Assembly: GCA_028287765.1 (NCBI GenBank)
Contig: JAQBPA010000117.1
Coordinates: 40,483 to 104,482, forward strand
DNA: 64,000 bases
Source of the DNA: Bacteriovoracaceae bacterium
Lineage (GTDB): Bacteria; Bdellovibrionota; UBA2394
Reading direction: 5' to 3'
Part shown: positions 1-64,000 of the stretch, one piece after another
Layout of the letters: the number at the start of each line of letters is the position of its first letter
Numbering within the stretch: the first letter of the stretch is position 1
Notes under the pieces: generated by a model
The model's input: only the letters and a program-made list of their open reading frames with translations
Told to the model about the DNA's origin: nothing
Database searches by the model: none
Program-made: the position numbers and the translations under genes

Positions 1-192
1 CACATCCCCCACACACTGAATGATGCCCGTTCCGTCTCTGATTTGAAGAAAGGCAATCTTTCCAGAACTTCTAAAATTGGCAATCCAGCCTCTCAGCGTT
101 ACGGTCTTTTGGTCAAAAAGAGAAATTTGATCAACCGTTGCGTTTTCTGGATCTTCCCTACCTGAATCTGTTGCTCTTCGAAGTTTTTTCAT
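1..192 (-). CDS. Partial CDS for the N-terminus of a class IIb aminoacyl-tRNA synthetase (Asp/Asn/Lys-RS type OB anticodon-binding domain). The gene runs off the left edge.
   Basis: Reverse-strand translation from ATG at 192 gives [64 protein letters not shown]. The V-x-L-R-G-W-I...R..GK.AFL.IRDG.G.IQ.V pattern is typical of AspRS/AsnRS/LysRS N-domains. The ATG overlaps the TGA of the upstream gene (ATGA). Confidence 0.55.
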
Positions 193-1331
193 TTCGTTTC
201 ATTCCTTTGGTCTTGTCTCTTTAGTTTGATCACACCTTCGTCCAAAAAACGTTTCATGATTTTTAGAGATTCTAAATCGGGAAGAGGTGAAATCATAATC
301 AGACTCTTAATATCCCAATGTCCGTTAATCCGAGAAGCCAAAAAGCCCTCGAGAGAACTAAATAATTTCTCATTCAGATCAGAAAAATCAATGGCGATTT
401 CTGGAATCGCTTCCGCCGGACAAATTTCATATAGTTTTTTGAGATAGGCTTCACGAACGACTTTAAAAAGTGTTTGCCCCTCTTCGTTAGCCGGATCATT
501 CAAAATGAGTTCATCGATTAAAGAGTAAGACTTTTCAAACTCTTTGGTTTTAAACAATTCGATCGCGCGCTTCAGTAAATCAGCCGAGCTGCTTTTAGCG
601 ACTTCGACGCGCTCCACAGTCTTTTTGATCGCCTCGATGAAACCGCCCCAATAAAGTTTGGCAAAACCTTCTAGGCCTCGATATTCAGGCGCTCGACTTT
701 CCAGAAGAATGCGGCGAATGGATTTCCCGCCGTCGATTCCTTCATAGATTTTTTGAATGATAAAATCTTTGGCAAGATCGCCAATCGTTCTTCGCTCACC
801 TTTGAGAGCAAAGACCACGTCATCCGTAGGAAAAGTCTTTTTAAATTCTTTCCATTCATCGACACGTCTCGCGCCTTCTAAAATCACATGATCGATTGTA
901 ATGGGATTATCGAGCCTATCGTGCTTTGCGATTTGAGGTATCCCGTCCGAATAAATAAATTTTCCGTCTTCCCATAAAAATAAATCATAAACCGTTTCTT
1001 CAATTTTAATTCTTAGCGCTTTCTTGATCTGATCTGCTTTAACTCCGTATTTTTCAACGAGTACCCGTCCTAAGAGCTGCTTATTATCAGATTGGTTTTG
1101 AAACGCCTCTTTAAGTTGTTCTTCCGTGACCCAACCAAAGCAGAGAAGAACTTGCCCCAGATATTCTTTCGGGTCATTTGAACTCGCAGAAACAATGAGT
1201 CCACCCTCAACGAATATTTTTTTGACGAATCCCTTTCTCTCGAGCACGACGGATCCCGTTTTTTGCCCAAACTTCGCCCATTGGAGAAGCTCCGGAAGAT
1301 TCATAGTGCTGAGAAGACCGGATACCGACAT
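189..1331 (-). CDS. DUF4388 domain-containing protein
   Basis: The N-terminal '[37 protein letters not shown]' matches the DUF4388 signature (G.L..LSLPDLLQLL...KTGVL). The 380-aa ORF is cytoplasmic. Confidence 0.55.
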
Positions 1332-1336
1332 AGAAT

Positions 1337-1720
1337 TTAAAAAGCCGCAATCACTTCGATTTCAACACTCACATCTTTAGGAAGTCTTGCGACCTCAATC
1401 GTTGTTCTGGCTGGCTTCGAAATACCCAAAAATTTTTCGTAGACTTCGTTAAAAGCAGTAAACTGATTCATATCTTTGAGATAACAAGTCGATTTGACGA
1501 CTCTCGAGAAATCAAGCCCAGCTTTTTCGAGAACCGCTTTTATATTGAGACAAACTCTCTCCGTTTGAACTTTGATATCCCCCGTAATGACTTGTTGATT
1601 ACTCGGATCGATCGGAATTTGTCCGCAACAAAACAAAAAGTCTCCGACTTTAACGGCTTGAGAATAAGGCCCCAAAGCTTGAGGCGCCTGATCCGTGGAT
1701 ATCTTGGAAATTTCTTTCAT
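1337..1720 (-). CDS. ridA: RidA/YjgF/TdcF-family reactive intermediate deaminase
   Basis: The 127-aa ORF carries 'APQALGPYSQAVKVGDFLFCCGQIPIDP...TTIEVARLPKDVSVEIEVIA', a classic RidA length and motif set. Confidence 0.85.
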   Translation of the reverse strand: MKEISKISTDQAPQALGPYSQAVKVGDFLFCCGQIPIDPSNQQVITGDIKVQTERVCLNIKAVLEKAGLDFSRVVKSTCYLKDMNQFTAFNEVYEKFLGISKPARTTIEVARLPKDVSVEIEVIAAF

Positions 1721-1751
1721 TTCATTTTCTCCTTCAAATTTTTAGAACCTA

Positions 1752-2288
1752 TTAATTCGGTTCATAGATCACAACCGAGCGGACCTCTCGATAACGATTG
1801 TTGAAATCCAGCCCATAACCAATCACAAAATGATCATCGATCGTAAAGCCCAGAAAGTCCGCCTTCACCGCAGTTTTTCGTCGCGACGGTTTATCTAAAA
1901 AGGAACAAATAGATAGTGACTTCGGTTTCTGCGCACTTAAATGTTTCAATAAATATTCCATCGTATGGCCGGTATCTAAAATGTCTTCAACAATCAGCAC
2001 GTCGCGATCTTTAATCGAAAAACGAATATCACGAACGAGCTTCACCTCTCCAGAAGAGACCGTGCTCGCTCCGTAAGACGACGCTTCAAGAAAATCGATT
2101 TCACACGGAATACTGAGAGAACGGACGAGATCCGATAAAAAAATGAAACTCCCTTTTAAAACGCCAATAATATAAAGGCACTCTGCACCTTTTTTTTTGT
2201 AATGCTCAGAAATTTGGGCACCGAGCTCATGAACGCGTTTACCAATCTCTTTTTCATGAATGAGAACTTTAAAATCTTTGCTCATCAT
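1752..2288 (-). CDS. hpt: Hypoxanthine-guanine phosphoribosyltransferase
   Basis: The 178-aa ORF has the PRTase motif 'VLIVEDILDTGHTM' and the HGPRT C-terminus 'FVIGYGLDFNNRYREV'. Confidence 0.85.
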   Translation of the reverse strand: MMSKDFKVLIHEKEIGKRVHELGAQISEHYKKKGAECLYIIGVLKGSFIFLSDLVRSLSIPCEIDFLEASSYGASTVSSGEVKLVRDIRFSIKDRDVLIVEDILDTGHTMEYLLKHLSAQKPKSLSICSFLDKPSRRKTAVKADFLGFTIDDHFVIGYGLDFNNRYREVRSVVIYEPN

Positions 2289-2295
2289 TATCTTT

Positions 2296-3135
2296 CTATA
2301 CGAAGGAGTTATTTAAAATTTCACCAATGCCGCCGGCACCGGGCACAATATAATCATTTGCATTGAGTCCACGCTCTTTGTTCCAAAATTTTCCAAGTTC
2401 CGATTTTAAAACTTTCTCATCGCTAAGTCCTCGATCCAGCCGGAGGGCAAAAATTTCAAGAATATCGGAGAACGGCTCAACTCTTTTTAAGTATTCGGGA
2501 GTAACAATAAAGTGAAGCGCGATGAATTTTTTGGGTTTCCCCTTGAACAAAGGATTTAGTTTTGAAAGACCGTTTTTATAGAGTTCCAAAACAGAAACGA
2601 TCGTTGTCCCCGTGGCTCCCATCGGGTCTGGAAGAAAAACGAAAGCGTCTTTGACGGGTCCTCCAATTTTATGCCCGCCCATCTTTACGCCAATCACTTC
2701 TCCCTTTGCATTCGTCTTTCGATCTAAAAAAATATGATCTTGACGAATATTTTTGGGCTTTAAAAAACGATGAAGAATTTCATAACAAACAAGTGATGGA
2801 ATAATTCCAGCCCTCATTAAGTCAACGACCACCGCTTTTTCGTCATTCGATAAAAGACTCGCTTCAAATTCAGCCTCTCGATGAAAACTTTTCATTCGAG
2901 TTTTGACTGCTGTTTTTGATCGCGGAAAAAGCGCATTGATGGCTTGAATGGCTAAAAAACTTGAAAGCTCTCTTGCCAGGCGATTGATTTCAGGTTGAAC
3001 CGTTTGATCGACTGAAAATCTCGCGAGCAGATTTTCGTGATACGGATCCGAGAGTAAATGGACATTCTCTCCGTAACGATGCGTTCGTTCAGTAGATTTT
3101 GATTTCGGATTAAAATATTGAGAATCCCGCAACAC
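2296..3135 (-). CDS. Uracil phosphoribosyltransferase-family protein, longer than canonical Upp
   Basis: The C-terminal 'DYIVPGAGGIGEILNNSF' resembles the UPRTase 'YIVPGLGDAGDR' motif, and a PRTase loop 'LPDPMGATGTTIVSV' is present. Confidence 0.55.
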   Translation of the reverse strand: MLRDSQYFNPKSKSTERTHRYGENVHLLSDPYHENLLARFSVDQTVQPEINRLARELSSFLAIQAINALFPRSKTAVKTRMKSFHREAEFEASLLSNDEKAVVVDLMRAGIIPSLVCYEILHRFLKPKNIRQDHIFLDRKTNAKGEVIGVKMGGHKIGGPVKDAFVFLPDPMGATGTTIVSVLELYKNGLSKLNPLFKGKPKKFIALHFIVTPEYLKRVEPFSDILEIFALRLDRGLSDEKVLKSELGKFWNKERGLNANDYIVPGAGGIGEILNNSFV

Positions 3136-3253
3136 TAGTATTTGCCCCGCTTTTTATGATAAAAGGTAGTCGTAACCACAAAAAAATCATAGGAATTTTA
3201 GGTGTTTATGGCCCTCCCTGCGGGCGAGGAGAATCTATGCTAAGTTTCCAAGG

Positions 3254-4024
3254 ATGTATCTACACCATCTCTTCTATGACATTCTCGGTGGAATTAGCAT
3301 TGGTGGAATGATCTTCGGCTCTCTCTATTATAGGAGGGTTCAAAAGCAGACGAAAAAGCAAAATTATCAGCTGAATACGATCGAACAACTTTATAACGAA
3401 GTTCAAATCGCTTCATCGACCATCGATCGAAACGTCATTGAATCGATTGGCGCTCTCGTTCAAGCACTCGAAGCGAGAGATTCCTATACGAAAGGACATT
3501 CCGATCGCGTGAATAAATATAGTATGGCGATCGGTAAATATTTGGGACTTCCACAAAGAGAACTCGACATTCTTCACGACGCAAGCCTTCTTCACGATAT
3601 CGGAAAAATTGGCGTTTACGATCGCATTTTATTAAAGCCGTCGGGCCTCACGAAAGAAGAATTTGAACTCATGCAATCGCATCCGGATTTAGCGGCAACG
3701 ATTCTCTCGTCGCTCACTTTTTTAAAAGAACATATTCCGCTCATTCAACATCATCATGAACGACAAGACGGAAGCGGCTACCCACTCGGATTAAAAGGCG
3801 ATCAAATTCCTCTGGGTGCGCGCATCATCCAAGTGGCTGATACTTGGGATGCGATGACGAGTGACCGGCCTTATCGAAGACGAATGTCGACAGAGATCGC
3901 CATCAAAGAACTTCAAAAGAGTTCTGGCACACAACTCGATGGTCAATGTGTCGAAGCCTTTGTGAGCTGGATCGTCGACAGCCGCGCGGTTCCGATTTCT
4001 TCGGAATCTTTTCTGAATAATTAA
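3254..4024 (+). CDS. HD-GYP domain c-di-GMP phosphodiesterase with an N-terminal TM segment
   Basis: The ORF carries 'LLHDIGKIGV', 'HHERQDGSGYPLGLKG' and 'IIQVADTWDAMTSDRPYRR', the HD and GYP motifs. Confidence 0.85.
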   Translation: MYLHHLFYDILGGISIGGMIFGSLYYRRVQKQTKKQNYQLNTIEQLYNEVQIASSTIDRNVIESIGALVQALEARDSYTKGHSDRVNKYSMAIGKYLGLPQRELDILHDASLLHDIGKIGVYDRILLKPSGLTKEEFELMQSHPDLAATILSSLTFLKEHIPLIQHHHERQDGSGYPLGLKGDQIPLGARIIQVADTWDAMTSDRPYRRRMSTEIAIKELQKSSGTQLDGQCVEAFVSWIVDSRAVPISSESFLNN

Positions 4025-4033
4025 ATTCAGGCA

Positions 4034-6112
4034 CTACGGCGTAGGCAAAATGAGTTTTGCTAAATCCTCAGGGCAGGACGAATATTTTTGCGCGGCCTTC
4101 ACGGCCTTCTTCACAATCATATCCGGCGAATAAGCTTTTTGAGTTAGCTTTTCAATCGAAAGCGGAAATGGAACTTTTCCGCCGTCTTCAAAAATGCCTT
4201 TGATTAAATAATTAGCAATTCCCGGCTGCCGGGCGACAGTTCTTCTTCCTGTAGTTTTTTCTAAATGATCAAGTAGTGAGTTCATGATCATCTCCGCAGC
4301 GATTTCCGCTCCGGCATAACCCCAGTACCGACATCGTCCAGAATAGAAATGATCGGTACTAAAAAAAGCATATCGAGGGTCGATACCATCAATGGGAGGA
4401 GATTTAATTTGAGTAATATTTTCTGACGCAACGCCATAGAGTCTCTTCGCACGATCAACGAAGCGTTCCTTTTCGGGCCCGAACTCAAAATTCCAGAGTT
4501 CAAGATCCATGAGACTATTTGAAGAGAGTTGGCGTAGCGAAAGAAGTTTATTAACCTGAGTTTCCATAACAAAACGTTCGGCGACTGATTTTTCTAGACT
4601 CTGCCCTTCTCGGTTTTTACCGATATGAACTAGAAATTCGGGATCTTGAAGAAACAACTCCATCATCTTCGAATGTGTTTCTGAATAAGCGTTTGAATTT
4701 CCGTTACCCCAAGCATCTCCTGGACCCGCGCTTCCGTGTTCCAAACCATGTCCACCTTCGTGAAGCATAGTCCTGGTGCCAGCGATCCCGTCGGTGCGCA
4801 TACTTTCGACAATATCCAAACCCATGGGGATCCATTCTGATTTATTCTTCGGATCCGGAAGTTCAGCTCTGAGTTCTGTAGCAGAAACTCTTATAACCTT
4901 TGGACGAGCAGGCACATTATAAGAAAGGTAAGCGTGATTATATTTTTTGGGGCGAGAATACATATCACGGTGAATAGTGTCGATTAAGTCAGAAGAAAAA
5001 CCACTTTCTTTCATGGCTTTCACCCAGCTTTTTTCGATCTCTTCTTTAGGAAAATAATCTTTTACGAGAACGCCCGCAGGAAGATTAAAAAAAGCCAGCT
5101 GACTTGGTCGAGCTTTTTCCAGAGAGCCTCCAAATTCGCCTATTCTCTTCTCTAAGAAAATTCTTGTTGCCTCTTGGGTGTCATCTAAAGTTTTTTGAAG
5201 AAATCGTTGCCAATCACTCACGGTTTTCAAACCCTCAAAGTGATGGCGTGCATACGTAGCCAGTACATATTCAGCCCAAGTGCGATAACCCTTTCGGTGA
5301 GCCAACTCTGTGCGAATTTCGGCAGATCTTTGGAATAGAGCCTCGCCTTGTTTAGCGACATCTCTTCCAAGGGCCACACTTCCTTGATAACGTAGAGCTT
5401 CAGTCTGCCTCCAACCAGAATCAAAGGAAACTTCACCATTATAAAAATTTTTCAAAATATTTATCGAGAGTTCGGCAGTTCTGTCTAAAGTCGGGTGGAA
5501 TTTTGATTTTTTTACAATCGACTGAATCTTATCACTGATGTCAGCTAACTCTGCAAAGAGAGGCACTTCATTTGGAGTAAATTCATTGATCTCCAAATCA
5601 GAATGCATCTGACGAGCGAGCTCCGGAAGTTCTCCCTTTAAATCCTTCGAAAGTTCGGCCCATTTTTTGACATCCCCTTGCCATTCAGGAGATGAAAGTA
5701 CTTTTCTGTAGCGACCGTCCATTTCCTTTTGCCATTTTTTCCACTCTTCTTCTTCGGCGTCGGAATTGTAGAGCACGCGATTAATGGCATTATTGTAAAT
5801 CTCGATTCGACCGCCAGGAGGATCCCACCAGAGACGCGTGAGTTCGGGAAGTTCGCGAAGTTGCGGCCAAATATATTTTTGAAAATGATTTAGAAATTCT
5901 TTTTGCTGTGGAGAAGCTTTTTCAGATTCAATGATTTCAAGGTCCGGCACTGGATAATTAGTCATCAAACCCAACACTCGAGCACGCTCTTCATCGCGTG
6001 AAAAAGATTCGACCCATTTATCTTTTTCTTGAGCCCAACTGATCACCGGAGAAAGTGAAATTAAAATAGTAAAAGAACACAGAACAACTCGAACACCCTT
6101 AACACCCATCAC
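4034..6112 (-). CDS. Secreted zinc metallopeptidase with an HEXXH motif. The family is uncertain; M3/M32-like is possible.
   Basis: The N-terminal signal peptide is 'MMGVKGVRVVLCSFTILISLSPVISWAQE', and the motif 'MLHEGGHGLEHGSAG' is present. The ORF is 692 aa. Confidence 0.55.
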   Translation of the reverse strand: MMGVKGVRVVLCSFTILISLSPVISWAQEKDKWVESFSRDEERARVLGLMTNYPVPDLEIIESEKASPQQKEFLNHFQKYIWPQLRELPELTRLWWDPPGGRIEIYNNAINRVLYNSDAEEEEWKKWQKEMDGRYRKVLSSPEWQGDVKKWAELSKDLKGELPELARQMHSDLEINEFTPNEVPLFAELADISDKIQSIVKKSKFHPTLDRTAELSINILKNFYNGEVSFDSGWRQTEALRYQGSVALGRDVAKQGEALFQRSAEIRTELAHRKGYRTWAEYVLATYARHHFEGLKTVSDWQRFLQKTLDDTQEATRIFLEKRIGEFGGSLEKARPSQLAFFNLPAGVLVKDYFPKEEIEKSWVKAMKESGFSSDLIDTIHRDMYSRPKKYNHAYLSYNVPARPKVIRVSATELRAELPDPKNKSEWIPMGLDIVESMRTDGIAGTRTMLHEGGHGLEHGSAGPGDAWGNGNSNAYSETHSKMMELFLQDPEFLVHIGKNREGQSLEKSVAERFVMETQVNKLLSLRQLSSNSLMDLELWNFEFGPEKERFVDRAKRLYGVASENITQIKSPPIDGIDPRYAFFSTDHFYSGRCRYWGYAGAEIAAEMIMNSLLDHLEKTTGRRTVARQPGIANYLIKGIFEDGGKVPFPLSIEKLTQKAYSPDMIVKKAVKAAQKYSSCPEDLAKLILPTP

Positions 6113-6291
6113 TTGCAGGTAACATATTTGCTATTTTTCTCAAAGCACCTCATTTTTACCTGTGAAAATTGCTGAGACATTCATTCCCCACAAAATCGCG
6201 ACATTCAGTTGTGATTAGATAAGACCTTCGAATTCAGCCCTGCTGGCGCATTAAAACTCGAAGGCGCTCTGGCATAGAACTTGCACTTAAT

Positions 6292-6873
6292 ATGAGAAGC
6301 CACCAAGGAGGCACGATGAAAAAAATTTCTTTACTCATTCATTTGGTACTTTTCTCAATGGTTTTTGTAAGACCTACGTTTGCTCAGGAAAACGTAAACG
6401 CGGATCCGAAAGTGAAAGAGTTAACGGCTGAACTCGAGACTAAAAAGAAGCTTCGCGATGCTGACCTGCAATTCTACACGGCTATGGAGTCTGGCTTGAC
6501 GGACGCTGAACTACTGTTCGCTGAAATAAAGAAAGGCGATCCACAATTATCAGAGAGTAAAAAGGCTACTTTAGAAACAAAAATGGAAAAAATAATCACA
6601 AATTATAAAGATTCAATAGCTTCATCTAAAAGCAGCCTGGCTGCGTATGATAAGGATATCACCGATTTAGAAAATAAATTAGTGATTGCTGTGACCTTAG
6701 CTGAAGCGAGGGGGCTCAAACGAATTATACAAAATACAAACACTCCTCCAGGCACCAACGTAATATCGTCACCTCATCTTAAGCCGCAAGCGAATCAGCC
6801 GAGCGCGGGCGTGACAAAGGACTTAGCGGAAACTCCGAAGTGGAGGGGCTATCCGCTTTATTTACGCGAATAA
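6292..6873 (+). CDS. Hypothetical secreted coiled-coil protein. The likely start is the internal Met at 6316.
   Basis: The signal peptide 'MKKISLLIHLVLFSMVFVRPTFAQE' is followed by K/E-rich helical sequence. No recognisable domain. Confidence 0.4.
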   Translation: MRSHQGGTMKKISLLIHLVLFSMVFVRPTFAQENVNADPKVKELTAELETKKKLRDADLQFYTAMESGLTDAELLFAEIKKGDPQLSESKKATLETKMEKIITNYKDSIASSKSSLAAYDKDITDLENKLVIAVTLAEARGLKRIIQNTNTPPGTNVISSPHLKPQANQPSAGVTKDLAETPKWRGYPLYLRE

Positions 6874-6972
6874 AAGTCTCGTTATCATTTTGTACAAACT
6901 GCGTGCCCAGTGATGTGAATTTGGGACCGTAATACCCACAAAGTCAGCCCAAGATCATTTTTAGCGATTTAA

Positions 6973-7080
6973 ATGAATCCAAACCTCGGCTGCTTCGACG
7001 GAATGACAACTCTCGGAGCTGCCATTCACTACAAACTGGCCGAAGTCACTCAAGTCCTGATTAAAGGCGGCGCTGATTAA
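6973..7080 (+). pseudogene. Short ORF (35 aa) encoding a single ankyrin-repeat-like unit. It is probably a gene remnant.
   Basis: Translation gives MNPNLGCFDGMTTLGAAIHYKLAEVTQVLIKGGAD, which fits the ankyrin consensus G-TpLH-AA..g...vv.lLl..GAd. It is not in the ORF track because it is under 60 aa. Confidence 0.25.
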
Positions 7081-7107
7081 ATGAAACTGACTTGCGAATA
7101 ATATTCT

Positions 7108-9354
7108 TTATAGCTTCGTCACAAATTTTGATAAAACTTTCTTCAGTCCGCGCCGAGCAAATGCGATCGAAAGACATTCATCTGCTCCTAAGAATTCTGC
7201 CTTCTGCACAATCCCCTCACCAAAGCTTGGGTGAACCACTCGCTCGCCTTTTCGGAATGAAAAGTCTTCGTCCGATTGCACGCGTTGATCGAAATCGAAA
7301 TCATTTGCAAATTGAGACTGCGCAGCGGATTTTTGAATTCTTGGTCGCCATGCATAGTCACTTCCTGACGACTCTGCCGGCTCTCTTACGGTTTCGACTG
7401 CTGACATGGGAACGTCTTTTAAAAACCTGCTTGCTACACAAAAATTGATGGAACCAAAAACTCTTCTTCGCTCGGCTCGCGTCAGATAAAGTTTTTCTTT
7501 GGCTCTCGTCATTCCAACGTAGCAAAGCCTGCGCTCTTCTTCTGTTTTTTCGTACGAGTCGTAGGAGCGCGCCGAAGGAAACAGGCCCTCTTCCATTCCG
7601 GCCAAGAAGCAAACTTTAAACTCGAGGCCCTTTGCTGCATGTAAACTCATCATCGTGACTTTTTCGGCCGTCTCATAAAGTCCATCGATATCGGACATGA
7701 GTGAGACTTGTTCTAAAAACGCACGGAGTTTTCGTCGGAGAAGGGAACCCTCTGTGACATCGGGCTCACGAAAGTTTTCTTCGAACTGCTGAACGGCCGA
7801 CAAAAGTTCCTCGATATTTTGAACGCGCTCTTTGCTTTCTTCGGTGCCGAGCTTTTCCAAAACTTCGACGTATTTCGTTTTCTTGAGCAGATCGATCAGC
7901 AGATCCACCAAACTATCCCGGCTCTCGACCTCCGAAAGACCCCATGCCATGATATCGCGGTACTGAGAAATTCCGTCGCGAGCTTTTCCTGTAATCGGAA
8001 TAGCATCCCACTGCGAAATCCAAACACCTATTGGATTTTGCGAAATATTGGCAAGGCCCTCTAATTTTTCTACGGAAGTCGCGCCTATTCCTCGAAGCGG
8101 AGTATTAATCGTTCGACGAAACGCCATGATGTCGGAAGGATTTAATAATATTTTGAGATAGCTCAAAATATCTTTGATTTCTTTTCGCTCATAAAAACGA
8201 AAGCCACCAATAATCTGATAAGGAATGCGGTAACGAAGGCATTCTTCTTCAAAACCTCGAGACAGCGAATTCACTCGATAAAGAACGGCGATCTCTGAAG
8301 CAGAAACACCTTGCTCCATCAGTCGCTTCATCTCGCCCACAATAAAATGAGCCTCTTCGCGATCGTCCTCTAAGCTAGCCAGTCTAATTTTTTGCCCGTC
8401 CGATGCGTTCGTCCAAAGAGTTTTTTCGTGTCGCATCTGGTTTTTAGAGATGATCGCGGTCGCAGCTTTTAAAATATTTCCGGTCGAGCGATAGTTTTGT
8501 TCAAGCTTAACGACCTTGGCGCCTTTAAATTCTTTATCAAATTCTAAAATATTTTCGATCTTGGCGCCGCGCCAACCGTAAATACTTTGATCATCGTCTC
8601 CCACCACACAAATATTTCGATGAGAGTTCATCATTTCACGAAGAAGGTTATATTGGAGCTCGTTCGTATCTTGGAATTCATCGATCAAAATATAGCGCCA
8701 TTGATCTTGATAGAAATTTTTGACGTCAGGATGTTCTTTAAACAGACGATAAGTATTTAAGAGAAGATCATCAAAGTCCATCGCCTGAACTTTTTTCATT
8801 TCTTCCGTATAAGTTTTATAAAGTTTCGCGCAAGTTTCTTCAAACGAACTTCGCGTGAGACTCTCCACTTCGTCAAAAAACTTTCCTTTGTTTTTCCATT
8901 CTCCGATTTGATGAAGAATCGTGTCGACGGCGATTTCTTTATCGGAGATGCCCGCTTTTTCCATGCAGTCTTTCATCAAACTTTTTTGATCGGCGTCATC
9001 GTAAATAGCAAAGTCACTCGTATAACCCAGTCGCCCACCATGAAGTCGCAAAATTCGCGCGCAGACCGAGTGGAACGTTGAAATCCAGGGAAGTCGCGCA
9101 GGTCCTTCATCTCCGAGGAGATGTTTCACGCGCTCATGCATTTCTCGTGCAGCTTTATTCGAAAACGTCATCGCGAGAATGGCATCGAGCGGAATATAGT
9201 GATCGTAAATTAAATGGGCGATTCGATACGTAAGCACCCGCGTTTTTCCGGAGCCGGCGCCCGCAAGCACAAGAACGGGCCCCTCCGTTTGAGAAACGGC
9301 AGCCAGCTGCCTTTCATTTAATTCAGAGCCATGCGTCTCGAGAAAAGTTCCCAT
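7108..9354 (-). CDS. UvrD/PcrA/Rep-family ATP-dependent DNA helicase
   Basis: The ORF has Walker A 'LVLAGAGSGKTRVLTYRIAHLI' and the helicase motifs 'FDDLL', 'ILIDEFQDTN', 'VGDDDQSIYGWRGA' and 'LEQNYRST'. It is 748 aa. Confidence 0.9.
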   Translation of the reverse strand: MGTFLETHGSELNERQLAAVSQTEGPVLVLAGAGSGKTRVLTYRIAHLIYDHYIPLDAILAMTFSNKAAREMHERVKHLLGDEGPARLPWISTFHSVCARILRLHGGRLGYTSDFAIYDDADQKSLMKDCMEKAGISDKEIAVDTILHQIGEWKNKGKFFDEVESLTRSSFEETCAKLYKTYTEEMKKVQAMDFDDLLLNTYRLFKEHPDVKNFYQDQWRYILIDEFQDTNELQYNLLREMMNSHRNICVVGDDDQSIYGWRGAKIENILEFDKEFKGAKVVKLEQNYRSTGNILKAATAIISKNQMRHEKTLWTNASDGQKIRLASLEDDREEAHFIVGEMKRLMEQGVSASEIAVLYRVNSLSRGFEEECLRYRIPYQIIGGFRFYERKEIKDILSYLKILLNPSDIMAFRRTINTPLRGIGATSVEKLEGLANISQNPIGVWISQWDAIPITGKARDGISQYRDIMAWGLSEVESRDSLVDLLIDLLKKTKYVEVLEKLGTEESKERVQNIEELLSAVQQFEENFREPDVTEGSLLRRKLRAFLEQVSLMSDIDGLYETAEKVTMMSLHAAKGLEFKVCFLAGMEEGLFPSARSYDSYEKTEEERRLCYVGMTRAKEKLYLTRAERRRVFGSINFCVASRFLKDVPMSAVETVREPAESSGSDYAWRPRIQKSAAQSQFANDFDFDQRVQSDEDFSFRKGERVVHPSFGEGIVQKAEFLGADECLSIAFARRGLKKVLSKFVTKL

Positions 9355-9527
9355 CCTTTTTAGTTACCGAGACGGTTTCAATGACGCAAGTTTCGGTTTC
9401 ACTTCTAATCCATTGAATCCATTCGCCTTGCTGCGGGGCTCAAATGGATTCCAGTGAATTTTTTGCGAACGAACCCGATGGATTCTTTGATGCAAGGTTG
9501 TATCAAAAATTCGGGAGCGAAGAGCGT

Positions 9528-12113
9528 ATGAGTTTTAAAATAAACTCCTATATCTCTTCCCTTCACGTTGCCTCCGCGCTGCAAAAAACGCAGAAGGCAA
9601 TCGCTCGCTCTCTTGAGAGGCTCTCGACCGCACAGGCCGTCAACTCGCCTCGAGATGATGCTCATGCCTATAGTCTCGGTGTCGGACTTACTTCGCAAAT
9701 TCGTGGTCTTGCGCAAGTGAATACGGGTGTGAACACGGCTCTTGGAATGGTCGACACTGCTAGTTCTGCTGTTTCCAATCAGATCGATATCGTTCAGCGA
9801 ATGAAAGAGATCGCCCTTCAGTCTTCAAACGGAACTTTAGCAAATACTGATCGTGCGAATCTAAACCTAGAATTCCAAAGTCTTCTTTCGGAATATAACC
9901 GAATTACAGACACCACAAATTTTAATGGAACTAAGCTTCTCGACGGTAGTTTCTCAACTCTTAGTATCCAAACCGGTACTCGAAACGGTGATAGCTATGG
10001 AATTAACATGGGTTCAACTCAAGCGAGCCAGGTTCTTGCCCTCAATACGAAATATACGCCGGTTTCAGCCGATACCAATACACTCACTCTTTCTGCAGGA
10101 AGCGCCATTAACATTGCGCAGACAGGTGCGTTCAGTATCGGCGTAACCGACGGAGCTACAATCAATAGTAATTTTGGATCGGGCGCTTATTTTACTTTGA
10201 GCAGTGCAGACGGAAATAATTATACCGTTTGGTACAATATCGACGGACTCGGTAACGACCCGGGAAATGATTTTGAAACAGAAGTGGATATTAGCTCCTC
10301 CGACGATGCAAATACGGTCGCTTCCAAAACGGCAGACGCTCTCGTGGCCAGTGGATTTACTGCTAGCAGTACAGATTCTAATGTTAGTCTTACGGATCTT
10401 CAGGCAGGAGCAGATTCAATTTCGGATAATGGAACCGCATTTAGTTTTACGACGACCGCCGAAGGACAGGCTGCAGGCAAACTTACGATTTCTGACTCGA
10501 ATGGAAGTTTAAATGATCTGATTTGGTTCAATGTGGATGGAAGAGGCGGCAATCCCGGTATTGGCACAATTGAAGTCGACGTTAATTCAACCGACTCAGC
10601 AACCGCCGTAGCTCAAAAATTAAACCTGACGCTTCTTGCAAATGGATTCAATGTCGCCACGTCCGGCAATCAAGAAACGATCACCTCACCCACGGGTCAT
10701 ATCTATACTGTACAAAATTCGGGAATGGGCACCGGATTTAATATTGCTTACTCCGGTGTGTATCAAGCGAGAACAACCGTTGCCGTCGGAAATTTTCCCT
10801 GGATCAATATTACGACTGCCGATTTAAACGGGGACGGCAAAACGGATCTCGTCACGACAGACCTATCCGATAATACGTTGAGTGTTCTTCTCGGTAATGG
10901 AGATGGAACATTTAAGACGAGAACAACTTTCCGAACAGGAGTTGGCCCGAGCTTCTCGACAGCTATTGATGTGAATGGAGATGGAAAATTAGATATTCTC
11001 ACTCTTGATAGCACTGACGGTACCATCAGTGTCTTTCTTGGAAATGGTAATGGAACCTTTAGTGCCCGAACCACGCTGCGAACAGGAAGCGGACCGGCTT
11101 CGCTTGCCACAGGAGATATTAATGGAGACGGAAAAATCGATATCGTCTCTACCGATTATAATAATGGGACAGTGAGTGTCTTTCTTGGCAATGGAAATGG
11201 AATTTTTGCTGCGAGATCCACTCTTAATTTTGGCACCTCCGGAGCAACTTCAGTTATTTTGACCGATACCAACGGAGACGGAAAGCTCGACGTTGTCGCC
11301 ACCAATCAAGTTGAACATTCGATTAGTGTCGCACTAGGAAATGGAAACGGAACATTTCAGGCACGCACATCTTTTAGTGTCGGAGATATTCCTCCCATGG
11401 TGGCAGCCGGCGACGTGAATGGAGACGGAAAGATTGACCTGGTCGAAGCTGATTTTAATCATCAAACCGTTACTGTCCGACTCGGCAACGGAAATGGAAC
11501 TTTCAAAGCAGGAACCGCGCTCTCTACTGGAGGAAGTCCTCAAACCGTAACGCTGCTTGATATCAATGGAGATGGGAAACTAGATATTTTAAGTCCAAAT
11601 ATTTTGAGCGGTAATATCGATGTATTCTTAGGAAACGGAAATGGAACATTTTCGGGCCCTGCGGTTTTAGCTTCCGGCAGTATTCCCTTTTATGTGACCG
11701 CAGCCGACGTGAATGGTGATGGTATTCCCGATATTATTGGCGGTGATCGTGCAGACGGAACGCTCAGTATTCGCTTAGCCAATTCCATTGCTCCCACTTC
11801 GTTTTCAGTAACCACGCAAGCAAATGCAGAAGCTCTCCTTCAGGTCTTCGATAATGCCATTGCAAATCTTAGCGGCACTCGAGCCAAGCTCGAAGGTCTT
11901 CACAGTCGACTCGATGAAACGGCTGCAAGCAATTTACTTCTGAGCGAAAATTTGCAGGACGCTAAATCGAAAGCAATCGACAGCGACTTCGCTCTTGAAA
12001 CCGCCAACCTCGTCCGAAATCAAATTCTTGAACAGGCGCAAGTTGCGGTTCTCGCACAAGCCAATCTCAGCCAACAACTCGTCCTTAAATTACTCGACTT
12101 TATTAAAATCTAG
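9528..12113 (+). CDS. Giant flagellin (861 aa). The variable region carries two tandem ~75-aa repeats and a seven-blade FG-GAP (Ca-binding beta-propeller) insertion.
   Basis: The ORF-track start at 9444 is probably too early. MSFKINSYISSLHV at 9528 is preceded by GGGAG. The N-terminal 'LGVGLTSQIRGLAQVNTGVNTALGMVDTASSAVSNQIDIVQRMKEIALQSSNGTLANTDRANLNLEFQSLLSEYNRITDTTNFNGTKLLDGSF' is a flagellin N-domain. The C-terminal 'LSGTRAKLEGLHSRLDETAASNLLLSENLQDAKSKAIDSDFALETANLVRNQILEQAQVAVLAQANLSQQLVLKLL' is a flagellin C-domain. The middle holds seven repeats of the form D[LVIT]NGDGK.D[LIV]V...[SV][LF]LGNGNGTF. Confidence 0.8.
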   Translation: MSFKINSYISSLHVASALQKTQKAIARSLERLSTAQAVNSPRDDAHAYSLGVGLTSQIRGLAQVNTGVNTALGMVDTASSAVSNQIDIVQRMKEIALQSSNGTLANTDRANLNLEFQSLLSEYNRITDTTNFNGTKLLDGSFSTLSIQTGTRNGDSYGINMGSTQASQVLALNTKYTPVSADTNTLTLSAGSAINIAQTGAFSIGVTDGATINSNFGSGAYFTLSSADGNNYTVWYNIDGLGNDPGNDFETEVDISSSDDANTVASKTADALVASGFTASSTDSNVSLTDLQAGADSISDNGTAFSFTTTAEGQAAGKLTISDSNGSLNDLIWFNVDGRGGNPGIGTIEVDVNSTDSATAVAQKLNLTLLANGFNVATSGNQETITSPTGHIYTVQNSGMGTGFNIAYSGVYQARTTVAVGNFPWINITTADLNGDGKTDLVTTDLSDNTLSVLLGNGDGTFKTRTTFRTGVGPSFSTAIDVNGDGKLDILTLDSTDGTISVFLGNGNGTFSARTTLRTGSGPASLATGDINGDGKIDIVSTDYNNGTVSVFLGNGNGIFAARSTLNFGTSGATSVILTDTNGDGKLDVVATNQVEHSISVALGNGNGTFQARTSFSVGDIPPMVAAGDVNGDGKIDLVEADFNHQTVTVRLGNGNGTFKAGTALSTGGSPQTVTLLDINGDGKLDILSPNILSGNIDVFLGNGNGTFSGPAVLASGSIPFYVTAADVNGDGIPDIIGGDRADGTLSIRLANSIAPTSFSVTTQANAEALLQVFDNAIANLSGTRAKLEGLHSRLDETAASNLLLSENLQDAKSKAIDSDFALETANLVRNQILEQAQVAVLAQANLSQQLVLKLLDFIKI

Positions 12114-13327
12114 CCGGTTTTTCTGAAGGCACGAGTCACGCGCGAGACAATTTGAGCGTCCTCATCATAAATTCTTACTTCGATGCGCTCGATTTGTGTT
12201 TTTCTGAGGTCATCAGGAATTTCTTGGAGATAAGTGATACTGCGAGTCTTATCGATGGGTAGGGTTGAATCGGTCATTATAAAATGGCCGTTAAAAATAT
12301 TTCGGCCGCCAAAAAAGGTGATTCGATATCGAACGACAAAATATTTGCAAGTTCGACTCATTAAATACTGAAGAGCAATTTTAATTTGGCCTTCGGCATT
12401 CAGCGCTGATCCAAGTTCATAGCCAACAAGATTAAAATAATTGGGCTTAGTCTCTTGATCTTCTTTCGAATAATTATTCCAAATGGGAACAGCATTCGGA
12501 ATGAGATAGCCAAGCTCTCCTTCAAGGTCGGCTATTCTCAGCCTTCGGGCTCTCACCTCCGGTGAGTCGCCCTTAAGAAAAGCGGCTTGGCCTACTTTAA
12601 TGGCTGCTTGTGCAATCGCTTCATCCGCTTGTTTAAATTTTTTATCTTTAAATAATGGTTCAACTTTTTTTAAAGTCTCATCGGCGTCATCAAGAAAAGT
12701 ATAAAACCGTGCTTCTTTTAATTTAGGCTGTAACTTGGCTGTCTGCTCTTTAACGTCATCAAAATGTAAGATTTCGACAGAATGAAGTTCGAGTTGTGTT
12801 TTATCGAATTCATTTTTTGCTTCACGATAACGCTTCTCCGCGAGTAAATGCTCCCCCTGTGCAAAAAAGAATTTGGCGTTATCGACTCTTCGCTTCGATT
12901 CAATTTTACTGAGGGCGAGATTGGCCGTAGAAATTTGGCCTTCAAAACTTCGAATGGTGTAAAAGACACTTTCACTCTCTTTTAAAAGTTGGTTTTGTAA
13001 CAGACCATTTCCAACGCGATTGAGCACTTCAAGATACTCATCGACTTTCACACGATCGGATCGCTTGGGTTCCGGAAGATACTCAAGATTTTTATAAGCG
13101 GCTAAATAATGTTCCAATTTTAAATTTTGATAAATTCGCGTCATCGCCGACCGGAATCGATCTTCATAATCTCGCTCAGCTTCAAGTCGCGCTTCAGCTT
13201 CCGCATCTCGCTCAACTTGTTCAAAGTGCGCTTTTAAAAAAAAAGTCGTGACTACTCCAAAAAGAATAAACGAACTTCCGCCAATCACGGCCAAGCGAAA
13301 CCATTTCTTCTCAAAAATCTGACTCAT
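12110..13327 (-). CDS. Hypothetical membrane-anchored protein with an N-terminal TM segment and a coiled-coil region. No recognisable domain.
   Basis: The 405-aa ORF has the N-terminal segment 'WFRLAVIGGSSFILFGVVTTFFL'. Its stop overlaps the flagellin stop convergently. Confidence 0.4.
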   Translation of the reverse strand: MSQIFEKKWFRLAVIGGSSFILFGVVTTFFLKAHFEQVERDAEAEARLEAERDYEDRFRSAMTRIYQNLKLEHYLAAYKNLEYLPEPKRSDRVKVDEYLEVLNRVGNGLLQNQLLKESESVFYTIRSFEGQISTANLALSKIESKRRVDNAKFFFAQGEHLLAEKRYREAKNEFDKTQLELHSVEILHFDDVKEQTAKLQPKLKEARFYTFLDDADETLKKVEPLFKDKKFKQADEAIAQAAIKVGQAAFLKGDSPEVRARRLRIADLEGELGYLIPNAVPIWNNYSKEDQETKPNYFNLVGYELGSALNAEGQIKIALQYLMSRTCKYFVVRYRITFFGGRNIFNGHFIMTDSTLPIDKTRSITYLQEIPDDLRKTQIERIEVRIYDEDAQIVSRVTRAFRKTG

Positions 13328-13449
13328 AGCAACTCTTCTATTATAACGGTAATAGAAATGACGCCGTGCAGGGATGGGCTAAGTTTTCTATAAAAAATTA
13401 CCTAAAAATTTCGGAATGGACGCGCGGCGTCGAACTCATACGAGTTTCA

Positions 13450-14568
13450 TTAAAACCATTTCCTTTGTTTTAGAGCTTCCGAGAAGGGGGCTTTGAATGT
13501 ATTTATTTTACGAATAATTTCGGGGTCGCGCTTCAGAATTTCTTTTGCTGCCTTATCGATCTCAGTTTGGAAAATTTGTTTTGGCATTTCCATCCAATGA
13601 ATAGCTTCCTCGAATTCTGACAGAGGATCCGCAAAATGAACTCGTAGTTCAAAATGATTAATGTCTTCTCGATCGTAAAGATCATCTTTATAGATATGCA
13701 AGATTTGCCAACTTAACCAAAGATAAAGGTCGTTAACGGGGACTTCTGGATGAGAATGAATAATTTTTAAAAGCCAATAATGAAAAAGAGTTCGTAGACG
13801 ATATTCAAATTCCGGACGATTTAGATCTGGAAACCCATGGAACCCCATATGGAGATGATAGCCGACATCAAACTCACTTTTCACATATAACCGATTCTCA
13901 TTGAGCAGATTTTGACCCAACATTTGAGAAAACGCGCCGAATAATAAAAGAGGGCGCGTCACTCCTCGTACTTCTTTTCGCACACGAAATTCCATCCGGA
14001 ATCTATCAATTCCGGCAACCAAGTCCTGAAAGAAATAAGGAAGACTATTTTTTTTTGGAAGAGAGATTACCTGACGGTCGCCACCCCTCATTTCGTGTCC
14101 TTGAACAAATAAATGACTACGCACCGTAATAGGCAATTGCTCAACATCCACTGACAAAGCTCGTCGCAGGGGGACTAATTTATTCCATACCTCCCGACTC
14201 ATAGGCTTCACCAATAGAGGAAACCATGCATCGTAGTTGTCAGCATTAGAAAATTCATTTTCGTATTCCGGCCACAGTTCAAAAAGATTGAGCCAAACTT
14301 CATCTTTTTCGTTTTGAGGCAGCCCTTTCCAATAATTAGAAAAATCGAAACTCTCGAAGATGGGGTCAAGCGCAAACGGCACAGCTTCAGCATCGAAACT
14401 CAACCACACTTTATTTTCGTATTTCTCAGAAAGCCTTTTAATTCGAGAGATAATAGAATCGGAAAGCTTAAGAATAAATTTAGAACAGTCCACTTCAGAC
14501 TCAGCAGAAGCCGAAACTGCCCACAATATAATGACCAAAATAAAACTAAAGCTCTTAGCCCCGCGCAT
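13450..14568 (-). CDS. Hypothetical secreted protein
   Basis: The signal peptide is 'MRGAKSFSFILVIILWAVSASAESE'. The ORF is 372 aa with no recognisable motif. Confidence 0.4.
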   Translation of the reverse strand: MRGAKSFSFILVIILWAVSASAESEVDCSKFILKLSDSIISRIKRLSEKYENKVWLSFDAEAVPFALDPIFESFDFSNYWKGLPQNEKDEVWLNLFELWPEYENEFSNADNYDAWFPLLVKPMSREVWNKLVPLRRALSVDVEQLPITVRSHLFVQGHEMRGGDRQVISLPKKNSLPYFFQDLVAGIDRFRMEFRVRKEVRGVTRPLLLFGAFSQMLGQNLLNENRLYVKSEFDVGYHLHMGFHGFPDLNRPEFEYRLRTLFHYWLLKIIHSHPEVPVNDLYLWLSWQILHIYKDDLYDREDINHFELRVHFADPLSEFEEAIHWMEMPKQIFQTEIDKAAKEILKRDPEIIRKINTFKAPFSEALKQRKWF

Positions 14569-14623
14569 AGCAAAGCGGATGTAGCAAAGATTGTTCTTAA
14601 TTGAAAGTAGTTCATCTCCGGAA

Positions 14624-14653
14624 AGGGGTCAGACCCCTCATCTTTTTTCTTTT
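14624..14653 (+). terminator. Intrinsic-terminator-like hairpin on the + strand with no annotated + gene upstream
   Basis: AGGGG-TCAGA-CCCCT is followed by CATCTTTTTTCTTTTC. Confidence 0.35.
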
Positions 14654-14700
14654 CGGTTTTGTATTTGCATTTTTGGATTTTTGTATTCCTGTATTGGTAT

Positions 14701-14917
14701 TCGGCCGGACGGTAATCGAACTGAGGACGAGCGTGGAGCGGGTCGTGGGTGAAAAACTCTTGAGCCGCGCGAGAAAGTCAAACGAGAGATGAACTTCCCG
14801 CGGCGAAAAAGCAACACTCATACTAAGTTCTGTAATTAAAGATTTACCACTGAGCGCGTTTTCTCACCCACGACCCGCTCCACGCTCGCCCGAAAATTCG
14901 ACTACCGTCCGGCCGAC
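14701..14917. repeat. GC-rich element bounded by ~57-bp imperfect inverted repeats. It may be a MITE-like element or a long structured RNA/regulatory palindrome.
   Basis: Region 14701-14757, TCGGCCGGACGGTAATCGAACTGAGGACGAGCGTGGAGCGGGTCGTGGGTGAAAAAC, is nearly the reverse complement of 14860-14917. The 29-bp core CGAGCGTGGAGCGGGTCGTGGGTGA and the 14-bp tip TCGGCCGGACGGTA are perfect. The element sits in the divergent intergenic region upstream of the Topo VI operon, and its local GC is far above surrounding DNA. Confidence 0.6.
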
Positions 14918-15011
14918 CCTGGTCCCCAAGATTTTTAGTTAAGTTTTTTTAAAAAACTTATCCTGCCCGGAAGGGCTTGCAGAAGACGACTCTTCTTGTT
15001 TAACTGCTTTT

Positions 15012-16772
15012 ATGGGCAAACGAAAAGTCGTTCAAAAAGAAGTACTTACAGAGGAAAAGACCAGCGTGAAAGAAAAAGGAAAGGCTCTTAAGGTAGCTCC
15101 TGAGCCACGAATGAAAGCACATAAAAAGAAAGGCCCGGCGGAAAACGCAGAGTCTCTTGCAAAGAAGCAGAGAGAGATTTCTGTCTCCGAATTTTTTGCA
15201 AAGAATCGCCATCTTCTTGGTTTCGATAATCCTAAGAAGGCATTGCTTACTGCAGTTAAAGAAGCGATCGATAATAGTTTGGATGCTTGCGAAGAGTCGG
15301 AGATTCTTCCAGAAATTACTGTTAAACTCGTTCGGCTTTCGGCCAAAGTTGTTGAGCCGACACCCGAAGAAGAGGCTGCACTTGCAAAAGGTGGAAAGCC
15401 GAAGAAGAAAAATCCTACGCCTACCGAAAAATATTGTCTGACTGTGATCGATAATGGTCCTGGGATTGTTCCGGCTCAAATTCCTAAGATTTTTGCAAAA
15501 CTTCTTTATGGATCTAAATTTCACCGTCTTAAGATGTCTCGAGGTCAGCAAGGAATTGGAATTGCGGCGGCGGGAATGTACGGACAAATGACCACCGGAA
15601 AGCCGATGCGTGTTTATTCTAAACTTCCCAAAAATCCAAAGGCGACTTTTGTTGAGCTGCAAATCGATACAAAAACCAATAAGCCGGATGTTCTTCAAGA
15701 AAAAGAAGTGGCGTGGACCGAGAAAACAAGTTCCGGAACGATTGTCGAAATTACGCTCGAAGGACGATATCAACGCGGACGCCAATCCATTGATGAATTT
15801 GTTTTGCTGAATACACTCAGTAATCCGCATGCATCTTTTAAATTCGTCGATCCCGATGGCGAGATTTTTGATTATCCTCGAAAAATTGAGGAGCTTCCAC
15901 CACTCCCCTCCGAAATTAAGCCGCATCCATACGGCGTAGAGCTCGGGCGCTTTCATCAAATGGTCGCGGATACTTCTCAAAAGACCATGAGACAATTCTT
16001 AACGAAAGAATTTTCTCGGGTTTCAGATAAGGTGGTCGATGAAATTTTTAAAGAGGCCGGGGTAAAAGATTTTTCTCTCGCTTCAGCACAGTCCGATAAA
16101 GTGACGAGCGTTCATGAAGCTATTAAAAAAGTGCCGATCATGAATCCTCCGACCGATTGTATCGTTCCGATTGGTGAAGAACTTCTCACCGAGACACTTC
16201 GAAACCAAACGAAGGCCGAATTTTATACAGCGATCACTCGTCCACCTTCGGTTTATCGTGGAAATCCTTTCGTCGTTGAATGCGCACTCGCTTTTGGTGG
16301 AGAACTTCGAGGCGATGAAGCTATGACCGTCTTTCGTTTTGCCAATCGTGTGCCGCTTCAATTTCAACCGGCGGCTTGTGCGACTCTGCGAGTGATCACC
16401 AAAGCCGATTGGAAAAATTACGGGCTCAATCAGCAAAAAAATTCTCTTCCTGTAGGCCCTGTGGCGGTTGTGATTCATGTCGCTTCGGTTTGGGTTCCGT
16501 TTACGTCTGAAAGCAAAGAAGCGATCGCTGATTACCCAGAAATTAAACAAGAAATTAGATTAGCTGTGCTCGAATGTGCGCGCCGATTAAGTGTTCATGT
16601 TTCGCGTGGGAGAAGAGCGGATGAGGCTGAACGAAAAGCTAATTATATAGATACGTATATTCCCTTTATCGGAGAAGCTCTTCAAGCGATGCTTACTCTG
16701 TCTGACAAAGAACGAGATAAAGTCGTTGCAACTCTCCGAGATACTTTAGAGAAAGGAAAACTCGATGGCTAA
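15012..16772 (+). CDS. top6B: Type IIB DNA topoisomerase VI subunit B (GHKL ATPase)
   Basis: Bergerat-fold motifs are present: the N-box 'LLTAVKEAIDNSLDACEE', G1 'VIDNGPGI' and G2 'GQQGIGIAAAGMYG', plus a transducer-like C-terminus. The ORF is 586 aa. Confidence 0.85.
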   Translation: MGKRKVVQKEVLTEEKTSVKEKGKALKVAPEPRMKAHKKKGPAENAESLAKKQREISVSEFFAKNRHLLGFDNPKKALLTAVKEAIDNSLDACEESEILPEITVKLVRLSAKVVEPTPEEEAALAKGGKPKKKNPTPTEKYCLTVIDNGPGIVPAQIPKIFAKLLYGSKFHRLKMSRGQQGIGIAAAGMYGQMTTGKPMRVYSKLPKNPKATFVELQIDTKTNKPDVLQEKEVAWTEKTSSGTIVEITLEGRYQRGRQSIDEFVLLNTLSNPHASFKFVDPDGEIFDYPRKIEELPPLPSEIKPHPYGVELGRFHQMVADTSQKTMRQFLTKEFSRVSDKVVDEIFKEAGVKDFSLASAQSDKVTSVHEAIKKVPIMNPPTDCIVPIGEELLTETLRNQTKAEFYTAITRPPSVYRGNPFVVECALAFGGELRGDEAMTVFRFANRVPLQFQPAACATLRVITKADWKNYGLNQQKNSLPVGPVAVVIHVASVWVPFTSESKEAIADYPEIKQEIRLAVLECARRLSVHVSRGRRADEAERKANYIDTYIPFIGEALQAMLTLSDKERDKVVATLRDTLEKGKLDG

Positions 16773-17865
16773 AAAAGATATGGCCGACAATAAAGCCGCA
16801 GTCGGTATTCATAAGACGGCAAAAGAAATTTATGACAAGGCTTTGAAAGGCCAAAAGCCGCAACTTAAAATGCCCATTCGCTCGCTCGGAAACGTCACGT
16901 ATAAAAAAGAGGGTTATTTAAGTTTATCGAATCAATATAAAACTCGAACGCTCACTTATAATACGGTGAAGGGTTTTGCGCAGACTCTCAAAATGATGTC
17001 GGCTTCCAAAGAGCTGATCGATACAGACGATCATGCTTCAAAGCGGGAAATGTATTATATTTCCAAAAACTGGGGACCTGCGCGCTTCGATGAACAGCCC
17101 GAGAGTGACACGGTGATGGATGATATCGAAGCCATGATGTGTGTGAACCGAGAGCAGCTGCGATTTCTTCCGGAAGAAAAAGGTGGCGAAGTGGCGGGTC
17201 AGCTCATTGTGATGGACAGAGATCGCGATACAGCGAAGCCGATTAAGATTGATTGCACTGGTTTTGGATCAGGCGCTTATTCCATTCCGAGTTCGGTTGA
17301 GCATTTAGGATTTCAAACCAAAGCGAAATTTATTTTGTGTATCGAAACCGCCGGTATGTTCCAGCGGCTTGTGGCTCACAACTACTGGCGAAAAGCGAAC
17401 TGCATTTTGATTTCGATGGGAGGAGTTCCCACTCGCGCGACCCGAAGATTTGTTCGAAGACTCGCCGACAGTATTAAAATTCCCGTTTACACATTCGTCG
17501 ACGGCGATCCTTACGGTGTCGCAAATATTTATCGAACCTTGAAAGTCGGATCCGGAAATGCGGCGCATATTAACGAATTCTTTTGTGTACCGACGGCAAC
17601 TTTTATGGGCATCACTCCTCAAGATGTGAATGATTATAAACTGCCGACACACCCGCTAAAAGAAGTGGATATTAAGCGAGCTAAAGATGCGCTTAAGAAC
17701 GACCCTTTTTTTAAATTCCATAAACCCTGGGTGGCGGCAATTGAAGCGATGATCAAATCCGGAGTTCGTGCAGAACAGCAAGCTCTCGCAAAACACGGAC
17801 TCAATTATGTGATGGATGTTTATTTGCCGGAAAAGCTAAAAAAAGCAGATAAATTTTTGCCCTGA
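16765..17865 (+). CDS. top6A: Type IIB DNA topoisomerase VI subunit A (Spo11/Top6A, winged-helix plus Toprim)
   Basis: Toprim acidic motifs 'ILCIETAGMF' (E) and 'YTFVDGDPYG' (DxD) are present, along with the Spo11-like 'REMYYISKNW' region. The start overlaps the top6B stop (ATGGCTAA), and the ORF is 366 aa. Confidence 0.85.
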   Translation: MAKKDMADNKAAVGIHKTAKEIYDKALKGQKPQLKMPIRSLGNVTYKKEGYLSLSNQYKTRTLTYNTVKGFAQTLKMMSASKELIDTDDHASKREMYYISKNWGPARFDEQPESDTVMDDIEAMMCVNREQLRFLPEEKGGEVAGQLIVMDRDRDTAKPIKIDCTGFGSGAYSIPSSVEHLGFQTKAKFILCIETAGMFQRLVAHNYWRKANCILISMGGVPTRATRRFVRRLADSIKIPVYTFVDGDPYGVANIYRTLKVGSGNAAHINEFFCVPTATFMGITPQDVNDYKLPTHPLKEVDIKRAKDALKNDPFFKFHKPWVAAIEAMIKSGVRAEQQALAKHGLNYVMDVYLPEKLKKADKFLP

Positions 17866-17958
17866 AGTCAGCTCCGTTTTGAGCTTGCTCATTGTGCCCT
17901 TTCTTCGCGTTAAAGAGGCACCCCTTTCGGTGGCATAAATTTTGCATCATTTAAGAGC

Positions 17959-18648
17959 ATGCTCGCATTGGCCATTTCGATCGCCCTTATTTCACATGCT
18001 CCGCCTCGCTGCGATCCTCCGGGTCCCGCTCAAGAAATGTTGACTGCGATGCGAGCGGCCGAAGAACAAAATCGAAAATCTGGAATCTATCATGTTCGCG
18101 TGACGGGAATGGTTACGATTGGAAATGATATAGTCGCCCTTGAAATTGCGCCTCAAGAATTTCCAGGCCAAAAATGGCTCGGAGAAATAGAAAAAGGAAA
18201 GACAAACGGAATGGGCCTCATGCTCGAGAGCGTGTCGCCGGCAACGGGTTCCGCAAAGCTAAAAGGATTGGATGGTCGAACTGTTGAATTATTTGTCGGC
18301 AGAAAAGGAAGCGATATTCCGCTCAAGTTCGGAGCATCGGCAGATGGCTCTCGTCTTTCGTCAGTATTATTGGACAGACAGGCTTCGAGAGACCAAATGA
18401 TTAAAGATTTTGATCCCATAATCCCCCCGAGCGTCCCCGACTTTATTAGAAGCGGAAAACTTGTTAGGGACTTGCTCGAATCGCTCGAGAATGAGGCCAA
18501 AATTACGCCACTGTCGGATGAGGATTTTCGATCTCTGCTTCACTCCATGGGACAGATAAATTTTTTCGATCTAAACAACGAAGTGCTCAGTGAGGAGCAG
18601 ATAAAGAAGAATTTAGTGACTTACCTACATTCCCAGGGTCACAGATGA
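17959..18648 (+). CDS. Hypothetical protein, possibly exported
   Basis: The 229-aa ORF has a hydrophobic N-terminus 'MLALAISIALISHA' and no recognisable domain. Confidence 0.35.
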   Translation: MLALAISIALISHAPPRCDPPGPAQEMLTAMRAAEEQNRKSGIYHVRVTGMVTIGNDIVALEIAPQEFPGQKWLGEIEKGKTNGMGLMLESVSPATGSAKLKGLDGRTVELFVGRKGSDIPLKFGASADGSRLSSVLLDRQASRDQMIKDFDPIIPPSVPDFIRSGKLVRDLLESLENEAKITPLSDEDFRSLLHSMGQINFFDLNNEVLSEEQIKKNLVTYLHSQGHR

Positions 18649-18831
18649 AGTACTAGATCAAGTAAAGAAACGCCTGCGGACTTGTGATCCCATCCTATGC
18701 GGCGTCGAAGTCGCAGAAGCCCACTTAAAGCCTCTATTACCCATTTAAAGCCATTTCTGGGTTGGCACGATTCCTGCTTTCTATAGGTATGTGGCACGAG
18801 GCTTCTTTAAAACCTTTAAAAAGGATGGAAT

Positions 18832-20058
18832 ATGAAAAAGATCATTTCGGCAGTTATTTTAATTTCCAGTTCACTCACAACGAATGTTTCAGCGCTTGAG
18901 GCATTAAAAGCCTCGGTGAATCAGAGCTATCTTGAAGAATTGAGAAAAACTTTTTTCGACAACGAAACGAAATTAGCCGAATTTGCTTCGGTAATCAAAA
19001 AGGCTCAGGACGCGAAAGTTAAAGTTACGGATGAGTTGATGCAAGCCCTCTTTACTCCTTTTAATACTTCAGCAGCGCAGGCACTGAGAAATAAATACGG
19101 ACTTACCGTCAATTTTCATTCTGCGGTTTCTGAGTATGAGAAAGCAGACTTTTACTCCACTTTACTTTTGGAAACGGCAAATATCGAAAAGCTAAATCGA
19201 ACGGGAAAAAAGCTTGATCTCAATATTACTTATTATCGAGATCAAAATCGCACAGAAAAACTTTCAAAATTATTTTCTAAAGAAGTCGCTGATCATTATA
19301 AATTGGCAAGTGAAGATGCAAATGTGGGAGGAAGAGCGCGGGCTTTTGACCTTTCAATAATGAACGCTGAACCAATAGCACAGATTCTACAAATACCTTC
19401 TGCTACCTACCCGACCCTCGAACTTATCGATAAAGAGAGTTCCTCAACGATTAAAAAGGATTGGGCTAATGGAACGATAATTACCGCAAAGGTCGGAGAG
19501 GAATCGATCACTGAGAAGGGGCAAGACTATTATTTGAAGCAAGTGCAAGAAGGAAACGTTTTCGCCAGAATTCAAACTGGGCAATATTTCCAATATATCC
19601 CAGTAAAAGAAGATGAAAATTTTAAATCATTTAAAAATACGATCAAAACTATAGGTGGCAGCGTAAAAGTTATACGAGGCCAGGTCCGCAATTTTTCTAA
19701 TGACGGTTTTGCACTCGCCTCCTTAACCATTCCAAAAGTAGCACTAGATCTCGATAAGACAAAAGCACCCATGGCCATCTTGAGCGATAATGTTTGGCTC
19801 TCCGGAGAGGCAGCTTTTAATCAAGATCACGTAAAAGAGTATTTTATCTCCAACCCGAGCGATGCCGTTGCAGCGATTGTTGCCACAGATGCAAAGTTAA
19901 AAATGGCGATTGCAGAAAAGGAAGTTCGCGAGGTGGCTGCTAATCAGAAAAAGATCGATGCGGATAAGAAAGATGCTCTCGATGGTCTTTTAAAGTCGTT
20001 AAAGGGACCCTCCACAAATTGTCCTCCAAAAGCACCTGTTTCCGCAGCGCACCGCTAA
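18832..20058 (+). CDS. Hypothetical secreted protein
   Basis: The signal peptide is 'MKKIISAVILISSSLTTNVSALEA'. The ORF is 408 aa. Confidence 0.4.
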   Translation: MKKIISAVILISSSLTTNVSALEALKASVNQSYLEELRKTFFDNETKLAEFASVIKKAQDAKVKVTDELMQALFTPFNTSAAQALRNKYGLTVNFHSAVSEYEKADFYSTLLLETANIEKLNRTGKKLDLNITYYRDQNRTEKLSKLFSKEVADHYKLASEDANVGGRARAFDLSIMNAEPIAQILQIPSATYPTLELIDKESSSTIKKDWANGTIITAKVGEESITEKGQDYYLKQVQEGNVFARIQTGQYFQYIPVKEDENFKSFKNTIKTIGGSVKVIRGQVRNFSNDGFALASLTIPKVALDLDKTKAPMAILSDNVWLSGEAAFNQDHVKEYFISNPSDAVAAIVATDAKLKMAIAEKEVREVAANQKKIDADKKDALDGLLKSLKGPSTNCPPKAPVSAAHR

Positions 20059-20107
20059 TTTGCACTAATCATTTCAATCCTCAGATTTTTTTGACAGACT
20101 TGAGGAA

Positions 20108-21388
20108 GTGAATCGACAGCAGCGCGCCTGGATATATTATGACGTCGGCCATAGTGCATTTGCGACAACCATTCTCACCGCAGTATTTCCTGTTTATCTT
20201 CCGACACTCCTTCCAAAAGACGGGGTTCATTTATCCATTGGTCCTCTCGAGTGGACGACCTCCGCACTCGCACTTTGGGCGTATATGGTTTCTCTCAGTG
20301 TCTTCATCACCTTTTTGATTTCTCCCATTCTTGGATCATGGGCAGATGAAGCGGGATATAAAAAAAGATTTCTCGCGCTCTTTACGGTCATCGGTGCGAT
20401 CGCTACGGTGTCGCTTGCCTTTTGTCAGCAATGGCAAATGGCACTCCTTGCGTTCGTCTTTGCCAATATTGGTTATAACGCTGCGTTCGTTTTTTATAAC
20501 TCTCTTCTTTCGACCGTCGCACCCGAAGAAAAAGAGCGGCATAAACTTTCGATTTCCGGTTACGCCTTCGGCTATATTTCAGGAGGCTCTACCTTAGCTT
20601 TTAATCTTCTTATGATTATGAAGTACGAATGGTTTGGATTTTCTTCCAAACAAATGGGTCTTCAAGCGAGCTTTATTTTAGTCGGCGTGTGGTGGTGTTT
20701 ATTTTTAATTCCAGCGCTTTTGATGATTGAAGAGAAAGCCACGGTCTCGAATAGTTCTTTTTCTGGAGTTTTTTTTAGAGCCAAGCAAATCCTTGGTACA
20801 ATCAAAAGCCTTCCTTCCTATCCAGCGCTTTTTTTATTCATCATCAGCTTTGCTTTTTTTAACGAAGGAATTCAAACCGTCATTTCAGTCGCCACACTTT
20901 TTGGAAAACAAACTCTCAAACTCCCCGAAAATACTTTAATCGGAACTCTTCTGATGGTGAATATTCTTGGACTTCCATTTACCCTTTCGATGAATTTTTT
21001 AAATCGCATCCTCGGCGCAAAAAAATTACTGATCGCCTCGCTTCTCTTTTGGATGTTTATTGTGACCTATGCTCAGTGGATGACGACCGCGAACGAGTTT
21101 TGGATTATGGGTGCTTTCGTGGCCCTCGTCATCGGCGTTTCGCAGGCGCTCCCTCGCTCCATATTTGCATCGCTCATTCCTCATGGACGCCAGGCAGAAT
21201 TTTTTAGTTTCTTTGCCCTTTCGGGAAAAATGACTTCCAGTCTCGGCGCTCTCTTTTTTGGACTAGTGAGCGATTTAACGGGAAATCCAAGGTTAGCCCT
21301 CCTTTCGTTATCGGTCTTTTTTGTGATTGGAATCACGGTCTTCTCTTTTGTTTCCATTGATCCAAAGAAAGCCGCGGCTATAGTATAA
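20108..21388 (+). CDS. MFS-type transporter
   Basis: The 426-aa ORF has about 12 hydrophobic segments and a GTG start. It is followed 4 nt later by the SBP gene. Confidence 0.65.
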   Translation: MNRQQRAWIYYDVGHSAFATTILTAVFPVYLPTLLPKDGVHLSIGPLEWTTSALALWAYMVSLSVFITFLISPILGSWADEAGYKKRFLALFTVIGAIATVSLAFCQQWQMALLAFVFANIGYNAAFVFYNSLLSTVAPEEKERHKLSISGYAFGYISGGSTLAFNLLMIMKYEWFGFSSKQMGLQASFILVGVWWCLFLIPALLMIEEKATVSNSSFSGVFFRAKQILGTIKSLPSYPALFLFIISFAFFNEGIQTVISVATLFGKQTLKLPENTLIGTLLMVNILGLPFTLSMNFLNRILGAKKLLIASLLFWMFIVTYAQWMTTANEFWIMGAFVALVIGVSQALPRSIFASLIPHGRQAEFFSFFALSGKMTSSLGALFFGLVSDLTGNPRLALLSLSVFFVIGITVFSFVSIDPKKAAAIV

Positions 21389-21391
21389 GAC

Positions 21392-23074
21392 ATGATAAAG
21401 AGCCTCTCCTCGTATTTGATCTTAGCTTCCATTCTTTTTAATTTTGATTCATGTAAAAAGTCTGCGCCCCAGAACACTGGCAAAACTATGCCGTTCTCGG
21501 TGGGAGTTTTACCGCCGGTAAAAAATGATCGAATGGTGAGTTTGCTTCCGGCAAATCCGACGATCCTGAATCCCATCCTAGCTTCAGATGGTTATGCCGG
21601 CGAAGTGACGAGCTTGATTTTTGACCGAATGGTCACTTGGAATGTGGACACGGGAGAACCTGAACCCAAATTAGCAGAATCCTGGAGTGTGTCGAAAGAC
21701 GGACTTACCTACCTTTTCAAACTCAGAAAAAATGCGACTTGGCACGATGGAAAACCGGTCACTGCAGAAGACGTCAAATTCACTTTTGATCGAATCAAAG
21801 ATCCCAAGGTCGATGCCGCTCATCTCCAAAATTATTTTTCGGGACTGGAATCGGTAACTATCAAAGGCCCTCTCGAAATTGAATTCAAAGTGAAAGAGCC
21901 CTATTTCAGGAATTTGATTATTTTGGGCGACACCGACATTCTTCCCAAACATATCTACGAAGTTTCTGATTTCAATAAAAATCCTGCCAATCGAGCTCCC
22001 ATTGGAAGCGGGCCGTATCAATTTGTAAAATGGGACAGTGGTCGCTCGATTCAACTCAAGCGTTTTACGAATTACTGGGGCAATCAAGACTCCAAATTTA
22101 AAGATCGTTATAATTTTAACGAAATTCTTTTTCGAATTATTACGGACGATGCAGTTGCCGTGATGGCGATGAAAAAGGGAGATATCGATGTCATCGACCC
22201 TACTCCCACCATGTTTGTTAAAGATTTTGCCGACCCGATTTATGAGCAGAAGTTTTATAAGCTTAAATTTTCGACAGAAGACGGAAATGGATATCGATTT
22301 ATCGGTTGGAATTTGAGAAGTCCGAAATTTAGTTCAAAAAAAATCAGACAAGCGCTTTCGATGAGTCTTCCTCGCGAGGAGATTAATAAAAAAGTGATGA
22401 ACGGACTACTCACTCTTGCTGTAGGAGCTTTTCCTCAAGGAAGTGATAAAAATGATCCGAGTGTAAAACCTGTTCCTTACGATCTGGAAAAGGCCAAAGC
22501 CCTTTTGGCTGAAGAAGGCTGGAAGCCTGATGCCAATGGAATTTTAACCAAAGGCGATCAGAAATTTAATTTTGAACTTTTATTTGTCGCCGGTGTTCCT
22601 GAAAACGAACGCGTCGCCCTTATTTATCAACAATCGTTGAAAGCCATTGGCATCGAGATGAATATTAAGACTCTCGAATGGACCGTGTTTTTAAAGCAGC
22701 TTGAAGAAAATAGTTTCGATGCTTTTTATATGGCATGGAGCTCTTCACTCGACAGTGATCCTTATCAGATTTGGCATTCGAGTCAGGCCGTAAAAGGTGG
22801 AAGCAATCGAGTCGGATTTTCAAATAAGAGAGCCGATGAAATCCTTACAGAAGCACGAAAGACTCTCGATAAACCAAAACGCTTGGAACTCTACCGTGAG
22901 TTTTCAAAAATAATTGCCGACGAGCAGCCTTATACTTTTGTTTTTGAAAGACCGCTCATCTCCATTATCGACCGTCGATTTGAAAACGTGCTTCCTGTCG
23001 GAAAATTGGGTTTAGATTCTTCCAAATGGTTTACGCCGATGGGACGGGAGCGAGCGAATCTAGCGGCTCATTAA
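21392..23074 (+). CDS. ABC transporter substrate-binding protein, family 5 (OppA/DppA-like peptide/nickel binding)
   Basis: The 560-aa ORF has an N-terminal signal or lipobox region 'LILASILFNFDSCKK' and SBP_bac_5-like architecture, e.g. 'YFSGLESVTIKGPLEIEFKVKEPYF'. Confidence 0.8.
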   Translation: MIKSLSSYLILASILFNFDSCKKSAPQNTGKTMPFSVGVLPPVKNDRMVSLLPANPTILNPILASDGYAGEVTSLIFDRMVTWNVDTGEPEPKLAESWSVSKDGLTYLFKLRKNATWHDGKPVTAEDVKFTFDRIKDPKVDAAHLQNYFSGLESVTIKGPLEIEFKVKEPYFRNLIILGDTDILPKHIYEVSDFNKNPANRAPIGSGPYQFVKWDSGRSIQLKRFTNYWGNQDSKFKDRYNFNEILFRIITDDAVAVMAMKKGDIDVIDPTPTMFVKDFADPIYEQKFYKLKFSTEDGNGYRFIGWNLRSPKFSSKKIRQALSMSLPREEINKKVMNGLLTLAVGAFPQGSDKNDPSVKPVPYDLEKAKALLAEEGWKPDANGILTKGDQKFNFELLFVAGVPENERVALIYQQSLKAIGIEMNIKTLEWTVFLKQLEENSFDAFYMAWSSSLDSDPYQIWHSSQAVKGGSNRVGFSNKRADEILTEARKTLDKPKRLELYREFSKIIADEQPYTFVFERPLISIIDRRFENVLPVGKLGLDSSKWFTPMGRERANLAAH

Positions 23075-23081
23075 AAAATAA

Positions 23082-24089
23082 ATGTCTTCCTATCTCATTA
23101 AACGGGTTGGTCTTCTGATTCTCACATTATTTGGGATCACCTTTGTCTCCTTCATCATGCTCCAGCTAGCTCCGGGCTCTCCGCTTGAAATGAAACTTTC
23201 TCAAGATAAATCGGGCGGGCTCGGAAATAAAAGCGTCATTACAGAAGAAGCGAGAGAACAACTCAAAAAGCTTTACCATCTCGATAAGCCCATTCTCACT
23301 CGCTACGCTCTCTGGCTGAATGATATCGCCCATCTAAACTTTGGAGAATCCTTCACCGATCATCGGCCCGTCATTGAAAAGATTAAGGAGAGAATTCCCA
23401 TTTCGCTCGCCTTTGGAATTTCTTCCATCGTGATTGCACTTTTGATTGGCATTCCCCTCGGTCTCATCAGCGGCGCTAAACAAAATTCTATTTGGGATCG
23501 TTGGATCACTTTTTTAGTGATCGCCGAATATTCCCTTCCTTCTTATGTGATCGGCATTTTACTTCTTACCTTTTTTGGAGGCGGCGATTTTTTTGATTGG
23601 TTTCCTATTTATGGAATTCAAAGCGACAGTTACGAAAATTTAACCTTTTTTGCAAAAATAATGGATCGTGCGCACCACTTTGTTCTGCCCTGTATTTGTT
23701 ACTGCATTGGCAGCCTCGCTTTTATTACGCAGCAGCAACGGGCAAGTTTTCTAGAAGCTCTTCACCAAGATTATATCCGAACCGCTCGCGCCAAAGGGCT
23801 TTCAGAGCGCTGGGTTCTTTTGAAACATGCTTTTAGAAATTCGCTCATTCCCATTATCACCATTGTCGGCGGAATGATCCCCGGTATTCTTGGCGGTGGA
23901 GTTATTATTGAATCTCTTTTCTCGATTCCAGGACTTGGTCTTCTCTCTTACGAATCTCTTTTGCAAAGAGATTATCCGACAATCATGGCTAATTTTACGA
24001 TTTCTGCGTTCTTATCGCTCTTAGGAATCTTTTTGTCGGATATTTGTTACGTCTTAATTGATCCAAGAATCGATTTTGAGGGCAGATGA
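23082..24089 (+). CDS. ABC transporter permease, OppB/DppB-like
   Basis: The ORF has 6 TM segments and the EAA-like loop 'DYIRTARAKGLSERWVLLKHAFRNSLIPIIT'. Confidence 0.85.
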   Translation: MSSYLIKRVGLLILTLFGITFVSFIMLQLAPGSPLEMKLSQDKSGGLGNKSVITEEAREQLKKLYHLDKPILTRYALWLNDIAHLNFGESFTDHRPVIEKIKERIPISLAFGISSIVIALLIGIPLGLISGAKQNSIWDRWITFLVIAEYSLPSYVIGILLLTFFGGGDFFDWFPIYGIQSDSYENLTFFAKIMDRAHHFVLPCICYCIGSLAFITQQQRASFLEALHQDYIRTARAKGLSERWVLLKHAFRNSLIPIITIVGGMIPGILGGGVIIESLFSIPGLGLLSYESLLQRDYPTIMANFTISAFLSLLGIFLSDICYVLIDPRIDFEGR

Positions 24090-24937
24090 AAATCTCAAAG
24101 CTCACCATTATTTCTTTTGTTTTCGTTTTATGTTTTTTATTGATCGCCGTTTTTGCTCATCTCATTGCAGATGATTCCAAAGCGCCGGGCATTCTCCCGA
24201 TTGTTAAATTTGGACCGGAATCGACTGATATTTTTAGCTCAGAAATCTTAGGCCGTCCCACGAGGAGCCACTGGTTTGGTACGGACTATATCGGACGAGA
24301 TGTTTTTGCCCGATTGGTGCACGCGATTAAAAATTCCCTCTTCTTCTCTATCGCGGTCGTCTTAGTTTGCATGATTCTCGGTGTACTGATCGGTGGCATC
24401 ATGGGATTTTTTGGGGGAAAGATCGATCTCATCCTCTCAAGAATTGTCGAAGTCATCGGAAATTTTCCGATCTTTCTCCTTCAACTCACTCTTCTCGCTT
24501 TTTTTTCTCAGAACTACTGGGTCTTACTCTTCGTGATGACGATCGCGGGGTGGATTCCGTATGCCAGGTTTACACGCGCTGAGTTTTTTCGGCTTCGAAA
24601 TCAAGAATTCGTGCACGCGGCCGAAGCTTTAGGTGCTTCAAAGTTTCGCATCTTCTTTAGACACTTACTTCCGAACTCGCTCACTCCCATTTTGATTTAT
24701 ACGCCCTTCGATTTATCTTCGACCATTGTGGTCTTAGGAGCTCTCTCGTTTCTTGGATTTGGTGAGCCGATTAATGTGGCGAGTCTCGGAGAATTGCTGA
24801 AGCAAGCCAAAGATCATTTTCAAGAAGCTTGGTGGCTTGCCGTATTTCCCGGTGTGACATTATTTTTACTAACCCTTTCTTTGACTATCTTTGGCTCTGG
24901 CCTTCGTGATTATTTAGATCCAAGGCAAGCTGAATGA
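24086..24937 (+). CDS. ABC transporter permease, OppC/DppC-like
   Basis: The 283-aa ORF has TM segments and the motif 'EFVHAAEALGASKFRIFFRHLLPNSLTPIL'. It overlaps its upstream neighbour by 4 nt. Confidence 0.85.
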   Translation: MKISKLTIISFVFVLCFLLIAVFAHLIADDSKAPGILPIVKFGPESTDIFSSEILGRPTRSHWFGTDYIGRDVFARLVHAIKNSLFFSIAVVLVCMILGVLIGGIMGFFGGKIDLILSRIVEVIGNFPIFLLQLTLLAFFSQNYWVLLFVMTIAGWIPYARFTRAEFFRLRNQEFVHAAEALGASKFRIFFRHLLPNSLTPILIYTPFDLSSTIVVLGALSFLGFGEPINVASLGELLKQAKDHFQEAWWLAVFPGVTLFLLTLSLTIFGSGLRDYLDPRQAE

Positions 24938-25737
24938 AAATTCATCCCAGAGGAAAATCCAAATACGGACACCGCTATAATTGGCGGCCCGATTTACCCG
25001 ATCAGAGGGATTTAAGATTTTCAATTTCACCCAAGGCTCTCCCGAAGGCCGTCGATCTTCGTAAAGAATGCCCTCCGGTTGTAAACCAACTCAAGATTGG
25101 CAGCTGCACAGGAAATGCGCTTGCTGGAGCGATGGGATTTTTAGAAGAGATGGATCTTAGAGAAAAAGGCGGCAGCGATCCTCATCTCTATAGCGTTGAT
25201 ACTTTTGAAGCAGTAAGTCGGCTATTCATTTATTTTAATGAACGTCTTATCGAAGGAACAACAGGTCAAGATGCCGGTGCAAATTTAAGAGACGGCATCA
25301 AAAGTTTAGCTAAAGTAGGCGTTTGTAGAGAAAAAGTTTGGAAGTATTCGCCTTCACTGACTTTCACAAAACCAGACGCAAAATCTTATAAAGAAGCATC
25401 GAGCCATCTCATCACGAGTTATTTGGCATTAAAAAATATCGAGGAGATGAAGCACTGTCTGGCCGACGGATTTCCTTTTGTTTTTGGATTTTCAGTCTAC
25501 GAGTCCTTTGAAAGTCCTGACGTCGCCAAAACAGGCGTGATGCCCATGCCTGCTTCTGATGAAAAACTTTTGGGTGGTCATGCGGTGATGGCCGTGGGTT
25601 ACGATGATTCAAAAAAGTTCTTCTGGGTTCGAAACTCCTGGGGTACGGAATGGGGTCAAAAAGGATATTTCCAAATGCCGTTCGAATATTTCGAGACTTC
25701 AGGTCTCGCTCAGGATTTTTGGACGATTCGGCAGTAA
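24934..25737 (+). CDS. Papain-family (C1) cysteine peptidase with no signal peptide
   Basis: The active-site Cys region is 'QLKIGSCTGNALAGA', the His region is 'GGHAVMAVGYD', and the Asn/Trp region is 'WVRNSWGTEWGQKGYFQMPF'. It overlaps the oppC-like gene by 4 nt. Confidence 0.8.
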   Translation: MKIHPRGKSKYGHRYNWRPDLPDQRDLRFSISPKALPKAVDLRKECPPVVNQLKIGSCTGNALAGAMGFLEEMDLREKGGSDPHLYSVDTFEAVSRLFIYFNERLIEGTTGQDAGANLRDGIKSLAKVGVCREKVWKYSPSLTFTKPDAKSYKEASSHLITSYLALKNIEEMKHCLADGFPFVFGFSVYESFESPDVAKTGVMPMPASDEKLLGGHAVMAVGYDDSKKFFWVRNSWGTEWGQKGYFQMPFEYFETSGLAQDFWTIRQ

Positions 25738-25747
25738 AAAAATAAAA

Positions 25748-26258
25748 AAAGGTAAAGGCTATAAGCCGGGTTCTGTTCCTAAAGGTTTTTAACGCCTTTA
25801 AGTAATGACCATCAATCTGGGAGAGTTGTTACCAACTCCCTCAAGCAACCGACCTTCGTTTCTGACTACTCTCTTGCCAACCGCGGAGCAGTCACAGTGG
25901 GGAGCTTCCCACCCATAGGCTCACACCTACAAAAACGATTCTTGGTCTTGCACCCCATAGGGTTTAGCGCGATTACAGTCACCTGCAAAAGCCGTGAGCT
26001 CTTACCTCACGTTTTCAACCTTACCTGATCTTCTTTCGAAGCCATCGGCGGTGTATTTTCTGTGCCACTTTCCGTATTTCGCTAAGCTTGCAGATCTTAC
26101 GACCCACTTACCCGACGAAACCCAGGCCGTTAGCCTGTATGGTAGCTCAAGTCTGACTCACTTTTTCTGTTGAAGAAGTCTATCAAACTAGGTGCCCGGA
26201 CTTTCCTCTATTCAAAAATTTTTACGTCTCTGAACAGCGATCATCCACCTTTACCTTT
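25748..26258 (-). ncRNA. rnpB: RNase P RNA (bacterial type A)
   Basis: The minus strand reads AGGAAAGUCCGGGCAC (P4 5' strand, template 26191-26210), ACCGCCGAUGGCUUCGAAAGAAGAUCAGGUAAGGUUGAAAACGUGAGGUAAGAGCUCACGGC (the conserved P10-P12 core) and ACAGAACCCGGCUUAU (P4 3' strand, template 25761-25780). The P1 pairing GGUAAAGG/CCUUUACC is followed by a U-rich tail. The region is ORF-free and GC-richer than its surroundings. It appears longer than E. coli M1 RNA, with expansions in P5-P9 and the 3' domain. Confidence 0.8.
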
Positions 26259-26325
26259 TCTTAATATTGAAATACTAAACTCGAAATTCGCAATCAATAA
26301 TTTTTAATTTTATGGAACAGAAAAT

Positions 26326-27081
26326 CTACGAAGCGACCGAATGAGGCGTGTTTTCGGTATCATTGGGATAAAGAATTCTCGAACAACTCGGACAAGTGAT
26401 GATTTCTTCCATCTTTTCAAGTCGGTAGCGAAGCTGTGGAGGGATCGCGACGAAGCAACCGCCACAATTGAGTCCCTTGACGAGAGCAATTCCATTTCCT
26501 TTTCGAATTCTTTGCACTCGCTCGTACAAAGAAAAGACAGATTCATCGACAACAGAAATATGAGCAGCCCTTTGAGCTTCTAACTTCTTGATTTCTTCTT
26601 GGAGTTCCGCTGTGCGCGTCTTTTTATTCTCATCTATTTCTTTAAGTTTAGCCTCGAGCTCTGAAATCGCCTTTTGCTTTTCATCTCGAGCAGCGGCCTT
26701 TTCGGTTGCGATCTTTTGCTTTTCTTCTAAAAGTTTTTCATTTTCTTGAGCTCGTCTTTGAAAAGCTTCGTATTCTTTATTGGCGGCAAATTCTTCTTTA
26801 GTATTTCGAACATCTCGTCGTTTTGACTCAGCACGTTTCAAATCGTCTTTGAGAGTAAGTGTGCGAAGCTCTAAACCACGTCGATCGCGGTCCACATCTC
26901 GAAAAACGCGATCCACCGCTTTGAAAGTTTTTTGAAGTTCATCAAGTTTAGTCTGAATATCTAAAGCCTCTGGAGAAGGATTTTTGATCTCAGCATTCAG
27001 TTGGAAAAGTTGCCCATCGATTTCTTGCAGCCGCAAAAGGGCCTCAATTGATGTTTTAATAGTTTCAGATTTCATTTCCAC
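26326..27081 (-). CDS. COG1579-like coiled-coil protein with a C-terminal C4 zinc ribbon
   Basis: The 251-aa ORF is largely coiled coil and ends with 'CGGCFVAIPPQLRYRL...CPSCSRILY'. Confidence 0.55.
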   Translation of the reverse strand: MEMKSETIKTSIEALLRLQEIDGQLFQLNAEIKNPSPEALDIQTKLDELQKTFKAVDRVFRDVDRDRRGLELRTLTLKDDLKRAESKRRDVRNTKEEFAANKEYEAFQRRAQENEKLLEEKQKIATEKAAARDEKQKAISELEAKLKEIDENKKTRTAELQEEIKKLEAQRAAHISVVDESVFSLYERVQRIRKGNGIALVKGLNCGGCFVAIPPQLRYRLEKMEEIITCPSCSRILYPNDTENTPHSVAS

Positions 27082-27163
27082 GATGGCAGACTCCTATGCC
27101 CTTCTTATCATAATAAACAGTAAAAAGCTCAAGGGATAATTCGGTTATAAAAAGGTAAAGAGG

Positions 27164-27577
27164 CTATAGAGCGTCTCCCATACTAAAGGCCAACAAACGC
27201 TCCCTAATCTCATCTCGAATTTTTCTAAAAGCTGCCAAGCGGTCGCTTTCGGGTCCAACTGCGGCGGGATCTGGAAGCGGCCAATGAAGACGCTTGGCTT
27301 TGCCCAAAAAAACAGGGCAAACCTCTTCGGCACATAAAGTAATCACGACGTCCACGGATTTTGGATCAATCGAATCAACTGCCTTCGACCTTTGTTTTGA
27401 AATATCTATACCCATTTCTTCTAAGACCTGAATCGCGAGAGGATTTATGCTCGACGGCTTTGAGCCTGCGCTTTGAATTGTATGCTTTTTATCTAAAAAA
27501 TGTCGGGCTAAACCTTCAGCCATTTGACTACGAGCGGAATTGGCAACACACAAAAATAAAATCTTCATCAGCAGCAA
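27164..27577 (-). CDS. arsC: Arsenate reductase, LMW-PTP/thioredoxin-coupled ArsC type
   Basis: The P-loop CX5R motif is '[17 protein letters not shown]'. The ORF is 137 aa with downstream Cys residues. Confidence 0.8.
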
Positions 27578-28278
27578 CCCGCCGCATCTTTTGTGCTTTC
27601 GCTGTCACAACGAATCCATCGATAAAATAAAGCTCCTCCCGCCGATCCGATAAAAGGGCCCAAAAAATAAATCCAGAGTTGGCCTACTCCTCCTTGAAAG
27701 AGAGCAGGTGCCAGCGATCGAGCAGGATTCATCGATGCACCCGTGAGAGGTCCTCCCAAGAAAGCATTGAGTGCCACGATCATCCCAATCGCCGCTCCCG
27801 CGATCACGCCGATCACTCTCGTATCGGTGGCCACTGCCATAATGACGACCATCAAAAAGAAAGTGAGCAGAATCTCCCAACCGAGAGCTTTTAACGCCGG
27901 CAGATGAGGAGTCGTAGCTCCAAATTCATTCCCCGCCGGAAGAAGGAGATATAAAATGATCGCGGCAGAAATCGCTCCCAAAAACTGCGCTGACCAATAC
28001 GAAAGCATTTCTCGAAACGGAAAATGTCGCCCGATCACAAAACCGAGTGTCACGGCAGGATTAAAGTGCGCGCCTGAGATATGGCCTAAAGTATAAATCA
28101 TCGTCGAGACCGTAAGACCAAAAATAAGAGGAACGAAGTGCGGATCAACGGCCCATCCAAATCTTTGATGAACCATGAGGCTCCCACATCCAAAAAAAAC
28201 GATCGCAAACGTTCCCAAAAACTCAGCCAACCATTTGCTCGCCTGAAAATGATGATATTTTTTTAATGTCGAAATCAT
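27568..28278 (-). CDS. MIP-family aquaglyceroporin, putative arsenite channel (AqpS-like)
   Basis: The two NPA boxes are '[12 protein letters not shown]' and '[12 protein letters not shown]'. The ORF has 6 TM segments and overlaps the arsC start by 10 nt. Confidence 0.8.
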
Positions 28279-28384
28279 GACGCGACTGGACCAGAATTTA
28301 GCCTCTCATTCAATGGGGATCTTAATTAAAAAGACCTCCTTTCCTTAAGTGACAACGCTCAGGCTTTCTCCTTCTATTATATAA

Positions 28385-29449
28385 ATGAACAGTCGGGTTA
28401 AAGATCATCTCGAGAGCTGGAAGTCTGAAATGCAGTCCGCTTATCTTTATGACGAAATGTCAAAAATCGAGCCGCTCGACTCGAAGAGACGATGGCTTTT
28501 CGATAAACTCGCCTCTTGTGCTCGTCAGCAAGCAATCACTTGGGCGCGGCTCATTTCGGAAGAAACGCCTGACACCAAGGAGCCGCTCACATTTGTGCCA
28601 GATTTTCGTACTCGGCTCGTAAAACATCTCATTCACTTCTTTGGACCGCGAGCGATTAAGCCTGTCCTTTCTGCAATGAAACTTCGAGGGCTTGCTACCT
28701 ATTATCAGTTAGAAAAAAGCGCGACGCATGAGGCTCCGTCTGCCCACTCTAAAGAGAAAGCGCATCGTCTTACAAACAGGGGCGGAAATAATCTTCGGGC
28801 AGCAGTCTTTGGTGCAAATGACGGACTTCTTTCAAACGCGAGTTTGATCCTTGGAGTGTCAGGCGCATCACAAGATCCTGCCGTCATTTTGCTTTCAGGT
28901 GTGGCCGGCTTACTGGCCGGCGCATTCTCCATGGGAGCGGGCGAATATATTTCAGTAAAATCTCAGCGGGAACTTTTTGAGTACCAGATTGAGCTCGAAA
29001 AAAAGGAACTCGAAGAATATCCCGAAGAAGAAGCTGAAGAACTTGCTCTCATTTATCAGGCAAAAGGAATCTCTCCTGAGGAAGCCAAAAAAATAGCGGA
29101 TGCGCTTATCTCAAATCCTGAGCAAGCTCTCGATACTTTAGCTCGCGAGGAACTCGGAATCAGTCCGACCGAGCTCGGATCTCCGTGGGGAGCTGCCCTC
29201 TTTTCATTTTTTTCTTTTTCGGCAGGTGCGCTCGTTCCACTTTTTCCATTTTTTTGGATGACCGGTCAAAGAGGCCTACTCCTTTCAATTGCATTGACGG
29301 CAACAGCACTTTTTTTGATCGGCGCTACGCTGAGTCTCTTCACAGGTCAAAATGCCATTCGTGGCGGCATCCGAATGTTACTGATTGGAACGTTCACAGG
29401 TCTTGCGACTTATTGCATCGGCCGCATTTTTGGAATGAAGAACTTATAA
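28385..29449 (+). CDS. Erythrin-VIT1 (MbfA-like) protein with an N-terminal ferritin-like domain fused to a VIT1/CCC1 iron/manganese transporter
   Basis: The N-terminal helix is 'HLESWKSEMQSAYLYDEMSKIE'. The VIT motifs 'AVFGANDGLLSNASLILGVSGA' and 'AGAFSMGAGEYISVKSQREL' are followed by an E-rich linker and C-terminal TM helices. Confidence 0.7.
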   Translation: MNSRVKDHLESWKSEMQSAYLYDEMSKIEPLDSKRRWLFDKLASCARQQAITWARLISEETPDTKEPLTFVPDFRTRLVKHLIHFFGPRAIKPVLSAMKLRGLATYYQLEKSATHEAPSAHSKEKAHRLTNRGGNNLRAAVFGANDGLLSNASLILGVSGASQDPAVILLSGVAGLLAGAFSMGAGEYISVKSQRELFEYQIELEKKELEEYPEEEAEELALIYQAKGISPEEAKKIADALISNPEQALDTLAREELGISPTELGSPWGAALFSFFSFSAGALVPLFPFFWMTGQRGLLLSIALTATALFLIGATLSLFTGQNAIRGGIRMLLIGTFTGLATYCIGRIFGMKNL

Positions 29450-29452
29450 CGA

Positions 29453-30133
29453 TTAAAATCTAAGTCCGGCCATTAGTCCGATAGTTCCCGAATTATAAAT
29501 AGGAATTCTAGGAACATCGTAAAAGTCATGATCATAGATATCTGAATAATTAAACCATTCGAAACCCGATCCAAGATAATGAGAATCCGAAAGCACTGCT
29601 GAGATTTCTAGACGTCCAAAAAGATTCATCATTCCAAGAGCAAGCACTCCGTTTAACGCATAAAGTCCAGACTCATCAAAGCCATTTCCCCAATTTGATC
29701 CTGCTGCATAAATAACAAATCGGGGTTTCAGACTTATAAAAAACCCTCCAAGATTTACGGTGGCAAGTAAGTATGGCGATTGTACGAAACCGATTTCGGC
29801 ACCCGCTCCAAGTCCAAGAACTCCTACGGAGAGAATTGAATAATAGATATCGAGATTTGACATATACCAAAGCGACGAAAGATTTAATCCCAAATCGAAG
29901 GGGCCCATGATCTTTCCAAATTCAAAATCTAAATCCGACTCGATATGTCGATAGGATTCATTTGATTTTCCTACACGAGCGGCCAAAGAATGTTTGGAAC
30001 TTGCTTCGTCAAACGAAACACCGACGGTCACTGCACGAGCGGAACCACTCGCAAAATGTCGCCCGACACGCGGTGTAAATCCACAAAGAGAGATCCAAAT
30101 GAGAGGTAAAAACAGATACCAAAATATTTTCAT
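29453..30133 (-). CDS. Putative outer-membrane beta-barrel protein
   Basis: The ORF has a signal peptide, alternating amphipathic strands and a C-terminal '...GLMAGLRF' ending in Phe. Confidence 0.45.
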   Translation of the reverse strand: MKIFWYLFLPLIWISLCGFTPRVGRHFASGSARAVTVGVSFDEASSKHSLAARVGKSNESYRHIESDLDFEFGKIMGPFDLGLNLSSLWYMSNLDIYYSILSVGVLGLGAGAEIGFVQSPYLLATVNLGGFFISLKPRFVIYAAGSNWGNGFDESGLYALNGVLALGMMNLFGRLEISAVLSDSHYLGSGFEWFNYSDIYDHDFYDVPRIPIYNSGTIGLMAGLRF

Positions 30134-30238
30134 TGTTAACTCCTAAGAAAAGCAAAGTCTCATTTTCTCCTCTAAATGCCAATTCATATTGATGAGCACG
30201 GACGAGTAAGCCTATCGTTTAAGAATAGGAGGATCACT

Positions 30239-30844
30239 ATGTTCATATCTAATATTTTTACGTCTTTTTTGGTGTCAGTTCTAAGTGTAACGAATTTACC
30301 TCCGGCAGCCACGGTTCCGACGGCTCCCGAACGAGAAACCGTTTACGCCGGAAGATTAAGGGTTCCTGTTTTTGCTATTGGCGGAGAGACAACCGGAATC
30401 GGATTTGAAACGGCCGGCACGACGGTTGAACTCGTTTTAACTAAAGACGTGAAACAAGCTCTCAGCAACGTGGTTGATAAAACAGTTATTCGAATCTCCG
30501 GAAAAGACACGACGCTTTCCGGAGTTGAAACTCATGATCGCCCAGCTATCGATGTCGACTCGGTCACTCTCTTTTCTCACTATCCTACTTTTCAGGGAGT
30601 CATGAAGAATGTCATGGCGATTGGAGGCGAAACGACCGGGTATGTGATTGCGATTAAGAATCAAGCACGAAGACTTGAGTTAGATTTGCCAAAAGATTTA
30701 ATTGAAAATGCAAAGGCGCTCATTGCAAAATCTGCCGAAGTAAAAGTCTCCGGCATTCTTGAACATTATCGCGGAGTCGAAATCCCCATTCGATGGATTA
30801 TTACGGTTCAGAGTCTTGAAGAAGTTTTGCCAGTCTCAAAGTGA
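30239..30844 (+). CDS. Hypothetical membrane-anchored protein with an internal duplicated domain
   Basis: The ORF-track start is 30176, but the likely start is MFISNIFTSFLVSVLSV. The repeats are 'VFAIGGETTGIGFETAGTTVELVL' and 'VMAIGGETTGYVIAIKNQARRLEL'. Confidence 0.4.
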   Translation: MFISNIFTSFLVSVLSVTNLPPAATVPTAPERETVYAGRLRVPVFAIGGETTGIGFETAGTTVELVLTKDVKQALSNVVDKTVIRISGKDTTLSGVETHDRPAIDVDSVTLFSHYPTFQGVMKNVMAIGGETTGYVIAIKNQARRLELDLPKDLIENAKALIAKSAEVKVSGILEHYRGVEIPIRWIITVQSLEEVLPVSK

Positions 30845-30853
30845 GTGGTAAAT

Positions 30854-30890
30854 AAAAGACTGCCCGGCTCATTGGGCAGTCTTTTATTTT
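30854..30890. terminator. Bidirectional intrinsic terminator between convergent genes
   Basis: AAAAGACTGCCC-GGCTCATT-GGGCAGTCTTTT forms a perfect 12-bp stem flanked by T-runs on both strands. Confidence 0.65.
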
Positions 30891-30895
30891 AGTTT

Positions 30896-31279
30896 TTACT
30901 GGTCAACGAGCAGCGCGGCGGGAATATCCATTAAGAATTTTTCGCCGTCTTCTGTGCTCACCTTTTGAATATTGAACAGGTCGACTTCCATTCCAAAAAG
31001 ATCTGCAATCTTTCGAACTGTGAACTGATCCGGCACTGCTAACGTAAGAATTTGATCTCTGTCTTGTTCGCTTGCGCACTGGATGAGTTTCGCCGCCTCT
31101 TTTGCAAATTTACGGCTTTGATAAATGCTCACGGATTCGTCTTTCGTTTTCTCCGCGACAGATCGCTTCATTAAAAGTTCTGCACCTTTTAATTGCTCCG
31201 CAGCCATCATGGGCGTCGTTGAAAGAATGACGAGTGCGATGAGCGCCAGTAAATTCTTAATTGATTTCATTTTTTTCAT
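30896..31279 (-). CDS. Small hypothetical secreted protein
   Basis: The signal peptide is 'MKKMKSIKNLLALIALVILSTTPMMAAEQ'. The ORF is 127 aa. Confidence 0.4.
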   Translation of the reverse strand: MKKMKSIKNLLALIALVILSTTPMMAAEQLKGAELLMKRSVAEKTKDESVSIYQSRKFAKEAAKLIQCASEQDRDQILTLAVPDQFTVRKIADLFGMEVDLFNIQKVSTEDGEKFLMDIPAALLVDQ

Positions 31280-31431
31280 TTTTATTTCTCCTGTTTTTGA
31301 TTGATGTTTTTCCCACCACGGGAATCACGGCGACTACAGGAGCAAGTCGCGTGCCAAGCGCTCAGTTACGAATAAAAGCCAAAAACGGGGATCGATATTG
31401 CCGGAAATGGACTCCTCTTCGGCGGAAATCT

Positions 31432-34400
31432 TTATTTCAAAACTTCAGTTCTAGAAAATAAGCTATAAAACGCCGGAACGACAAAAAGAGTGAGCAAAGT
31501 AGAAACGAGAACGCCGCCGATAACCGCAATGGCCATCGGAGTGCGACTTTCTGCTCCGGGGCCAAAAGAAATGGCCGCCGGAATTGCGCCGGCAATGGTG
31601 GCAACGGAGGTCATTAAAATCGGACGCAGTCGAACAGGACATGCTTCAAGTAAAGCATCATGAACGGAGTTTTGTTTTTGCGCCCTCACTTGATTAGTAA
31701 AGTCTACGAGCAGAATGGAATTCTTTTTGACGATACCCATCAAGAGAATCAGACCAATCATACTGTAGATATTAATCGACTGATGCGCAATTAAGAGAGC
31801 CACGAACGCGCCTGACACACTAAACGGTAGTGCCATGAGCACCGTGAGTGGATCGACGAAACTATTAAACTGAGATGCGAGCACCATATACGCAACAAAA
31901 AGCCCGAGAATGAGAGCCAAAATTAAACTCTGAAAAGTTTCCGAAAAAGTTTGCGAACTTCCACTAAAAGAAATGTGATATTCAGGCGGAAGAATATTTT
32001 TGGAAATCGTCTCGACACTTTGCAAAGCTTTTTGCTGCGATTCGCCGGCTTTCACATTGGCGTAGATCGTGACCGATCTTTCTCGCTCTCTTCTCGAAAT
32101 GCTCACCATGGCGGGCTTTTCTTCGACGGTAACGATGTCGGAGAGCGGAACGAGTTGATCGCGATTATTACGCACAAAAAGACTGTTCACTTTTTTGAGT
32201 GGCTCTTCGTTACTCTCTTCTAACTTCAGACGAATATCGTAGCGATGTCCTCCCTTCGGATAGCGTCCGACGAGAACACCTCCGATCATCGCGTTCACCG
32301 TTTCATCAATGCTCGCGATACTAACGCCATGATCTGCAGCCTTTTGCCTGTCGGGAAGAACATGAAGTTCGGGCATGCCCACTTGATAGTCGGTATCGAG
32401 GTCTGTCATGAGACCCGTCTTATCGAGAGCCTCCATGATTTGATGCGAATATTTTGCGAGGTCATCCCATTCAGGACCTTGCACCGTGAATTCCACAGGA
32501 AATCCTCGCGACGCTACGAAAGTTTTTTGCGAGAGATCTTGAATGACCGCACGAACATCAGGGATTTTATTAAATTCCTTTCGACAGACGGCCATAAATT
32601 CTTGCTGACTGAGCTCATGGCCAGCCGCTTGATCAACCCCTCGATGACCGCGATCTTTCATCGTCACAAGAACCGAGCCGCTATTCGAATCGCCAGGCGA
32701 ACCCCCACCCACCTGTAAAACATAGCGATCGATTTCAGATCTTTGAGAGAGAAATTTTTCAACTTCCTGAAATTTTAAATCAGAATAAGTGAGCGAGGAG
32801 CCGATGGGTGTTTTAAGGCGAACATTAAAACGGCTCTGATCTTCAGACGGCAGGAATTCTTTGTTAAGAAAAAAAATACTCGAAAGGCTTATTCCAAAAA
32901 AAACAAGCGCAACCACAATCACTTGCCAGCTTCTTTTTAAAGTCCAAATTAAAGATCGACTATAAAAATCCGTGATCTTGTTTAAAAGATGTTCCATCAA
33001 ACTGCCGAGCCGAGTTTTTCTCCCGCCAATTTCGACAAACTGAGAGCAGCGCATCGGTGTCAGCGTAAGAGCTTCGACGAGCGAAAGCAAAACGGCAACT
33101 GTCATGGTGACACCAAATTGAAAGAAGAATTTTCCGATAATGCCTTTCATGAACGCGACCGGTAAAAAGATAGCAACAATTGAGATTGTTGCGGCCAAGG
33201 CGGCAAAAGTAATTTCTTTAGCTCCAACGAGTGCGGCTTCGAGTTTGTCTTTTCCTCGTTCCTGATGGCGAATGATATTTTCAAGCACCATGATCGCATC
33301 ATCGACAACAATTCCGATCGAGAGACTGAGTCCTAGAAGCGTAAAAGTATTCAAAGTGAAGCCGGCAAAATAAAGCACAATGAATGTACCAATAATAGAA
33401 GTCGGAATCGAAAGGAGAACGTTAAAAGTGGACGACCAAGATCCTAAAAACATCCAGCAGACGAGAGCCGTGAGAAGGGCCGAAAGCAAAAGGGTGAGAT
33501 CAAGTTCCTGAACCGCTTGCTCGATATAGCGAGTGCTGTCGAAGTTAACGGCGAGGTGCATGCCCTCGGGAAGGCTTTTCTGAATTTCTACAATTTTTGC
33601 ACGAACCGCCTTTGCCACTTCAACAGCATTCGAGCCACGTTGCTTTCGAATTCCAAGCCCAACGCCAGGAACGCCCATCGCTCGGCTGATCCGTGTGGGA
33701 TCGGCCAATCCCTCCTCTATTCTTGCGATTTGCTTGAGTGGAATCGGCGCATAATTCGGCTGCCCTCCGCGCTTATTAAGAAATAATTTCTCAAATTGTC
33801 CAACCGATGTTGCTTCTCCAAGAGTGCGAACGAAGAGCTGTCGTCTTCCGCTTTCGACTTGTCCTGCAGGAGACTCCGAATGTTCCGTTTGAACCAAATT
33901 AATAACGTCCGAAACCGTTAGACTATAATGATTGAGCTGCTTCTCAGAAACCCAAACACGCAGATTGGGATCTGTATATCCTGTGAGCGTAATATCCCCA
34001 ACGCCCGCAACCATTGAAAACTGATCTTTCAATCGATCATTCACATATGACATTAAATATTTGAGCGGATATTTGTTGGTGTCGAGGGTGAGCAAAATTA
34101 TCGGTTGATCTTCAGGATTTATTTTTGAAATCGTTGGGGGAGATATTTCTCTCGGGAGCTTCTGTTGAATCTGAGCCACCTTCGCTTGCACATCTTGAAC
34201 GGCAAGATCGATATCGCGGTTCAGCTCAAACTCGACGGTAATCGTGCCCTCACTATTTTCTGAATTCGAAGTGACGCTTCGCACACCTTGAATTCCCATC
34301 ACAGCGTCTTCAATAAGATCGACGACTTCGGTTTCGATCACACTCGGTGCTGCACCTTCAAGGCGAATATTGACCGAAACAACCGGAAAATCGACATCCG

Positions 34401-34512
34401 GCAGCTGACTAATCCCCATGCGGAAAAAAGAAATTCCGCCAAAGATGATGAGTCCGGTCATCAGCATCCATGCAAAGACAGGACGGCGAATAGAGAGTTC
34501 CGAGAGAGACAT
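31432..34512 (-). CDS. RND-superfamily efflux transporter (AcrB/HAE1-like)
   Basis: The 1026-aa ORF shows 12-TM architecture with two large periplasmic loops and the typical N-terminus 'MSLSELSIRRPVFAWMLMTGLIIFGGISFFRMGISQLPDVDFPVVSV'. Confidence 0.9.
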   Translation of the reverse strand: MSLSELSIRRPVFAWMLMTGLIIFGGISFFRMGISQLPDVDFPVVSVNIRLEGAAPSVIETEVVDLIEDAVMGIQGVRSVTSNSENSEGTITVEFELNRDIDLAVQDVQAKVAQIQQKLPREISPPTISKINPEDQPIILLTLDTNKYPLKYLMSYVNDRLKDQFSMVAGVGDITLTGYTDPNLRVWVSEKQLNHYSLTVSDVINLVQTEHSESPAGQVESGRRQLFVRTLGEATSVGQFEKLFLNKRGGQPNYAPIPLKQIARIEEGLADPTRISRAMGVPGVGLGIRKQRGSNAVEVAKAVRAKIVEIQKSLPEGMHLAVNFDSTRYIEQAVQELDLTLLLSALLTALVCWMFLGSWSSTFNVLLSIPTSIIGTFIVLYFAGFTLNTFTLLGLSLSIGIVVDDAIMVLENIIRHQERGKDKLEAALVGAKEITFAALAATISIVAIFLPVAFMKGIIGKFFFQFGVTMTVAVLLSLVEALTLTPMRCSQFVEIGGRKTRLGSLMEHLLNKITDFYSRSLIWTLKRSWQVIVVALVFFGISLSSIFFLNKEFLPSEDQSRFNVRLKTPIGSSLTYSDLKFQEVEKFLSQRSEIDRYVLQVGGGSPGDSNSGSVLVTMKDRGHRGVDQAAGHELSQQEFMAVCRKEFNKIPDVRAVIQDLSQKTFVASRGFPVEFTVQGPEWDDLAKYSHQIMEALDKTGLMTDLDTDYQVGMPELHVLPDRQKAADHGVSIASIDETVNAMIGGVLVGRYPKGGHRYDIRLKLEESNEEPLKKVNSLFVRNNRDQLVPLSDIVTVEEKPAMVSISRRERERSVTIYANVKAGESQQKALQSVETISKNILPPEYHISFSGSSQTFSETFQSLILALILGLFVAYMVLASQFNSFVDPLTVLMALPFSVSGAFVALLIAHQSINIYSMIGLILLMGIVKKNSILLVDFTNQVRAQKQNSVHDALLEACPVRLRPILMTSVATIAGAIPAAISFGPGAESRTPMAIAVIGGVLVSTLLTLFVVPAFYSLFSRTEVLK

Positions 34513-34662
34513 GCTTCTTTAATTTTATATGAGTTTCAAAGCGATAACCTGATTAAATGCCCCTAACACAAAAGAAGAGATAGAAGCGGCACGTCAAAAC
34601 TATTTTTGATTGATGAGGAGCATTCAGTGACAGTTGCGGACGACCTATGTTAAAAAAATCGG

Positions 34663-35403
34663 ATGTTTCTTCGAGGGGGCTTACTACTTTCTTTGTCTTT
34701 TTTATTATGTTCGTCTTTTCAAAGAGTCGCCGCCGCGGATTCGCCTCTTCGAGAAATTCTAGAAAGACGTAGAGCCATCGCCACCATCTCGTTGTCGGAA
34801 GACGTCGATCTAACTTTTTTTCCTGCCTTTTTAAGACATCTTCATGAAAGTTTGTCGGATTCTCAAAAAGCTCTTCAATATGATCTCCGTTATTTTAGTG
34901 TTGAACATGATGCTCAGGGAGAGGAGCTGAGAAAATTAAAAAATCGAATGGTCTCCACTGGGTTCATATTTGAAATTCTCGGATCAAAAGCAATCTGGGA
35001 TAAAACTTCTCTCCTCTTAGTTGATGGAGCTTATTTTTCTTACCTGACTCACGTTCGCGGTCTGGACCATGAAGAAGCTACCAAAAAATCTAGGCAAGCC
35101 GCCCTGGCAGCTAAAGATACTTTTAAGCACTTTAAAGATGAAACATTCATCCAGAGCATTCATAATCGCGACGAGATTATTTCAACTTACGGAATCGTCG
35201 TGAAGCAATTCATAGAAGAAAAGATTCCGGCCTACGCAGACCAAAGTTATCTGGATTTACTCGGCGGCTCACTTCAAGAAATCTTGATTGCTCTTGGAAA
35301 ATGGAAGCTTCAACGACAAAAGAGTTTTGATTTGGCGAAGCATACGCTTGATGGCATAAAGCCGGAGTGCAACCTGAAATTGAAAAAAGTCTCAAAATAC
35401 TAA
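34663..35403 (+). CDS. Hypothetical secreted protein
   Basis: The signal peptide is 'MFLRGGLLLSLSFLLCSSFQRVAAAD'. No recognisable domain. Confidence 0.35.
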   Translation: MFLRGGLLLSLSFLLCSSFQRVAAADSPLREILERRRAIATISLSEDVDLTFFPAFLRHLHESLSDSQKALQYDLRYFSVEHDAQGEELRKLKNRMVSTGFIFEILGSKAIWDKTSLLLVDGAYFSYLTHVRGLDHEEATKKSRQAALAAKDTFKHFKDETFIQSIHNRDEIISTYGIVVKQFIEEKIPAYADQSYLDLLGGSLQEILIALGKWKLQRQKSFDLAKHTLDGIKPECNLKLKKVSKY

Positions 35404-35425
35404 ATCACTCGCAATAATTTTGAAA

Positions 35426-35932
35426 TTACAACTCGTTCTTCAACAATTTCTTGAGCAATTTTATTCCGTCGATCCACGTAAAAATTCCAACGAGATCTTC
35501 GCCGTCTGCTACTAAAGCACAGCCCATTTTATTTTTATGCATGGTTTCACAGACTTCGGAGAGAAGTGCGCTGGGAGAAACGGTATAAGGAAGTGGAAGA
35601 TAACCATCTCGGACCGTCGCCGTTTGAAGCTCGACATCCCGGTATGTTTTTACAAGCGTGATATCTCGATCCGTGATAATTCCGACGAGCCTTCCTTCGA
35701 GAACAACCGGAAGATGTCGAATCTCAAGTTCTTTCATTTGTTTTTCGGCTTCAAAAAGTGGGCTATTTAATTCTATTGTAAGCGGATTCGGAGTCATGAA
35801 CTCGTGAATCTGACGAGTGTTGGATTTCGCTTCTACAGATCGATGTGGCAATGGGATCGGATTAAAATCAATTTTCGCCAGACCTTTTTGCTTAGATTTT
35901 CTCTTAGGAATCCCCATGCTCTTTACCCCCAC
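35426..35932 (-). CDS. CBS-pair domain protein
   Basis: CBS-like motifs 'IRHLPVVLEGRLVGIITDRDI' and 'GCALVADGEDLVGIFTWIDGIKLL' are present. Confidence 0.6.
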   Translation of the reverse strand: MGVKSMGIPKRKSKQKGLAKIDFNPIPLPHRSVEAKSNTRQIHEFMTPNPLTIELNSPLFEAEKQMKELEIRHLPVVLEGRLVGIITDRDITLVKTYRDVELQTATVRDGYLPLPYTVSPSALLSEVCETMHKNKMGCALVADGEDLVGIFTWIDGIKLLKKLLKNEL

Positions 35933-36029
35933 AATGCGATCGACCGACTACCTTACTAGTCTCTAAGAAAAACATTGTTTTGCCTAGATGGGAAGTTTTG
36001 CCAATCTTCTCACGAGCTTGCCCCCGCTT

Positions 36030-36935
36030 TCATTTCAGCTCTGAAACAAAACTCTTCAACGCGGTCCAAGCATTTTTACTCTCCCGAAGAAAGGGAAGTA
36101 GCAAAATCCACACATGCTGCATCTGCTGACCAATAAATAATTTACTCTTCGCATTTTGGTTTTTTTCTGAAGCGAATAAACGAATGGCGTCATCCGAAAG
36201 AACTTCCTGATCTCCCGCGAAAACCATGAGCGGGCAGATTCCACTAAAATCTCCAAAATGAGGCGACAAATAAGGATGAGATTTATTTGCATTGCCAGCA
36301 TACCACGCGCTCCACGAATCCAACTGCTCCTTCGAGAGCCAAACATCCCGAGCTCTATTGGCCGTCATGGACGTCCCGCTTCCGAGTAAATCCGTCCACG
36401 GAGACATTAAAAATGCGCCTTTCGGAAGTGAAATTTTCTCATCACGAAGTTTTAAAAGTAGAGCCAAAGCTAGCCCGCCACCAGCTGAATCTCCTCCGAT
36501 GAGCAAAGGCAAATCAGAATAAGACTCTTGAATCATTTTGTATGCTGAAACAGCATCGTCCAGCCCTGCGGGATAAGGATTCTCCGGACAAAGGCGATAA
36601 TCTAAAAGAAAAACTTTGGCGTCGAGTTGATGGGCCATCTCCAAAGCACTTGCGCGGTAGGAATGAATCGAGCCCATAAAATAACCGCCGCCGTGCAAAT
36701 AAAATAAATTCCACGAAGGCGAATCGGATGCCGTAATGATTTCCGCTTTGCAATTTCCGAGCCGAACCGAACGAAATTCAGATTTAGGAAATTCTTTTTT
36801 CAATTTCTTGATTGAAATGCCGGCCAAACGATCGAAATTTTTCCGAAGCCTGTCACGTGAGTAAGAGGGACTAAAGGCGAAACGACAAACGATGCCCCAT
36901 CCAAAATTCGCCAGTCGCGCCACAATTTTTTGCAT
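36030..36935 (-). CDS. Alpha/beta-hydrolase fold esterase/lipase (HSL/fold-3 type)
   Basis: The oxyanion motif is 'FYLHGGGYFMGS' and the nucleophile motif is 'LLIGGDSAGGGLA'. Confidence 0.75.
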   Translation of the reverse strand: MQKIVARLANFGWGIVCRFAFSPSYSRDRLRKNFDRLAGISIKKLKKEFPKSEFRSVRLGNCKAEIITASDSPSWNLFYLHGGGYFMGSIHSYRASALEMAHQLDAKVFLLDYRLCPENPYPAGLDDAVSAYKMIQESYSDLPLLIGGDSAGGGLALALLLKLRDEKISLPKGAFLMSPWTDLLGSGTSMTANRARDVWLSKEQLDSWSAWYAGNANKSHPYLSPHFGDFSGICPLMVFAGDQEVLSDDAIRLFASEKNQNAKSKLFIGQQMQHVWILLLPFLRESKNAWTALKSFVSELK

Positions 36936-37174
36936 ATCTAAATTTAAAGTGGATATGAAGTCTGGTCAACGCTCTCGACTCTCAAAAAATTTATCTTTTA
37001 AGCGAGACTCTTTAGCTCGAGAGGAGGTGGCGTTCTCAAGAAACGGATGTAGAATATGGAGTAAATTTGAGAAACGGATCCTTCACCCATATGAAGGGCG
37101 CTTTGCCAAGAGTCTGACCAAAGTTAGGGCCTAAAAGATTGGCGAAGATCTGCTTTATTCAATAAATCAATCTT

Positions 37175-38275
37175 ATGAGACCACTCATTTATTTTAGCGT
37201 CGTTTTATTTCGATTATTTTACGGCGCACTCTTTGCAGATACCCTGTCGTCAATTCAATTGCCGCCGGGATTTTCAATTTCCATTTTTGCCGAAGGCCTC
37301 GACAAGCCGCGTGAGATGGCTCTTGGAAATAAGGGAACCGTTTTTGTTGGATCAATGGACGACAAAGTTTACGCACTCACCTTCGATCCACATTCTCCAC
37401 AAAAAGCCAAAGAGAAATATATCATGGCTCAAAACTTAAACACTCCAAACGGAGTTGCTTTTGTCGGCGAAGATCTCTTTATTGCCGAGATTTCTCAAAT
37501 CGATAAATTGGCTGCGATCGAATCGAATCTGACGCATCCTACCAAATTACAGATTGTTAATGCGACCTATCCAAAAGATGAACAGCACGGATGGAAATAT
37601 ATCGCGCTGGGTCCGGACGGTTGGCTTTATATTCCGATTGGAGCTCCTTGTAATGTTTGTAAACCCAAAGATCCTTATGCCACGATAACGCGAATGAAGT
37701 TAGATGGATCGAAAAAAGAAATTTATGCGCGCGGAATTCGAAATACCGTCGGCTTCGACTGGGATCCTCTCACGAAGCAACTGTGGTTTACAGATAACGG
37801 GCGCGATATGCTCGGCGATAATACTCCTCCAGATGAACTGAATCATGCACCGAAAGCAGGAATGAATTTTGGATATCCTTATTGTCACGGCAAATCAGTT
37901 TCAGATCCTGAATTCGGTAAAGAACATTCCTGCTCAGAATTTACGCCTCCCGCGATTGAATTGGGTCCCCATGTTGCATCGCTTGGAATGCTTTTTTATC
38001 AAGGCAAAATATTTCCTGCGGAATATCAAAATCAAATTTTTATTGCTGAGCACGGCTCCTGGAATCGCACTCGTCCGATCGGTTATCGAGTTAGCCTTGT
38101 TAAACTTGATTCCAAACGAAATCCTACAAATTATTCCGTTTTTGCAAGTGGCTGGTTGAGTCCTGATGAAAAAGTTAGTGGACGACCTGTTGCTCTTTTA
38201 ATGCTCCCCGATGGGTCTCTTCTCGTTTCGGACGATTATGGTGGGAGAATTTATCGAATTACTTATTCGAAGTAG
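37175..38275 (+). CDS. Secreted PQQ-dependent sugar (sorbosone/glucose) dehydrogenase-like beta-propeller protein
   Basis: The ORF has a signal peptide and GSDH-like segments 'LNTPNGVAFVGEDLFIAE' and 'DGSLLVSDDYGGRIYRITY'. Confidence 0.55.
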   Translation: MRPLIYFSVVLFRLFYGALFADTLSSIQLPPGFSISIFAEGLDKPREMALGNKGTVFVGSMDDKVYALTFDPHSPQKAKEKYIMAQNLNTPNGVAFVGEDLFIAEISQIDKLAAIESNLTHPTKLQIVNATYPKDEQHGWKYIALGPDGWLYIPIGAPCNVCKPKDPYATITRMKLDGSKKEIYARGIRNTVGFDWDPLTKQLWFTDNGRDMLGDNTPPDELNHAPKAGMNFGYPYCHGKSVSDPEFGKEHSCSEFTPPAIELGPHVASLGMLFYQGKIFPAEYQNQIFIAEHGSWNRTRPIGYRVSLVKLDSKRNPTNYSVFASGWLSPDEKVSGRPVALLMLPDGSLLVSDDYGGRIYRITYSK

Positions 38276-38353
38276 TTTGCTGTGACATAAAAAATACTTT
38301 GGACCTTAGCCAGAAGAGTTCGACTGAGAAATAGGTGAATTTTAATTTAACTT

Positions 38354-38878
38354 ATGGAAGACGTTCTCAAGCATCAATGTCCTCAATCGCTAGATGTCCA
38401 TTGGATTGATCATTCATTATTGTTTGGTGCCAAGATTGCGCCAGAATATTTTTCACATCTTTATCAATGTCTCCAAATTAGATTAGTCGTGGACTTAAGA
38501 TCTGAAGATAAGGACGATAAAATTTTATTATCACGCCTCGGTATAAAATTCCTTCATCTTCCAACCGCAGATAGAACTTCCCCTTCAACGGATGATTTCT
38601 ATACAGGCGTTTATGAAATTAAGAAGTCGCTCGCAGCTAACGAGAAAGTTTTTATACATTGTGAATATGGCATTGGCCGCAGTGCTATTCTGGCTTGTGG
38701 TGTTCTTGTGTCTTTGGGAAAAACTCCTCTCGCGGCATTGAACTCGGTGAAGCTTTGCCGCGAAAAAGTCTCGCCAAGTCCCGAACAGCTCTATGGATTT
38801 ATCGAGTGGAGCCTAAGCTGGTACAAAAACTTACGTAGCTCCAATCAAATACACTATTCTGCCGCTTCCAATTTATAA
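38354..38878 (+). CDS. Protein tyrosine/dual-specificity phosphatase
   Basis: The CX5R P-loop is 'VFIHCEYGIGRSAILAC'. Confidence 0.7.
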   Translation: MEDVLKHQCPQSLDVHWIDHSLLFGAKIAPEYFSHLYQCLQIRLVVDLRSEDKDDKILLSRLGIKFLHLPTADRTSPSTDDFYTGVYEIKKSLAANEKVFIHCEYGIGRSAILACGVLVSLGKTPLAALNSVKLCREKVSPSPEQLYGFIEWSLSWYKNLRSSNQIHYSAASNL

Positions 38879-38886
38879 GTGATTAA

Positions 38887-40644
38887 ATGGAATTTTATCG
38901 TGATTATCTTCGCGAAACAGTCACTTCAGACGAAATACAACGATTGGAATCTGAATTCCGGAAGAAAAATCTAAAAAATTTTGAACCAAACATTCACTCT
39001 CATTTATCTCGTCTGCTGATCGAAACAGGCGAACTCTCTCAAGGGCTTCTCGACGACGAGTTTAAAAAAAAGGGTGCAGATGATTGGACAGTAAAAACGG
39101 CGTTATGCTCGAAGCTGACACTCGAAGCCGCTAAGCTTTTTACAAAATCTTATCACTTCTTAGAAAACCCTCGCACAAACGATGACCCTAAGATCGATTC
39201 AAGCAAAATTCTCAAACTCTTTCGCAAACTCAGTACATTTAATCTGCCTTCTCGACTCAAAATAAAAATACCAGAAGGTTATTCCTATTATTCTCTCTAT
39301 CCTGAACAGTATCTTCTCGCCGCAAAAAAACTTCGTGAACGAAGCCGTTCGTCATTTGTTGTAATCGGAATTCGAAGCATAGGCACCAGTCTCGCGAGCC
39401 TGGTCGCAGCCGTATTAGATTCTCAATACTTACCATTTTCTTTTCGACCGATCGGCGAGCCCTTTGATCGAAAACTAAAAACTGAAAAACGTTTACTGGC
39501 CCTCATGCAAGAAAGCGCTAAATCATCAGACTTCGCCGTGGTCGACGAGGGGCCTGGGATTTCGGGAAGTAGCTTTGGCGCGGTTGTGAGTTGGCTTACT
39601 GAAAAGCTAAAGATTGATGTAAAAAGAATTCATCTTTTTCCAAGTCACGATGCAGACCCAGCATTTTTTTTAAACCAGAAACATAAAAAAAAATGGAAAG
39701 CGACCTCACACTATGTCTATTCGTTTGAAGATCTCGTAAGAACATCTTTTCAAAAATATATTTTTCCAAAGCAATCTTCTTGCGAGGAATTAAGCGCGGG
39801 CAACTGGCGTTCGCTTCTTTTTAAAAAAAAGAATCAGTGGCCACCTTCAAATCCCTTTCAGGAACGCAGAAAATATTTAATATCGGTCGGGAAAAATAAT
39901 CTTGTCGCAAAATTCGTCGGCCTCGGGCGTCTCGGTGAAGAGGCATTCAAAAGGGCTAAAATTCTCGAATCCGACGGACTAGCTCCTCCGGTTCATTCCT
40001 ATTCTTATGGATATCTCACACAAAATTGGCTTTCTGCGGCTTCTCCATTATCCGCTGCGTCTGAGGTGGATCGCGATTTACTTCTTCAAACCTTAGGACG
40101 ATATATTCAAAAAACTAAAACGTTCCGAGCGAAAGAGCTCTCTGGAACAAGCGTTCAAGAGCTTTATAAAATGAGCCATCAACTGATCAAGTCAGAGCTC
40201 AATATTTCGACATTTGGCCGCTGGGCTAAATTTCTTCCCGCGATCTTAGCTGAACAAAAAAAAGTAAAGACCGACAATAAAATGCAAAATTGGGAATGGC
40301 TAATTTTACCTTCTGGCAAAATTTTAAAAACGGATGGCCTCGATCATTACAGATCGCATGAAGGTATAGGAGCGCAGGACATCGAATGGGATATCGCCGG
40401 TGCCATCGTTGAGCTGAATCTAAATGAGAGCGAAGAGACAAAGCTTGATCGCTTGCTCGGAATTTCTCAAAGGAACAAAGAGAGTCTCTCTGTTCGAAAT
40501 TTTTACCGAGAGACTTACCTCGCCATTCAATTGGGCATCTGCCTTTCTTCTGCCTCTAAACTCGCAGCTACTTACCCTTTAGAAGCTCAGAGATTTCGAG
40601 CGCTCGCCCGCCAATATTCTGAGAAGCTTCTACTCTGCTTTTAG
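38887..40644 (+). CDS. Hypothetical fusion protein with a PRTase-like N-terminal region and a kinase-like (APH/CotS-type) C-terminal region. The assignment is tentative.
   Basis: The 'VVIGIRSIGTSLASLVAAVL' and 'FAVVDEGPGISGSSFGAVV' segments resemble the PRTase hhhhDD...TG.T loop. 'SHEGIGAQDIEWDIAGAIVEL' and 'VAKFVGLGRLGEEAFKRAKIL' are reminiscent of phosphotransferase-family motifs. It lies 8 nt downstream of the phosphatase. Confidence 0.35.
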   Translation: MEFYRDYLRETVTSDEIQRLESEFRKKNLKNFEPNIHSHLSRLLIETGELSQGLLDDEFKKKGADDWTVKTALCSKLTLEAAKLFTKSYHFLENPRTNDDPKIDSSKILKLFRKLSTFNLPSRLKIKIPEGYSYYSLYPEQYLLAAKKLRERSRSSFVVIGIRSIGTSLASLVAAVLDSQYLPFSFRPIGEPFDRKLKTEKRLLALMQESAKSSDFAVVDEGPGISGSSFGAVVSWLTEKLKIDVKRIHLFPSHDADPAFFLNQKHKKKWKATSHYVYSFEDLVRTSFQKYIFPKQSSCEELSAGNWRSLLFKKKNQWPPSNPFQERRKYLISVGKNNLVAKFVGLGRLGEEAFKRAKILESDGLAPPVHSYSYGYLTQNWLSAASPLSAASEVDRDLLLQTLGRYIQKTKTFRAKELSGTSVQELYKMSHQLIKSELNISTFGRWAKFLPAILAEQKKVKTDNKMQNWEWLILPSGKILKTDGLDHYRSHEGIGAQDIEWDIAGAIVELNLNESEETKLDRLLGISQRNKESLSVRNFYRETYLAIQLGICLSSASKLAATYPLEAQRFRALARQYSEKLLLCF

Positions 40645-40737
40645 TGATCACCCACTAGAAATTTTATTTTTTTGTATTATTATTAGGAACGAACCCCTTC
40701 AGGGTTTTTAGAATAACATGAGCTAAGGAAGAAAAAT

Positions 40738-42588
40738 TTGCGTTTTTATTATCGAGCCTTGTCGTATTTTCGACAAGATTCTGGTCTGATCATTCTACTA
40801 TTAATTTTGACCGCTCTTATAACGGCCTCGGGGCTTCTTATTGCCTGGCCTCTGGCGATCTTGGTCGACTCTGTTTTGGCTCCGGTTCCAAAGAGCGATT
40901 GGATCCACCGAGTTTTTTTGGCTTTGCTTCCCGAAAATAATAAAATGATGCAGATCATCGGCCTCGCATTGATGGGCCTCCTTCTCAAGTTTGCCCAAGA
41001 TATTTTTACAAGCATTCGAACCCTCGTGAATAATGAAATCAATTATAACGGACTACTGAGAGTTCGCTGCGATCTCTTTAAAAAATTGCAATCGCTCTCA
41101 CTCGGCTATCACAACTCGCAACCAGAGGGAGATTCCATTTTTAGACTGAGTACTGACACCTACGGCTGCCAAGCGATTCTCTCGGTGGTCGTCTCAACTC
41201 TCGTCGCCTGTTTAACCTTGATTGCCATGATTTGCATTTTACTTTCGCGAAGCACTCCGCTCACTCTTCTCGCTTTAGCCGTGGTCCCGCCTCTCTTTTT
41301 TGCAAATGTATGGTTTGAAAAAAGACTGAAACGAAAATCCACACGAGCCAAACAAGTCGACTCTGAATTTATGACCAAAGTTCAAAGATCGATTTCTTCG
41401 ATGGGCCTCATCCAGGCGTTTGGACAGGAAAAGCAAGATTTTGAGCACTTTCATAAAACGGCCACCAATAATTTAAAAGCTTGGTGGCATCTCAATCGAG
41501 AAGAAGTTCTCTATACACTAACTGTGGGGGTTATTTTTGGTTTCGGTGCTGCAATCATTTTTGGTTACGGAGGCTACCTTGTTTATCAAAATCAGTTTGT
41601 TTCTCCTCATACCGGCGGACTGACAATCGGCGATCTTATGATTTTTCTTTCGTACCTTACACTTCTCTGGGATCCGATTTGTAAACTCACGGGTGCAAGC
41701 ACAAGCATGCATAGCGGACGCGCGGGATGTGAACGTGTTTTCGAAGTTCTCGATCGTGATTCGGCCATCGTTGATTCTCCAAATGCTGTCAGCCTTGCTC
41801 AAATGCCGAGGACACTTAAGCTGAATGAACTCAGTTTTGGTTACCAGAGTAACCGGCCGATTTTGAAAGATTTAAATCTCGAAATAAAGCCTGGAGAAAT
41901 GGTGGCCTTCGTTGGATCGAGCGGCGTAGGAAAAAGTACTCTCATTAATTTACTGCCTCGATTCTACGATCCGACCTCTGGCTCCATTCACTTAGACGGC
42001 CACGATATGCGTGATATTAAAATTGCAGATCTTCGGCGGCATATTGCCTTAGTGCTTCAAGAAAATATTATTCTTCCGGCGAGTATTGCGGAGAATATCG
42101 CTTACGGTAGACCGTCCGCATCGCTGGATGAAATTAAAAACGCTGCCGTACTTGCCGGCGCTGCCGATTTTATCGAGACGCTTCCCCATGGATACTTCAC
42201 TCAAATTACCGAAAGGGGCCATAATCTCTCAGGCGGCCAGAAGCAAAGAATTTCAATTGCACGCGCTCTTCTCACCGAAGCTCCGATTATTATTTTGGAC
42301 GAGCCGACGAGTGCTCTCGATCCGCATCACGAGTCGGTCATCACTGAAACGCTTCATGCGCTTAAGGGTAAGCGAACCATCATTGTCGTGAGCCATCGGC
42401 TAAGTACTATTCTCGATGCTGATAAAATCTATATGATGATGGGCGGAAAAATAATCGAAAGCGGAACTCATGACGAACTTCTTTCTCAGCGAGGATTTTA
42501 TTATGCGATGGCCCGCCATCAATTAAAACTCGACGAAGGAATTTTTGAATTCCCAAATTCCTCATCTCCCTCGATCTCGAACGCTTAA
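40738..42588 (+). CDS. ABC exporter with fused permease and ATPase (MsbA/PglK-like)
   Basis: Six N-terminal TM segments are followed by Walker A 'GSSGVGKSTLINLL', the signature 'LSGGQKQRISIARAL' and Walker B 'IIILDEPTSALD'. Confidence 0.9.
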   Translation: MRFYYRALSYFRQDSGLIILLLILTALITASGLLIAWPLAILVDSVLAPVPKSDWIHRVFLALLPENNKMMQIIGLALMGLLLKFAQDIFTSIRTLVNNEINYNGLLRVRCDLFKKLQSLSLGYHNSQPEGDSIFRLSTDTYGCQAILSVVVSTLVACLTLIAMICILLSRSTPLTLLALAVVPPLFFANVWFEKRLKRKSTRAKQVDSEFMTKVQRSISSMGLIQAFGQEKQDFEHFHKTATNNLKAWWHLNREEVLYTLTVGVIFGFGAAIIFGYGGYLVYQNQFVSPHTGGLTIGDLMIFLSYLTLLWDPICKLTGASTSMHSGRAGCERVFEVLDRDSAIVDSPNAVSLAQMPRTLKLNELSFGYQSNRPILKDLNLEIKPGEMVAFVGSSGVGKSTLINLLPRFYDPTSGSIHLDGHDMRDIKIADLRRHIALVLQENIILPASIAENIAYGRPSASLDEIKNAAVLAGAADFIETLPHGYFTQITERGHNLSGGQKQRISIARALLTEAPIIILDEPTSALDPHHESVITETLHALKGKRTIIVVSHRLSTILDADKIYMMMGGKIIESGTHDELLSQRGFYYAMARHQLKLDEGIFEFPNSSSPSISNA

Positions 42589-42723
42589 TTCAATTCAACT
42601 ACTCTACTCTACTCCATTTTTATTCCGCCTCCTCTCGTCGGCTAACCAAAGTCTCACTGTCTAAGGTAAGTAGGCTGAAACAGCCGGGTGTGGGAAAAAC
42701 GGAAACACGAAAGGACGTAGCAA

Positions 42724-43845
42724 ATGAAAGAACGCATTTTGATCACCGGAGGAGCTGGATTTATCGGCTCGCATCTCGCGAAAAAACTTACGGCGTCTGG
42801 CTACTCTGTCCGAGTTTTAGATCTGTTCACACCTCAAGTTCACGGAAACGACGGCTTTCAAAAATCTCTACCATCCTTCAGTCGAGATATAGAAGTGATG
42901 CATGGTGATGTGAGATCTCCAAAAGATATTCGCTCGGCACTTCATCATATGGATGTGGTCTATCATTTAGCGGCTTCCGTCGGTGTCGGTCAGAGCATGT
43001 ACGAAGTGCATTCCTATACAAGCCACAATAATTTAGGAACCGCCAACCTTCTTCAGCAGTTGATTGCTCGCCCCATTCAAAAATTGATTGTGGCTTCCAG
43101 TATGAGCCTCTACGGAGAAGGAAGTTATGTGAGTTCGGATGGAAAAATTCACCATTCGATCCGTCGAAATTTTGCGGAAGTTAAACAGAGAAAATGGGAG
43201 CCTCAATTAGAAGATGGTGAGCCATTAGTTCCCATCATGACGCCGGAATCTAAAGCACCCGACCTATCCTCCATTTATGCTCTTTCAAAATACGACCAAG
43301 AGCGAATGTGTCATACCATTGGCCAAGCTTATAACATTCCAACCGTTTCGCTCCGATTTTTTAATGTTTACGGTCGCGGACAATCTCTTTCGAATCCTTA
43401 CACCGGCGTTATGGCCATTTTTGCTTCGCGACTTCTGAATGGAAGTACACCCACCATTTTTGAGGACGGAAATCAAATGCGAGATTTCGTCCATGTCTCC
43501 GATGTAGTTGAGGCTTGCCAGCTGGCTCTCGAAATTCCCGAAGCGGCCGGAGAAGTTTTTAATATCGGAAGCGGCTCGCACTTTCGAATTCAAGAAATTG
43601 CTCGAGCCATGGCCAAAATGATCGGTGTTTCTCTCGAGCCCGAAATTACAGAGCACTACCGCGTGGGCGATATCCGCCACTGTTTTGCGGACATCTCGAA
43701 AGCAAAGCGCCTGCTTGGCTACAGGCCAAAAGTAAATTTAACAGAAGGACTAGCTGATTTAACTCAGTGGCTCGCGGAACAAACCGCGATCGATCATACA
43801 AAAAGAGCGAGGCACGAACTCTATTCTCGAGGGTTAGCCCTATGA
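42724..43845 (+). CDS. NAD-dependent epimerase/dehydratase (extended SDR, nucleotide-sugar modifying)
   Basis: The Rossmann motif is 'ILITGGAGFIGSHLAKKL' and the YxxxK motif is 'YALSKYDQE'. Confidence 0.8.
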   Translation: MKERILITGGAGFIGSHLAKKLTASGYSVRVLDLFTPQVHGNDGFQKSLPSFSRDIEVMHGDVRSPKDIRSALHHMDVVYHLAASVGVGQSMYEVHSYTSHNNLGTANLLQQLIARPIQKLIVASSMSLYGEGSYVSSDGKIHHSIRRNFAEVKQRKWEPQLEDGEPLVPIMTPESKAPDLSSIYALSKYDQERMCHTIGQAYNIPTVSLRFFNVYGRGQSLSNPYTGVMAIFASRLLNGSTPTIFEDGNQMRDFVHVSDVVEACQLALEIPEAAGEVFNIGSGSHFRIQEIARAMAKMIGVSLEPEITEHYRVGDIRHCFADISKAKRLLGYRPKVNLTEGLADLTQWLAEQTAIDHTKRARHELYSRGLAL

Positions 43846-44909
43846 CACCTTACACACTCATCACCGGAGGCGCGGGATTCATCGGAACCAATCTTGCCGA
43901 TCGACTCGCCTCCTCCGGTGAAAATGTTTTAATTCTCGACAATCTTTCTCGGCAAGGCGTGAAGGCCAATTTGATTTGGCTGCTTCAGAATCATCAAAAA
44001 AAAATTAAGTTTGTTCAAAGGGATATACGTAGTTCGGAACGTCTGGATGAATTAGTGAGTGATGCAAGTAGTGTCTTTCATCTCGCTGCACAGGTGGCGG
44101 TCACTTCCAGTCTCTCTGACCCCATCACGGATTTTGAGATCAATACTTACGGCACACTTCGCTTACTTGAAGCACTTCGAAAATTAAAAAATCCGCCCCC
44201 TCTCATCTATACATCCACCAATAAAGTTTATGGCAATTTAAATGACGTCACACTGCAAGAAACCAAAACAAGATATGAACCCATCGAGAGTGAAATCAAA
44301 AATTACGGAATTGATGAATCAAGAAGATTAGAATTCAGCAGTCCTTATGGTTGTTCTAAGGGCGCTGCCGATCAGTACGTTCTTGATTATTCGAAAACTT
44401 TCGGAATGCCGGCCGTCGTCTTTCGAATGAGCTGTATCTATGGTCCTCATCAATGGGGAAATGAGGATCAAGGATGGATTGCCCATTTTGTAAAACAGAT
44501 GCTCGAAGAAACTCCCCTTACACTTTATGGCAATGGCAAACAGGTTCGCGACACACTTTTCATTGATGATCTGATTGATGCTTTTTTATTAGTGAGAGAG
44601 CAAATTCAAGAACTGAAAACTCAGGCCTTTAATATCGGCGGCGGCCCACAAAATACGACGAGCCTTCTTGAACTTCTCCGGCTTCTTTCAGAAAAAAGCC
44701 AGCACCCCATTGATCTTCGCTACGAAAACTGGAGAACTTCAGATCAGCGTTATTATGTTTCGGACGTTCGTAAATTCATGAGCTCGACTGGATGGTTCCC
44801 TCGGGTAAATCTCGATGAAGGCATAAATCACCTCATTCATTGGATGGGTGATCTAAAAAATATAAAACCTCAAAAAGATTCTCAACAAATTTACGAGGCA
44901 TTCGCTTAA
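43842..44909 (+). CDS. NAD-dependent epimerase/dehydratase (extended SDR)
   Basis: The likely start is MTPYTLITGGAGFIGTNL, an ATGA overlap with the upstream gene, rather than the track start at 43767. The catalytic motif is 'YGCSKGAADQY'. Confidence 0.8.
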   Translation: MTPYTLITGGAGFIGTNLADRLASSGENVLILDNLSRQGVKANLIWLLQNHQKKIKFVQRDIRSSERLDELVSDASSVFHLAAQVAVTSSLSDPITDFEINTYGTLRLLEALRKLKNPPPLIYTSTNKVYGNLNDVTLQETKTRYEPIESEIKNYGIDESRRLEFSSPYGCSKGAADQYVLDYSKTFGMPAVVFRMSCIYGPHQWGNEDQGWIAHFVKQMLEETPLTLYGNGKQVRDTLFIDDLIDAFLLVREQIQELKTQAFNIGGGPQNTTSLLELLRLLSEKSQHPIDLRYENWRTSDQRYYVSDVRKFMSSTGWFPRVNLDEGINHLIHWMGDLKNIKPQKDSQQIYEAFA

Positions 44910-44911
44910 TT

Positions 44912-46039
44912 ATGGAACAAAACATTCGACGTATTCTGATGACAGCGGATATTTTTGGAGGCGTTTGGACGTATACACTCGATCTTGCCAGGGAATTTCA
45001 AAAATTAAATATTCATGTCGGAATCGCAGCTCTAGGAGGAACCCTCGATCGAGAACAACGGCGAGAAGTTTTTTCGATTCCCGATATTGACGTATTCGAA
45101 AGCCGATTTCCGCTTGAATGGATGAATGAGCCATGGTCCGCGCTCGAAGCAGGCAGAGAATGGATTTCTAAACTCGAAGAAAATTTTGCTCCCGATATTA
45201 TTCACCTAAATAGCTTCTGTCATCGCCCCGTAGATCCTGGCTGCCTGCAAGTTATCGTGGCGCACTCTGATGTATTTTCCTGGTACAGCGCCGTTTTGAA
45301 CAAAAAGCCGCCGCCAAAGTGGAATCGTTATTACGAAGAAGTTCAAAAAAGTCTGAATGCTGTGGATCTCGTCATTGCTCCAAGTAAGGCGGCTCTTCGT
45401 GATCTCGAAAATCAATTCGGCCCGCTTCCAAATGAAAAACTTTCTATTCCAAATGGATGCCGCGAAATTGAAGAAATAAATGTGTTGAAAAAAAATAGAA
45501 TTTTAAGTGTAGGTAGACTTTGGGACGAAGCGAAAAATATTTCGGCTCTCGACAAAATAGCTGAACAAATTCCTTGGCCGATTCTTGTGGCCGGAAGTGC
45601 TGAGAGCCCGATGGGTGAGGAGGTGATCCTAAATCATGTTTTTCAACTCGGGCATCTTCCTAAAGATCAACTCCACTATGAATTAGCTCGCGCCAGCATT
45701 TATGTTGCGCCAGCAAAATATGAACCTTTTGGTTTAGGAATTCTTGAGGCTGCACTGAATGGTTGTGCACTGGTCTTGGGAGATATACCAAGCCTTAGAG
45801 AAAATTGGGATGGTGCTTGTGTCTTTGTAGATTCAAATCGTCCTGAAGAAATAAAACATGCACTTCTCGATTTCATTTCAGATCCTGCGAAAAGAAAAAA
45901 GTTTGCTTCGCTCTCTCAATCACGTGCTCAAGAGTTTACGAGCAAAAAAATGGCGGGGAGTTACCTGGATGCTTACGGTTCCCTTCTTAAGAAGTACGGG
46001 CGAGCGTCCGTCTCTCGGGAGGCTGCGTGCGCGTTTTAA
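44912..46039 (+). CDS. Glycosyltransferase family 4 (GT-B, group 1)
   Basis: The C-terminal motif is 'EPFGLGILEAALNGCALVLGDIPSLRE'. Confidence 0.75.
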   Translation: MEQNIRRILMTADIFGGVWTYTLDLAREFQKLNIHVGIAALGGTLDREQRREVFSIPDIDVFESRFPLEWMNEPWSALEAGREWISKLEENFAPDIIHLNSFCHRPVDPGCLQVIVAHSDVFSWYSAVLNKKPPPKWNRYYEEVQKSLNAVDLVIAPSKAALRDLENQFGPLPNEKLSIPNGCREIEEINVLKKNRILSVGRLWDEAKNISALDKIAEQIPWPILVAGSAESPMGEEVILNHVFQLGHLPKDQLHYELARASIYVAPAKYEPFGLGILEAALNGCALVLGDIPSLRENWDGACVFVDSNRPEEIKHALLDFISDPAKRKKFASLSQSRAQEFTSKKMAGSYLDAYGSLLKKYGRASVSREAACAF

Positions 46040-47139
46040 TGTTCTATCATTCACTCGTCTCGGATTGGAACCACGGCAACGCTCATTTTTTAAGGGGAAT
46101 TGCGAGTGAGCTGATCTCTCGTGGCCACGCGGTCTGTATCTACGAACCAGAAAATTCTTGGAGTCGACAAAATCTGATCGAGCGTGAGGGTCAGAGTTCT
46201 ATTGAGGCGTTTCATTCGAGTTATCCTTTTTTAAGGTCAACGGTTTACGATATTGACTCCTTTGATTTTGATACAGCTCTCGACGGAGCGGATCTCGTGC
46301 TCGTTCACGAATGGAATTCTCCCGAGCTCATTCAAAAATTGGGAGATCTACGTTCTGAAAGAAATGATTTTGTACTTTTTTTTCATGACACTCATCACAG
46401 ACTCTCGATGACGCCCTTTGAAATGGCCGGCGTCATCCTTCGAAACTATGACGGAGTACTTGCCTTCGGAAAAGTCATCTCCGATTTTTACCGTGATCGA
46501 CAGAATATCGAGAATGTTTGGACTTGGCATGAGGCCGCTGACACACGAATTTTTTATCCAAGGAAATCGGAAACCACTGGCGATCTCGTTTGGATTGGAA
46601 ACTGGGGAGACGGTGAACGAACTCAAGAATTAGAAAACTTTCTCTTTAAGCCGATAGAATATTTAGGACTCGAAGCTTCCATCTACGGCGTTCGATACCC
46701 AGAGGAAGCAAAAAAGCGACTGGCAGAAGCAAATATCTTTTATGGCGGCTGGATTGCAAATTACCGGGCGCCCGAAATTTATTCGCAATATTTATTCACG
46801 GTTCATATTCCGCGCCGTCATTATGTAGAAAGTCTTCCTGGCATTCCGACGATTCGAGTTTTTGAAGCCCTCGCGTGTGGAATTCCTCTTCTCTCCACTT
46901 TTTGGGAAGATGAAGAAGAACTTTTTACGGCCGGAAAAGATTTTTTAATCGCCAAAAATGAATTTGAAGTTCGAAAATGGATGAAAGCTCTTTCGAATGA
47001 ACCAGCTTTAAGAGCGGAGCTTTCTACCCACGGGCGACAAACTATTTTAAAAAGACATACATGTCGACATCGAGTGGATGAGCTCCTCTATATATATCAT
47101 TCGTATAAGTCGAGGGAGGTTCGATGCATCCCCGCCTAA
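46027..47139 (+). CDS. CgeB-like glycosyltransferase (DUF3880 + Glyco_trans_1_2-like), paralog 1
   Basis: The N-terminal motif is 'FYHSLVSDWNHGNAHFLRGIASEL' and the C-terminal motif is 'RVFEALACGIPLLS'. Confidence 0.55.
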   Translation: MRVLMFYHSLVSDWNHGNAHFLRGIASELISRGHAVCIYEPENSWSRQNLIEREGQSSIEAFHSSYPFLRSTVYDIDSFDFDTALDGADLVLVHEWNSPELIQKLGDLRSERNDFVLFFHDTHHRLSMTPFEMAGVILRNYDGVLAFGKVISDFYRDRQNIENVWTWHEAADTRIFYPRKSETTGDLVWIGNWGDGERTQELENFLFKPIEYLGLEASIYGVRYPEEAKKRLAEANIFYGGWIANYRAPEIYSQYLFTVHIPRRHYVESLPGIPTIRVFEALACGIPLLSTFWEDEEELFTAGKDFLIAKNEFEVRKWMKALSNEPALRAELSTHGRQTILKRHTCRHRVDELLYIYHSYKSREVRCIPA

Positions 47140-48200
47140 AATGGTCGTTCTTCGGATCGAGTCTCGTTTCCGCTTACTGGAATGGAGCAGCCACTTATTA
47201 CCGAGGAATGATTCGCGAACTTTCGAAACTTGGTCATGATATCACTTTTTATGAACCCAATGCTTACGATCGACAAAAAAATCGAGATATTTCAGATCCG
47301 TCTTGGGCAGAAGTAGAAGTTTACGAGCCCAATTTTGATTCGCTTTATCAGATGTTAGAGAAAGCGAAAGGATCTGACGTGATTGTAAAAGCAAGTGGCG
47401 TTGGCGTTTTTGATGAGGAACTCGAAAAATCGATTATCGAGCAGAAGCACTCAAGCAGCACTTCTATTTTTTGGGACGTCGATGCACCGGCGACACTCGA
47501 TCGACTTACGGAAAATTTAGAAGATCCTTTTCATTCTTTAATTCCGCAATTTGATTTTATTTTTACCTACGGCGGAGGCCCTCCAGTCGTAAAAAAATAT
47601 AGCAGCTTTGGGGCGCGCGAATGCACTCCGATTTATAACGCTCTTGATCCCCAAACTCATTTTCCAGTTTTTCCCGAGACTCGATTCTCTGGTACTATTG
47701 GATTTCTAGGAAATCGCTTACCAGACCGTGAAGAACGCGTAGAAAATTTATTTTTTGAATCAGCTCGCCGACTCTCTGATAAAGATTTTGTGCTCGGAGG
47801 AAGCGGATGGGCCGACAAATCGATTCCAGAAAATCTCCGTTATTTGGGTCACGTTTATACACACGAACATAATGCTTTTAATTCTTCTCTACTCTCGGTG
47901 CTTAATATTTCGCGAGATTCAATGGCCCGATACGGTTTTTCTCCCGCAACTCGAATCTTTGAGGCCGCCGGAGCTGGCGCTTGTATTCTCACAGATTCTT
48001 GGGATGGAATCGAAAATTTTCTAGAGCCAGGAAGAGAAATTCTCGTTGTTAAAAATGCGGGCGAGATTGTGGAGATTCTCGACAGTTTATCCACAGCAAA
48101 GGCAAAAAAAATAGGCGAAGCGGCTTTCAAGAGAATCAACAGTGAACATACTTATTCAAAACGCGCAAAAGAAGTGGATTCGATTTTGAGGAATACTTGA
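47124..48200 (+). CDS. CgeB-like glycosyltransferase, paralog 2
   Basis: The N-terminal motif is 'FFGSSLVSAYWNGAATYYRGMIREL' and the C-terminal motif is 'RIFEAAGAGACILTDSWDG'. Confidence 0.6.
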   Translation: MHPRLKWSFFGSSLVSAYWNGAATYYRGMIRELSKLGHDITFYEPNAYDRQKNRDISDPSWAEVEVYEPNFDSLYQMLEKAKGSDVIVKASGVGVFDEELEKSIIEQKHSSSTSIFWDVDAPATLDRLTENLEDPFHSLIPQFDFIFTYGGGPPVVKKYSSFGARECTPIYNALDPQTHFPVFPETRFSGTIGFLGNRLPDREERVENLFFESARRLSDKDFVLGGSGWADKSIPENLRYLGHVYTHEHNAFNSSLLSVLNISRDSMARYGFSPATRIFEAAGAGACILTDSWDGIENFLEPGREILVVKNAGEIVEILDSLSTAKAKKIGEAAFKRINSEHTYSKRAKEVDSILRNT

Positions 48201-49310
48201 ATGGCAGACGATAAATTAAAAATTGTTTTTTGTGGACTCTCTATTACATCGTCTTGGGGAAACGGACACGCTACGACCTACCGATCTCTCGTTCGAGAAC
48301 TCACGCGTAAAGGTCACGACGTTTTATTTCTAGAAAGAGATCAACCTTGGTACGCCAAAAATCGAGATGTCGGAATATCGTCGCTTGGACGAGTGAGGCT
48401 TTACTCTTCTCTAAGTGAGTTGATCGTTCGATTCTCGGAAGATATTCAAACGGCCGATGCGGTCATCGTGGGCTCATACGTTCCGGACGGAGTGAGTATT
48501 GGAAATTGGGTTCTTTCAAAAGCAGGAGGCGTTCGCGTTTTTTACGATATTGATACACCCGTCACTCTCGCAGCGGTCGCATCGAATTCCTGCAAATATA
48601 TTTCGAAAGATTTGATTTCAAAATACGATTTATATCTTTCATTTACAGGTGGACCTTTACTCCAAAAAATAGAAAACGTTTGGGGATCTCCCAAAGCGAG
48701 AGCGTTTTATTGTTCCATTGATGTCGAGCAGTACTATCCCGAGCACAGAACTCCAAAATGGGATTTAGGGTTTTTAGGAACTTACAGTCCAGATCGGCAA
48801 GCAACTCTCGAGCGCCTGCTCCTGGATCCGGCAAGAATTTTAAAAGATTCTCGATTCGTTGTCGCTGGAGCTCAGTTCCCTGAAAATATTCAGTGGGGAG
48901 ATAATATCGAGAGAATTGCTCACCTCGCGCCGCCGGAACATCGCCATTTTTATAATTCGCAAAAATTTACTCTGAACACAACCCGACGCGAAATGCGTCG
49001 CACCGGCTATTCACCGAGCATTCGTCTATTCGAAGCTGCCGCTTGTGGGACGGTCATTGTTTCAGATCCGTGGACCGGTCTGGATGAATTCTTTGAACCA
49101 GATGAAGAAATCCTGATCGCCAGAACTTCAAAGGAAGTGCAAAGAATTTTAACCAAAATGGGAGACGATCAAAGAAGAGAAATTGGAATTAATGCCAGAC
49201 ATCGAGTTCTCTCCGAACATTCCTCCGTTCGTCGAACTGCGGAATTAGAATTTCTTATACGAGAAACATATGCAGAAACATCTCGATTGAGCAGAAAAGC
49301 ATTTTCATGA
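48201..49310 (+). CDS. CgeB-like glycosyltransferase, paralog 3
   Basis: The N-terminal motif is 'FCGLSITSSWGNGHATTYRSLVREL' and the C-terminal motif is 'RLFEAAACGTVIVSDPWTG'. Confidence 0.6.
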   Translation: MADDKLKIVFCGLSITSSWGNGHATTYRSLVRELTRKGHDVLFLERDQPWYAKNRDVGISSLGRVRLYSSLSELIVRFSEDIQTADAVIVGSYVPDGVSIGNWVLSKAGGVRVFYDIDTPVTLAAVASNSCKYISKDLISKYDLYLSFTGGPLLQKIENVWGSPKARAFYCSIDVEQYYPEHRTPKWDLGFLGTYSPDRQATLERLLLDPARILKDSRFVVAGAQFPENIQWGDNIERIAHLAPPEHRHFYNSQKFTLNTTRREMRRTGYSPSIRLFEAAACGTVIVSDPWTGLDEFFEPDEEILIARTSKEVQRILTKMGDDQRREIGINARHRVLSEHSSVRRTAELEFLIRETYAETSRLSRKAFS

Positions 49311-50116
49311 ACGCTGCGAACGAAAGTAATTTTTTTAAAGAAATTCAACAGCTGTCACCGTGGTTCCATAATCTCCACTTCGACGACGGAATCCAAACAG
49401 CGCCCGACCATTTCTTGGGAGATTTTCCAACGAAAAAATGGCAGCAAATCCAAAATGTCATCCCGACAGATCTTAACGGCTGGAACTGCTTGGATATTGG
49501 CTGCAATGCTGGCTTCTATTCGTTTGAACTCGCAAAACGTGGGGCAAGAGTTCTCGGAATCGATTCAGAACCTCATTATCTTAATCAAGCTCGCTGGGCT
49601 TCAAAGATTTACAATCTAAAAAATCCGCCAATCTTTCGTCTCATGCAAATTCACGATCTCGCTCATCTGAATGAGAGCTTCGATCTCATTTTGTTTATGG
49701 GAGTATTCTATCATCTACGATATCCGCTGCTAGCTCTCGATACCATTGCACCCAAGGTAAAAGCATTTATGATTTTTCAAACTCTCACGACGACAAATAA
49801 AAACGACGAGCCCGCTTCGTTTGAGCCCCGAGATAACTATTCATTTGAGGAACGAAGTATATTGAACACTCCTGGATGGCCAACAATGGCGTTCATCGAA
49901 AAATCCTTTTCCGACGATTCCACAAATTGGTGGGTCCCAAGCCATTCTGCTGTCCTCGCTCTTCTTCGCTCGACAGGTTTTTCATCGATCGTACGTCTCG
50001 CACACGAAATTTATATTTGTCGTCCTCCAAAAAAAGGAATTGCCAAGAATCGAATATGGTCTGACGCAGAATGGAAATCTGCAACACGCACAAAAGTAAA
50101 AGGAGAAATAACGTGA
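49307..50116 (+). CDS. Class I SAM-dependent methyltransferase (CmoB/DUF1698-like)
   Basis: Motif I is 'CLDIGCNAGFYSFELAKRGARVLGID' and the post-II motif is 'GVFYHLRYPL'. Confidence 0.65.
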   Translation: MNAANESNFFKEIQQLSPWFHNLHFDDGIQTAPDHFLGDFPTKKWQQIQNVIPTDLNGWNCLDIGCNAGFYSFELAKRGARVLGIDSEPHYLNQARWASKIYNLKNPPIFRLMQIHDLAHLNESFDLILFMGVFYHLRYPLLALDTIAPKVKAFMIFQTLTTTNKNDEPASFEPRDNYSFEERSILNTPGWPTMAFIEKSFSDDSTNWWVPSHSAVLALLRSTGFSSIVRLAHEIYICRPPKKGIAKNRIWSDAEWKSATRTKVKGEIT

Positions 50117-51153
50117 AACATGTCTTAATTACGGGCGGAGCGGGATTCATTGGGTCTCATCTCTGTGATACTTTCATAGCACGTGGTTATGCTGTTACTG
50201 CTATTGATAATTTTCTCACTGGAAAAATATCAAACCTTGACCGGGTAATAAAAAATCCTCATTTCGATTTTTTGAAATGGGACGTATGTGAACCCATTCC
50301 CGTTCAGAAAGTAAGATTTCTTAGTGAATTTGGCCTTCAGGGAATTCTTCACTTCGCTTGCCCCCCGAGTCCTGTTGATTTTGAAAAAATTCCTTTCGAA
50401 ATTCTAAAGGTCGACTCCCTCGGAACAATCAATACCGTTGATCTCGCCATTCAGTATTCAGCTCGCTATCTACTCGCTTCCACTTCAGAAGTGTATGGGG
50501 ATCCACTCGAGCATCCTCAGACTGAAACTTATTTTGGAAATGTAAATTCTGTTGGACCACGCGCGTGTTACGACGAGGCGAAAAGATTCTCGGAAGCCTA
50601 CGTGAGCACAAGTATGCGCGGTCTCGGACTTTATCGAAGTAAAAAATATAAACCGCTCAATGCCGCAATCGTCAGAATTTTTAATACCTACGGGCCCAGA
50701 ATGCGCCAAGACGACGGACGTGTGATTCCAGAATTTTGTACGCAAGCACTTCGAGGGGGAGAACTCCCGGTTTGCGGCGACGGCTCTCAAACTCGAAGTC
50801 TTTGTTTTGTGTCTGATCTGGTGGAGGGAATTGTTCGACTCTTTGAAGGCAATGTTCATAAGCCTGTGAATATTGGAAATCCTGACGAGCGCAGTGTTTT
50901 CGAAATGGCTCGTTTCATTTCGGAATTGGTTTACAAAATGACAGGCGTCTCCTCCAAAATTAAATTTGTACCCGCACGACCTGAAGATCCGAGAAAACGA
51001 AAACCAAATACAGATCTTGCTCAAAAGCTCCTCGGATGGAAACCAAACGTGAGTCTCACAGAGGGACTAAAAATGACGATTCTCTCCATGCAAAATCTCA
51101 TCGCAAGGCCTTTGGCGCATGAAGCCCCGTTTAAAATTCAAAAAGCCCTATGA
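50113..51153 (+). CDS. UDP-glucuronate decarboxylase (UXS)-like NAD-dependent epimerase/dehydratase
   Basis: The GTG start at 50113 is preceded by AGGAG and forms a GTGA overlap with the upstream gene. The Rossmann motif is 'VLITGGAGFIGSHLCD' and the catalytic motif is 'CYDEAKRFSEAY'. Confidence 0.6.
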   Translation: MKHVLITGGAGFIGSHLCDTFIARGYAVTAIDNFLTGKISNLDRVIKNPHFDFLKWDVCEPIPVQKVRFLSEFGLQGILHFACPPSPVDFEKIPFEILKVDSLGTINTVDLAIQYSARYLLASTSEVYGDPLEHPQTETYFGNVNSVGPRACYDEAKRFSEAYVSTSMRGLGLYRSKKYKPLNAAIVRIFNTYGPRMRQDDGRVIPEFCTQALRGGELPVCGDGSQTRSLCFVSDLVEGIVRLFEGNVHKPVNIGNPDERSVFEMARFISELVYKMTGVSSKIKFVPARPEDPRKRKPNTDLAQKLLGWKPNVSLTEGLKMTILSMQNLIARPLAHEAPFKIQKAL

Positions 51154-52076
51154 TCGAAGCCATTAAACTTTGGAACGAACCCAATAATCTTTCTCACTGG
51201 GATTTTACGATAGATCCTGGTTGGAAAGAATTTTCTTATATGACCAAACTGGCTGCCGAAGCGCTGAAAATAATTTATCCCGACTTAACCCTTGTACTGG
51301 GTGGCATTTCTCCGATTGATACGGATTTTCTCAAATTGCTTATACGCGAAAATACTTTAGAAAATTTGGACGCCATCGCTATTCATGGATTTCCGCTAGA
51401 TTGGAATCATTGGAAAATCAATGATTGGCCCAAAAAAATCGCCGCAGTTCAAGCGATTACGCATCTTCCCGTTTGGATTACCGAAGTGGGGGTCTCAAGT
51501 TTTGGTGCAGATGAGATTCAGGAATTTGGACTCATGAGAACAACTGAACTTCTTCTTGGGAAATCAGATCATATTTATTGGTATAGTTTGCTGGATCTCC
51601 CCCCGTCATGGGAAGCAACGACCCGTCATAAAGAAAACGAAGGAAGTTCTTATTACAGACATTTTTATATGGGGCTCATTCGTGCCGACGGAACGCCTAA
51701 GCCAGCTATAAAACATTTCAACCCTGAATTCGGAATCTGCCAGTGGTTTCACTTCGAAGATCCAAGACTCGACTTTGCCGTTGATTGGTTGAAAAAACTT
51801 GGTGTGAGAAAGCTCCGCACCGGCATTAGCTGGGCCGATTGGCGTCGGCCCAATGCTCTTCGCTGGTTCGATCGACAAATGGAAGCGATTAAAGATTTTG
51901 AAGTCACTATTACTCTTTGCTTCACTCCTCCGTCTCGCGGAAAGCGCCCCGACCATACAAGTCCTCCGATGGTCCCAGAAGAATTTGCTGAGTTTGCTTT
52001 GGAAGTCGTAAAGCGCTATGCAGCGCAGATTCACGAAACGCCCCGAAAACTTAGGCTCGTTCATGGATTTAAATAA
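51150..52076 (+). CDS. Glycoside-hydrolase-like TIM-barrel protein (GH5-like motifs, apparently circularly permuted)
   Basis: The protein begins at the strand-4 acid/base motif 'KLWNEPNN'. A nucleophile-like 'VWITEVGVSS' lies mid-protein. A motif usually N-terminal in GH5, 'LGVRKLRTGISWADW', sits near the C-terminus. Confidence 0.4.
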   Translation: MIEAIKLWNEPNNLSHWDFTIDPGWKEFSYMTKLAAEALKIIYPDLTLVLGGISPIDTDFLKLLIRENTLENLDAIAIHGFPLDWNHWKINDWPKKIAAVQAITHLPVWITEVGVSSFGADEIQEFGLMRTTELLLGKSDHIYWYSLLDLPPSWEATTRHKENEGSSYYRHFYMGLIRADGTPKPAIKHFNPEFGICQWFHFEDPRLDFAVDWLKKLGVRKLRTGISWADWRRPNALRWFDRQMEAIKDFEVTITLCFTPPSRGKRPDHTSPPMVPEEFAEFALEVVKRYAAQIHETPRKLRLVHGFK

Positions 52077-53059
52077 ATGCGATCAAGAACGTCGGCGACT
52101 ATTTGAAATTCACGGGCCGATGAATCGAAGCGGCGACTCGATTTTAATTTTTGAACCCACCGAACGGCTGCGCGACCACTCCAGGCATCCGGCGGTTCAC
52201 AGAGTCGACTCGAAGAAGTTCCCAAATATTTTTCAGCAGAAAAATGATAAAATGAACCTGAAATATTTTTAAAACTAAGACCGCCCTTTGTTCCATAAAA
52301 ATTTGCCTGAATAATGGCATCCACCCCAGCCGAGAGATTCCAAGAACAAGCGAGCTGTACAACCGCTCCGTTTGAAAGCCGCAGTGTAGAAAGGGCGTAA
52401 TCCTCTACTTCTTTTGTTCGATCTCGAAGCGGCTTTCCCTTAGAAAATAATTTACTTGAAACGGATTCAATTTTAGGAAAATCCAAAGAATAGAGCGCTA
52501 GATCAATCATATGAATTCCAAGATCCATCACACACCCACCTCCGGAGAGCGCTGGATTATAGAACCAAGCTTTGTCGGGGCCGTAAGCATTATGAAAGAG
52601 AAGATCGATCGCATAAATTTCACCGATTGTTCCACTCTGAATCTCTCGATAGATCGACTCCATCGCCGCCGTATGTCGATAAGATAAGTCGATTCCTAAA
52701 AGACAATCTGCTGTCTCTGCAGCACGAAGGACGGCGGACACTTCACTTGCCGATCTGCCCAAAGGTTTCTGACAAAAAACGGGAATATTTTTTTCGAATG
52801 CTTCTATCGCTTGCTTTGCGTGTTGGGCACTCGGAGTGGCAATCACGATTCCATCTATTTTCTGCTCGAGAAGTTCATCGTAAGATTTAACGGGCTGAGC
52901 AGATGGAAAATCAGAGAGAGCACTCCGTAAGTTTTCTTCGGACGAATCGAAAATAGAATGGATCTCCACTTCCTTTGATTCGGAGAGAGCCTGCATTCGA
53001 TTTTTCCCGATCCAGCCCACTCCCAGAAATCCAAGGCAGGGTTTCGATTTATGATTCAT
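52061..53059 (-). CDS. Gfo/Idh/MocA-family NAD(P)-dependent oxidoreductase
   Basis: The 332-aa ORF has the Rossmann motif 'LGFLGVGWIGKNRMQAL'. Confidence 0.8.
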   Translation of the reverse strand: MNHKSKPCLGFLGVGWIGKNRMQALSESKEVEIHSIFDSSEENLRSALSDFPSAQPVKSYDELLEQKIDGIVIATPSAQHAKQAIEAFEKNIPVFCQKPLGRSASEVSAVLRAAETADCLLGIDLSYRHTAAMESIYREIQSGTIGEIYAIDLLFHNAYGPDKAWFYNPALSGGGCVMDLGIHMIDLALYSLDFPKIESVSSKLFSKGKPLRDRTKEVEDYALSTLRLSNGAVVQLACSWNLSAGVDAIIQANFYGTKGGLSFKNISGSFYHFSAEKYLGTSSSRLCEPPDAWSGRAAVRWVQKLKSSRRFDSSAREFQIVADVLDRIYLNP

Positions 53060-54026
53060 ATTTAATAAAAGCCTTCAGAAATCCTTCCGGTCGATTCATG
53101 GTGGATTCAAAGGCGTCTGAAATCTGATCCAAAAAAAATGAATGTGTCAAAAACTGTGGAGGTGAAATGATTCCAAGAGAAGTCGCGTCGATGGCGGAAT
53201 CGATTCCTTTCAGACAAATTTTTAAATCCCGTTCATGCGCGTTAATCACATCGAGACCCCGCCAGTTCCAAAGTTGCATATTGACCGAGCGCGGCCCATC
53301 TTGATGATATCCCGCAATAACTAGTCGGCCACCCTCTCGAGTTAATTCACCGGCAAGATTGAGAGGCCACTGTTTTCCAACCGCCTCCACCACACAGTCA
53401 AAAAATTTTCCTTCGGTAAGTTCAGAAGCCTTTTTTATAATCTCGCCGTGATCAATCATAGGGATGACTTGATCGGCCCCAAGGTCACTCGCCATCTTTA
53501 AAGCATAATCGCGTCTAGAGATGGCCGTCACCTTTGCCCCGACTTGATGACAGAGTGTCGTAAGAATCGAACCGAGAAATCCAATTCCAATGATGGCGAC
53601 ACTTTCGCCGGAAGATATCTTCATTCGCCTAAATATATTCATAGCGCATCCGAAAGCTTCTCCCGGAAAATTTTGAAAAGATAAATCGTGAGGGATCTTT
53701 AGAACCGACGCTGCCTTCGTGACGTCATATTCTGCATACGCATGATTGGAAAGTGCAGCCACTCGATCGCCAACATTAAATTTCTTAACATTTGATCCGA
53801 GAGCATCGATTGCTCCCCAACCTTCATGGCCGAGTGCACCGGGAGGAAGTGGATAAGTGATCCAGGGCGCTCCACCCCAAGGAACGAGATTCGATGCACA
53901 GACTCCGCAACCCTCCAGTTTAATTCTGACCTCGTCTAATTTGGGTTCCGGAATAGGCGCTTCAGCCATTTCAAAATTTCGAGGGCCCTTGAGCTGAGCT
54001 GCGCGCATAAAGTTTTTCATACACAT
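53049..54026 (-). CDS. Zinc-binding medium-chain dehydrogenase/reductase (MDR)
   Basis: A 'GALGHEGWGAI' GroES-like region and a 'VAIIGIGFLGS' NAD-binding motif are present. Confidence 0.75.
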   Translation of the reverse strand: MCMKNFMRAAQLKGPRNFEMAEAPIPEPKLDEVRIKLEGCGVCASNLVPWGGAPWITYPLPPGALGHEGWGAIDALGSNVKKFNVGDRVAALSNHAYAEYDVTKAASVLKIPHDLSFQNFPGEAFGCAMNIFRRMKISSGESVAIIGIGFLGSILTTLCHQVGAKVTAISRRDYALKMASDLGADQVIPMIDHGEIIKKASELTEGKFFDCVVEAVGKQWPLNLAGELTREGGRLVIAGYHQDGPRSVNMQLWNWRGLDVINAHERDLKICLKGIDSAIDATSLGIISPPQFLTHSFFLDQISDAFESTMNRPEGFLKAFIKYES

Positions 54027-55450
54027 TCCGTAGTTAAGTGTGACTTTTTTAGAGGTGCGCTCGAATCAAGATCCCGAACAAGATGAAGACTGCTATCTTT
54101 AGGAATCGGCCTTTGAACAAAGGGCGATCCTACATCGACATAGGAGAATCCAGAACTTCGAACCAGTTCAGGATTATAAATATTTCGACCGTCGATAATA
54201 TAATGACCGCGCATCACTGAATGAAGGCGTTTAAAATTTAGAGATCGAAATTCTCTCCATTCGGTGAGTAGTAAAACCGCATCCACTCCTTCAGCAGCTT
54301 CGTAGGCATCATCAAGAAGCAAAAGTTTTTTATTTAAAATAGATTTTTCAAATATCTCGCTGGCTCGCCTTTTTGCCACAGGATCGAAAGCTCGAATTTG
54401 AACTCCCTTTTTAAGAAGCTCCTCAATGAGAAAAAGGGCTGGCGCGCCGCGAAGATCGTCTGTGTCTGGCTTAAATGAAAGACCCCAGAGGGCGATCGTT
54501 TTTTGAGAAAGATTCTTTCCAAAAATTCGAATCAGTTTCTCTAATGGCCATTGTTTTTGTTTTTTATTTACCATATCCGTCGCAGATGAGATTTTTAAAT
54601 CGAGCCCGACATCGCGGGCCTGGTAGATAAACGAATGAACATCTTTTGGAAAACAACTCCCGCCGTATCCAATGCCTGGAAAAAGAAAATGCTCACCAAT
54701 TCGAGGATCTCGAATCATTCCTTCTCTGATTTCACGAATGTCCGCGTCGACAAGCTCGGAAAATTGGGAGAGCTCATTGATAAACGATATTTTTGTCGCG
54801 AGAAAAGCGTTACATCCGTATTTAACCAACTCAGCAGATCTTCTCTTCATAAAAAGAAAGCGGTCTTTTTTTAACATGAACGGCTTATAAAGAGCCGAAA
54901 GAATTTTCCGAGCGCGCTCGTCTTCGCTTCCAACAATCACTCGGTCTGGCTTTAAAAAATCCTGAACAGAATTTCCCTGCTTCAAAAATTCTGGATTCGA
55001 AACCACCATGGGCTGATGCCCTTCAGAAAGAAACCACTTTTCGACCTGATCTCCCGTGCCAACGGGTACGGTACTTTTAATGGCGACGATTTTATTTCGA
55101 AGATCTGTCGTCTGCCGAGCAAGCATTGCTACCACAGACTCCACATCATCAAGCCGAGTTCTGCCAGTTTCATCTTCAGGGGTTCCCACAGCAATGAAAT
55201 AAATTTGGCTTAAGCAAAGCTCATCAAAGAATTCAGCCGAGTCCGTATGAACAAATTTGAGATTTCCTCTCTGCACCCCAGAGCGAATGAGATCCGAAAG
55301 ACCGGGCTCGTGAATCGGGATGCCGCCTTTTTTTAAATATTCAATTCGCTCCAGACTTGTATCTGCAACAGCTACGCAGTTTCCACTCGAAGCCAGCCCC
55401 GCTGCCGTTACGAGTCCGACATAGCCAGCTCCAAAAATTGTAATCTCCAT
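54017..55450 (-). CDS. UDP-glucose/GDP-mannose 6-dehydrogenase-family nucleotide-sugar dehydrogenase
   Basis: The N-terminal motif is 'MEITIFGAGYVGLVTAAGLA' and the catalytic Cys motif is 'GYGGSCFPKD'. The ORF is 477 aa. Confidence 0.85.
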   Translation of the reverse strand: MEITIFGAGYVGLVTAAGLASSGNCVAVADTSLERIEYLKKGGIPIHEPGLSDLIRSGVQRGNLKFVHTDSAEFFDELCLSQIYFIAVGTPEDETGRTRLDDVESVVAMLARQTTDLRNKIVAIKSTVPVGTGDQVEKWFLSEGHQPMVVSNPEFLKQGNSVQDFLKPDRVIVGSEDERARKILSALYKPFMLKKDRFLFMKRRSAELVKYGCNAFLATKISFINELSQFSELVDADIREIREGMIRDPRIGEHFLFPGIGYGGSCFPKDVHSFIYQARDVGLDLKISSATDMVNKKQKQWPLEKLIRIFGKNLSQKTIALWGLSFKPDTDDLRGAPALFLIEELLKKGVQIRAFDPVAKRRASEIFEKSILNKKLLLLDDAYEAAEGVDAVLLLTEWREFRSLNFKRLHSVMRGHYIIDGRNIYNPELVRSSGFSYVDVGSPFVQRPIPKDSSLHLVRDLDSSAPLKKSHLTTECV

Positions 55451-55589
55451 TAAAAGTTGATACGTGACGGGGATCAGTCAAGCCTCCAGCTTTCGTCAAC
55501 TTATAACCTTAGTCTGGCGACCTTGGAACGATGTTAAGTCTTTTTAAATCGAGGAAGGCTTCATCACTGTAATAAAGCTGGAGATTTTT

Positions 55590-57419
55590 TTGAAGATTGT
55601 CATTTTTGGATTAACGATTAGCTCATCTTGGGGGAATGGTCATGCCACACTTTGGCGCGGCCTTTGTCGCTCCCTTATCAAACGAGGTCACAAAATTACT
55701 TTTTTCGAAAAAGATGTTCCCTACTACGCACTTCATCGTGATCTTAAAGAGCTACCAGGGTGTATCATGTCTTTTTATTCCGACTGGAATGCGATTCGCC
55801 AGTTTGCAAAATTAGAATTAGAAGAAGCGGATGTCGCCATCGTCACCTCATTTTGCCCTGATGGAATTTCTGCGACAGAAATCGTCTGTGAATCCAATGT
55901 ACGTGTAAAAACTTTTTACGATATGGATACACCGATCACACTTCAAAGTTTACAAGCAGGAAGACTAAATTATATTGGTCCGCGAGGATTAAACGATTTT
56001 GATCTTGTTCTGAGTTATACTGGCGGCTCCGTCCTCGAAGAATTAAAAGAAAAACTCGGTGCGAGAACTGTCTTTCCACTCTACGGATGTGTTGATCCGG
56101 ACGTTCATCGCCCCGTTTCATCTCATCACGATTATGTTTCGGATCTCTCCTATCTCGGCACTTATGCAGATGACCGACAAAATAAACTCAGCCAATTTTT
56201 TATTGAGTCTGCACGAAAACTTCCCGAACGAAAGTTTTTAATTGGTGGGGCTTTGTATCCGACAGCTTTTCCCTGGCTAAAAAATATTCACTTCGCAAAA
56301 CACGTTTCGCCAACAGACCACTCTTCATTTTACTCATCTTCTCGAGTGAGTCTTAATATCACTCGAAGCGCCATGGCCGAGCGAGGATACTGCCCGTCTG
56401 GACGACTGTTCGAAGCCGCCGCATGTGGCTCGCCGATTCTCAGCGACAGGTGGAAAGGAATTGAGCAGTTTTTTTCTCCAAAAGATGAAATCATCATCAC
56501 GGATTCCACAGAAGAAGCACTTGCAGCGATAGAAATGTCAGATTCGGAACTGAATGCGATTTCAAAAGCAGCTCGCAATCGATGTCTCGAAGAACATACG
56601 GCTGATAAACGTGTACTCGAGTTGGAAAAATATTTAGAAAACGTGACACTTACAAAAGCTTATTCGTTTTCAAAACCGGCATGCTGGGGAATCATTCCGG
56701 CCGCGGGAAACGGAAGTCGAATTCAGCCACTCGCTTTTTCAAAAGAACTTCTTCCCGTGGGAAGTCGAGAGGTCGAGAACATCGAAAGGCCAAAAGCTGT
56801 CAGCGAATATTTACTTGAGCGAATGATTCTTGGAGGAGCAGAAAAAATCTGTTTTGTGATCTCGGCAGGAAAATCAGATATTTTGGAATATTACGGCGGA
56901 AAATTTCAGGAAGCAGATCTTTGTTATACAATTCAGCCGAAGCCTGCCGGTCTTTGCGATTCTCTCTTTCGTGCGATTCCGCTCATCCATAGAGAGGACA
57001 ATGTCTTGATTGGACTTCCAGATACCGTTTGGTTTCCTGAAAATGGATTCAAAGAATTAGCCAATTCCAATCTCTCACTTCTTTTATTTCCGGTTCAAAA
57101 TCCAGAACTCTTCGATGCGGTTATTATGAACGGCTCCAAAAAAGTAATAGAGATCGAAGTAAAAAATAAAAAAGCGCGATCTAAATGGGTCTGGGGTGCA
57201 ATCAAAATGCCGGGATCAGCTTTTCATGATCTTTATAAACTTTGGTGCCGACGTCAAAAAACAGATGAATATTTGGGAAGTCTATTAAATGCCTATCTCG
57301 CTGATGGCGGCGAGGTGATCGGCGTGCAAGCTGGAAAATCATACGTAGATGTCGGAACACTGCACGGCTATCGCGAAGCCATCGAAGTCTTGGGGTCAGG
57401 GCACTTAGGGGACAGGTGA
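55590..57419 (+). CDS. Fusion protein: a CgeB-like glycosyltransferase (paralog 4, N-terminal ~350 aa) joined to a sugar-1-phosphate nucleotidyltransferase (RmlA-like, C-terminal ~250 aa)
   Basis: The N-terminal motif is 'IFGLTISSSWGNGHATLWRGLCRSL' and the GT motif is 'RLFEAAACGSPILSDRWKG'. These are followed by the NTP-transferase motifs 'GIIPAAGNGSRIQPL' and 'YTIQPKPAGLCDSL'. Confidence 0.65.
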   Translation: MKIVIFGLTISSSWGNGHATLWRGLCRSLIKRGHKITFFEKDVPYYALHRDLKELPGCIMSFYSDWNAIRQFAKLELEEADVAIVTSFCPDGISATEIVCESNVRVKTFYDMDTPITLQSLQAGRLNYIGPRGLNDFDLVLSYTGGSVLEELKEKLGARTVFPLYGCVDPDVHRPVSSHHDYVSDLSYLGTYADDRQNKLSQFFIESARKLPERKFLIGGALYPTAFPWLKNIHFAKHVSPTDHSSFYSSSRVSLNITRSAMAERGYCPSGRLFEAAACGSPILSDRWKGIEQFFSPKDEIIITDSTEEALAAIEMSDSELNAISKAARNRCLEEHTADKRVLELEKYLENVTLTKAYSFSKPACWGIIPAAGNGSRIQPLAFSKELLPVGSREVENIERPKAVSEYLLERMILGGAEKICFVISAGKSDILEYYGGKFQEADLCYTIQPKPAGLCDSLFRAIPLIHREDNVLIGLPDTVWFPENGFKELANSNLSLLLFPVQNPELFDAVIMNGSKKVIEIEVKNKKARSKWVWGAIKMPGSAFHDLYKLWCRRQKTDEYLGSLLNAYLADGGEVIGVQAGKSYVDVGTLHGYREAIEVLGSGHLGDR

Positions 57420-57438
57420 ATTTCGCCATGGTTTATAT

Positions 57439-58011
57439 TCAACAGACTTTTATTTCTCGCCGATACTCTGACCAGATTAACGCAATGATGATGACGTCCA
57501 GAATCGTAAATACTGCGAGTAGCACTGAGAAATGTGTTATGAGCCAGAAACATTGATATCCAACAAATCCAGATAAGAGGATGATCGCTGCTGGATACGA
57601 CCAGACTCTGTTTTGAAAAAGACCGATAACAAGTACGAGCTTCACGAGACCGTGGCCGATCAAATAAATGGACGCAAAAGTTTTTGAATGACTCGATAGA
57701 TGCTGTCCAAACCGTAGAATATAATTGGCGATAAATCCTTGGGGATTTTCTGTCAGTTCCTCACGTGTCAAAAGAAATAATAAGTGGTTCAAAGCTGTTG
57801 GGCTAAAAAAAAGCAAAAGGATTCCGCCGATAAATTCCAAAAGTCCGTCGATGCCTTTGATCGAAATGCCAATCAGAAAAAATCGTCCGCGACCTAAAAA
57901 ATTTTGGGCGTGCTTTACATCTTGCATAATTAAAGACTTTATTTTTTGCCTTCCATCAATAAACGCCTCTGACTTTGGTGTGAACCCGATGAAGCCAATG
58001 ATTAAGACCAA
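57439..58011 (-). CDS. Hypothetical integral membrane protein
   Basis: The 190-aa ORF has four hydrophobic segments. Confidence 0.4.
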   Translation of the reverse strand: MVLIIGFIGFTPKSEAFIDGRQKIKSLIMQDVKHAQNFLGRGRFFLIGISIKGIDGLLEFIGGILLLFFSPTALNHLLFLLTREELTENPQGFIANYILRFGQHLSSHSKTFASIYLIGHGLVKLVLVIGLFQNRVWSYPAAIILLSGFVGYQCFWLITHFSVLLAVFTILDVIIIALIWSEYRREIKVC

Positions 58012-58354
58012 CGTTAGTTTCAGATGAATTGGGAGAAGCTCAGAATAATTTTGTCTAAATTTTTCAGTCTGAGAAAGGTAATTTGATATTGCTAGTTTAC
58101 TTCACTCGCTTTTTTTATGGTTCGCTCTTTCAAAGACCGTCAAACCTGTTTTTGAAATTTGTCCAGGCCTTCGTTTAGCAGAAAAATCTGTACTCCGGTT
58201 AAATGAAAGTGAGCGATCACTACTTTGTGGCAATCTCAATCTTCAGGCTTGGAAATCTATCCCAAGAAATCAGCGCAAATTTTTTGTTAATTTATTTTTA
58301 CAACAGAGAGGCTATCAAAATCCTCAATTTCTTGAGGAAAAGGGCGGAGTTTTA

Positions 58355-59809
58355 GTGGTCATTCCCGGAACTCAATCTCGAATTAAAAATATCCACGTTG
58401 CAGGACTCCCCGAAGGTTCTTCCATTAAAATAAGTCATAAACGATTTCTCATAGGCAAAATTTTAACACCCAAAAAACTCGATGAGATCACTGGATGGCT
58501 TCGATCGGAACTTCAGAATCGCGGTTATGGCTGTCCCTTAATTGATCTGAAAGCAGACGAAAGTGGCGAAATTAATATCAAAGTTACGCCCGGGCCAATT
58601 CACCTCATTACAGAAATTGAGAGGCCAAAATCCATATCTATTAATCCTTTCATTTTTGGGCGCTACGAGGCTTTTCATCTTGGAAATGCACTCGACAATC
58701 GTCTGCTCACTTTAAGTTCTTCACGCATTCTGAGAGACGATCTTTTTTTAAGTTCTTACTATGATCTTGCCTGTGACAAATCGCAATCCCTGCGAATTGT
58801 TCAGAGGGTCGTTGCTGTGAAACCTCGGCTGATCGCACTCGGCCTAGGCATTGATACTGAAGCACTCCTCAAAGCGCGCGCCCTCTGGAAGCATTCCCGC
58901 CTTGATTCAAAAGCAAGCAGTCTTCAAGTTCAACTTGATGCTTCATTTCTGCAACAGTCAGGCGAAACTTTTATGGAATGGTATCCTCTTGAAAGCGGAT
59001 CAAGATTTCATCTCATCCCCCGCTTAAGAGGAATTCGATATTCTGAAAAACAATTCGAAGCCCTTTCGGCAGAGGCATCCGTTCTTGCGACCACGAATTA
59101 TGATGCATCAGCATTTAATTTAGACGTCTCTTACGGCCCCGCTTACGAATTCGTAGACACCCGAAAAGGAGAAGGTCCAAAAAATTCTCGATACTTATCT
59201 TTTAAAGGTCAGCTTCGAGTGATGAGCCATCTCTTTGAATATTATCTCTCGAATCCGCAGACCGGTTGGAATTTGACTTTTAATTCCTACTCTCGTTTTA
59301 AAGGGATTTATTCATCGGCGACTTTCCATCGGTTCTCTTTAAATTCAGAAGTACTTTGGAATTTGAGCGATTATTATCCGCCTTACGCCGTCTTTGGCTG
59401 GAGAATGTCGACGGGAACATTTTGGATTCCCGACGGAAGCTTTCAGTTTTCAGTTCCTCCCCAGCTCCGATTCTTTTTGGGAGGAGATCGAGATGTACAT
59501 GGATTTTCACGAAATGAATTGCCACCGAATGGAATCGGCTTTCACACATTTCTCTACGAAGGTTTTGAGTTGAGATCGGGTGATTTCTTTTACTTCGATA
59601 TTCAACCGCTTATTTTTTTTGATATCGCTTGGGGTGGAGAAAAGTTTCTTAAAATCGCCAATTCAACCTACGCCTCTCCCGGAATAGGTGCGAGGTGGAG
59701 CACGAGATTTGGAGTTTTTAGAGGCACCGCTGCACATGGGTTTATTTGGGGAAAAAGCGACTTAAATACTCATTGGGAGTTTTTCTTGAGTTACGGACAG
59801 GAGTTTTAA
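58355..59809 (+). CDS. Omp85-family outer-membrane protein (TamA-like, one POTRA-like segment plus a bacterial-surface-antigen barrel)
   Basis: C-terminal barrel motifs are 'RFFLGGDRDVHGF', 'GIGARWSTRFGVFRGTAAHGF' and a terminal Phe. It starts with GTG and has no obvious signal peptide. Confidence 0.55.
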   Translation: MVIPGTQSRIKNIHVAGLPEGSSIKISHKRFLIGKILTPKKLDEITGWLRSELQNRGYGCPLIDLKADESGEINIKVTPGPIHLITEIERPKSISINPFIFGRYEAFHLGNALDNRLLTLSSSRILRDDLFLSSYYDLACDKSQSLRIVQRVVAVKPRLIALGLGIDTEALLKARALWKHSRLDSKASSLQVQLDASFLQQSGETFMEWYPLESGSRFHLIPRLRGIRYSEKQFEALSAEASVLATTNYDASAFNLDVSYGPAYEFVDTRKGEGPKNSRYLSFKGQLRVMSHLFEYYLSNPQTGWNLTFNSYSRFKGIYSSATFHRFSLNSEVLWNLSDYYPPYAVFGWRMSTGTFWIPDGSFQFSVPPQLRFFLGGDRDVHGFSRNELPPNGIGFHTFLYEGFELRSGDFFYFDIQPLIFFDIAWGGEKFLKIANSTYASPGIGARWSTRFGVFRGTAAHGFIWGKSDLNTHWEFFLSYGQEF

Positions 59810-59810
59810 A

Positions 59811-62003
59811 ATGAAGATCGTTCAAATTCTCGCTAAAATTGTTGGGCTCCTATTTGTTCTGATCATTATCCTTGGGGGAATTTTCATCATTCGCCCTGAA
59901 TGGATTTTAACGCCCCGTGCAATGGATTTTTTGGTTCGACATCTCGCCTCTTCTTATCATCCCTCATGGAAGGAGCTTCAAATTTATTTAACGAGCGAAA
60001 CATGGAGTAAAAAGAAATTATCTATTCAAGCTTCTGATCTTTGTATCAAAAATACTCAAGTTGAAGGCTGTCTAACGACTTTAAATTTCAATACTGAAAT
60101 AAATTGGAGCAGTCTCACTCACCTAACGTTTTCGTCGATGAATCTTTTGGCAGTTTCTGATTCATTTAAATTAGTAAAATCGCAAGGTGGTTCAGAAACA
60201 AAACTTGTGAAGAGCCAGCCTTCATTGCCTTCATTTAATAAAATCGAAAACTACTTTTATAAATTAGGTCCCTGGAACTGGAAGGACCTGAATCTTTCGA
60301 TCAAGAAGCTCGAATGGAATGATGCCACTTATTCCATTTCGATTGAACGTAAGGCCGACCCTATTTCTGCAATCCACTGGAGTGTGATGAGCGAAGCTCT
60401 TCAGTTCACGGGAAGCTGGATAGCAAGCGATCTCCAGCATTCCGTGATGGAGGGCAACTTCAAAAGAGAGTCAGATATGTTTAGTTTTCAGTTTAGGCCA
60501 AACACTTTTCAAAGGAATGCTTACTTTTTAAATATAAAGGCAGATCTCGCGAAACAAGGTTTCTCTTTTGAAGCACCTCTTCAGGTCCAATTTAATGTTT
60601 CTGCAATCCGTTTTGGAGGCAACATTCAGGTCAAATGGAATAATCGCAATATCGTACTTAGCATACGAGCGCTTCAATTTTTTGTAGATCCCAAAAGACA
60701 TCAACTAAAAGAAACAAATTTTTCTTCGGAACTTTATCTGACGTCGACCGAAGAATGGGCGAAGTTGATTCGCTTGGATACCGAAGCCAATTATCAGTTT
60801 AAAAATGCACACCTGTCTTTAAAAACAAAAAACATGGATCCGTCTATAGATCTTAAAATCGATATCAGTTGCGAATTAGCTTTCAACAAATCTAAAAAGT
60901 TAAATTGCGATCGAAGTCCAATCGCTTCGATCGGAATGCCTTACGCAGTATTGGTTGAACTTCTTCGCGGAAGTTCGTACGCGATCTTTGCACCTTTTCA
61001 AGTATTAAAAGGCCCCATAAACCTCGCCTTCAAGGCAACTGACAATTTAAATGAATTTTCTCTTGAGGGGAGTACTCACCTGCAAAGTGCGCATCAAAAA
61101 GTAAATCTTACCGCTTCCGGAAAACTTTCGCATCCTCTCTCTAAAAAGAGATCTCTGGATCTCGACCTCCGTCTGCAGGAAGTTGAGCTTCAACTCCCAA
61201 ATCTGGATCCAAAAAAAATGCCCGTTCTCGCAAGAGACTCACGAATTCAAATACGCCATTCTACCCCTGCGCCAAAACCATCTCTAACAAAATCTCCCTT
61301 TCCATTTCATATCGTGCTTACAACTGAAAAGCCTTTATTACTGCGCTCGAATTTAGCCGTTCAGCCAGTTCCTTTAACGATGAATCTGGATCTCACGCAT
61401 CAGACTCGCGCCGGAACGATTTCTGCAAAACCATTCGATATTCAAATTTTTCGCCGAAAAGCTCATGTTGAACGGCTCGATCTCAACTTAGTTCCTCAAT
61501 CAAATATCATCGAGCTCATGGGACTCGTTGATTATATAACTCCCGAAGCAAAAATTCAGATTCATCTGACAGGTCAGGCGTCGAAACCTAATATTCATTT
61601 CACAAGCGAGCCCCCGCTGCAACAAAACGAAATTCTTTCGCTTCTTCTCTTCGGTAGAAGTTCATTTGCTTCCCTAAGTGCAGAAGAAGAAGCGACCGTG
61701 GGCAATGCACAAGTGGCTCTGGCAAGTGGAGCTTTTAGTCTCGCTTCTATTTATCTTTTTGCATCAACTCCGATCGAAGCTATTGGATACGATCCGATTA
61801 CTCACGCCTACTCGGTTACGGTTAGACTCCCTGGAGGGATTTCTGCAGAATATGGAAAAACTTTTGATGAACAGGATCACGGCTATCTCACGTTTCGAAA
61901 GAGTTTAGGAAGGCACTGGATGCTTTCGACGGAATGGGAAAATTATTCAGATGAGCGGTCTTCAATTGTCAGCACTTTTATTCAATGGTTTAACCGATTC
62001 TAA
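59811..62003 (+). CDS. TamB-like translocation/assembly module protein with an N-terminal TM anchor and a DUF490-like C-terminus
   Basis: The N-terminal segment is 'IVQILAKIVGLLFVLIIILGGIFII'. The 730-aa ORF is beta-rich and ends '...WENYSDERSSIVSTFIQWFNRF'. It lies immediately downstream of the Omp85 gene, separated by 1 nt. Confidence 0.5.
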   Translation: MKIVQILAKIVGLLFVLIIILGGIFIIRPEWILTPRAMDFLVRHLASSYHPSWKELQIYLTSETWSKKKLSIQASDLCIKNTQVEGCLTTLNFNTEINWSSLTHLTFSSMNLLAVSDSFKLVKSQGGSETKLVKSQPSLPSFNKIENYFYKLGPWNWKDLNLSIKKLEWNDATYSISIERKADPISAIHWSVMSEALQFTGSWIASDLQHSVMEGNFKRESDMFSFQFRPNTFQRNAYFLNIKADLAKQGFSFEAPLQVQFNVSAIRFGGNIQVKWNNRNIVLSIRALQFFVDPKRHQLKETNFSSELYLTSTEEWAKLIRLDTEANYQFKNAHLSLKTKNMDPSIDLKIDISCELAFNKSKKLNCDRSPIASIGMPYAVLVELLRGSSYAIFAPFQVLKGPINLAFKATDNLNEFSLEGSTHLQSAHQKVNLTASGKLSHPLSKKRSLDLDLRLQEVELQLPNLDPKKMPVLARDSRIQIRHSTPAPKPSLTKSPFPFHIVLTTEKPLLLRSNLAVQPVPLTMNLDLTHQTRAGTISAKPFDIQIFRRKAHVERLDLNLVPQSNIIELMGLVDYITPEAKIQIHLTGQASKPNIHFTSEPPLQQNEILSLLLFGRSSFASLSAEEEATVGNAQVALASGAFSLASIYLFASTPIEAIGYDPITHAYSVTVRLPGGISAEYGKTFDEQDHGYLTFRKSLGRHWMLSTEWENYSDERSSIVSTFIQWFNRF

Positions 62004-63169
62004 GCGGGACGATGATACATTTTGTAAAATTCGGGCGGAAATTGAAAATCCGGACGAGCATGTAACAGTGCGTATCGAATGAGAGAATCCAAATACACAA
62101 TTCCCTTGAACTCAAGACCATCCGTTACAATAACGTGACTCGGAGATCGACGACGTAGTTTAGAAAATACGCTCAACGAACTCTCTCGAATATCGACGAT
62201 TTGATCATCGGCACAATCTTTCATAATCTCGCGAACAGTTGAGCTCATCCGTTCATTCGGGCCCAAGTGAAGGAGAGTGTCCGAATCTAGGCAACCGATA
62301 AGAACTCCATTTTCGACAACCGGAAAAACTCCCGTTAAATGGTGATAAAAACGTTCTTCCAAAACCTCTTCTAGTTTGCTGTTTGGATTTAAAACTTGAG
62401 AAGTCGTATCTAAAAACTTCTCTAAAGGAACGTCGCGAAGCGCGGATCGAATTAAAACGTCCGCCCACGATTGAAGTGCGATGCCTCTCAAAAAAAGGCC
62501 CATAAAAATCCACCAAAAACCGGTCACGAAGTGAAGTGTAAACAAATGAAAAATTCCAAGAACAATTAAAATGAAGCCAATCATCGATCCAATTCGAGCG
62601 GCTGTTTGAGTGGCACTGAGAATATCTTTTTTTCGGGCCCAAAGAATCGATCTCAGCATTCTTCCGCCATCTAGCGGAAATCCAGGTAAGCAATTAAAAA
62701 TAGCTAAAAATAAATTGATCGTGGCTAAGTATTTAAAAATAATTCCTGTAAATGAATACGGCGAGAGTGTTTCGAAACTCTGATAAAGAACGTAAAAAAT
62801 TAAACTGAGAAGTAGGCTCGCTAAAGGGCCTGCAGCCGCCATCAAAAATTCAGTCTTCGGTGATTCGGGCTGGTCTTCAAGTTCTGAAACTCCTCCAAAA
62901 ATAAAAAGGGTAATGCCTCCAATTTTCATTCCTCGTTTTCGTGCAACCAAAGAATGACAAAACTCATGTATGATAATCGAAATAAATAAACCAATGGCAC
63001 CCAGAAAACCCATTAACCAATATTGAGACCTCGAAAAGCCCGGGTAATCCGAAGGAAAATAGCCTGCAGCTAAGGACCAAATAATAATGAAGGCTAAAAC
63101 CAACCAACTGGCATCGATTTTGACTTCGAAGCCAAACATTTTAAAGAGATGTACGGAACGCTTAAACAC
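62000..63169 (-). CDS. M50 (site-2 protease) family metallopeptidase with a C-terminal CBS pair
   Basis: An HExxH motif 'IIHEFCHSLVARKRGM' sits in a TM helix. 'LDGGRML' is present, and CBS domains lie at the C-terminus. Confidence 0.8.
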   Translation of the reverse strand: MFKRSVHLFKMFGFEVKIDASWLVLAFIIIWSLAAGYFPSDYPGFSRSQYWLMGFLGAIGLFISIIIHEFCHSLVARKRGMKIGGITLFIFGGVSELEDQPESPKTEFLMAAAGPLASLLLSLIFYVLYQSFETLSPYSFTGIIFKYLATINLFLAIFNCLPGFPLDGGRMLRSILWARKKDILSATQTAARIGSMIGFILIVLGIFHLFTLHFVTGFWWIFMGLFLRGIALQSWADVLIRSALRDVPLEKFLDTTSQVLNPNSKLEEVLEERFYHHLTGVFPVVENGVLIGCLDSDTLLHLGPNERMSSTVREIMKDCADDQIVDIRESSLSVFSKLRRRSPSHVIVTDGLEFKGIVYLDSLIRYALLHARPDFQFPPEFYKMYHRPA

Positions 63170-63248
63170 TATTAAGCATAATAATAAATCGAGTTAAGAA
63201 TCACCTAACCTTCGTCGCCCTTAATGCTTCCCAATAATTATGAAGGAT

Positions 63249-63668
63249 TCAATCGTCTTTTTTTACAGATTCAATGACTTCTTCTGCGCCTGACGCTTTA
63301 ACCCAATAGCTTTCAGAGTAGAGAGTGAATAAAACGATCAAAGAGAGAAGCGTAAAGGCCGCTCCGATACTAAAGAGAATCCACAATTTCGCAGATAACG
63401 ACAAAGGAAAGAGAAGAATTCCGGTAGTTAGAGTAATGCTGCTTCCAAAAAAGAAGATGAAAAAAATGGCCGTAGCAACAGAGAGCTTAATCACTTCTGT
63501 TCGAGTCCACGAAAGTAGCTGTAAATATTTACTCAAAGCTTTGAGCTTAAAGAGGTGACCACTATGCTTTTTTATTTCCTGAAAGTTAGAGGGCGATGCG
63601 TAATGCATTTCACTAGCCATAGAGATTAGTCTTTCGACGACGTTGTTTCCAAAAATAAAATGCCGCAA
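63249..63668 (-). CDS. Hypothetical small membrane protein
   Basis: The ORF has two or three hydrophobic helices and no recognisable domain. Confidence 0.3.
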   Translation of the reverse strand: MRHFIFGNNVVERLISMASEMHYASPSNFQEIKKHSGHLFKLKALSKYLQLLSWTRTEVIKLSVATAIFFIFFFGSSITLTTGILLFPLSLSAKLWILFSIGAAFTLLSLIVLFTLYSESYWVKASGAEEVIESVKKDD

Positions 63669-64000
63669 TTCCTAATAAAACGAGAGACCATTTATAATTC
63701 TTTAGTCTTGAAACGAATTTGTTCGTAGAGGATAACAAGGCTTGCTCGATTTTATCGGCCTCGGCGTCACTGAGATCGTTCAGGGTGTCTATTGTATTGG
63801 ATATTTTAGATTCCATCATAATAAAAGCTCTAAGCGGTTCGTCTTCGGTTGGTAAATTGGTCGAGATCGTACCAATAGGGTACGCGATTATAATATGCGT
63901 GTAGTCGTTCTTCATATTGCCTCGTTAAATGACGTTTGGGTTCAAACTCAGGACTATTTTTAATTGTTTCTTTTTTCAAATCGACTGTGAAAATTTTTTC

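Follow-up and report, generated by a model that had tools for sequence, protein, structure and literature searches.

The two adjacent genes described here very probably encode a canonical type IIB topoisomerase, Topo VI, that is resident on the chromosome and vertically inherited within an uncultured clade of Bacteriovoracaceae-like Bdellovibrionota. Topo VI, which is characteristic of archaea and plants, untangles DNA. Both genes lie on the plus strand of the window (the whole 64-kb stretch of DNA that was analysed), top6B at 15012-16772 (586 aa) and top6A at 16765-17865 (366 aa), and they code for separate B and A subunits, an arrangement also found in relatives. The sequence comes from the metagenome-assembled genome (MAG) of an uncultured member of the Bacteriovoracaceae (Bdellovibrionota), and because the window contains, according to Rfam, an RNase P RNA of class A (25746-26256), the host is bacterial. 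NCBI already holds the top6B product (MDB5037654.1, 100% identical) and the top6A product (MDB5037655.1). A first-pass annotation of this DNA had proposed a bacterial Topo VI B+A operon with full-length subunits and intact catalytic motifs; the operon is borne out by Pfam, NCBIfam (for B), PDB, fold and motif comparisons, and the catalytic residues, all present in both subunits, are invariant when each is aligned with 15 homologs. The identification as Topo VI rests on profile, sequence and fold comparison.

In Top6B, a GHKL/Bergerat ATPase domain is followed by an H2TH domain and then by a transducer, with a stalk helix at the C-terminus; an Ig-like C-terminal domain is lacking. The protein matches PF09239 (transducer, 3e-58) and HATPase_c in Pfam, exceeds the cut-offs of two NCBIfam equivalogs (NF003218, 647.3 bits for a cut-off of 274; TIGR01052, 499.4 bits for a cut-off of 380.7) and finds Methanosarcina mazei Top6B in the PDB (2q2e_B, 4e-131). 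With an AF2 model of only moderate confidence (pLDDT 70), the best 16 Foldseek matches are all Topo VI-B, with E down to 1e-44. Coverage is nearly complete: positions 5-506 of the 539 in the equivalog profile are spanned, Foldseek alignments to Topo VI-B structures run over 490-535 columns, and an unbroken alignment to residues 76-506 of M. mazei Top6B takes in the H2TH domain. In the 16-sequence alignment, the N-box reads K83-E84-A-I-D87-N88-S-L-D-A with its catalytic residues invariant, the G1 box D147-N-G149-P-G151-I (D147, G149 and G151 invariant) and the G2 box S176-R-G178-Q-Q-G181-I-G183 (G178, G181 and G183 invariant). The switch lysine is K502, within an invariant SESK motif, and the stalk carries a WKxY motif, W467-K468-N469-Y470, in which W467 and Y470 are invariant; the DNA-sensing residues are conserved as well, all these motifs being defined as in PMC7671362 and PMC5922973. 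Two stretches stand out from this conserved frame: residues 1-45 form a Lys-rich tail predicted to be disordered, and a charged insertion of ~30 aa, acidic then basic, lies at residues ~110-140, after the N-box and before the G1 box. Only the closest clade (at least 66% identity) shares this insertion, which is missing from the other bacterial Top6B proteins in the alignment, another Bdellovibrionota Top6B (P0174) being among those that lack it.

Top6A has a 5Y-CAP/winged-helix domain, complete with the N-terminal part that binds B, together with all-beta and Toprim domains. All three Pfam models for these domains pass (PF04406, PF20768 and PF21180, the last being Toprim at 5e-59), and the protein is 54% identical over 303 aa to the Methanocaldococcus jannaschii subunit in the PDB (1d3y, 3e-107), so that its strongest archaeal PDB match is from the Methanococcales, in keeping with the placement of a bacterial Topo VI cluster near that order (PMC11302465). 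Six subfamily-specific NCBIfam equivalogs all score below their cut-offs, the best being NF003337 (460.9 bits for a cut-off of 675). The catalytic RxxYY motif is R94-E-M-Y97-Y98, with R94 and Y98 aligned to R99 and Y103 of M. jannaschii and invariant among homologs; the Toprim ligands E194 and D246-G-D248, likewise invariant, correspond to E197, D249 and D251. The T2BI box, R335-A-E337-Q-Q-A340 with R335 and E337 invariant, is of the Topo VI type, (R/K)xExx(A/S), as defined in PMC7671362. [quoted passage not shown]

By homology to the M. mazei and Saccharolobus shibatae enzymes, the subunits would assemble as an A2B2 heterotetramer in which the Top6A dimer binds a G-segment duplex and cuts both strands through Y98, assisted by R94 and by Mg2+ held by E194, D246 and D248. 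Binding of ATP by the GHKL domains of Top6B (E84, N88, G1 and G2) would cause dimerisation and capture of the T-segment, for which the R255-G-R257 loop, the W467-K-x-Y470 stalk motif and the H2TH domain may act as sensors. Through the transducer, ATP hydrolysis would then be coupled by the switch lysine K502 to DNA-gate opening and strand passage. Residue conservation thus points to an A2B2 enzyme with ATP- and Mg2+-dependent strand passage and 2-nt staggered breaks, whose expected activities would be the decatenation of replicated chromosomes and the relaxation of supercoils.

The two genes are also tightly organized for expression. The first-pass annotation had noted that they overlap, and the overlap between the top6B stop and the top6A start, read directly, is the 8-nt ATGGCTAA at 16765-16772 (plus strand); in 10 of 12 clade relatives the B/A junction likewise is an overlap of 8-14 nt or a gap of at most 16 nt. 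Within the 3' end of top6B, 7 nt before the top6A ATG, a Shine-Dalgarno-like GAAAGGA (16751-16757, plus strand) may serve top6A, and a GAAAGGA/AAGGAG-like element occupies the same place in most clade relatives. Translation of B and A may be coupled through the overlap, from which equimolar B and A would be expected. Upstream, a promoter-like element at 14977-15004 (plus strand) abuts the start of top6B, 7 nt from its ATG, and consists of TTGCAG (14977-14982), a 16-nt spacer and TTTAAC (14999-15004); a generic sigma-70 scan did not call it. In 10 of the 12 clade loci a TTGC stands 35-38 nt upstream of the top6B ATG, with an A/T-rich hexamer ~16 nt further on; the remainder of this intergenic region does not align among relatives. 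Both genes would be transcribed from this promoter abutting the top6B start codon. The sequence before top6B contains no Shine-Dalgarno, and the top6B mRNA is probably leaderless or nearly so.

The operon, set among housekeeping genes, is shared by ~13 related species-level MAGs in a conserved chromosomal order: uvrD, orf405, top6B, top6A, MFS and oppA. Between relatives, dN values of 0.07-0.23 go with saturated dS, and every computable dN/dS lies below 0.1; as dS is saturated in most comparisons, the point values were left unused and only a qualitative conclusion is drawn, namely that top6B and top6A appear to be under strong purifying selection and functionally maintained. Because of this selection and of the synteny across ~13 MAGs, we consider the operon an old resident of the clade rather than a recent mobile-element import. 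Its composition agrees with the host-like, AT-rich codon usage claimed earlier: GC is 0.445 and 0.447 for the two genes and 0.434 for the window, and GC3 (0.36 and 0.45) falls inside the range of neighbouring genes (0.355-0.452). No mobile-element genes flank the operon within the window; in one relative, IS transposase genes are found downstream of top6A.

The immediate surroundings in this genome are more idiosyncratic. The GC-rich inverted repeat that had been pointed out upstream of the operon is real: it spans 216 nt at 14701-14916 (no strand assigned; GC 0.546), upstream of the inferred promoter, with arms of ~56 nt (14701-14756 and 14860-14916) around a 103-nt centre, and as RNA it folds at -122 kcal/mol (z = -10.6). 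It is absent upstream of top6B in relatives and belongs to no Rfam family. The 24-nt core of its arm has no second copy in the window and no exact match in GTDB species-representative genomes or JGI metagenome contigs, an 18-nt core gives only single chance matches from which similarity does not extend, and no target-site duplication is seen; a MITE was rejected on these grounds. One short-read contig (L001) ends exactly at the right arm, which we do not count as evidence for multiple copies because an inverted repeat alone explains such a break. The description of unknown secreted proteins beside the operon also holds: inspected by eye, the N-termini of the ORFs at 13450-14568 (minus strand), 17959-18648 and 18832-20058 resemble signal peptides, and the four flanking orphan ORFs have no match in Pfam, NCBIfam, PHROGs or PADLOC. 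The gene at 13450-14568 was rejected as a conserved partner, not being homologous to the upstream gene of relatives, which corresponds to orf405 of the window (12110-13327). The inverted repeat and the secreted-like orphans are lineage-specific insertions that adjoin the operon, not components of it, and a mobile or defence island was rejected given that the orphans have no matches and the core synteny is conserved.

Could the enzyme nevertheless be something other than a resident, working Topo VI? Its A subunit might be a defence Toprim nuclease of the JetD or MksG kind. Wadjet JetD/MksG is a Toprim nuclease that lacks the catalytic Tyr and lies beside JetABC or MksBEF, and JetD shares the Toprim fold of Topo VI-A, in keeping with the weak, partial Toprim match to JetD that PADLOC reports for Top6A (30 bits, E = 7e-8). 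The protein, however, reaches 199 bits with the Top6A Toprim model and only 30 with JetD, it retains the catalytic Tyr and has a 5Y-CAP domain, and the upstream partner is Top6B, itself free of PADLOC matches, rather than JetABC or MksBEF; no SMC-like or kleisin genes adjoin the operon among the annotated neighbours. Domain content therefore effectively refutes this reading, to which we give almost no credence. Equally negligible is an integrated-plasmid or prophage origin, as a Topo VIII, a Mini-A type enzyme or an otherwise recently acquired gene, for which the lineage-specific repeat, the orphan ORFs and the transposase genes of the one relative might speak, as might the existence of bacterial type IIB homologs on mobile elements (PMC7671362). 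Topo VIII and Mini-A belong to the type IIB superfamily with 5Y-CAP and Toprim domains, Topo VIII also with a Bergerat ATPase (PMC7671362), but they are plasmid- or virus-carried, lack the N-terminal 5Y-CAP part and bear RVELNAM or WELDAL (Takahashi et al., 2020, PMC7671362). Here, in contrast to Topo VIII, whose genes sit on plasmids or integrated elements, A has the N-terminal part and its box is RAEQQAL, of the R-x-E-x-x-A form, and where Topo VIII has an extra conserved Arg 3 residues after the catalytic Tyr, K101 follows Y98. Mini-A is a stand-alone, virus-encoded protein of ~300 aa with WELDAL, whereas the present A has 366 aa, no WELDAL and a Top6B gene immediately upstream, whose separate, full-length product scores above equivalog cut-offs. 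Neither subunit groups with these families, which were set apart by the motif tests and by their absence from tblastn results at E <= 1e-3; tblastn found no bacterial plasmid and no phage match for these proteins, and the sole plasmid matches are three Topo VI genes on haloarchaeal megaplasmids, 34-35% identical. With synteny kept across ~13 species, a host-like composition and flanking ORFs devoid of PHROGs matches, a mobile-carried enzyme is effectively refuted as well. Only marginally less improbable is that the genes survive from an ancient archaeal transfer in a decaying or non-functional state: bacterial Topo VI is indeed thought to have come from archaea by horizontal transfer (PMC11302465) and the generic scan called no promoter, but the two ORFs are unbroken, no catalytic residue is missing, dN/dS is low, and the operon architecture and the promoter-like motif are conserved across the clade.

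On balance, the most likely role of Topo VI in this host may be that of a dedicated decatenase beside gyrase in a genome devoid of topo IV, by analogy with other topo VI bacteria, all of which have GyrA and GyrB, while those outside Pseudomonadota and Terrabacteria, including Bdellovibrio bacteriovorus, are without ParC and ParE (PMC11302465). The M. mazei enzyme complements an Escherichia coli parE-ts mutant (unpublished data of the authors of PMC11302465). Some doubt attaches to topo IV being absent from this phylum, because PMC11318664 lists a "Top IV (Bd0005)" for B. bacteriovorus, in conflict with Allen and Maxwell; the 64-kb window itself contains no gyr or par genes. We thus also entertain, as possible though rather unlikely, a genuine but redundant Topo VI in a genome that also has topo IV, with a specialised or auxiliary role such as the relaxation of positive supercoils when replication is rapid, or the resolution of the multiple copies of the chromosome that arise in filamentous intraprey growth. 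Besides that Top IV listing, the clade-conserved adjacency of uvrD/pcrA might suggest a connection with replication or repair, but this adjacency is confined to one closely related clade and can be explained by shared ancestry; set against redundancy, the triple complement is known only from Pseudomonadota and Terrabacteria, and B. bacteriovorus is classed as lacking topo IV (PMC11302465). Histone or IHF-like genes, which accompany Topo VI in some Omnitrophica loci (PMC11390915), are absent from beside the operon among its annotated neighbours. A bolder proposal, which we regard as improbable, is that Topo VI alone would have served as dedicated decatenase ever since an ancient transfer from archaea, topo IV being absent, with the tail and the GHKL insertion as clade-specific DNA-contacting elements. 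If true, the Lys-rich tail and the ~30-aa insertion would adapt regulation, or the capture of the T-segment, to the unusual chromosome biology of a predator. Bdellovibrio-like predators replicate into polyploid filaments and then synchronously segregate many chromosomes.

The weak part of the first-pass interpretation is the novelty it implied. Topo VI had been called only sporadic in bacteria, which understates its distribution: a survey lists 17 bacterial families, including B. bacteriovorus (Allen and Maxwell, 2024, PMC11302465), and we found at least 8000 homologous proteins. Among the best 120 of these at least 8000 matches, every named one is from a bacterial MAG, and many phyla are represented. 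MAGs labelled Bacteriovoracaceae are not among the 17 families because that survey excluded MAGs. Since bacterial Topo VI, including that of this phylum, is already documented, the finding is well verified but ordinary; the gain is modest, a verified, vertically inherited lineage added to a list built without MAGs, together with evidence that a figure of "17 families" greatly understates how widespread Topo VI is among uncultured bacteria. The gyrase and topo IV complement of Topo VI bacteria has already been analysed (PMC11302465), and why some bacteria pair an archaeal-type decatenase with gyrase is a question recognised in the literature, to which this locus adds no new testability. Our literature search turned up neither biochemical nor genetic work on any bacterial Topo VI, and the compact operon with its clade-specific GHKL insertion could be expressed and compared with archaeal enzymes. 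The new points are minor: the charged ATPase-domain insertion, the promoter-like motif at the start codon and the orphan 216-nt inverted repeat.

Among known systems, the operon most resembles the bacterial Topo VI that cluster near the Methanococcales (PMC11302465; for example Bd2864 and that of Pirellula staleyi), with which it shares a chromosomal top6B followed by top6A, all catalytic motifs and a B subunit without an Ig-like C-terminal domain; B. bacteriovorus (Bd2864) and the present host belong to the same phylum, Bdellovibrionota. Its Top6A is 59-71% identical to the A subunits of Planctomycetota, Eisenbacteria, Acidobacteriota and other phyla, whereas Top6B is only ~50% identical to that of other phyla, against ~70% for A, and differs from other bacterial Top6B by the insertion between the N-box and G1. 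The archaeal comparators with solved structures are those of M. mazei (2Q2E and 9O0G), S. shibatae (2ZBK) and M. jannaschii Top6A (1D3Y). Relative to M. mazei, the present B lacks the Ig-like C-terminal domain and its KGRR loop is shortened to RGR, one basic residue fewer; relative to these archaeal enzymes, it adds the Lys-rich 45-aa N-terminal tail and the GHKL insertion, in a host that is bacterial.

The operon is a canonical bacterial Topo VI, as the first-pass annotation had proposed: profile matches, fold matches and residues all bear the claim out, and the two ORFs lie exactly where it placed them, top6B at 15012-16772 (+; 586 aa) and top6A at 16765-17865 (+; 366 aa). The overlap it reported reads as 8 nt, ATGGCTAA at 16765-16772, common to the end of top6B and the start of top6A, with a Shine-Dalgarno-like GAAAGGA 7 nt upstream of the top6A ATG; the same junction shows an overlap of 8-14 nt or a gap of at most 16 nt in 10 of 12 relatives. 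For subunit B, Pfam gives Topo-VIb_trans (3e-58) and HATPase_c; two NCBIfam equivalog models of Topo VI-B score above their curated cut-offs (NF003218, 647 bits against 274; TIGR01052, 499 bits against 381), and a search of solved structures finds M. mazei Top6B at 4e-131. With its AlphaFold2 model (16-sequence input, mean pLDDT 70), the best 16 Foldseek matches are Topo VI-B chains throughout, with E-values down to 1e-44, beyond which scores fall steeply to generic GHKL ATPases. Each of the three Top6A domains in Pfam is found in subunit A: TP6A_N, Topo_VI_alpha and, at 5e-59, TOP6A-Spo11_Toprim. M. jannaschii Top6A is matched at 3e-107, with 54% of residues identical across 303 aa. None of the NCBIfam cut-offs, which are high and subfamily-specific, is reached, the best score being 461 bits where 675 are required.

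Residue conservation was read from alignments of each subunit with 15 other sequences. In B, the N-box (E84, N88), the G1 box (D147, G149, G151), the G2 box (G178, G181, G183) and the switch lysine K502 are invariant, as are R94 and Y98 (M. jannaschii R99 and Y103) and E194, D246 and D248 (M. jannaschii E197, D249 and D251) in A. The WKxY stalk motif and the KGRR loop are essential in M. mazei Top6B (PMC5922973); B has the former as W467-K468-N469-Y470, whereas its loop, R255-G256-R257, has one basic residue fewer than that of M. mazei. B lacks the Ig-like CTD, as is reported of every bacterial Top6B tested (PMC11302465). It starts with a Lys-rich tail (residues 1-45, 12 Lys) that is predicted to be disordered. 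The stretch from the N-box helix to the G1 strand carries an insertion of ~30 aa (~residues 110-140), acidic and then Lys/Pro-rich; within it, residues 118-126 form a short helix in the AlphaFold2 model, at modest confidence. All close relatives (at least 66% identity) share this insertion; it was not found in the other aligned bacterial Top6B, including P0174 from another member of the Bdellovibrionota.

That the window is bacterial follows from a full-length Rfam match to class A bacterial RNase P RNA at 25746-26256 (minus strand, 192 bits), and the host lineage is Bdellovibrionota; Bacteriovoracia. B and A are identical to NCBI MDB5037654.1 (100%) and MDB5037655.1, which share a 123-kb MAG contig and the name 'topoisomerase subunit [Bacteriovoracaceae bacterium]'. 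Thirteen species-representative MAGs, labelled Bacteriovoracaceae, Bdellovibrionota, 'Deltaproteobacteria' or 'Bradymonadales', hold the closest relatives (68-76% identity for B, 81-92% for A); in the next ones, from Planctomycetota, Acidobacteriota, Eisenbacteria, Gemmatimonadetes and other phyla, identity drops to ~50% in B and to 59-71% in A. In three loci from Nitrospirae, Planctomycetia and Fibrobacterota (L033, L038, L041), B is 44-48% identical and A only 33-36%, which is consistent with a second Top6A lineage that bacteria gained in a separate acquisition, or with histories that differ between the subunits. Allen and Maxwell describe two bacterial clusters derived from archaeal transfers, one adjoining Methanococcales (PMC11302465), and the low identity of A in these loci agrees with their second cluster.

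The clade keeps the gene order uvrD/pcrA(-), orf405(-), top6B(+), top6A(+), MFS/Atg22, oppA. Operon GC and GC3 agree with those of neighbouring genes, in line with the host-like codon usage noted at first pass; dN is 0.07-0.23 with dS saturated, dN/dS is below 0.1 where computable, and the operon's flanks in the window contain no integrase, transposase, phage or defence genes. Taken together, synteny, composition, dN/dS and the lack of flanking mobile genes mark the operon as long resident on the chromosomes of this clade and maintained there by selection. In one relative, L003/L006 (CAZRCG010000002.1), the IS-type transposase genes DDE_Tnp_1 and rve lie ~2.5-5 kb downstream of top6A, in the place of the MFS and opp genes of other clade members, which shows local rearrangement beside the operon.

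The window itself has three lineage-specific insertions in this order. Between uvrD and orf405 sits a giant flagellin (9444-12113, +; 889 aa) with Flagellin_N and Flagellin_C ends around a ~600 aa insert of FG-GAP/VCBS-type repeats (PF13517, 2e-63) with weak dockerin-like matches; among relatives, only L009 has a partial homolog. Between orf405 and top6B lie orf372 (13450-14568, -) and an inverted repeat, and between top6A and the MFS gene lie orf229 (17959-18648, +) and orf408 (18832-20058, +). These three orphan ORFs have no match in Pfam, NCBIfam, PHROGs or PADLOC and no homolog among the clade loci fetched; their N-termini look like signal peptides, and the 'unknown secreted proteins' of the first-pass annotation are, like the repeat, lineage-specific insertions. 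The membrane-anchored, coiled-coil-like orf405 (12110-13327, -), which has no family match, is parted from top6B here by orf372 and the repeat; in each clade relative reaching that far (L005-L016), its homolog (30-53% identity) lies next to top6B on the upstream side in divergent orientation, an adjacency that could reflect a functional link or mere shared ancestry. Further away, a probable cluster for surface-polysaccharide biosynthesis occupies 42724-57419, a long same-strand run of ORFs among which are glycosyltransferase, nucleotidyl-transferase and UDP-glucose/GDP-mannose dehydrogenase genes.

The GC-rich inverted repeat claimed upstream of the operon is present at 14701-14916 (216 nt; GC 0.546 against 0.434 in the window), with arms of ~56 nt that are 88% complementary over 57 nt, a 103-nt centre and a folding energy of -122 kcal/mol (z = -10.6). 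It has one copy in the window, none upstream of top6B in any relative, none detected in genome or metagenome collections, no Rfam match and no visible target-site duplication, and it lies upstream of the putative promoter. We regard it as a palindromic insertion specific to this lineage, an orphan without relation to Topo VI function. The short-read contig L001 ends exactly at its right arm. No Shine-Dalgarno sequence precedes top6B; 10 of 12 clade loci share TTGC 35-38 nt ahead of its ATG, and ~16 nt past it comes an A/T-rich hexamer ending 7-10 nt before the ATG, while the remainder of the intergenic region does not align among relatives. In the window these are TTGCAG (14977-14982, +), a putative -35 element, and TTTAAC (14999-15004, +), suggesting a promoter that abuts the top6B start and would yield a leaderless or near-leaderless mRNA, a reading that we only infer because a generic sigma-70 scan made no call on it. 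Between the inverted repeat and the putative -35 element, an AT-rich perfect palindrome, TAAGTTTTTT-T-AAAAAACTTA (14940-14960, 52-72 nt upstream of the ATG), could be an operator-like site; it was not seen in relatives' upstream regions read by eye. A terminator-like hairpin, AGGGGTCAGACCCCT followed by a T-run (14624-14638, +), occupies the divergent intergenic region, with no plus-strand gene upstream of it.

Bacterial Topo VI is already published, the phylum is already represented and GenBank lists both proteins under a generic name; novelty is confined to a clade of MAG-only, Bacteriovoracaceae-like members that conserve synteny, its specific GHKL insertion in B and the inferred leaderless promoter. 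By homology, the subunits would assemble as A2B2 into an ATP- and Mg2+-dependent strand-passage machine, decatenating and relaxing DNA. Across the 17 bacterial families with topo VI, B. bacteriovorus included (Allen and Maxwell 2024, PMC11302465), gyrase is always present and topo IV is lacking other than in Pseudomonadota and Terrabacteria; M. mazei topo VI also complements E. coli parE-ts (Allen and Maxwell, unpublished data; PMC11302465). These reports argue for a dedicated decatenase beside gyrase as the most likely role. A 'Top IV' locus is nevertheless listed for B. bacteriovorus (PMC11318664), and on its account we keep, as a less likely scenario, a genuine topo VI that is redundant alongside topo IV. 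The window holds no gyr or par genes.

For A, a Topo VIII, Mini-A or JetD ALTERNATIVES identity was rejected on plasmid and phage searches, the T2BI box, the 5Y-CAP part and the Top6B partner. JetD and Topo VI-A have the Toprim fold in common, which explains a weak PADLOC match of A to JetD (30 bits); it is outweighed by the presence in A of a catalytic Tyr and a 5Y-CAP domain and by its Top6B partner. The first-pass annotation had asked whether the proteins might belong with Topo VIII or plasmid-borne Mini-A, or lack catalytic residues. They do not: tblastn of A against 72,556 plasmids gave only three matches, all of them topo VI genes on haloarchaeal megaplasmids (34-35% identity), there was no match in 50,697 phage records, and the catalytic residues are invariant. 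The T2BI signature is RVELNAM in Topo VIII and WELDAL in Mini-A (PMC7671362), whereas the box at the C-terminal end of A, R335-A-E337-Q-Q-A340, is neither of these and has the Topo VI form; both families are also without the N-terminal 5Y-CAP part, which A possesses.

Follow-up and report, generated by a model that had tools for sequence, protein, structure and literature searches.

What might a small phosphatase do beside a large protein that belongs to no known family? The question is raised by two adjacent genes of a Bacteriovoracaceae bacterium, located in the stretch of 64,000 nucleotides analysed here as a whole (the window). An earlier note, made by eye from the letters of the DNA, had described a CX5R phosphatase followed 8 nt later by a 585-aa protein, in which a type I phosphoribosyltransferase (PRTase) and a kinase of the choline/aminoglycoside phosphotransferase (APH) type seemed to be fused, and had considered either a metabolic or a toxin-type role. 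The evidence of fold, conservation and gene neighbourhood points most likely to a pair that makes or modifies some small carbohydrate, and not to a signalling or toxin system.

The gene pair and its family

The gene structure is as the earlier note had it, i.e., the coordinates, the spacer of 8 nt (GTGATTAA), the phosphatase domain and its motif all proved right (Table 1). The smaller protein matches DSPc (PF00782) with an E-value of 1.4e-10 and a score of 41.6 bits (cutoff 33.5), which places it among the dual-specificity phosphatases (DSP). In the syntenic DSP orthologues (n = 15, 40–46% identity) the P-loop consensus HCEHG[IV]GRS is kept, as is LHLPT-x-D of the general-acid loop (15 of 15). 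The nearest solved relative is PTPMT1 (E 2.6e-7), a phosphatidylglycerophosphate phosphatase, whose substrate is a lipid phosphate rather than a protein. The context of the DSP argues for a substrate other than protein. Neither protein of the pair contains a signal peptide or a membrane segment.

A Bacteriovoracaceae MAG encodes a protein that is 100% identical to the 585-aa protein. Among the candidates scored there were 887 homologues at E ≤ 0.001 (E 1e-92 to 1e-105 among those listed), and an exhaustive profile search collected 2,923 clusters at 50% identity, whose members, among the clusters listed, are nearly always 560–620 aa long. The family spans at least five phyla of soil and plant-associated bacteria, with members in Sinorhizobium meliloti (pSymB), Methylobacterium, Azospirillum, Variovorax, Myxococcus and on plasmids of clinical Roseomonas mucosa. 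Since there are such homologues and clusters, and since the motifs fall on the best-conserved columns, the two ORFs are genuine genes and did not arise by chance. No known family was found for the 585-aa protein with Pfam, NCBIfam, PDB profile or hhalign searches, no paper on it was found in the literature, and Pfam, NCBIfam and PADLOC hold no model for it or for the pair, which agrees with the initial impression that this is not an annotated system. In UniRef one homologue is named 'aminoglycoside phosphotransferase', the records otherwise reading 'hypothetical protein'.

Table 1. Features of the gene pair and of the downstream genes, in window coordinates
Feature	Position	Strand	Basis
Dual-specificity (PTP-superfamily) phosphatase, 174 aa, predicted cytoplasmic	38354..38878	+	Pfam DSPc
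General-acid loop LHLPTAD, residues 67-73 (D73)	38552..38572	+	Orthologue conservation
Phosphatase P-loop HCEYGIGRS, CX5R (C103, R109)	38657..38683	+	Motif search
Three-domain protein, 585 aa, unnamed family	38887..40644	+	AF2 model, family search
N-terminal mainly helical domain, residues ~1-118	38887..39240	+	AF2 secondary structure
Type I phosphoribosyltransferase-like alpha/beta domain, residues ~119-294	39241..39768	+	Foldseek on AF2 model
PPi-loop-like motif VVIGIRSIGTSLA, residues 158-170, strand-loop-helix	39358..39396	+	Conservation
Conserved loop FRPIGEPFDRK, residues 186-196, at PRTase flexible-loop position	39442..39474	+	Conservation
PRPP-loop-like motif FAVVDEGPGISGSSFGAVV, residues 216-234	39532..39588	+	Conservation
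Predicted choline-kinase/APH-fold small-molecule kinase domain, residues ~295-585	39769..40641	+	Foldseek on AF2 model
Putative catalytic loop TDNKMQNWEW, residues 462-471	40270..40299	+	Fold order, conservation
Putative Mg-binding segment ILKTDGLDH, residues 479-487, DFG/IDxE equivalent	40321..40347	+	Conservation
Post-DFG helix motif SHEGIGAQDIEWDIAGAIVEL, residues 490-510	40354..40416	+	Conservation
MsbA/ChvA-like ABC exporter	40738..42588	+	Pfam ABC_membrane and ABC_tran; NCBIfam MsbA, glucan-exporter-like
Co-directional cassette block	42724..52076	+	Pfam, NCBIfam
IolG-like Gfo/Idh/MocA oxidoreductase, Zn-dependent dehydrogenase, UDP-glucose 6-dehydrogenase	52061..55450	-	Profiles
CgeB-like glycosyltransferase fused to RmlA-like nucleotidyltransferase	55590..57419	+	

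Domain architecture of the 585-aa protein

In the AlphaFold (AF2) model, which has a pLDDT of 89.7 and a pTM of 0.91, the protein is divided into three domains. The N-terminal helical domain carries a conserved GEL-QG-x-D patch with an invariant D56; Foldseek gave no convincing structural match for it, and no relative is known.

For the C-terminal half the predicted structure argues strongly for the choline-kinase/APH fold. The best Foldseek match is LicA (4r7b, E 6.9e-9, probability 1.0), there are 77 PDB matches at E ≤ 1e-3, and all 50 of the matches listed are small-molecule kinases, among them ChoK, NahK, macrolide and aminoglycoside phosphotransferases, MTR kinase and maltokinase. With profiles the window protein matched neither APH (PF01636) nor Choline_kinase (PF01633) of Pfam at E ≤ 0.1, none of 38 family members matched either model at E ≤ 1, and hhalign against APH(3')-IIa gave an E-value of 0.36.

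The domain shares with LicA and the APH/ChoK superfamily the bilobal fold, invariant aspartates in the predicted catalytic loop and Mg-binding segment, and the helix motif (D-I-A/G-x-x-x-x-E) that comes after the Mg-binding Asp behind strand β8; the K or R at its β3 position resembles that of choline kinases. TDNKMQNWEW is placed just ahead of strand 471–473 of the AF2 model, with D463 invariant and both R/K at position 465 and E470 present in 125 of 126 family sequences, whereas ILKTDGLDH comes after strand 479–481, with K481 and D483 invariant and D486 and H487 present in at least 92% of the same 126. D463 is the putative catalytic base and D483 the putative Mg-binding Asp, as judged from secondary-structure order and conservation, which for D463 is not a residue-level structural alignment. 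In contrast to APH and ChoK, where the Brenner motif is H-x-D-x-x-x-x-N, the His and Asn are not conserved: the family has T-D-[NG]-[RK]-x-x-x-W-E-W, with Thr, Ile or Val at the His position and mostly Ala or Pro at +5, and the near-invariant E470 (+7) may replace the Asn. No conserved α-C Glu was seen among the 126 sequences. The segment SHEGIGAQDIEWDIAGAIVEL, which had been taken for the Brenner catalytic loop, is instead the motif that follows the DFG-equivalent Asp. Its G495, Q497, W501 and D502 are invariant, E509 occurs in 125 of 126 sequences, and the spacing G-x-x-D-x-x-x-D-I-A-x-A is that of GVADRYQDIALA in APH(3')-IIa; the catalytic loop would then be TDNKMQNWEW.

The middle domain is, more modestly, type I PRTase-like in its predicted structure. 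The PRTase fold accounts for 35 of its top 50 Foldseek PDB matches (OPRT, XGPRT, HGPRT, APRT, PurF, PurR and 5vog), with about 150 columns aligned; the probabilities reach 1.0 and the target-normalised TM-scores 0.54. The E-values range from 3.9e-3 at best to 0.1 and, since none of them is below 1e-3, the significance of this fold is only modest. Pribosyltran of Pfam (PF00156) was not matched by the window protein, and hhalign against E. coli XGPRT gave a non-significant E-value of 0.17, with VIDD set opposite VVDE.

Three loops of this domain are strongly conserved in the 126 sequences. VVIGIRSIG (residues 158–166) opens the PPi-loop-like motif, which, judged by eye, resembles IIAVSRGGLVPGALLA of E. 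coli XGPRT; G161, R163, S164 and I165 are kept in at least 90% of the sequences, while G166 and L169 are invariant. R187, P188, G190, P192 and R195 of FRPIGEPFDRK occur in at least 96%, and this loop stands opposite the flexible loop of XGPRT in the weak, non-significant hhalign alignment. The PRPP-loop-like motif consists in the AF2 model of a strand and then a helix, which is the order found in PRTases, with G222 and P223 invariant and D220, E221, G224, S226, G227, S228 and S229 in at least 96%. Where type I PRTases have their PPi loop, the protein has a strand-loop-helix with G-I-R-S-I-G, and where they bind PRPP it has an acidic pair followed by S-G-S-S, but the nearly invariant FAVV-DE-GPGI-SGSS is one residue longer than the canonical hhhh-DD-hh-x-TG-x-T and has Gly-Pro-Gly in place of hydrophobic residues, and the hood region of type I PRTases is replaced by the unrelated helical domain.

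The best-conserved positions across the 126 diverse members are G161–G166, R187–R195, D220–S229 and H254 in the PRTase-like domain, and K329, D463, E470, K481, D483, D486, H487, W501, D502 and E509 in the kinase domain. As these are the putative active-site loops, conservation argues that both domains are probably functional. Sequence profiles gave neither a PRTase nor a kinase match, an outcome that the earlier note had named as refuting its reading; only the comparison of the AlphaFold model by Foldseek rescues both of its fold guesses, firmly for the kinase and to a modest degree for the PRTase.

Genomic context of the pair

Gene neighbourhoods were compared in 84 homologue loci from other species. 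An orthologous DSP gene is located directly upstream and in the same direction in 15 of them, in Myxococcota, Alpha- and Betaproteobacteria, so that the expectation of a pair conserved as neighbours held in several phyla but only in part. Myxococcus, Pyxidicoccus and Cystobacter carry the DSP and the 585-aa gene as a free-standing pair, away from the cassette. A histidine phosphatase (His_Phos_1) is present in another 16 loci, all without DSP; the two phosphatases are mutually exclusive (0 of 84 loci with both), and on a tree of the 585-aa protein their loci are intermixed. Only in a single lineage does a HAD (S6PP-like) gene lie close to the homologue.

The link to inositol comes from myo-inositol-1-phosphate synthase (MIPS), which is absent from the window itself and is encoded nearby in 34 of the 84 loci, often immediately adjacent. 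It adjoins the 585-aa gene in two independent arrangements that involve two different MIPS types. Wherever the histidine phosphatase occurs, it directly follows MIPS and is coupled to it rather than to the 585-aa gene, which makes inositol phosphate itself a possible substrate of the phosphatase. In Variovorax, where MIPS is found without a histidine phosphatase, the locus contains the DSP. Neither a PRPP synthetase nor any ribose-related gene was linked to the homologue loci.

A cassette of glycosyltransferase, epimerase and methyltransferase genes recurs in about 28 of 84 loci and lies downstream of the pair in the window; in 24 of 83 loci no cassette gene was found within 10 kb. The window block encodes two SDR epimerase/dehydratases, a UXS/RmlB-like SDR, a GT4, three CgeB-like glycosyltransferases, a TIGR04290 methyltransferase and a Glyco_hydro_cc-like protein, and its genes occur up to 10 kb from the homologue in 14–29 of 84 loci, at 33–64% identity. 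The GT4 is not detectably closer to MshA/PimA than to glycogen-type GT4s. The methyltransferase scores above the TIGR04290 cutoff (307.7 against 300 bits), 14 of the 84 loci have an orthologue of it linked to the homologue, and PGAP gives the S. meliloti cassette gene the same name, TIGR04290 (meth_Rta_06860). Members of this methyltransferase family go with a conserved multi-gene 'oligosaccharide' cassette that includes a B12 radical SAM enzyme; the family is defined only computationally, and no model of that kind exists for the 585-aa protein. The Gfo protein (IolG-like, 1e-30) and the Zn-dependent dehydrogenase (IolM-like, 2e-21) are linked as a pair to the homologue in 16–17 of 84 loci, often immediately adjacent. 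The nucleotidyltransferase module was found in 12 loci at 59–65% identity, with a CgeB-like glycosyltransferase adjacent in 11 of them, and is RmlA-like (sugar-1-phosphate type) rather than an inositol-phosphate cytidylyltransferase. The ABC exporter seems specific to this genome, as it adjoins the homologue in only 1 of the 84 other loci.

Proposed function and its alternatives

Because the family sits inside a conserved cluster for sugar and inositol biosynthesis, a carbohydrate role is preferred over signalling or toxicity. We tentatively propose that the two proteins are cytoplasmic enzymes acting on a small carbohydrate or cyclitol intermediate, the 585-aa protein as kinase and PRTase and the phosphatase as the enzyme that trims the product. 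Both would belong to the conserved biosynthetic cassette tied to myo-inositol phosphate, and the most likely substrate would be an inositol-linked glycoside. With ATP as donor, the C-terminal domain would phosphorylate a small molecule, i.e., a sugar or an inositol-type alcohol, at one of its hydroxyls. The ligand of the middle domain, as a divergent type I PRTase, would be PRPP or some other 5-phosphoribosyl compound, and the domain would most likely pass the phosphoribosyl group to the same pathway intermediate, after which the upstream DSP, or in other lineages the histidine phosphatase, would strip a phosphate from the product. The data show the gene structure, the folds, the conserved active-site-like loops and the genomic linkage; that both domains are active, that PRPP is the ligand, in which order the steps run and what kind of molecule serves as acceptor is what we infer.

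There is precedent for O-phosphoribosyl transfer from PRPP followed by a dedicated phosphatase in gPRT-PRP, DPPRS-Rv3807c and CriT-CrpP, and the PRTase-like core of CriT is decorated with helical bundles, as is that of the 585-aa protein (PMC11127046, PMC10299916). Each of these systems (gPRT-PRP, CriT-CrpP, DPPRS Rv3806c-Rv3807c) likewise couples a PRPP-transferase-type module genetically to a phosphatase in a glycan pathway, and in gPRT-PRP and CriT-CrpP the two are fused or adjacent, comparable with the 8-nt gap in the window. What is removed there is the 5-phosphate left after PRPP-dependent ribosylation, and the partner phosphatase is a HAD or PAP2 protein, whereas here it is a DSP and in other lineages a histidine phosphatase. 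A kinase domain fused to the transferase is found only in the 585-aa protein and in none of the three systems. The protein shows no detectable sequence similarity to known glycan PRTs, and CriT and gPRT are absent from the top 50 Foldseek matches to the middle domain. A simple scheme of ribosylation and dephosphorylation leaves the kinase domain without a necessary role. Against the proposal also speak the loci with no cassette gene within 10 kb, the absence of MIPS from the window and of a linked PRPP synthetase, the extra residue in the PRPP-loop-like motif and the lack of the canonical Brenner His and Asn. A further reading, which we consider decidedly improbable, is that the pair, together with MIPS, the Gfo/Idh/MocA oxidoreductase and the Zn-dehydrogenase, does in soluble form what mycobacteria do on their way from DPPR through DPR to DPA. 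A phosphomonoester (the inositol phosphate of MIPS or the product of the protein's own kinase) would then attack PRPP in the PRTase-like domain to give a phospho-linked ribose 5-phosphate, from which the 5-phosphate would be removed by the DSP or histidine phosphatase, and the oxidoreductase pair would epimerise the pentose. If true, the CgeB-like glycosyltransferases would draw on a pentofuranosyl donor of a new kind, neither nucleotide nor lipid.

The same inositol context can be read with the kinase as the only catalytic domain and the PRTase-like domain without catalysis of its own, serving, as in PurR or PyrR, to bind a nucleotide or phosphosugar in the course of regulation or of substrate binding. 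Inositol 3-phosphate from MIPS would be freed of its phosphate by the DSP or histidine phosphatase, turned by the Gfo protein and the Zn-dehydrogenase into another isomer or a keto-derivative, and phosphorylated again by the kinase domain. An analogy speaks for such a route, namely streptidine biosynthesis, in which a cyclitol is dephosphorylated, oxidised and re-phosphorylated by an APH-like kinase, and so do the position of MIPS as immediate neighbour of the 585-aa gene, with the histidine phosphatase directly after it, the IolG-like and IolM-like proteins that often adjoin the homologue, and the PRTase-fold regulators (PurR, ppGpp-bound 5vog) among the structural matches. It nevertheless seems unlikely, for few positions of the whole protein are as invariant as the PPi- and PRPP-loop-like motifs, and a module with only a regulatory task would not usually be so conserved, the free-standing DSP and kinase of Myxococcus would run a futile cycle unless their regiochemistry differs, and the nucleotidyltransferase is of the RmlA type. 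Two-step pathways built from a glycosyl-phosphate synthase and a specific phosphatase, i.e., MshA/MshA2 (mycothiol), GpgS/GpgP and sucrose-phosphate synthase/phosphatase, offer the same logic of MIPS, GT4 and a dedicated phosphatase whose family varies by lineage (GpgP is itself of the histidine-phosphatase family), but they leave no role for a kinase/PRTase protein.

Should the kinase instead phosphorylate a sugar or substituent of a finished oligosaccharide, with the phosphatase editing or proof-reading that mark, the product would be a phosphorylated glycan in the style of LicA or WaaP. LicA, the best structural match, is the kinase of a phosphocholine-decoration pathway, and the window combines a cluster rich in glycosyltransferases with an exporter; this is improbable all the same, as the invariant PRTase-like domain is left unexplained, no LicD-type transferase was detected, the nucleotidyltransferase looks like RmlA, and the pair is also found away from the cassette. 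A kinase-like fold side by side with a PTP-superfamily phosphatase might equally suggest a protein kinase and protein phosphatase that regulate the cluster. Such signalling is very improbable given that the 50 structural neighbours listed are without exception small-molecule kinases, that the nearest solved phosphatase relative acts on a lipid phosphate, that sensor and receiver domains are absent and that the DSP is interchangeable with a MIPS-coupled histidine phosphatase. The toxin-type kinase with partner phosphatase that the earlier note entertained, or a defence or resistance kinase (HipA- or APH-like) neutralised in this way, can point to the APH fold and to the single UniRef 'aminoglycoside phosphotransferase' record, yet it is scarcely credible: PADLOC matched neither protein, the genes are not arranged like a mobile element or a toxin-antitoxin pair, the biosynthetic synteny is stable and looks vertical across phyla, and the context is a glycan/inositol biosynthesis cassette.

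Concluding remarks

On the predicted structure, the 585-aa protein is a new enzyme architecture of helical, PRTase-like and kinase-like domains, and it would join ATP-dependent phosphorylation and PRPP-type transfer in one protein, a fusion not known before. Its family is large, has neither a family model nor a described function in the libraries searched, and is linked both with the synthesis of inositol phosphate and with a cassette of several glycosyltransferases. Genetically tractable hosts exist among the carriers of the family. Solving this one protein would assign functions across the whole conserved cassette, and may reveal a new route by which cyclitols and sugars are activated or decorated.

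The Phosphatase and the Fusion Protein

A dual-specificity phosphatase (DSP) gene and the gene of a 585-aa protein head a co-directional gene array in the window, and both ORFs were called as the earlier note had described them, with a spacer of 8 nt (GTGATTAA) between them. That the first ORF encodes a CX5R tyrosine/dual-specificity phosphatase was confirmed, with a Pfam DSPc match of 1.4e-10 (41.6 bits, cutoff 33.5), weaker matches to other DSP-PTPase families, the P-loop H-C103-EYGIG-R109-S and a general-acid loop, LHLPTAD. Judged by sequence, it is a genuine and ordinary member of the DSP family, the nearest solved relative being PTPMT1, a phosphatidylglycerophosphate phosphatase (2.6e-7). 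Neither a signal peptide nor a membrane segment was found in the DSP or the 585-aa protein; both are cytoplasmic. Scans for promoters and terminators near the two genes gave signal at shuffle level and were uninformative, and apparent DSP-585 fusion proteins, seen as long ORFs in high-GC loci, were dismissed as frame-extension artefacts.

Table. Genes, predicted domains and conserved positions of the pair and of the array that follows it
Feature	Position	Strand	Remark
DSP ORF	38354-38878	+	174 aa
Fusion-protein ORF	38887-40644	+	585 aa
N-terminal helical domain	residues ~1-118		no known relative
PRTase-like domain	residues ~119-294		Foldseek on AlphaFold2 model
ChoK/APH-like kinase domain	residues ~295-585		Foldseek on AlphaFold2 model
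PRTase-like domain, strand-loop-helix	G161-I-R163-S164-I165-G166		PPi-loop position
PRTase-like domain, loop	R187-P188-x-G190-x-P192-x-x-R195		flexible-loop position
PRTase-like domain, loop	D220-E221-G222-P223-G224-x-S226-G227-S228-S229		PRPP-binding position
PRTase-like domain, residue	H254		conserved
Kinase domain, residues	K329, K/R342, D463, R/K465, E470, K481, D483, D486, H487, Q497, W501, D502, E509		conserved
Gene 1, MsbA/ChvA-like ABC exporter	40738-42588	+	
Genes 2-3, SDR epimerase/dehydratases		as the pair	
Gene 4, GT4		as the pair	
Genes 5-7, CgeB-like glycosyltransferases		as the pair	Glyco_trans_1_2
Gene 8, methyltransferase		as the pair	above TIGR04290 cutoff
Gene 9, UXS/RmlB-like SDR		as the pair	
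Gene 10, Glyco_hydro_cc-like protein	51150-52076	+	
IolG-like Gfo/Idh/MocA oxidoreductase, Zn-dehydrogenase, UDP-glucose dehydrogenase		opposite	
Last gene, CgeB-like GT			fused to RmlA-like nucleotidyltransferase

The 585-aa protein, 100% identical to one recorded as hypothetical in a Bacteriovoracaceae MAG, belongs to a family that by the searches is large and uniform: 887 homologues were matched among word-indexed candidates, and an exhaustive profile search returned 2,923 clusters at 50% identity (1,633 below 1e-30), most of the 150 clusters listed being full length, ~560-620 aa. The suggestion of PRTase and kinase parts drew no support from sequence profiles. Pfam and NCBIfam gave no match to the window protein, 38 family members scanned against Pfam at lax settings showed no recurring APH, choline-kinase or PRTase signal, and hhalign of the family alignment with E. 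coli XGPRT (E 0.17) or APH(3')-IIa (E 0.36), whose reference sequences were checked against 1A95 and 1ND4, was non-significant. When all PDB sequences were searched with phmmer and with the family profile (hmmsearch), an artefactual repeat match was returned alone, that is, to designed pentatricopeptide-repeat proteins (family profile, whole-sequence E 6e-5); it reflects summation and not homology, because a 30-residue stretch (FAGLGRYG..LAEAGLiPpV) weakly matches every repeat. Since sequence-membership tests failed for both, the protein is filed in neither Pfam family.

Predicted Fold and Conserved Loops

Structure prediction bore out the kinase-fold guess for the C-terminal part. An AlphaFold2 model built with a 38-sequence alignment (pLDDT 89.7, pTM 0.91) was compared with the PDB by Foldseek, giving 77 matches at E <= 1e-3; all 50 matches listed are choline-kinase/APH-fold small-molecule kinases, with LicA as the best (E 6.9e-9), then human and Plasmodium choline kinases, NahK, MTR kinase, maltokinase and macrolide and aminoglycoside phosphotransferases. 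The PRTase guess for the middle region fared less clearly. When residues 1-296 were folded separately (pLDDT 88.5), type I PRTase-fold proteins (OPRT, XGPRT, HGPRT, APRT, PurF, PurR and the ppGpp-binding 5vog) made up 35 of the top 50 matches, but these are far weaker than the kinase matches, with ~150 columns aligned, probabilities up to 1.0 and no E below 1e-3, and the evidence for the assignment is modest. By predicted fold, the fusion protein would work as a ChoK/APH kinase does, and it resembles a PRTase.

Over 126 diverse representatives (mean column identity 35%), invariant and near-invariant positions concentrate in the loops expected at active sites. From the order of secondary-structure elements in the model we infer a catalytic loop at T-D463-N-K-x-x-x-W-E470-W and an Mg-binding segment, equivalent to DFG/IDxE, at L-K-T-D483; residues 490-510 would form the helix motif that comes after this segment. 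The G-x-x-D-x-x-x-D-I-A-x-A spacing in this last stretch is identical to GVADRYQDIALA of APH(3')-IIa, a post-DFG motif, hence the earlier note, which read a Brenner/APH catalytic loop here, had the right domain and the wrong loop. Both domains depart from the canon: in the kinase neither the Brenner His nor the Brenner Asn is conserved and no conserved alpha-C Glu was seen, while the PRPP loop of the PRTase-like domain is one residue longer.

Partner Phosphatases

Neighborhoods were compared in 80 loci from species-representative genomes, loci reached via identical proteins and an annotated S. meliloti megaplasmid, the queries being all window proteins plus families confined to the other loci. 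Conservation of the pair as neighbors is partial: a DSP orthologue lies directly upstream of, and co-directional with, the homologue of the 585-aa protein in 15 of 84 loci across several taxa (Myxococcus, Pyxidicoccus, Corallococcus, Cystobacter, Microvirga, Enterovirga, Variovorax, a Beijerinckiaceae MAG and three MAGs labelled only Proteobacteria or delta proteobacterium). These 15 orthologues have 40-46% identity and the motifs LHLPTxD, HCEHGIGRS and VSPSPEQ in common. The pair is free-standing in Myxococcus, Pyxidicoccus and Cystobacter, surrounded by genes unrelated to it, which argues that the DSP and the 585-aa protein work as a functional unit.

A histidine phosphatase (His_Phos_1, 3.6e-45) is present in 16 other loci and accompanies the DSP in none. 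In a neighbor-joining tree of the 585-aa proteins, drawn with no bootstrap, DSP-linked and histidine phosphatase-linked members are interleaved, and in Variovorax a myo-inositol-1-phosphate synthase (MIPS) gene occurs without the histidine phosphatase, the DSP being there instead. On the grounds of this exclusivity, interleaving and swap, we read the two phosphatases as a case of non-orthologous displacement, either of them supplying the one activity that is required. In the Bdellovibrionales MAG loci L001/L002, where the homologue is flanked by genes at 4184-5950 and 9784-11859, a 588-aa HAD (Hydrolase_3/S6PP-like) protein is encoded two genes upstream and a GH13 alpha-amylase-family gene lies immediately downstream; the HAD protein may represent yet another, third kind of phosphatase partner.

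Inositol Link and Glycan Cassette

Of 84 loci, 34 have MIPS within 10 kb of the homologue, and it occurs there in two distinct forms (L016, L049, L065, L085 and others versus L009 and L017-L030, all loci from other genomes), one of ~365 aa that matches only Inos-1-P_synth and one of ~440-470 aa that matches NAD_binding_5 and Inos-1-P_synth. Rhizobiaceae-type loci carry a short MIPS, with the histidine phosphatase as the next gene, ~250 bp upstream of the homologue and divergent from it; the long MIPS of Thermoanaerobaculia lies ~400-500 bp downstream and is co-directional. Two forms in different phyla and orientations imply that the linkage was assembled independently. Neither MIPS type, nor the B12 radical SAM gene, nor the histidine phosphatase is encoded in the 64-kb window; the organism may import inositol, or may have a MIPS gene on another part of the 123-kb contig or of the genome.

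At least one gene of the glycan cassette lies within 10 kb of the homologue in 59 of 83 loci. Counted over 84 loci, each of three CgeB-like GTs occurs in 28, each of three SDRs in 27, the Glyco_hydro_cc-like gene (~63% identity across phyla) in 27-29, the Gfo and Zn-ADH pair in 16-17, the GT4 in 16, the TIGR04290 methyltransferase in 14, the nucleotidyltransferase module in 12 and the B12 radical SAM gene in 6. The Glyco_hydro_cc-like protein is the best conserved, at ~60-68% identity between the Bdellovibrionota genome of the window and Myxococcota, Acidobacteriota and Proteobacteria (e.g., L003:9755-10642, L085:13008-13970), above the glycosyltransferases and far above the 585-aa protein (~35%); it has a weak Pfam match alone (8e-5) and is labelled 'beta-xylosidase' in S. 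meliloti records. The GT4 is not MshA- or PimA-like, with weak GlgM/GlgA-type matches alone, and the nucleotidyltransferase is RmlA-like and not an inositol-phosphate cytidylyltransferase. Homologues also occur in 63 records of Sinorhizobium megaplasmids and on 9 plasmids of Roseomonas, several of which came from human skin or clinical samples. On S. meliloti plasmid CP050512.1 (L085:10620-13095) a polysaccharide pyruvyl transferase and an FrhB-like 'coenzyme F420 hydrogenase' gene adjoin the cassette, a hint that the rhizobial product may be pyruvylated.

In the window, the second SDR was called at 43767-44909 (+) from a GTG that overlaps the upstream gene by 79 nt, but an in-frame ATG at 43842 (MTPYTLITGGAGFIG...), just ahead of the Rossmann GxGxxG motif, is probably where translation begins; its 4-nt overlap with the upstream stop (ATGA) suggests translational coupling. 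The ABC exporter gene right after the 585-aa gene has a counterpart at 1 of 84 homologous loci and is essentially specific to the window genome, and no conserved exporter, flippase or lipid-carrier transferase is shown by the other loci. Should this exporter carry the cassette product, the handling of that product in this lineage of predatory bacteria may differ from that in the others. A 246-aa ORF at 34663-35403 (+), with a hydrophobic signal-like N-terminus and no Pfam match, has a counterpart in none of the 84 loci.

Possible Activities and Significance

The pair is a DSP-type phosphatase with a PRTase-like/ChoK-like fusion, both embedded in an inositol-phosphate-linked glycan cassette or genetically tied to it. 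In the scheme proposed here, the kinase domain would phosphorylate a small alcohol, the PRTase-like domain would bind PRPP or a related 5-phosphoribosyl compound and transfer phosphoribosyl to a pathway intermediate, and the partner phosphatase would then remove a phosphate. A PRPP-type transferase tightly coupled to a phosphatase of its own has direct precedents in gPRT-PRP enzymes and in DPPRS with Rv3807c (PMC11127046), as well as in CriT-CrpP of the Hib capsule polymerase, where CriT, a PRTase-like core decorated with helical bundles, O-ribosylates a polyol (PMC10299916). Helical decoration of the core is common to CriT and the 585-aa protein, whereas the phosphatase class at the pair differs from that in all the precedents. 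BtrL/BtrP, which ribosylate an aminocyclitol, are a further precedent for coupling of this kind.

A weakness of the phosphoribosyl-transfer scheme is that it leaves the kinase domain without an obligatory role; moreover, no PRPP synthetase was linked to the homologue in 86 loci or the window, nor were ribose or PRPP genes. In the main rival, the phosphatase would free inositol from the MIPS product, Gfo and ADH would modify it and the kinase would re-phosphorylate it, with the PRTase-like domain as a ligand-binding module only. That MIPS and the histidine phosphatase are physically coupled favours inositol re-phosphorylation, yet the extreme conservation of the PRPP-like loops and the free-standing pair in myxobacteria speak against it. 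A signalling, toxin or resistance role is poorly supported, and the toxin-type kinase with partner phosphatase once proposed was rejected, like any defence reading, since there was no PADLOC match.

The view of the pair as a non-standard system stands, with no Pfam or NCBIfam family for it and no description of the PRTase-APH/kinase domain combination or of the cassette found in the searchable literature. TIGR04290, the name borne by one cassette gene, is defined by context, and literature on TIGR04290, TIGR04295 and the S. meliloti MIPS cluster yielded nothing relevant. We rate the 585-aa protein as new both in architecture and as a family, with folds that are themselves known. At present it is 'an uncharacterised biosynthetic enzyme' with no demonstrated new principle; its family is very widespread, is present in tractable model organisms and is directly testable.

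Follow-up and report, generated by a model that had tools for sequence, protein, structure and literature searches.

What is made by a bacterial locus that combines four CgeB-like glycosyltransferases, several nucleotide-sugar enzymes and a half-size ABC exporter? The first-pass annotation of such a locus in a 64-kb stretch of Bacteriovoracaceae DNA (hereafter, the window) envisaged a repeating-unit glycan that might decorate flagellin or a capsule. Our analysis points elsewhere. The locus represents a sugar-chain-building cassette of which hundreds of bacterial species carry conserved copies, and the reading that we favor, with a probability of roughly one half, is that soluble enzymes assemble a defined, methylated hetero-oligosaccharide in the cytoplasm, independently of a lipid carrier, and that an ABC transporter exports it in this lineage.

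Gene content and coordinates had been essentially right, as verified with ORF calls, Pfam and NCBIfam (Table 1). A correction concerns the plus-strand block at 42724-52076, described as ten genes that overlap start to stop: ORF calling yields nine (SDR1, SDR2, GT4, three CgeB-like, methyltransferase, UXS-like and GH-like), which is also the sum of the annotation's own listing. Six of their eight junctions overlap and two abut (in order, -4, +2, -13, -16, 0, -4, -4 and -4 nt). Gene calls from an independent assembly place the start codon of SDR2 (ATG) at 43842 and that of the UXS-like gene at 50113. On the 3' side, the block is followed by a convergent operon of three dehydrogenase genes and then by the fourth CgeB-type gene. 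Upstream, the system reaches to a dual-specificity phosphatase gene located 8 nt before a kinase-like gene (u585), two genes that had been overlooked and that recur with the cassette elsewhere.

Table 1. Genes of the locus, with positions in the window and the matches behind each assignment.
Product	Coordinates	Strand	Match
Dual-specificity (Cys-based, HCxxGxxRS) phosphatase, 174 aa; probable accessory	38354..38878	+	Pfam DSPc 1.4e-10
u585, two-domain soluble protein, 585 aa; C-terminal half modeled as small-molecule kinase fold	38887..40644	+	AF2 model, Foldseek
Half-size type-I ABC exporter (TMD-NBD), MsbA-like; lineage-variable accessory	40738..42588	+	ABC_membrane + ABC_tran
SDR1, extended-SDR NDP-sugar epimerase (GalE / UDP-GlcA 4-epimerase-like)	42724..43845	+	Pfam Epimerase, PDB matches
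SDR2, CDP-tyvelose 2-epimerase-like NDP-hexose epimerase	43842..44909	+	PDB 9rl0, 1orr
GT4-family GT-B glycosyltransferase	44912..46039	+	Glyco_transf_4 + Glycos_transf_1
Cge1, CgeB-type GT-B glycosyltransferase	46027..47139	+	PF13524 1.4e-32
Cge2, CgeB-type GT-B glycosyltransferase	47124..48200	+	PF13524 5.5e-34
Cge3, CgeB-type GT-B glycosyltransferase	48201..49310	+	PF13524 2.6e-38
SAM-dependent methyltransferase, TIGR04290 family (CmoB-like fold)	49307..50116	+	TIGR04290, Methyltransf_9
UDP-glucuronate decarboxylase (UXS)-like SDR	50113..51153	+	Human UXS1 structures
GH-like (beta/alpha)8 barrel, circular permutant of clan GH-A fold, cytoplasmic	51150..52076	+	PF11790, AF2 model
Gfo/Idh/MocA oxidoreductase (GFO), sugar or cyclitol dehydrogenase-like	52061..53059	-	Pfam
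MDR (Zn-ADH-type) dehydrogenase	53049..54026	-	ADH_N + ADH_zinc_N
UDP-glucose (NDP-sugar) 6-dehydrogenase (UGD)	54017..55450	-	Three UDPG_MGDP_dh domains, TIGR03026
Cge4::NTP fusion, 609 aa	55590..57419	+	PF13524 1e-36 + NTP_transferase 3.1e-7

The locus is not idiosyncratic, a trait that had gone unnoticed. The cassette is syntenic in at least 596 species-level genomes of about 15 phyla, with Cge3 orthologs at approximately 55-61% identity; the hosts belong to Verrucomicrobiota, Acidobacteriota, Gemmatimonadota, Planctomycetota, Armatimonadota, Cyanobacteriota, Bacteroidota, Myxococcota, Pseudomonadota, Actinomycetota, Desulfobacterota and other phyla. It resides on 148 plasmids, and the same gene set is found on pSymB of S. 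meliloti, one of the 148, and on a plasmid of R. leguminosarum. In the 51 related loci with full flanks, to which all ortholog counts below refer, the neighbors of Cge3 are kept in fixed order, with 36-63% identity to the window proteins. The core order is SDR1-SDR2-MDR-GFO-GT4-Cge1-Cge2-Cge3-(Cge4-NTP)-methyltransferase-GH-like, and core orthologs mostly share 50-63% identity (36-46% for GT4, found in 46/51 loci). We read the locus as the version, in Bacteriovoracaceae, of an ancient soluble-enzyme cassette that occurs across very different bacterial lineages and, in rhizobia, on plasmids and megaplasmids. The cassette is the gene neighborhood in which methyltransferases of the TIGR04290 family and radical-SAM enzymes of the TIGR04295 family are found; the model bacterium S. 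meliloti carries it, and we found no study devoted to it.

Pfam upholds the view that the region serves glycan biosynthesis and encodes one GT4 together with four CgeB-type GT-B enzymes of the PF13524 family. All four CgeB-like proteins match PF13524 at 113-132 bits (cutoff 25), whereas DUF3880, the other domain anticipated in them, was not detected at E ≤ 0.001. The motifs proposed earlier are broadly correct but differ between paralogs: the N-terminal one reads 'SDWNHGNAHFLRG' in Cge1, 'SAYWNGAATYYRG' in Cge2 and 'SSWGNGHAT..(Y/W)R' in Cge3 and Cge4, and the C-terminal one occurs as RVFEALACG, RIFEAAGAG and RLFEAAACG. Pairwise identity among the paralogs is 23-38% (23-25% between Cge1, the most divergent, and the remaining three), compared with 51-63% between each of them and its positional orthologs in other phyla, so that distinct roles can be proposed for enzymes whose sequences mark them as old and anciently diverged. 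Orthologs of Cge1 (51-57% identity) and of Cge2 (53-63%) are each found in 47/51 loci. Cge3 has more than 8000 homologs, the best at about 60% identity across phyla; sequence searches found no solved structure for it, and a profile search gave remote GT4 matches only. GT4 itself has no equivalog match in NCBIfam. The presence of five distinct, anciently diverged glycosyltransferases fits a defined oligosaccharide better than a repeating-unit glycan.

Another trait missed at first is the fusion of the fourth paralog to a sugar-phosphate nucleotidyltransferase. The CgeB-type GT-B part extends to about position 56690 and continues, in frame and without a stop codon, into a sugar-1-phosphate nucleotidyltransferase (about 56691-57419) whose NTP_transferase domain (residues ~367-599) shows weak RmlA and GlmU-type matches. 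As Cge4 and NTP are separate neighboring genes in 11 other loci and are fused here, sugar activation may be coupled to transfer.

The enzymes that might feed these transferases were also examined; substrate assignments, here as in the rest of the locus, all rest on homology below equivalog cutoffs. Both SDR proteins, annotated previously as epimerases/dehydratases, are of the epimerase type and lack the dehydratase T-D-E motif. SDR1 (orthologs in 43/51 loci, 52-60% identity) carries the SSMSLYG and YALSK motifs and an insertion of about 45 aa, and its Pfam Epimerase match is split into two stretches; its top PDB matches are 4zrm, 6wjb, MoeE5 and 6zl6. SDR2 (42/51 loci) carries STNKVYG and YGCSK (YxxxK) and matches 9rl0 (7.8e-89) and 1orr (8.7e-86), with dehydratases far behind (~1e-34); some genomes have SDR2 fused to a paralog of the GH-like protein. 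The calls of a UXS and a UDP-glucose 6-dehydrogenase held: the former matches human UXS1 structures (E from ~1e-85 to 9e-85), and the latter scores 393 bits against TIGR03026 (cutoff 190) and 380 against TuaD (cutoff 700). The UXS-like gene is found in 8/51 loci and in rhizobia, and the R. leguminosarum ortholog, right after Cge3, is annotated as 'UDP-glucuronic acid decarboxylase family protein'; in myxobacterial loci the gene after Cge3 is UGD. Since a UGD or UXS gene, for UDP-GlcA/UDP-Xyl supply, lies immediately 3' of Cge3 in about 16 related loci, the hetero-oligosaccharide probably contains xylose or uronic acid, and the methylated glycan of this kind suggested earlier is plausible. GFO (26/51 loci, 47-55% identity, usually between SDR2 and GT4) shows a weak IolG match of 106 bits and PDB matches to 6jw6 and DgpA. 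MDR (29/51 loci, 48-57%) has no NCBIfam equivalog. A TIGR04295 B12-radical SAM enzyme stands in for the MDR-GFO pair in about 10 loci.

The single methyltransferase of the locus, previously called CmoB-like, belongs to the TIGR04290 family (307.7 bits, cutoff 300) and also matches Methyltransf_9; it has orthologs in 29/51 loci, and the rhizobial ones bear the PGAP name 'TIGR04290 family methyltransferase'. The GH-like protein, 68-77% identical across phyla, matches PF11790 at 22.8 bits (cutoff 21), with residues 8-142 aligned to profile positions 72-202. Its barrel begins at the canonical beta-4 strand, as in a circular permutant of the clan GH-A fold, and the invariant residues N9-E10-P11 and T111-E112 correspond to the clan GH-A catalytic pair. 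The AF2 model (pLDDT 78.9) has eight strands and partial GH10, GH53 and GH128 matches; no signal peptide was found.

Upstream, u585 yields no Pfam or NCBIfam match, alone or across 40 homologs; its family is made of 'hypothetical' proteins of about 600 aa with 34-38% identity. An AF2 model (pLDDT 89.8, pTM 0.91) retrieved LicA (2.8e-9), choline kinases, NahK and APH in Foldseek, and on this model the C-terminal half is a small-molecule kinase fold of the choline-kinase/LicA/NahK/APH type. The N-terminal half contains an invariant DEGPGxSGSSF. Homologs lie in or beside the cassette on S. meliloti pSymB and in Ignavibacteria (where an ABC exporter comes next), Chloroflexia, Bdellovibrionales and others. 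The phosphatase/kinase-like pair recurs in Cystobacter fuscus (L090; phosphatase 46% identical), and a phosphatase homolog (43%) lies directly 3' of methyltransferase-GH-like in a Myxococcales locus (L060).

All cassette proteins, the ABC exporter excepted, are soluble and devoid of signal peptides. The reported absence of Wzx, Wzy, Wzz and Wza genes was borne out in the 64-kb window, which also lacks PglB, PglC, WecA, WbaP or any other initiating phosphoglycosyltransferase, and a ligase. Across 82 related loci there was one Bac_transf gene (1/82) and no Wzx, Wzy, chain-length regulator or ligase, a result at odds with a repeating-unit glycan; ABC exporters are the only recurrent kind in the set of 44 polytopic membrane ORFs located up to 10 kb from Cge3. 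The cassette appears to dispense with the membrane lipid-carrier machinery that is usual for such pathways. WecA is, however, usually encoded away from glycan loci, and the gene for an initiating phosphoglycosyltransferase could likewise lie in another part of the genome, so that absence at the locus is no proof of carrier independence.

In the scheme closest to the first-pass annotation, an oligosaccharide or repeat unit would be assembled on undecaprenyl pyrophosphate at the inner membrane face, flipped by a PglK/MsbA-like ABC protein and transferred to flagellin, LPS or capsule. In its favor, the initiating enzyme and ligase could sit elsewhere in the genome, the locus has several glycosyltransferase and nucleotide-sugar genes, and an exporter with six TM-like segments lies 136 nt upstream of SDR1 on the same strand. 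As noted earlier, it is a half-exporter, and it is the sole membrane protein that recurs beside the cassette: homologs adjoin it in 12 related loci at 32-58% identity (58% in L045, 45% in L088, 42% in L030 and L053). The PglK analogy can nonetheless be functional only, as even the best NCBIfam scores of the exporter are below cutoff (CphA-associated 392/880, MsbA 390/602, HepA 378/725, PglK 182/1000; PglJ 24/500 in the locus). Moreover, the exporter is absent from most loci, occurring within 10 kb in only 6/51, several of them at 32-34% identity, and export may fall outside the conserved function. Hosts include Myxococcus, Sorangium, cyanobacteria and Bacteroidota, of which the first three and gliding members of the last are not known to have flagella, and Solirubrobacterales, an actinobacterial order that is not known to have an outer membrane. 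Because many hosts have no flagella and the genes of lipid-carrier pathways are missing nearby, flagellin decoration or a standard O-antigen/capsule pathway is unlikely; the gene for the flagellin, an 889-aa protein into which an FG-GAP segment is inserted, lies at 9444-12113, some 30 kb away. Lipid-linked assembly is therefore improbable, though it ranks first among the alternatives.

Under the carrier-independent scheme, UGD and UXS would provide UDP-GlcA and UDP-Xyl, and the NTP domain would activate a sugar-1-phosphate. SDR2 would perform C2 epimerization of an NDP-hexose in the manner of CDP-tyvelose 2-epimerases, SDR1 a C4-type epimerization, and MDR with GFO one more redox step. GT4 and Cge1-4, as five distinct GT-B enzymes, would work in the cytoplasm and each add one residue onto a primer that is soluble and not a polyprenol, giving a defined hetero-oligosaccharide rather than a repeat-unit polymer. 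The TIGR04290 enzyme would methylate this product, the GH-A barrel might trim or transglycosylate it, and the kinase-like protein and phosphatase may handle a phosphorylated primer or intermediate. Gene content, families, synteny, conservation, solubility of the core enzymes and the lack of lipid-carrier genes nearby are observed; we infer substrates, step order, the primer, cytoplasmic assembly and export. In this lineage, the MsbA-like half-transporter probably carries the finished product over the inner membrane.

A scarcely less tenable possibility is a product retained in the cytoplasm, either a stress protectant or a methylated oligo- or polysaccharide comparable to the mycobacterial polymethylated polysaccharides MGLP and MMP, with the exporter as an unrelated neighbor. 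Mycobacterial gene sets for MGLP and MMP combine a methyltransferase, a TIM-barrel glycosidase, a GT4 and a histidine phosphatase; the first three have counterparts here and the fourth in related loci. Retention agrees with the soluble nature of every core enzyme and with the lack of a transporter in most loci, as well as with the genes that adjoin the rhizobial copies, whose annotations are nutrient-deprivation-induced, BON-domain, ferritin-like and sigma-70-family sigma factor. Five glycosyltransferase orthogroups, however, speak against a homopolymer; the window has one methyltransferase and no acyltransferase; and ABC exporter and kinase-like genes accompany the cassette in lineages as distant as Ignavibacteria (L088), Phycisphaerae (L045) and myxobacteria.

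More doubtful is a cyclitol-containing, aminoglycoside-like pseudo-oligosaccharide, with kinase, phosphatase and exporter acting in self-protection or in export coupled to phosphorylation, as is the case for streptomycin clusters. Related loci do contain inositol-phosphate synthase, an MshA-like GT4, a PIG-L deacetylase and a histidine phosphatase. GFO and MDR weakly resemble inositol/inosose dehydrogenases and are replaced by the B12-radical SAM enzyme in some loci, an APH/choline-kinase fold protein coexists with an exporter and a methyltransferase, and rhizobia carry the cassette on plasmids, while its distribution inside phyla is patchy. Yet that inositol-type priming module is absent from the window, which also has no aminotransferase, amidinotransferase or cyclase, and 50-77% identity with strict synteny over about 15 phyla is unusual for secondary-metabolite clusters.

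Direct cytoplasmic glycosylation of a protein, the role suggested for CgeB in building the Bacillus spore crust, whose glycans form in the cytoplasm of the mother cell, would suit the shared PF13524 domain and the lack of lipid-carrier genes but is very improbable, as the cassette encodes no conserved candidate acceptor and NCBIfam detects no cge/sps partner genes.

The gene map proposed in the first-pass annotation was borne out by ORF listing and by Pfam and NCBIfam searches, and the gene calls were identical in an independent assembly of the same sequence. The window was traced to a Bacteriovoracaceae metagenome-assembled genome through an identical protein, JWQ35_1211. The forward-strand block was found to hold nine genes instead of the ten originally counted, and their successive junctions measure -4, +2, -13, -16, 0, -4, -4 and -4 nt. 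The glycan system begins further upstream than had been annotated, with the genes for a dual-specificity phosphatase and a 585-aa kinase-like protein. Promoter and terminator scans yielded counts equal to the shuffled expectation and did not inform the operon boundaries.

Genes of the glycan locus, with window coordinates and the basis of each assignment
Feature	Position	Strand	Basis
Dual-specificity phosphatase	38354-38878	+	Same pair with kinase-like gene in Cystobacter fuscus
585-aa kinase-like protein	38887-40644	+	Homologs in or beside the cassette elsewhere; no Pfam/NCBIfam match
ABC half-transporter	40738-42588	+	Pfam/NCBIfam on ORFs
SDR1	42724-43845	+	Pfam/NCBIfam on ORFs
SDR2	43842-44909	+	Pfam/NCBIfam on ORFs
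GT4	44912-46039	+	Pfam/NCBIfam on ORFs
Cge1, PF13524 (CgeB-type) glycosyltransferase	46027-47139	+	Pfam
Cge2, PF13524 (CgeB-type) glycosyltransferase	47124-48200	+	Pfam
Cge3, PF13524 (CgeB-type) glycosyltransferase	48201-49310	+	Pfam
TIGR04290 methyltransferase	49307-50116	+	NCBIfam
UXS-like SDR (SDR3)	50113-51153	+	Pfam/NCBIfam on ORFs
GH-like protein	51150-52076	+	Pfam/NCBIfam on ORFs
Gfo/Idh/MocA oxidoreductase	52061-53059	- (convergent)	Pfam/NCBIfam on ORFs
MDR dehydrogenase	53049-54026	- (convergent)	Pfam/NCBIfam on ORFs
NDP-sugar 6-dehydrogenase	54017-55450	- (convergent)	Pfam/NCBIfam on ORFs
Cge4::NTP, fourth PF13524 protein	55590-57419	+	Pfam

The presence of four CgeB-like glycosyltransferases was confirmed, with PF13524 scores of 113.0, 117.6, 131.7 and 126.5 bits (cutoff 25). 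DUF3880, the other domain put forward for these proteins, gave no match at E ≤ 0.001 in any of the four paralogs; their N-terminal half has a conserved motif of its own, 'SSWGNGHA'. Because the paralogs are mutually only 23-38% identical, they are not recent duplicates, and recent tandem duplication was ruled out. More than 8000 homologs of Cge3 exist, the best of them (~60% identity) in unrelated phyla. No solved structure was found for Cge3 by sequence search; when its family profile was compared with solved structures, only remote GT4 entries (e.g., BshA) and spurious designed TIM barrels were retrieved. The GT4 enzyme gave only weak matches to GlgM and GlgA in the PDB.

A feature absent from the first-pass annotation is the in-frame fusion of Cge4 to a sugar-phosphate nucleotidyltransferase domain (NTP). 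In 11 other genomes the two are adjacent yet separate genes, and such adjacency or fusion would couple activation of a sugar with glycosyl transfer. Only weak RmlA matches were found for the NTP domain, both in NCBIfam and among solved structures.

Conservation was examined in one genome per species using Cge3 as query, and at least 596 matches were obtained. The best 80 of these belong to Verrucomicrobiota, Acidobacteriota, Gemmatimonadota, Planctomycetota, Armatimonadota, Cyanobacteriota, Bacteroidota, Rhodothermota, Myxococcota, Alpha-, Beta- and Gammaproteobacteria, Actinomycetota, Desulfobacterota and Methylomirabilota. Gene order is fixed in the mapped loci: SDR1-[GH-like paralog]-SDR2-MDR-GFO-GT4-Cge1-Cge2-Cge3-[Cge4-NTP]-MT-GH-like, where MDR is the Zn-ADH-type dehydrogenase, GFO the Gfo/Idh/MocA oxidoreductase and MT the TIGR04290 methyltransferase. 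The window departs from this order only by having MDR and GFO in a convergent operon. Among the 51 loci with full flanks, Cge1 and Cge2 are each present in 47, GT4 in 46, SDR1 in 43 and SDR2 in 42; lower counts were obtained for MDR and MT (29 each), GFO (26), the GH-like gene (14), Cge4 and NTP (nine each), the UXS-like gene (eight) and the NDP-sugar 6-dehydrogenase gene, UGD (seven). An ABC transporter lies within 10 kb in only six. Orthologs in these 51 loci are 36-69% identical to the window proteins; for the syntenic set, counted in 26-47 of the loci and matched on rhizobial plasmids, the range is 36-63%. About 20 of the 51 loci have a GH-like paralog between SDR1 and SDR2; the window has none. 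Judged from sequence and gene order, the window locus is not idiosyncratic and can be assigned to a conserved cassette marked by the families TIGR04290 and TIGR04295.

TIGRFAMs presumably refers to this neighbourhood as 'rhizo-twelve', an uncharacterised twelve-gene oligosaccharide cassette. On S. meliloti pSymB and on an R. leguminosarum plasmid, the neighbourhood of TIGR04290 ('meth_Rta_06860') and TIGR04295 has the gene content and gene order of the cassette. The window differs from it by carrying MDR and GFO, in their convergent operon, instead of a radical-SAM enzyme; by the addition of UGD, the Cge4::NTP fusion, the ABC exporter and the dual-specificity phosphatase; and by the absence of inositol-phosphate synthase and histidine phosphatase. 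Cge3 homologs were found on 148 plasmid records (Sinorhizobium 66, Rhizobium 48, Roseomonas 10, Azospirillum 5, Paracoccus 5, and others). The pSymB set (NC_020560.1, about 230.4-247 kb) comprises GH-like, histidine phosphatase, inositol-phosphate synthase, a kinase-like homolog, GFO, MDR, SDR1, SDR2, GT4, Cge1-3, UXS and the TIGR04290 methyltransferase. The R. leguminosarum plasmid has this set too, and there SDR2 and the GH-like paralog form a fusion. In such fusions, the paralog is N-terminal to the CDP-tyvelose-2-epimerase-like SDR in one protein of ~680-700 aa (L093 6596-8638, R. leguminosarum WSM1325 plasmid pR132503; L088 1-1762, from Ignavibacteria).

Where MDR and GFO are absent, a TIGR04295 B12-binding radical-SAM enzyme ('B12_rSAM_oligo', 626 bits vs. 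400) sits between SDR2 and GT4, which suggests non-homologous replacement of one pathway step. The radical-SAM variant was seen in L059 (5194-6516) and about nine other loci, among them L009, L033, L039, L055, L058, L062, L070 and L076.

Some loci (L086 from Thermithiobacillus tepidarius, L002, L088 and L092) carry an extended module made of inositol-phosphate synthase, an MshA-like GT4, a PIG-L deacetylase, two FemAB-like acyltransferases and an MSMEG_4193-like histidine phosphatase. The module adjoins Cge3 as well as Cge4, NTP, MT and GH-like; in Thermithiobacillus it occurs without Cge1, Cge2 or the SDRs. By analogy, its resemblance to early mycothiol logic hints at an inositol-type primer. 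The window lacks the module, as tblastn with the L086 proteins gave no matches.

Other neighbours were also recorded. On rhizobial plasmids (L092 17755-28500; L093 18900-20800) the cassette adjoins nutrient-deprivation-induced, BON-domain, DUF4142, ferritin-like and sigma-70-family sigma factor genes, and its expression may be linked to stress. Cge3 and Cge4-NTP lie close to GlgC-like, alpha-amylase-family and MalQ genes in a Gemmatimonadota genome (L005/L011 15956-20394), and a kinase-like homolog adjoins an alpha-amylase-family gene on a Bdellovibrionales contig (L089 11784-13859). This proximity to genes of alpha-glucan metabolism may be due to chance.

SDR3 aligns with human UXS1 structures over residues 2-323 (E = 9e-85, 288 bits) and is a predicted UDP-glucuronate decarboxylase (UXS). 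UGD scores 393 bits against 190 for the TIGR03026 subfamily, and 380 bits against a cutoff of 700 for the TuaD equivalog. UGD or UXS is found directly 3' of Cge3 in about 16 loci, which makes xylose or a uronic acid a probable component of the conserved product. A uronic acid/xylose content had been suggested from the start, and both the UXS match and this gene arrangement lend it weight. The nearest solved relatives of SDR2 are CDP-tyvelose 2-epimerases (7.8e-89 and 8.7e-86), while dehydratases reach only ~1e-34. Its motifs include STNKVYG and YxxxK and lack T-D-E; SDR2 is predicted not to be a dehydratase. The likeness to CDP-tyvelose 2-epimerases (Salmonella TyvE, PDB 1orr; Thermodesulfatator TaTyvE, PDB 9rl0; PMC13098431) extends to a full-length alignment and epimerase-type motifs; however, the window holds no genes of the CDP-paratose or tyvelose pathways. 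SDR1 is GalE- or UDP-GlcA-4-epimerase-like, with an insertion of ~45 residues. A 6-deoxyhexose pathway was ruled out, as the dehydratase T-D-E motif is missing from both upstream SDRs. GFO is similar to C-H oxidoreductases of sugars or cyclitols; for MDR, no close characterised relative was found. The window methyltransferase matches TIGR04290 over its full length with 307.7 bits, just over the curated cutoff of 300.

The GH-like protein is 68-77% identical across phyla and matches PF11790 with 22.8 bits (cutoff 21); some sources annotate it as 'beta-xylosidase'. All its homologs begin at 'MIEAIKFWNEPNN', and N9-E10-P11 and T111-E112 are invariant among them. In the AF2 model (pLDDT 78.9, pTM 0.82) eight strands are seen, with the NEP and TE motifs on strands 1 and 4. 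The spacing of the motifs is that between the clan GH-A acid/base (the 'NEP' Glu of beta-4) and the nucleophile Glu of beta-7. As modelled, the protein has the (beta/alpha)8 barrel and the catalytic Glu pair of clan GH-A. On account of the motif spacing, we read it as a probable cytoplasmic, circularly permuted glycosidase or transglycosylase, predicted to be active. Permutation of the clan GH-A fold is apparently family-wide, as every homolog starts at the canonical beta-4 'NEP' strand. Comparison of the model with the PDB gave weak or partial GH10, GH53 and GH128 matches, as expected of a circular permutant; with TM-scores of only 0.36-0.49, no specific GH family can be assigned.

The 585-aa protein encoded upstream has no Pfam or NCBIfam match and belongs to a family of hypothetical proteins of ~600 aa. 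A Pfam scan of 40 family members gave scattered weak matches, likely spurious (best E = 0.003), and no consistent family. In the model of the 585-aa protein (pLDDT 89.8), the C-terminal half adopts a choline-kinase/LicA/NahK/APH fold. The N-terminal half contains invariant GxRxIG and DEGPGxSGSSF motifs (homologs in L087-L092), and judged by eye from these motifs it looks PRTase-like or PRPP-loop-like. Homologs occur within the cassette or next to it in S. meliloti, Ignavibacteria, Chloroflexia, Bdellovibrionales, Gemmatimonadales and Kofleriaceae; in Ignavibacteria, the homolog is followed by an ABC exporter, as in the window. The pairing with a dual-specificity phosphatase recurs in Cystobacter fuscus, and one Myxococcales locus has a phosphatase homolog 3' of MT-GH-like. 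The pair might act on a phosphorylated primer or intermediate.

The cassette proteins are soluble and lack signal peptides, with the ABC exporter as the sole exception. No Wzx, Wzy, Wzz, Wza, initiating transferase or ligase was found in the 64-kb window, nor was Wzm/Wzt among its polytopic proteins. The 82 related loci have 44 polytopic membrane ORFs no further than 10 kb from Cge3. The only recurrent kind among these is the type-I ABC exporter; a Bac_transf occurs once, and families of flippases, polymerases or ligases are missing. A standard O-antigen or capsule locus, of the Wzx/Wzy- or ABC-2-dependent type, finds no counterpart in the window or in this part of the 82 loci. The five glycosyltransferase orthogroups separated anciently, and one transfer by each would yield a defined hetero-oligosaccharide; this is what the data suggest, rather than a repeat-unit polymer. 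The soluble enzymes, the lack of lipid-carrier genes nearby, the five distinct glycosyltransferases, UGD/UXS and the Cge4::NTP coupling lead us to favour cytoplasmic, carrier-independent assembly of a methylated oligosaccharide. The cassette appears to bypass lipid-carrier chemistry. The main rival is an Und-PP-linked route with initiation encoded elsewhere in the genome. Where its gene is attached, as in the window lineage, the ABC transporter would export the product. For MsbA, PglK, HepA and the other equivalog models examined, its scores fall short of the cutoff (MsbA TIGR02203: 390.3 bits vs. 602).

Known systems offer partial parallels. A half-size type-I ABC exporter beside several GT-B genes recalls Campylobacter Pgl/PglK and MsbA. 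However, PglK and PglJ models give 182.5 bits (vs. 1000) and 24 bits (vs. 500) in the window, no PglB- or PglC-like ORF is present in the 64 kb, and most copies of the cassette have no ABC exporter. More generally, NCBIfam scores for the pgl, pse and leg clusters, the comparison initially proposed, all fall far below cutoff. Likeness to Bacillus subtilis CgeB (cge/sps, spore crust) rests on the shared PF13524 GT-B C-terminal domain, and in both systems the glycan is probably assembled by soluble enzymes without a polyprenol carrier. Unlike cge/sps, the locus has no cgeA, cgeC-E or sps legionaminic-acid pathway (LegB 144.6 vs. 475 bits; PseB 39 vs. 408 bits), its four paralogs diverged anciently, and the cassette hosts are not spore formers.

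In mycobacterial MGLP and MMP synthesis, soluble GT4-type transferases, a SAM methyltransferase, a TIM-barrel glycosidase and a histidine-phosphatase-type step produce a cytoplasmic methylated glycan. The locus shares the GT4, the methyltransferase and the TIM-barrel glycosidase, and the histidine-phosphatase-type step is found in related loci only. A second alternative is a methylated glycan that stays in the cytoplasm, analogous to MGLP or MMP. The differences are several: five different glycosyltransferases, one methyltransferase, no acyltransferase and no glucosylglycerate genes.

A third alternative is a small molecule, a cyclitol pseudo-oligosaccharide, handled by the kinase, the phosphatase and the ABC transporter. 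Counterparts of the early steps of mycothiol and bacillithiol synthesis (Ino1, MshA/BshA, MshB/BshB) were found in L002, L086, L088 and S. meliloti; however, all scores are far below equivalog cutoffs and there is no cysteine ligase. Direct protein glycosylation is a weaker contender: it too could do without a lipid carrier, and no particular protein target stands out near the cassette. Glycosylation of the flagellin was rejected on host range and on the 30-kb distance of its gene.

Once corrected, the first-pass gene map is confirmed, and its interpretation is supported in part. A glycan-biosynthesis locus with four CgeB-type glycosyltransferases stands, and a repeat-unit polymer is disfavoured by the five glycosyltransferase orthogroups. 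Flagellin or capsule targets are unlikely, given the 30-kb distance and a host range that takes in bacteria without flagella and bacteria without an outer membrane. Myxobacteria, cyanobacteria and gliding Bacteroidota are not known to have flagella, and Solirubrobacterales are not known to have an outer membrane.

To a broader proposal we give a probability of about 0.3. The cassette may make a new class of bacterial glycan: a defined, O-methylated oligosaccharide with xylose or uronic acid, for which soluble enzymes suffice. They would assemble it without a polyprenol carrier, on a small primer that is either phosphorylated or of cyclitol type, and the product would stay in the cell or leave through an MsbA-like transporter. 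It would be conserved in lineages as far apart as rhizobia, myxobacteria, cyanobacteria, Acidobacteriota and the predatory Bdellovibrionota. The CgeB-type GT-B proteins would then make up a transferase family dedicated to this glycan and structurally uncharacterised, and two new kinds of enzyme would be represented by the permuted GH-A barrel and the PRTase-like/kinase protein.

Most glycan loci are hypervariable and confined to particular lineages. The cassette is the opposite: about 12 soluble enzymes, in one order and mostly 50-77% identical, shared by about 15 phyla and rhizobial megaplasmids. The interest of the locus lies in this exceptional conservation, in its soluble-only chemistry and in the existence of tractable orthologs. 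Three cassette families (the CgeB-type GT-B branch, the 585-aa kinase-like protein and the permuted GH-A barrel) have no solved structure or Pfam model. Full-text literature searches turned up nothing on the cassette, its marker families TIGR04290/TIGR04295, 'rhizo-twelve', CgeB in Myxococcus or in gene clusters, PF13524 or the presumed S. meliloti genes, and the neighbouring sugar ABC gene SMb20231 makes one appearance. The cassette appears to be experimentally uncharacterised and partly recognised by curated family models. Copies on S. meliloti pSymB and in isolates of Myxococcus, Azospirillum and Pontibacter make its function testable in genetically tractable organisms, beyond an uncultured predator.

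Elsewhere in the window, four ORFs of 246-408 aa had no Pfam match at E ≤ 0.01: 12110-13327 (-), 13450-14568 (-), 18832-20058 (+) and 34663-35403 (+). The flagellin (889 aa, 9444-12113, +), which is not linked to the glycan locus, is normal at its Flagellin_N and Flagellin_C ends; between them lies a large insert of FG-GAP repeats (six FG-GAP_3 stretches) together with a weak dockerin-like segment. Overlapping genes for topoisomerase VI subunits B (15012-16772, +) and A (16765-17865, +), with Topo-VIb_trans and TP6A_N/Toprim domains, are found in this bacterial genome. Finally, 58355-62003 (+) encodes two short proteins, much smaller than canonical TAM components: a TamA/Omp85-like one (484 aa, weak matches) and, after it, a TamB-like one (730 aa).
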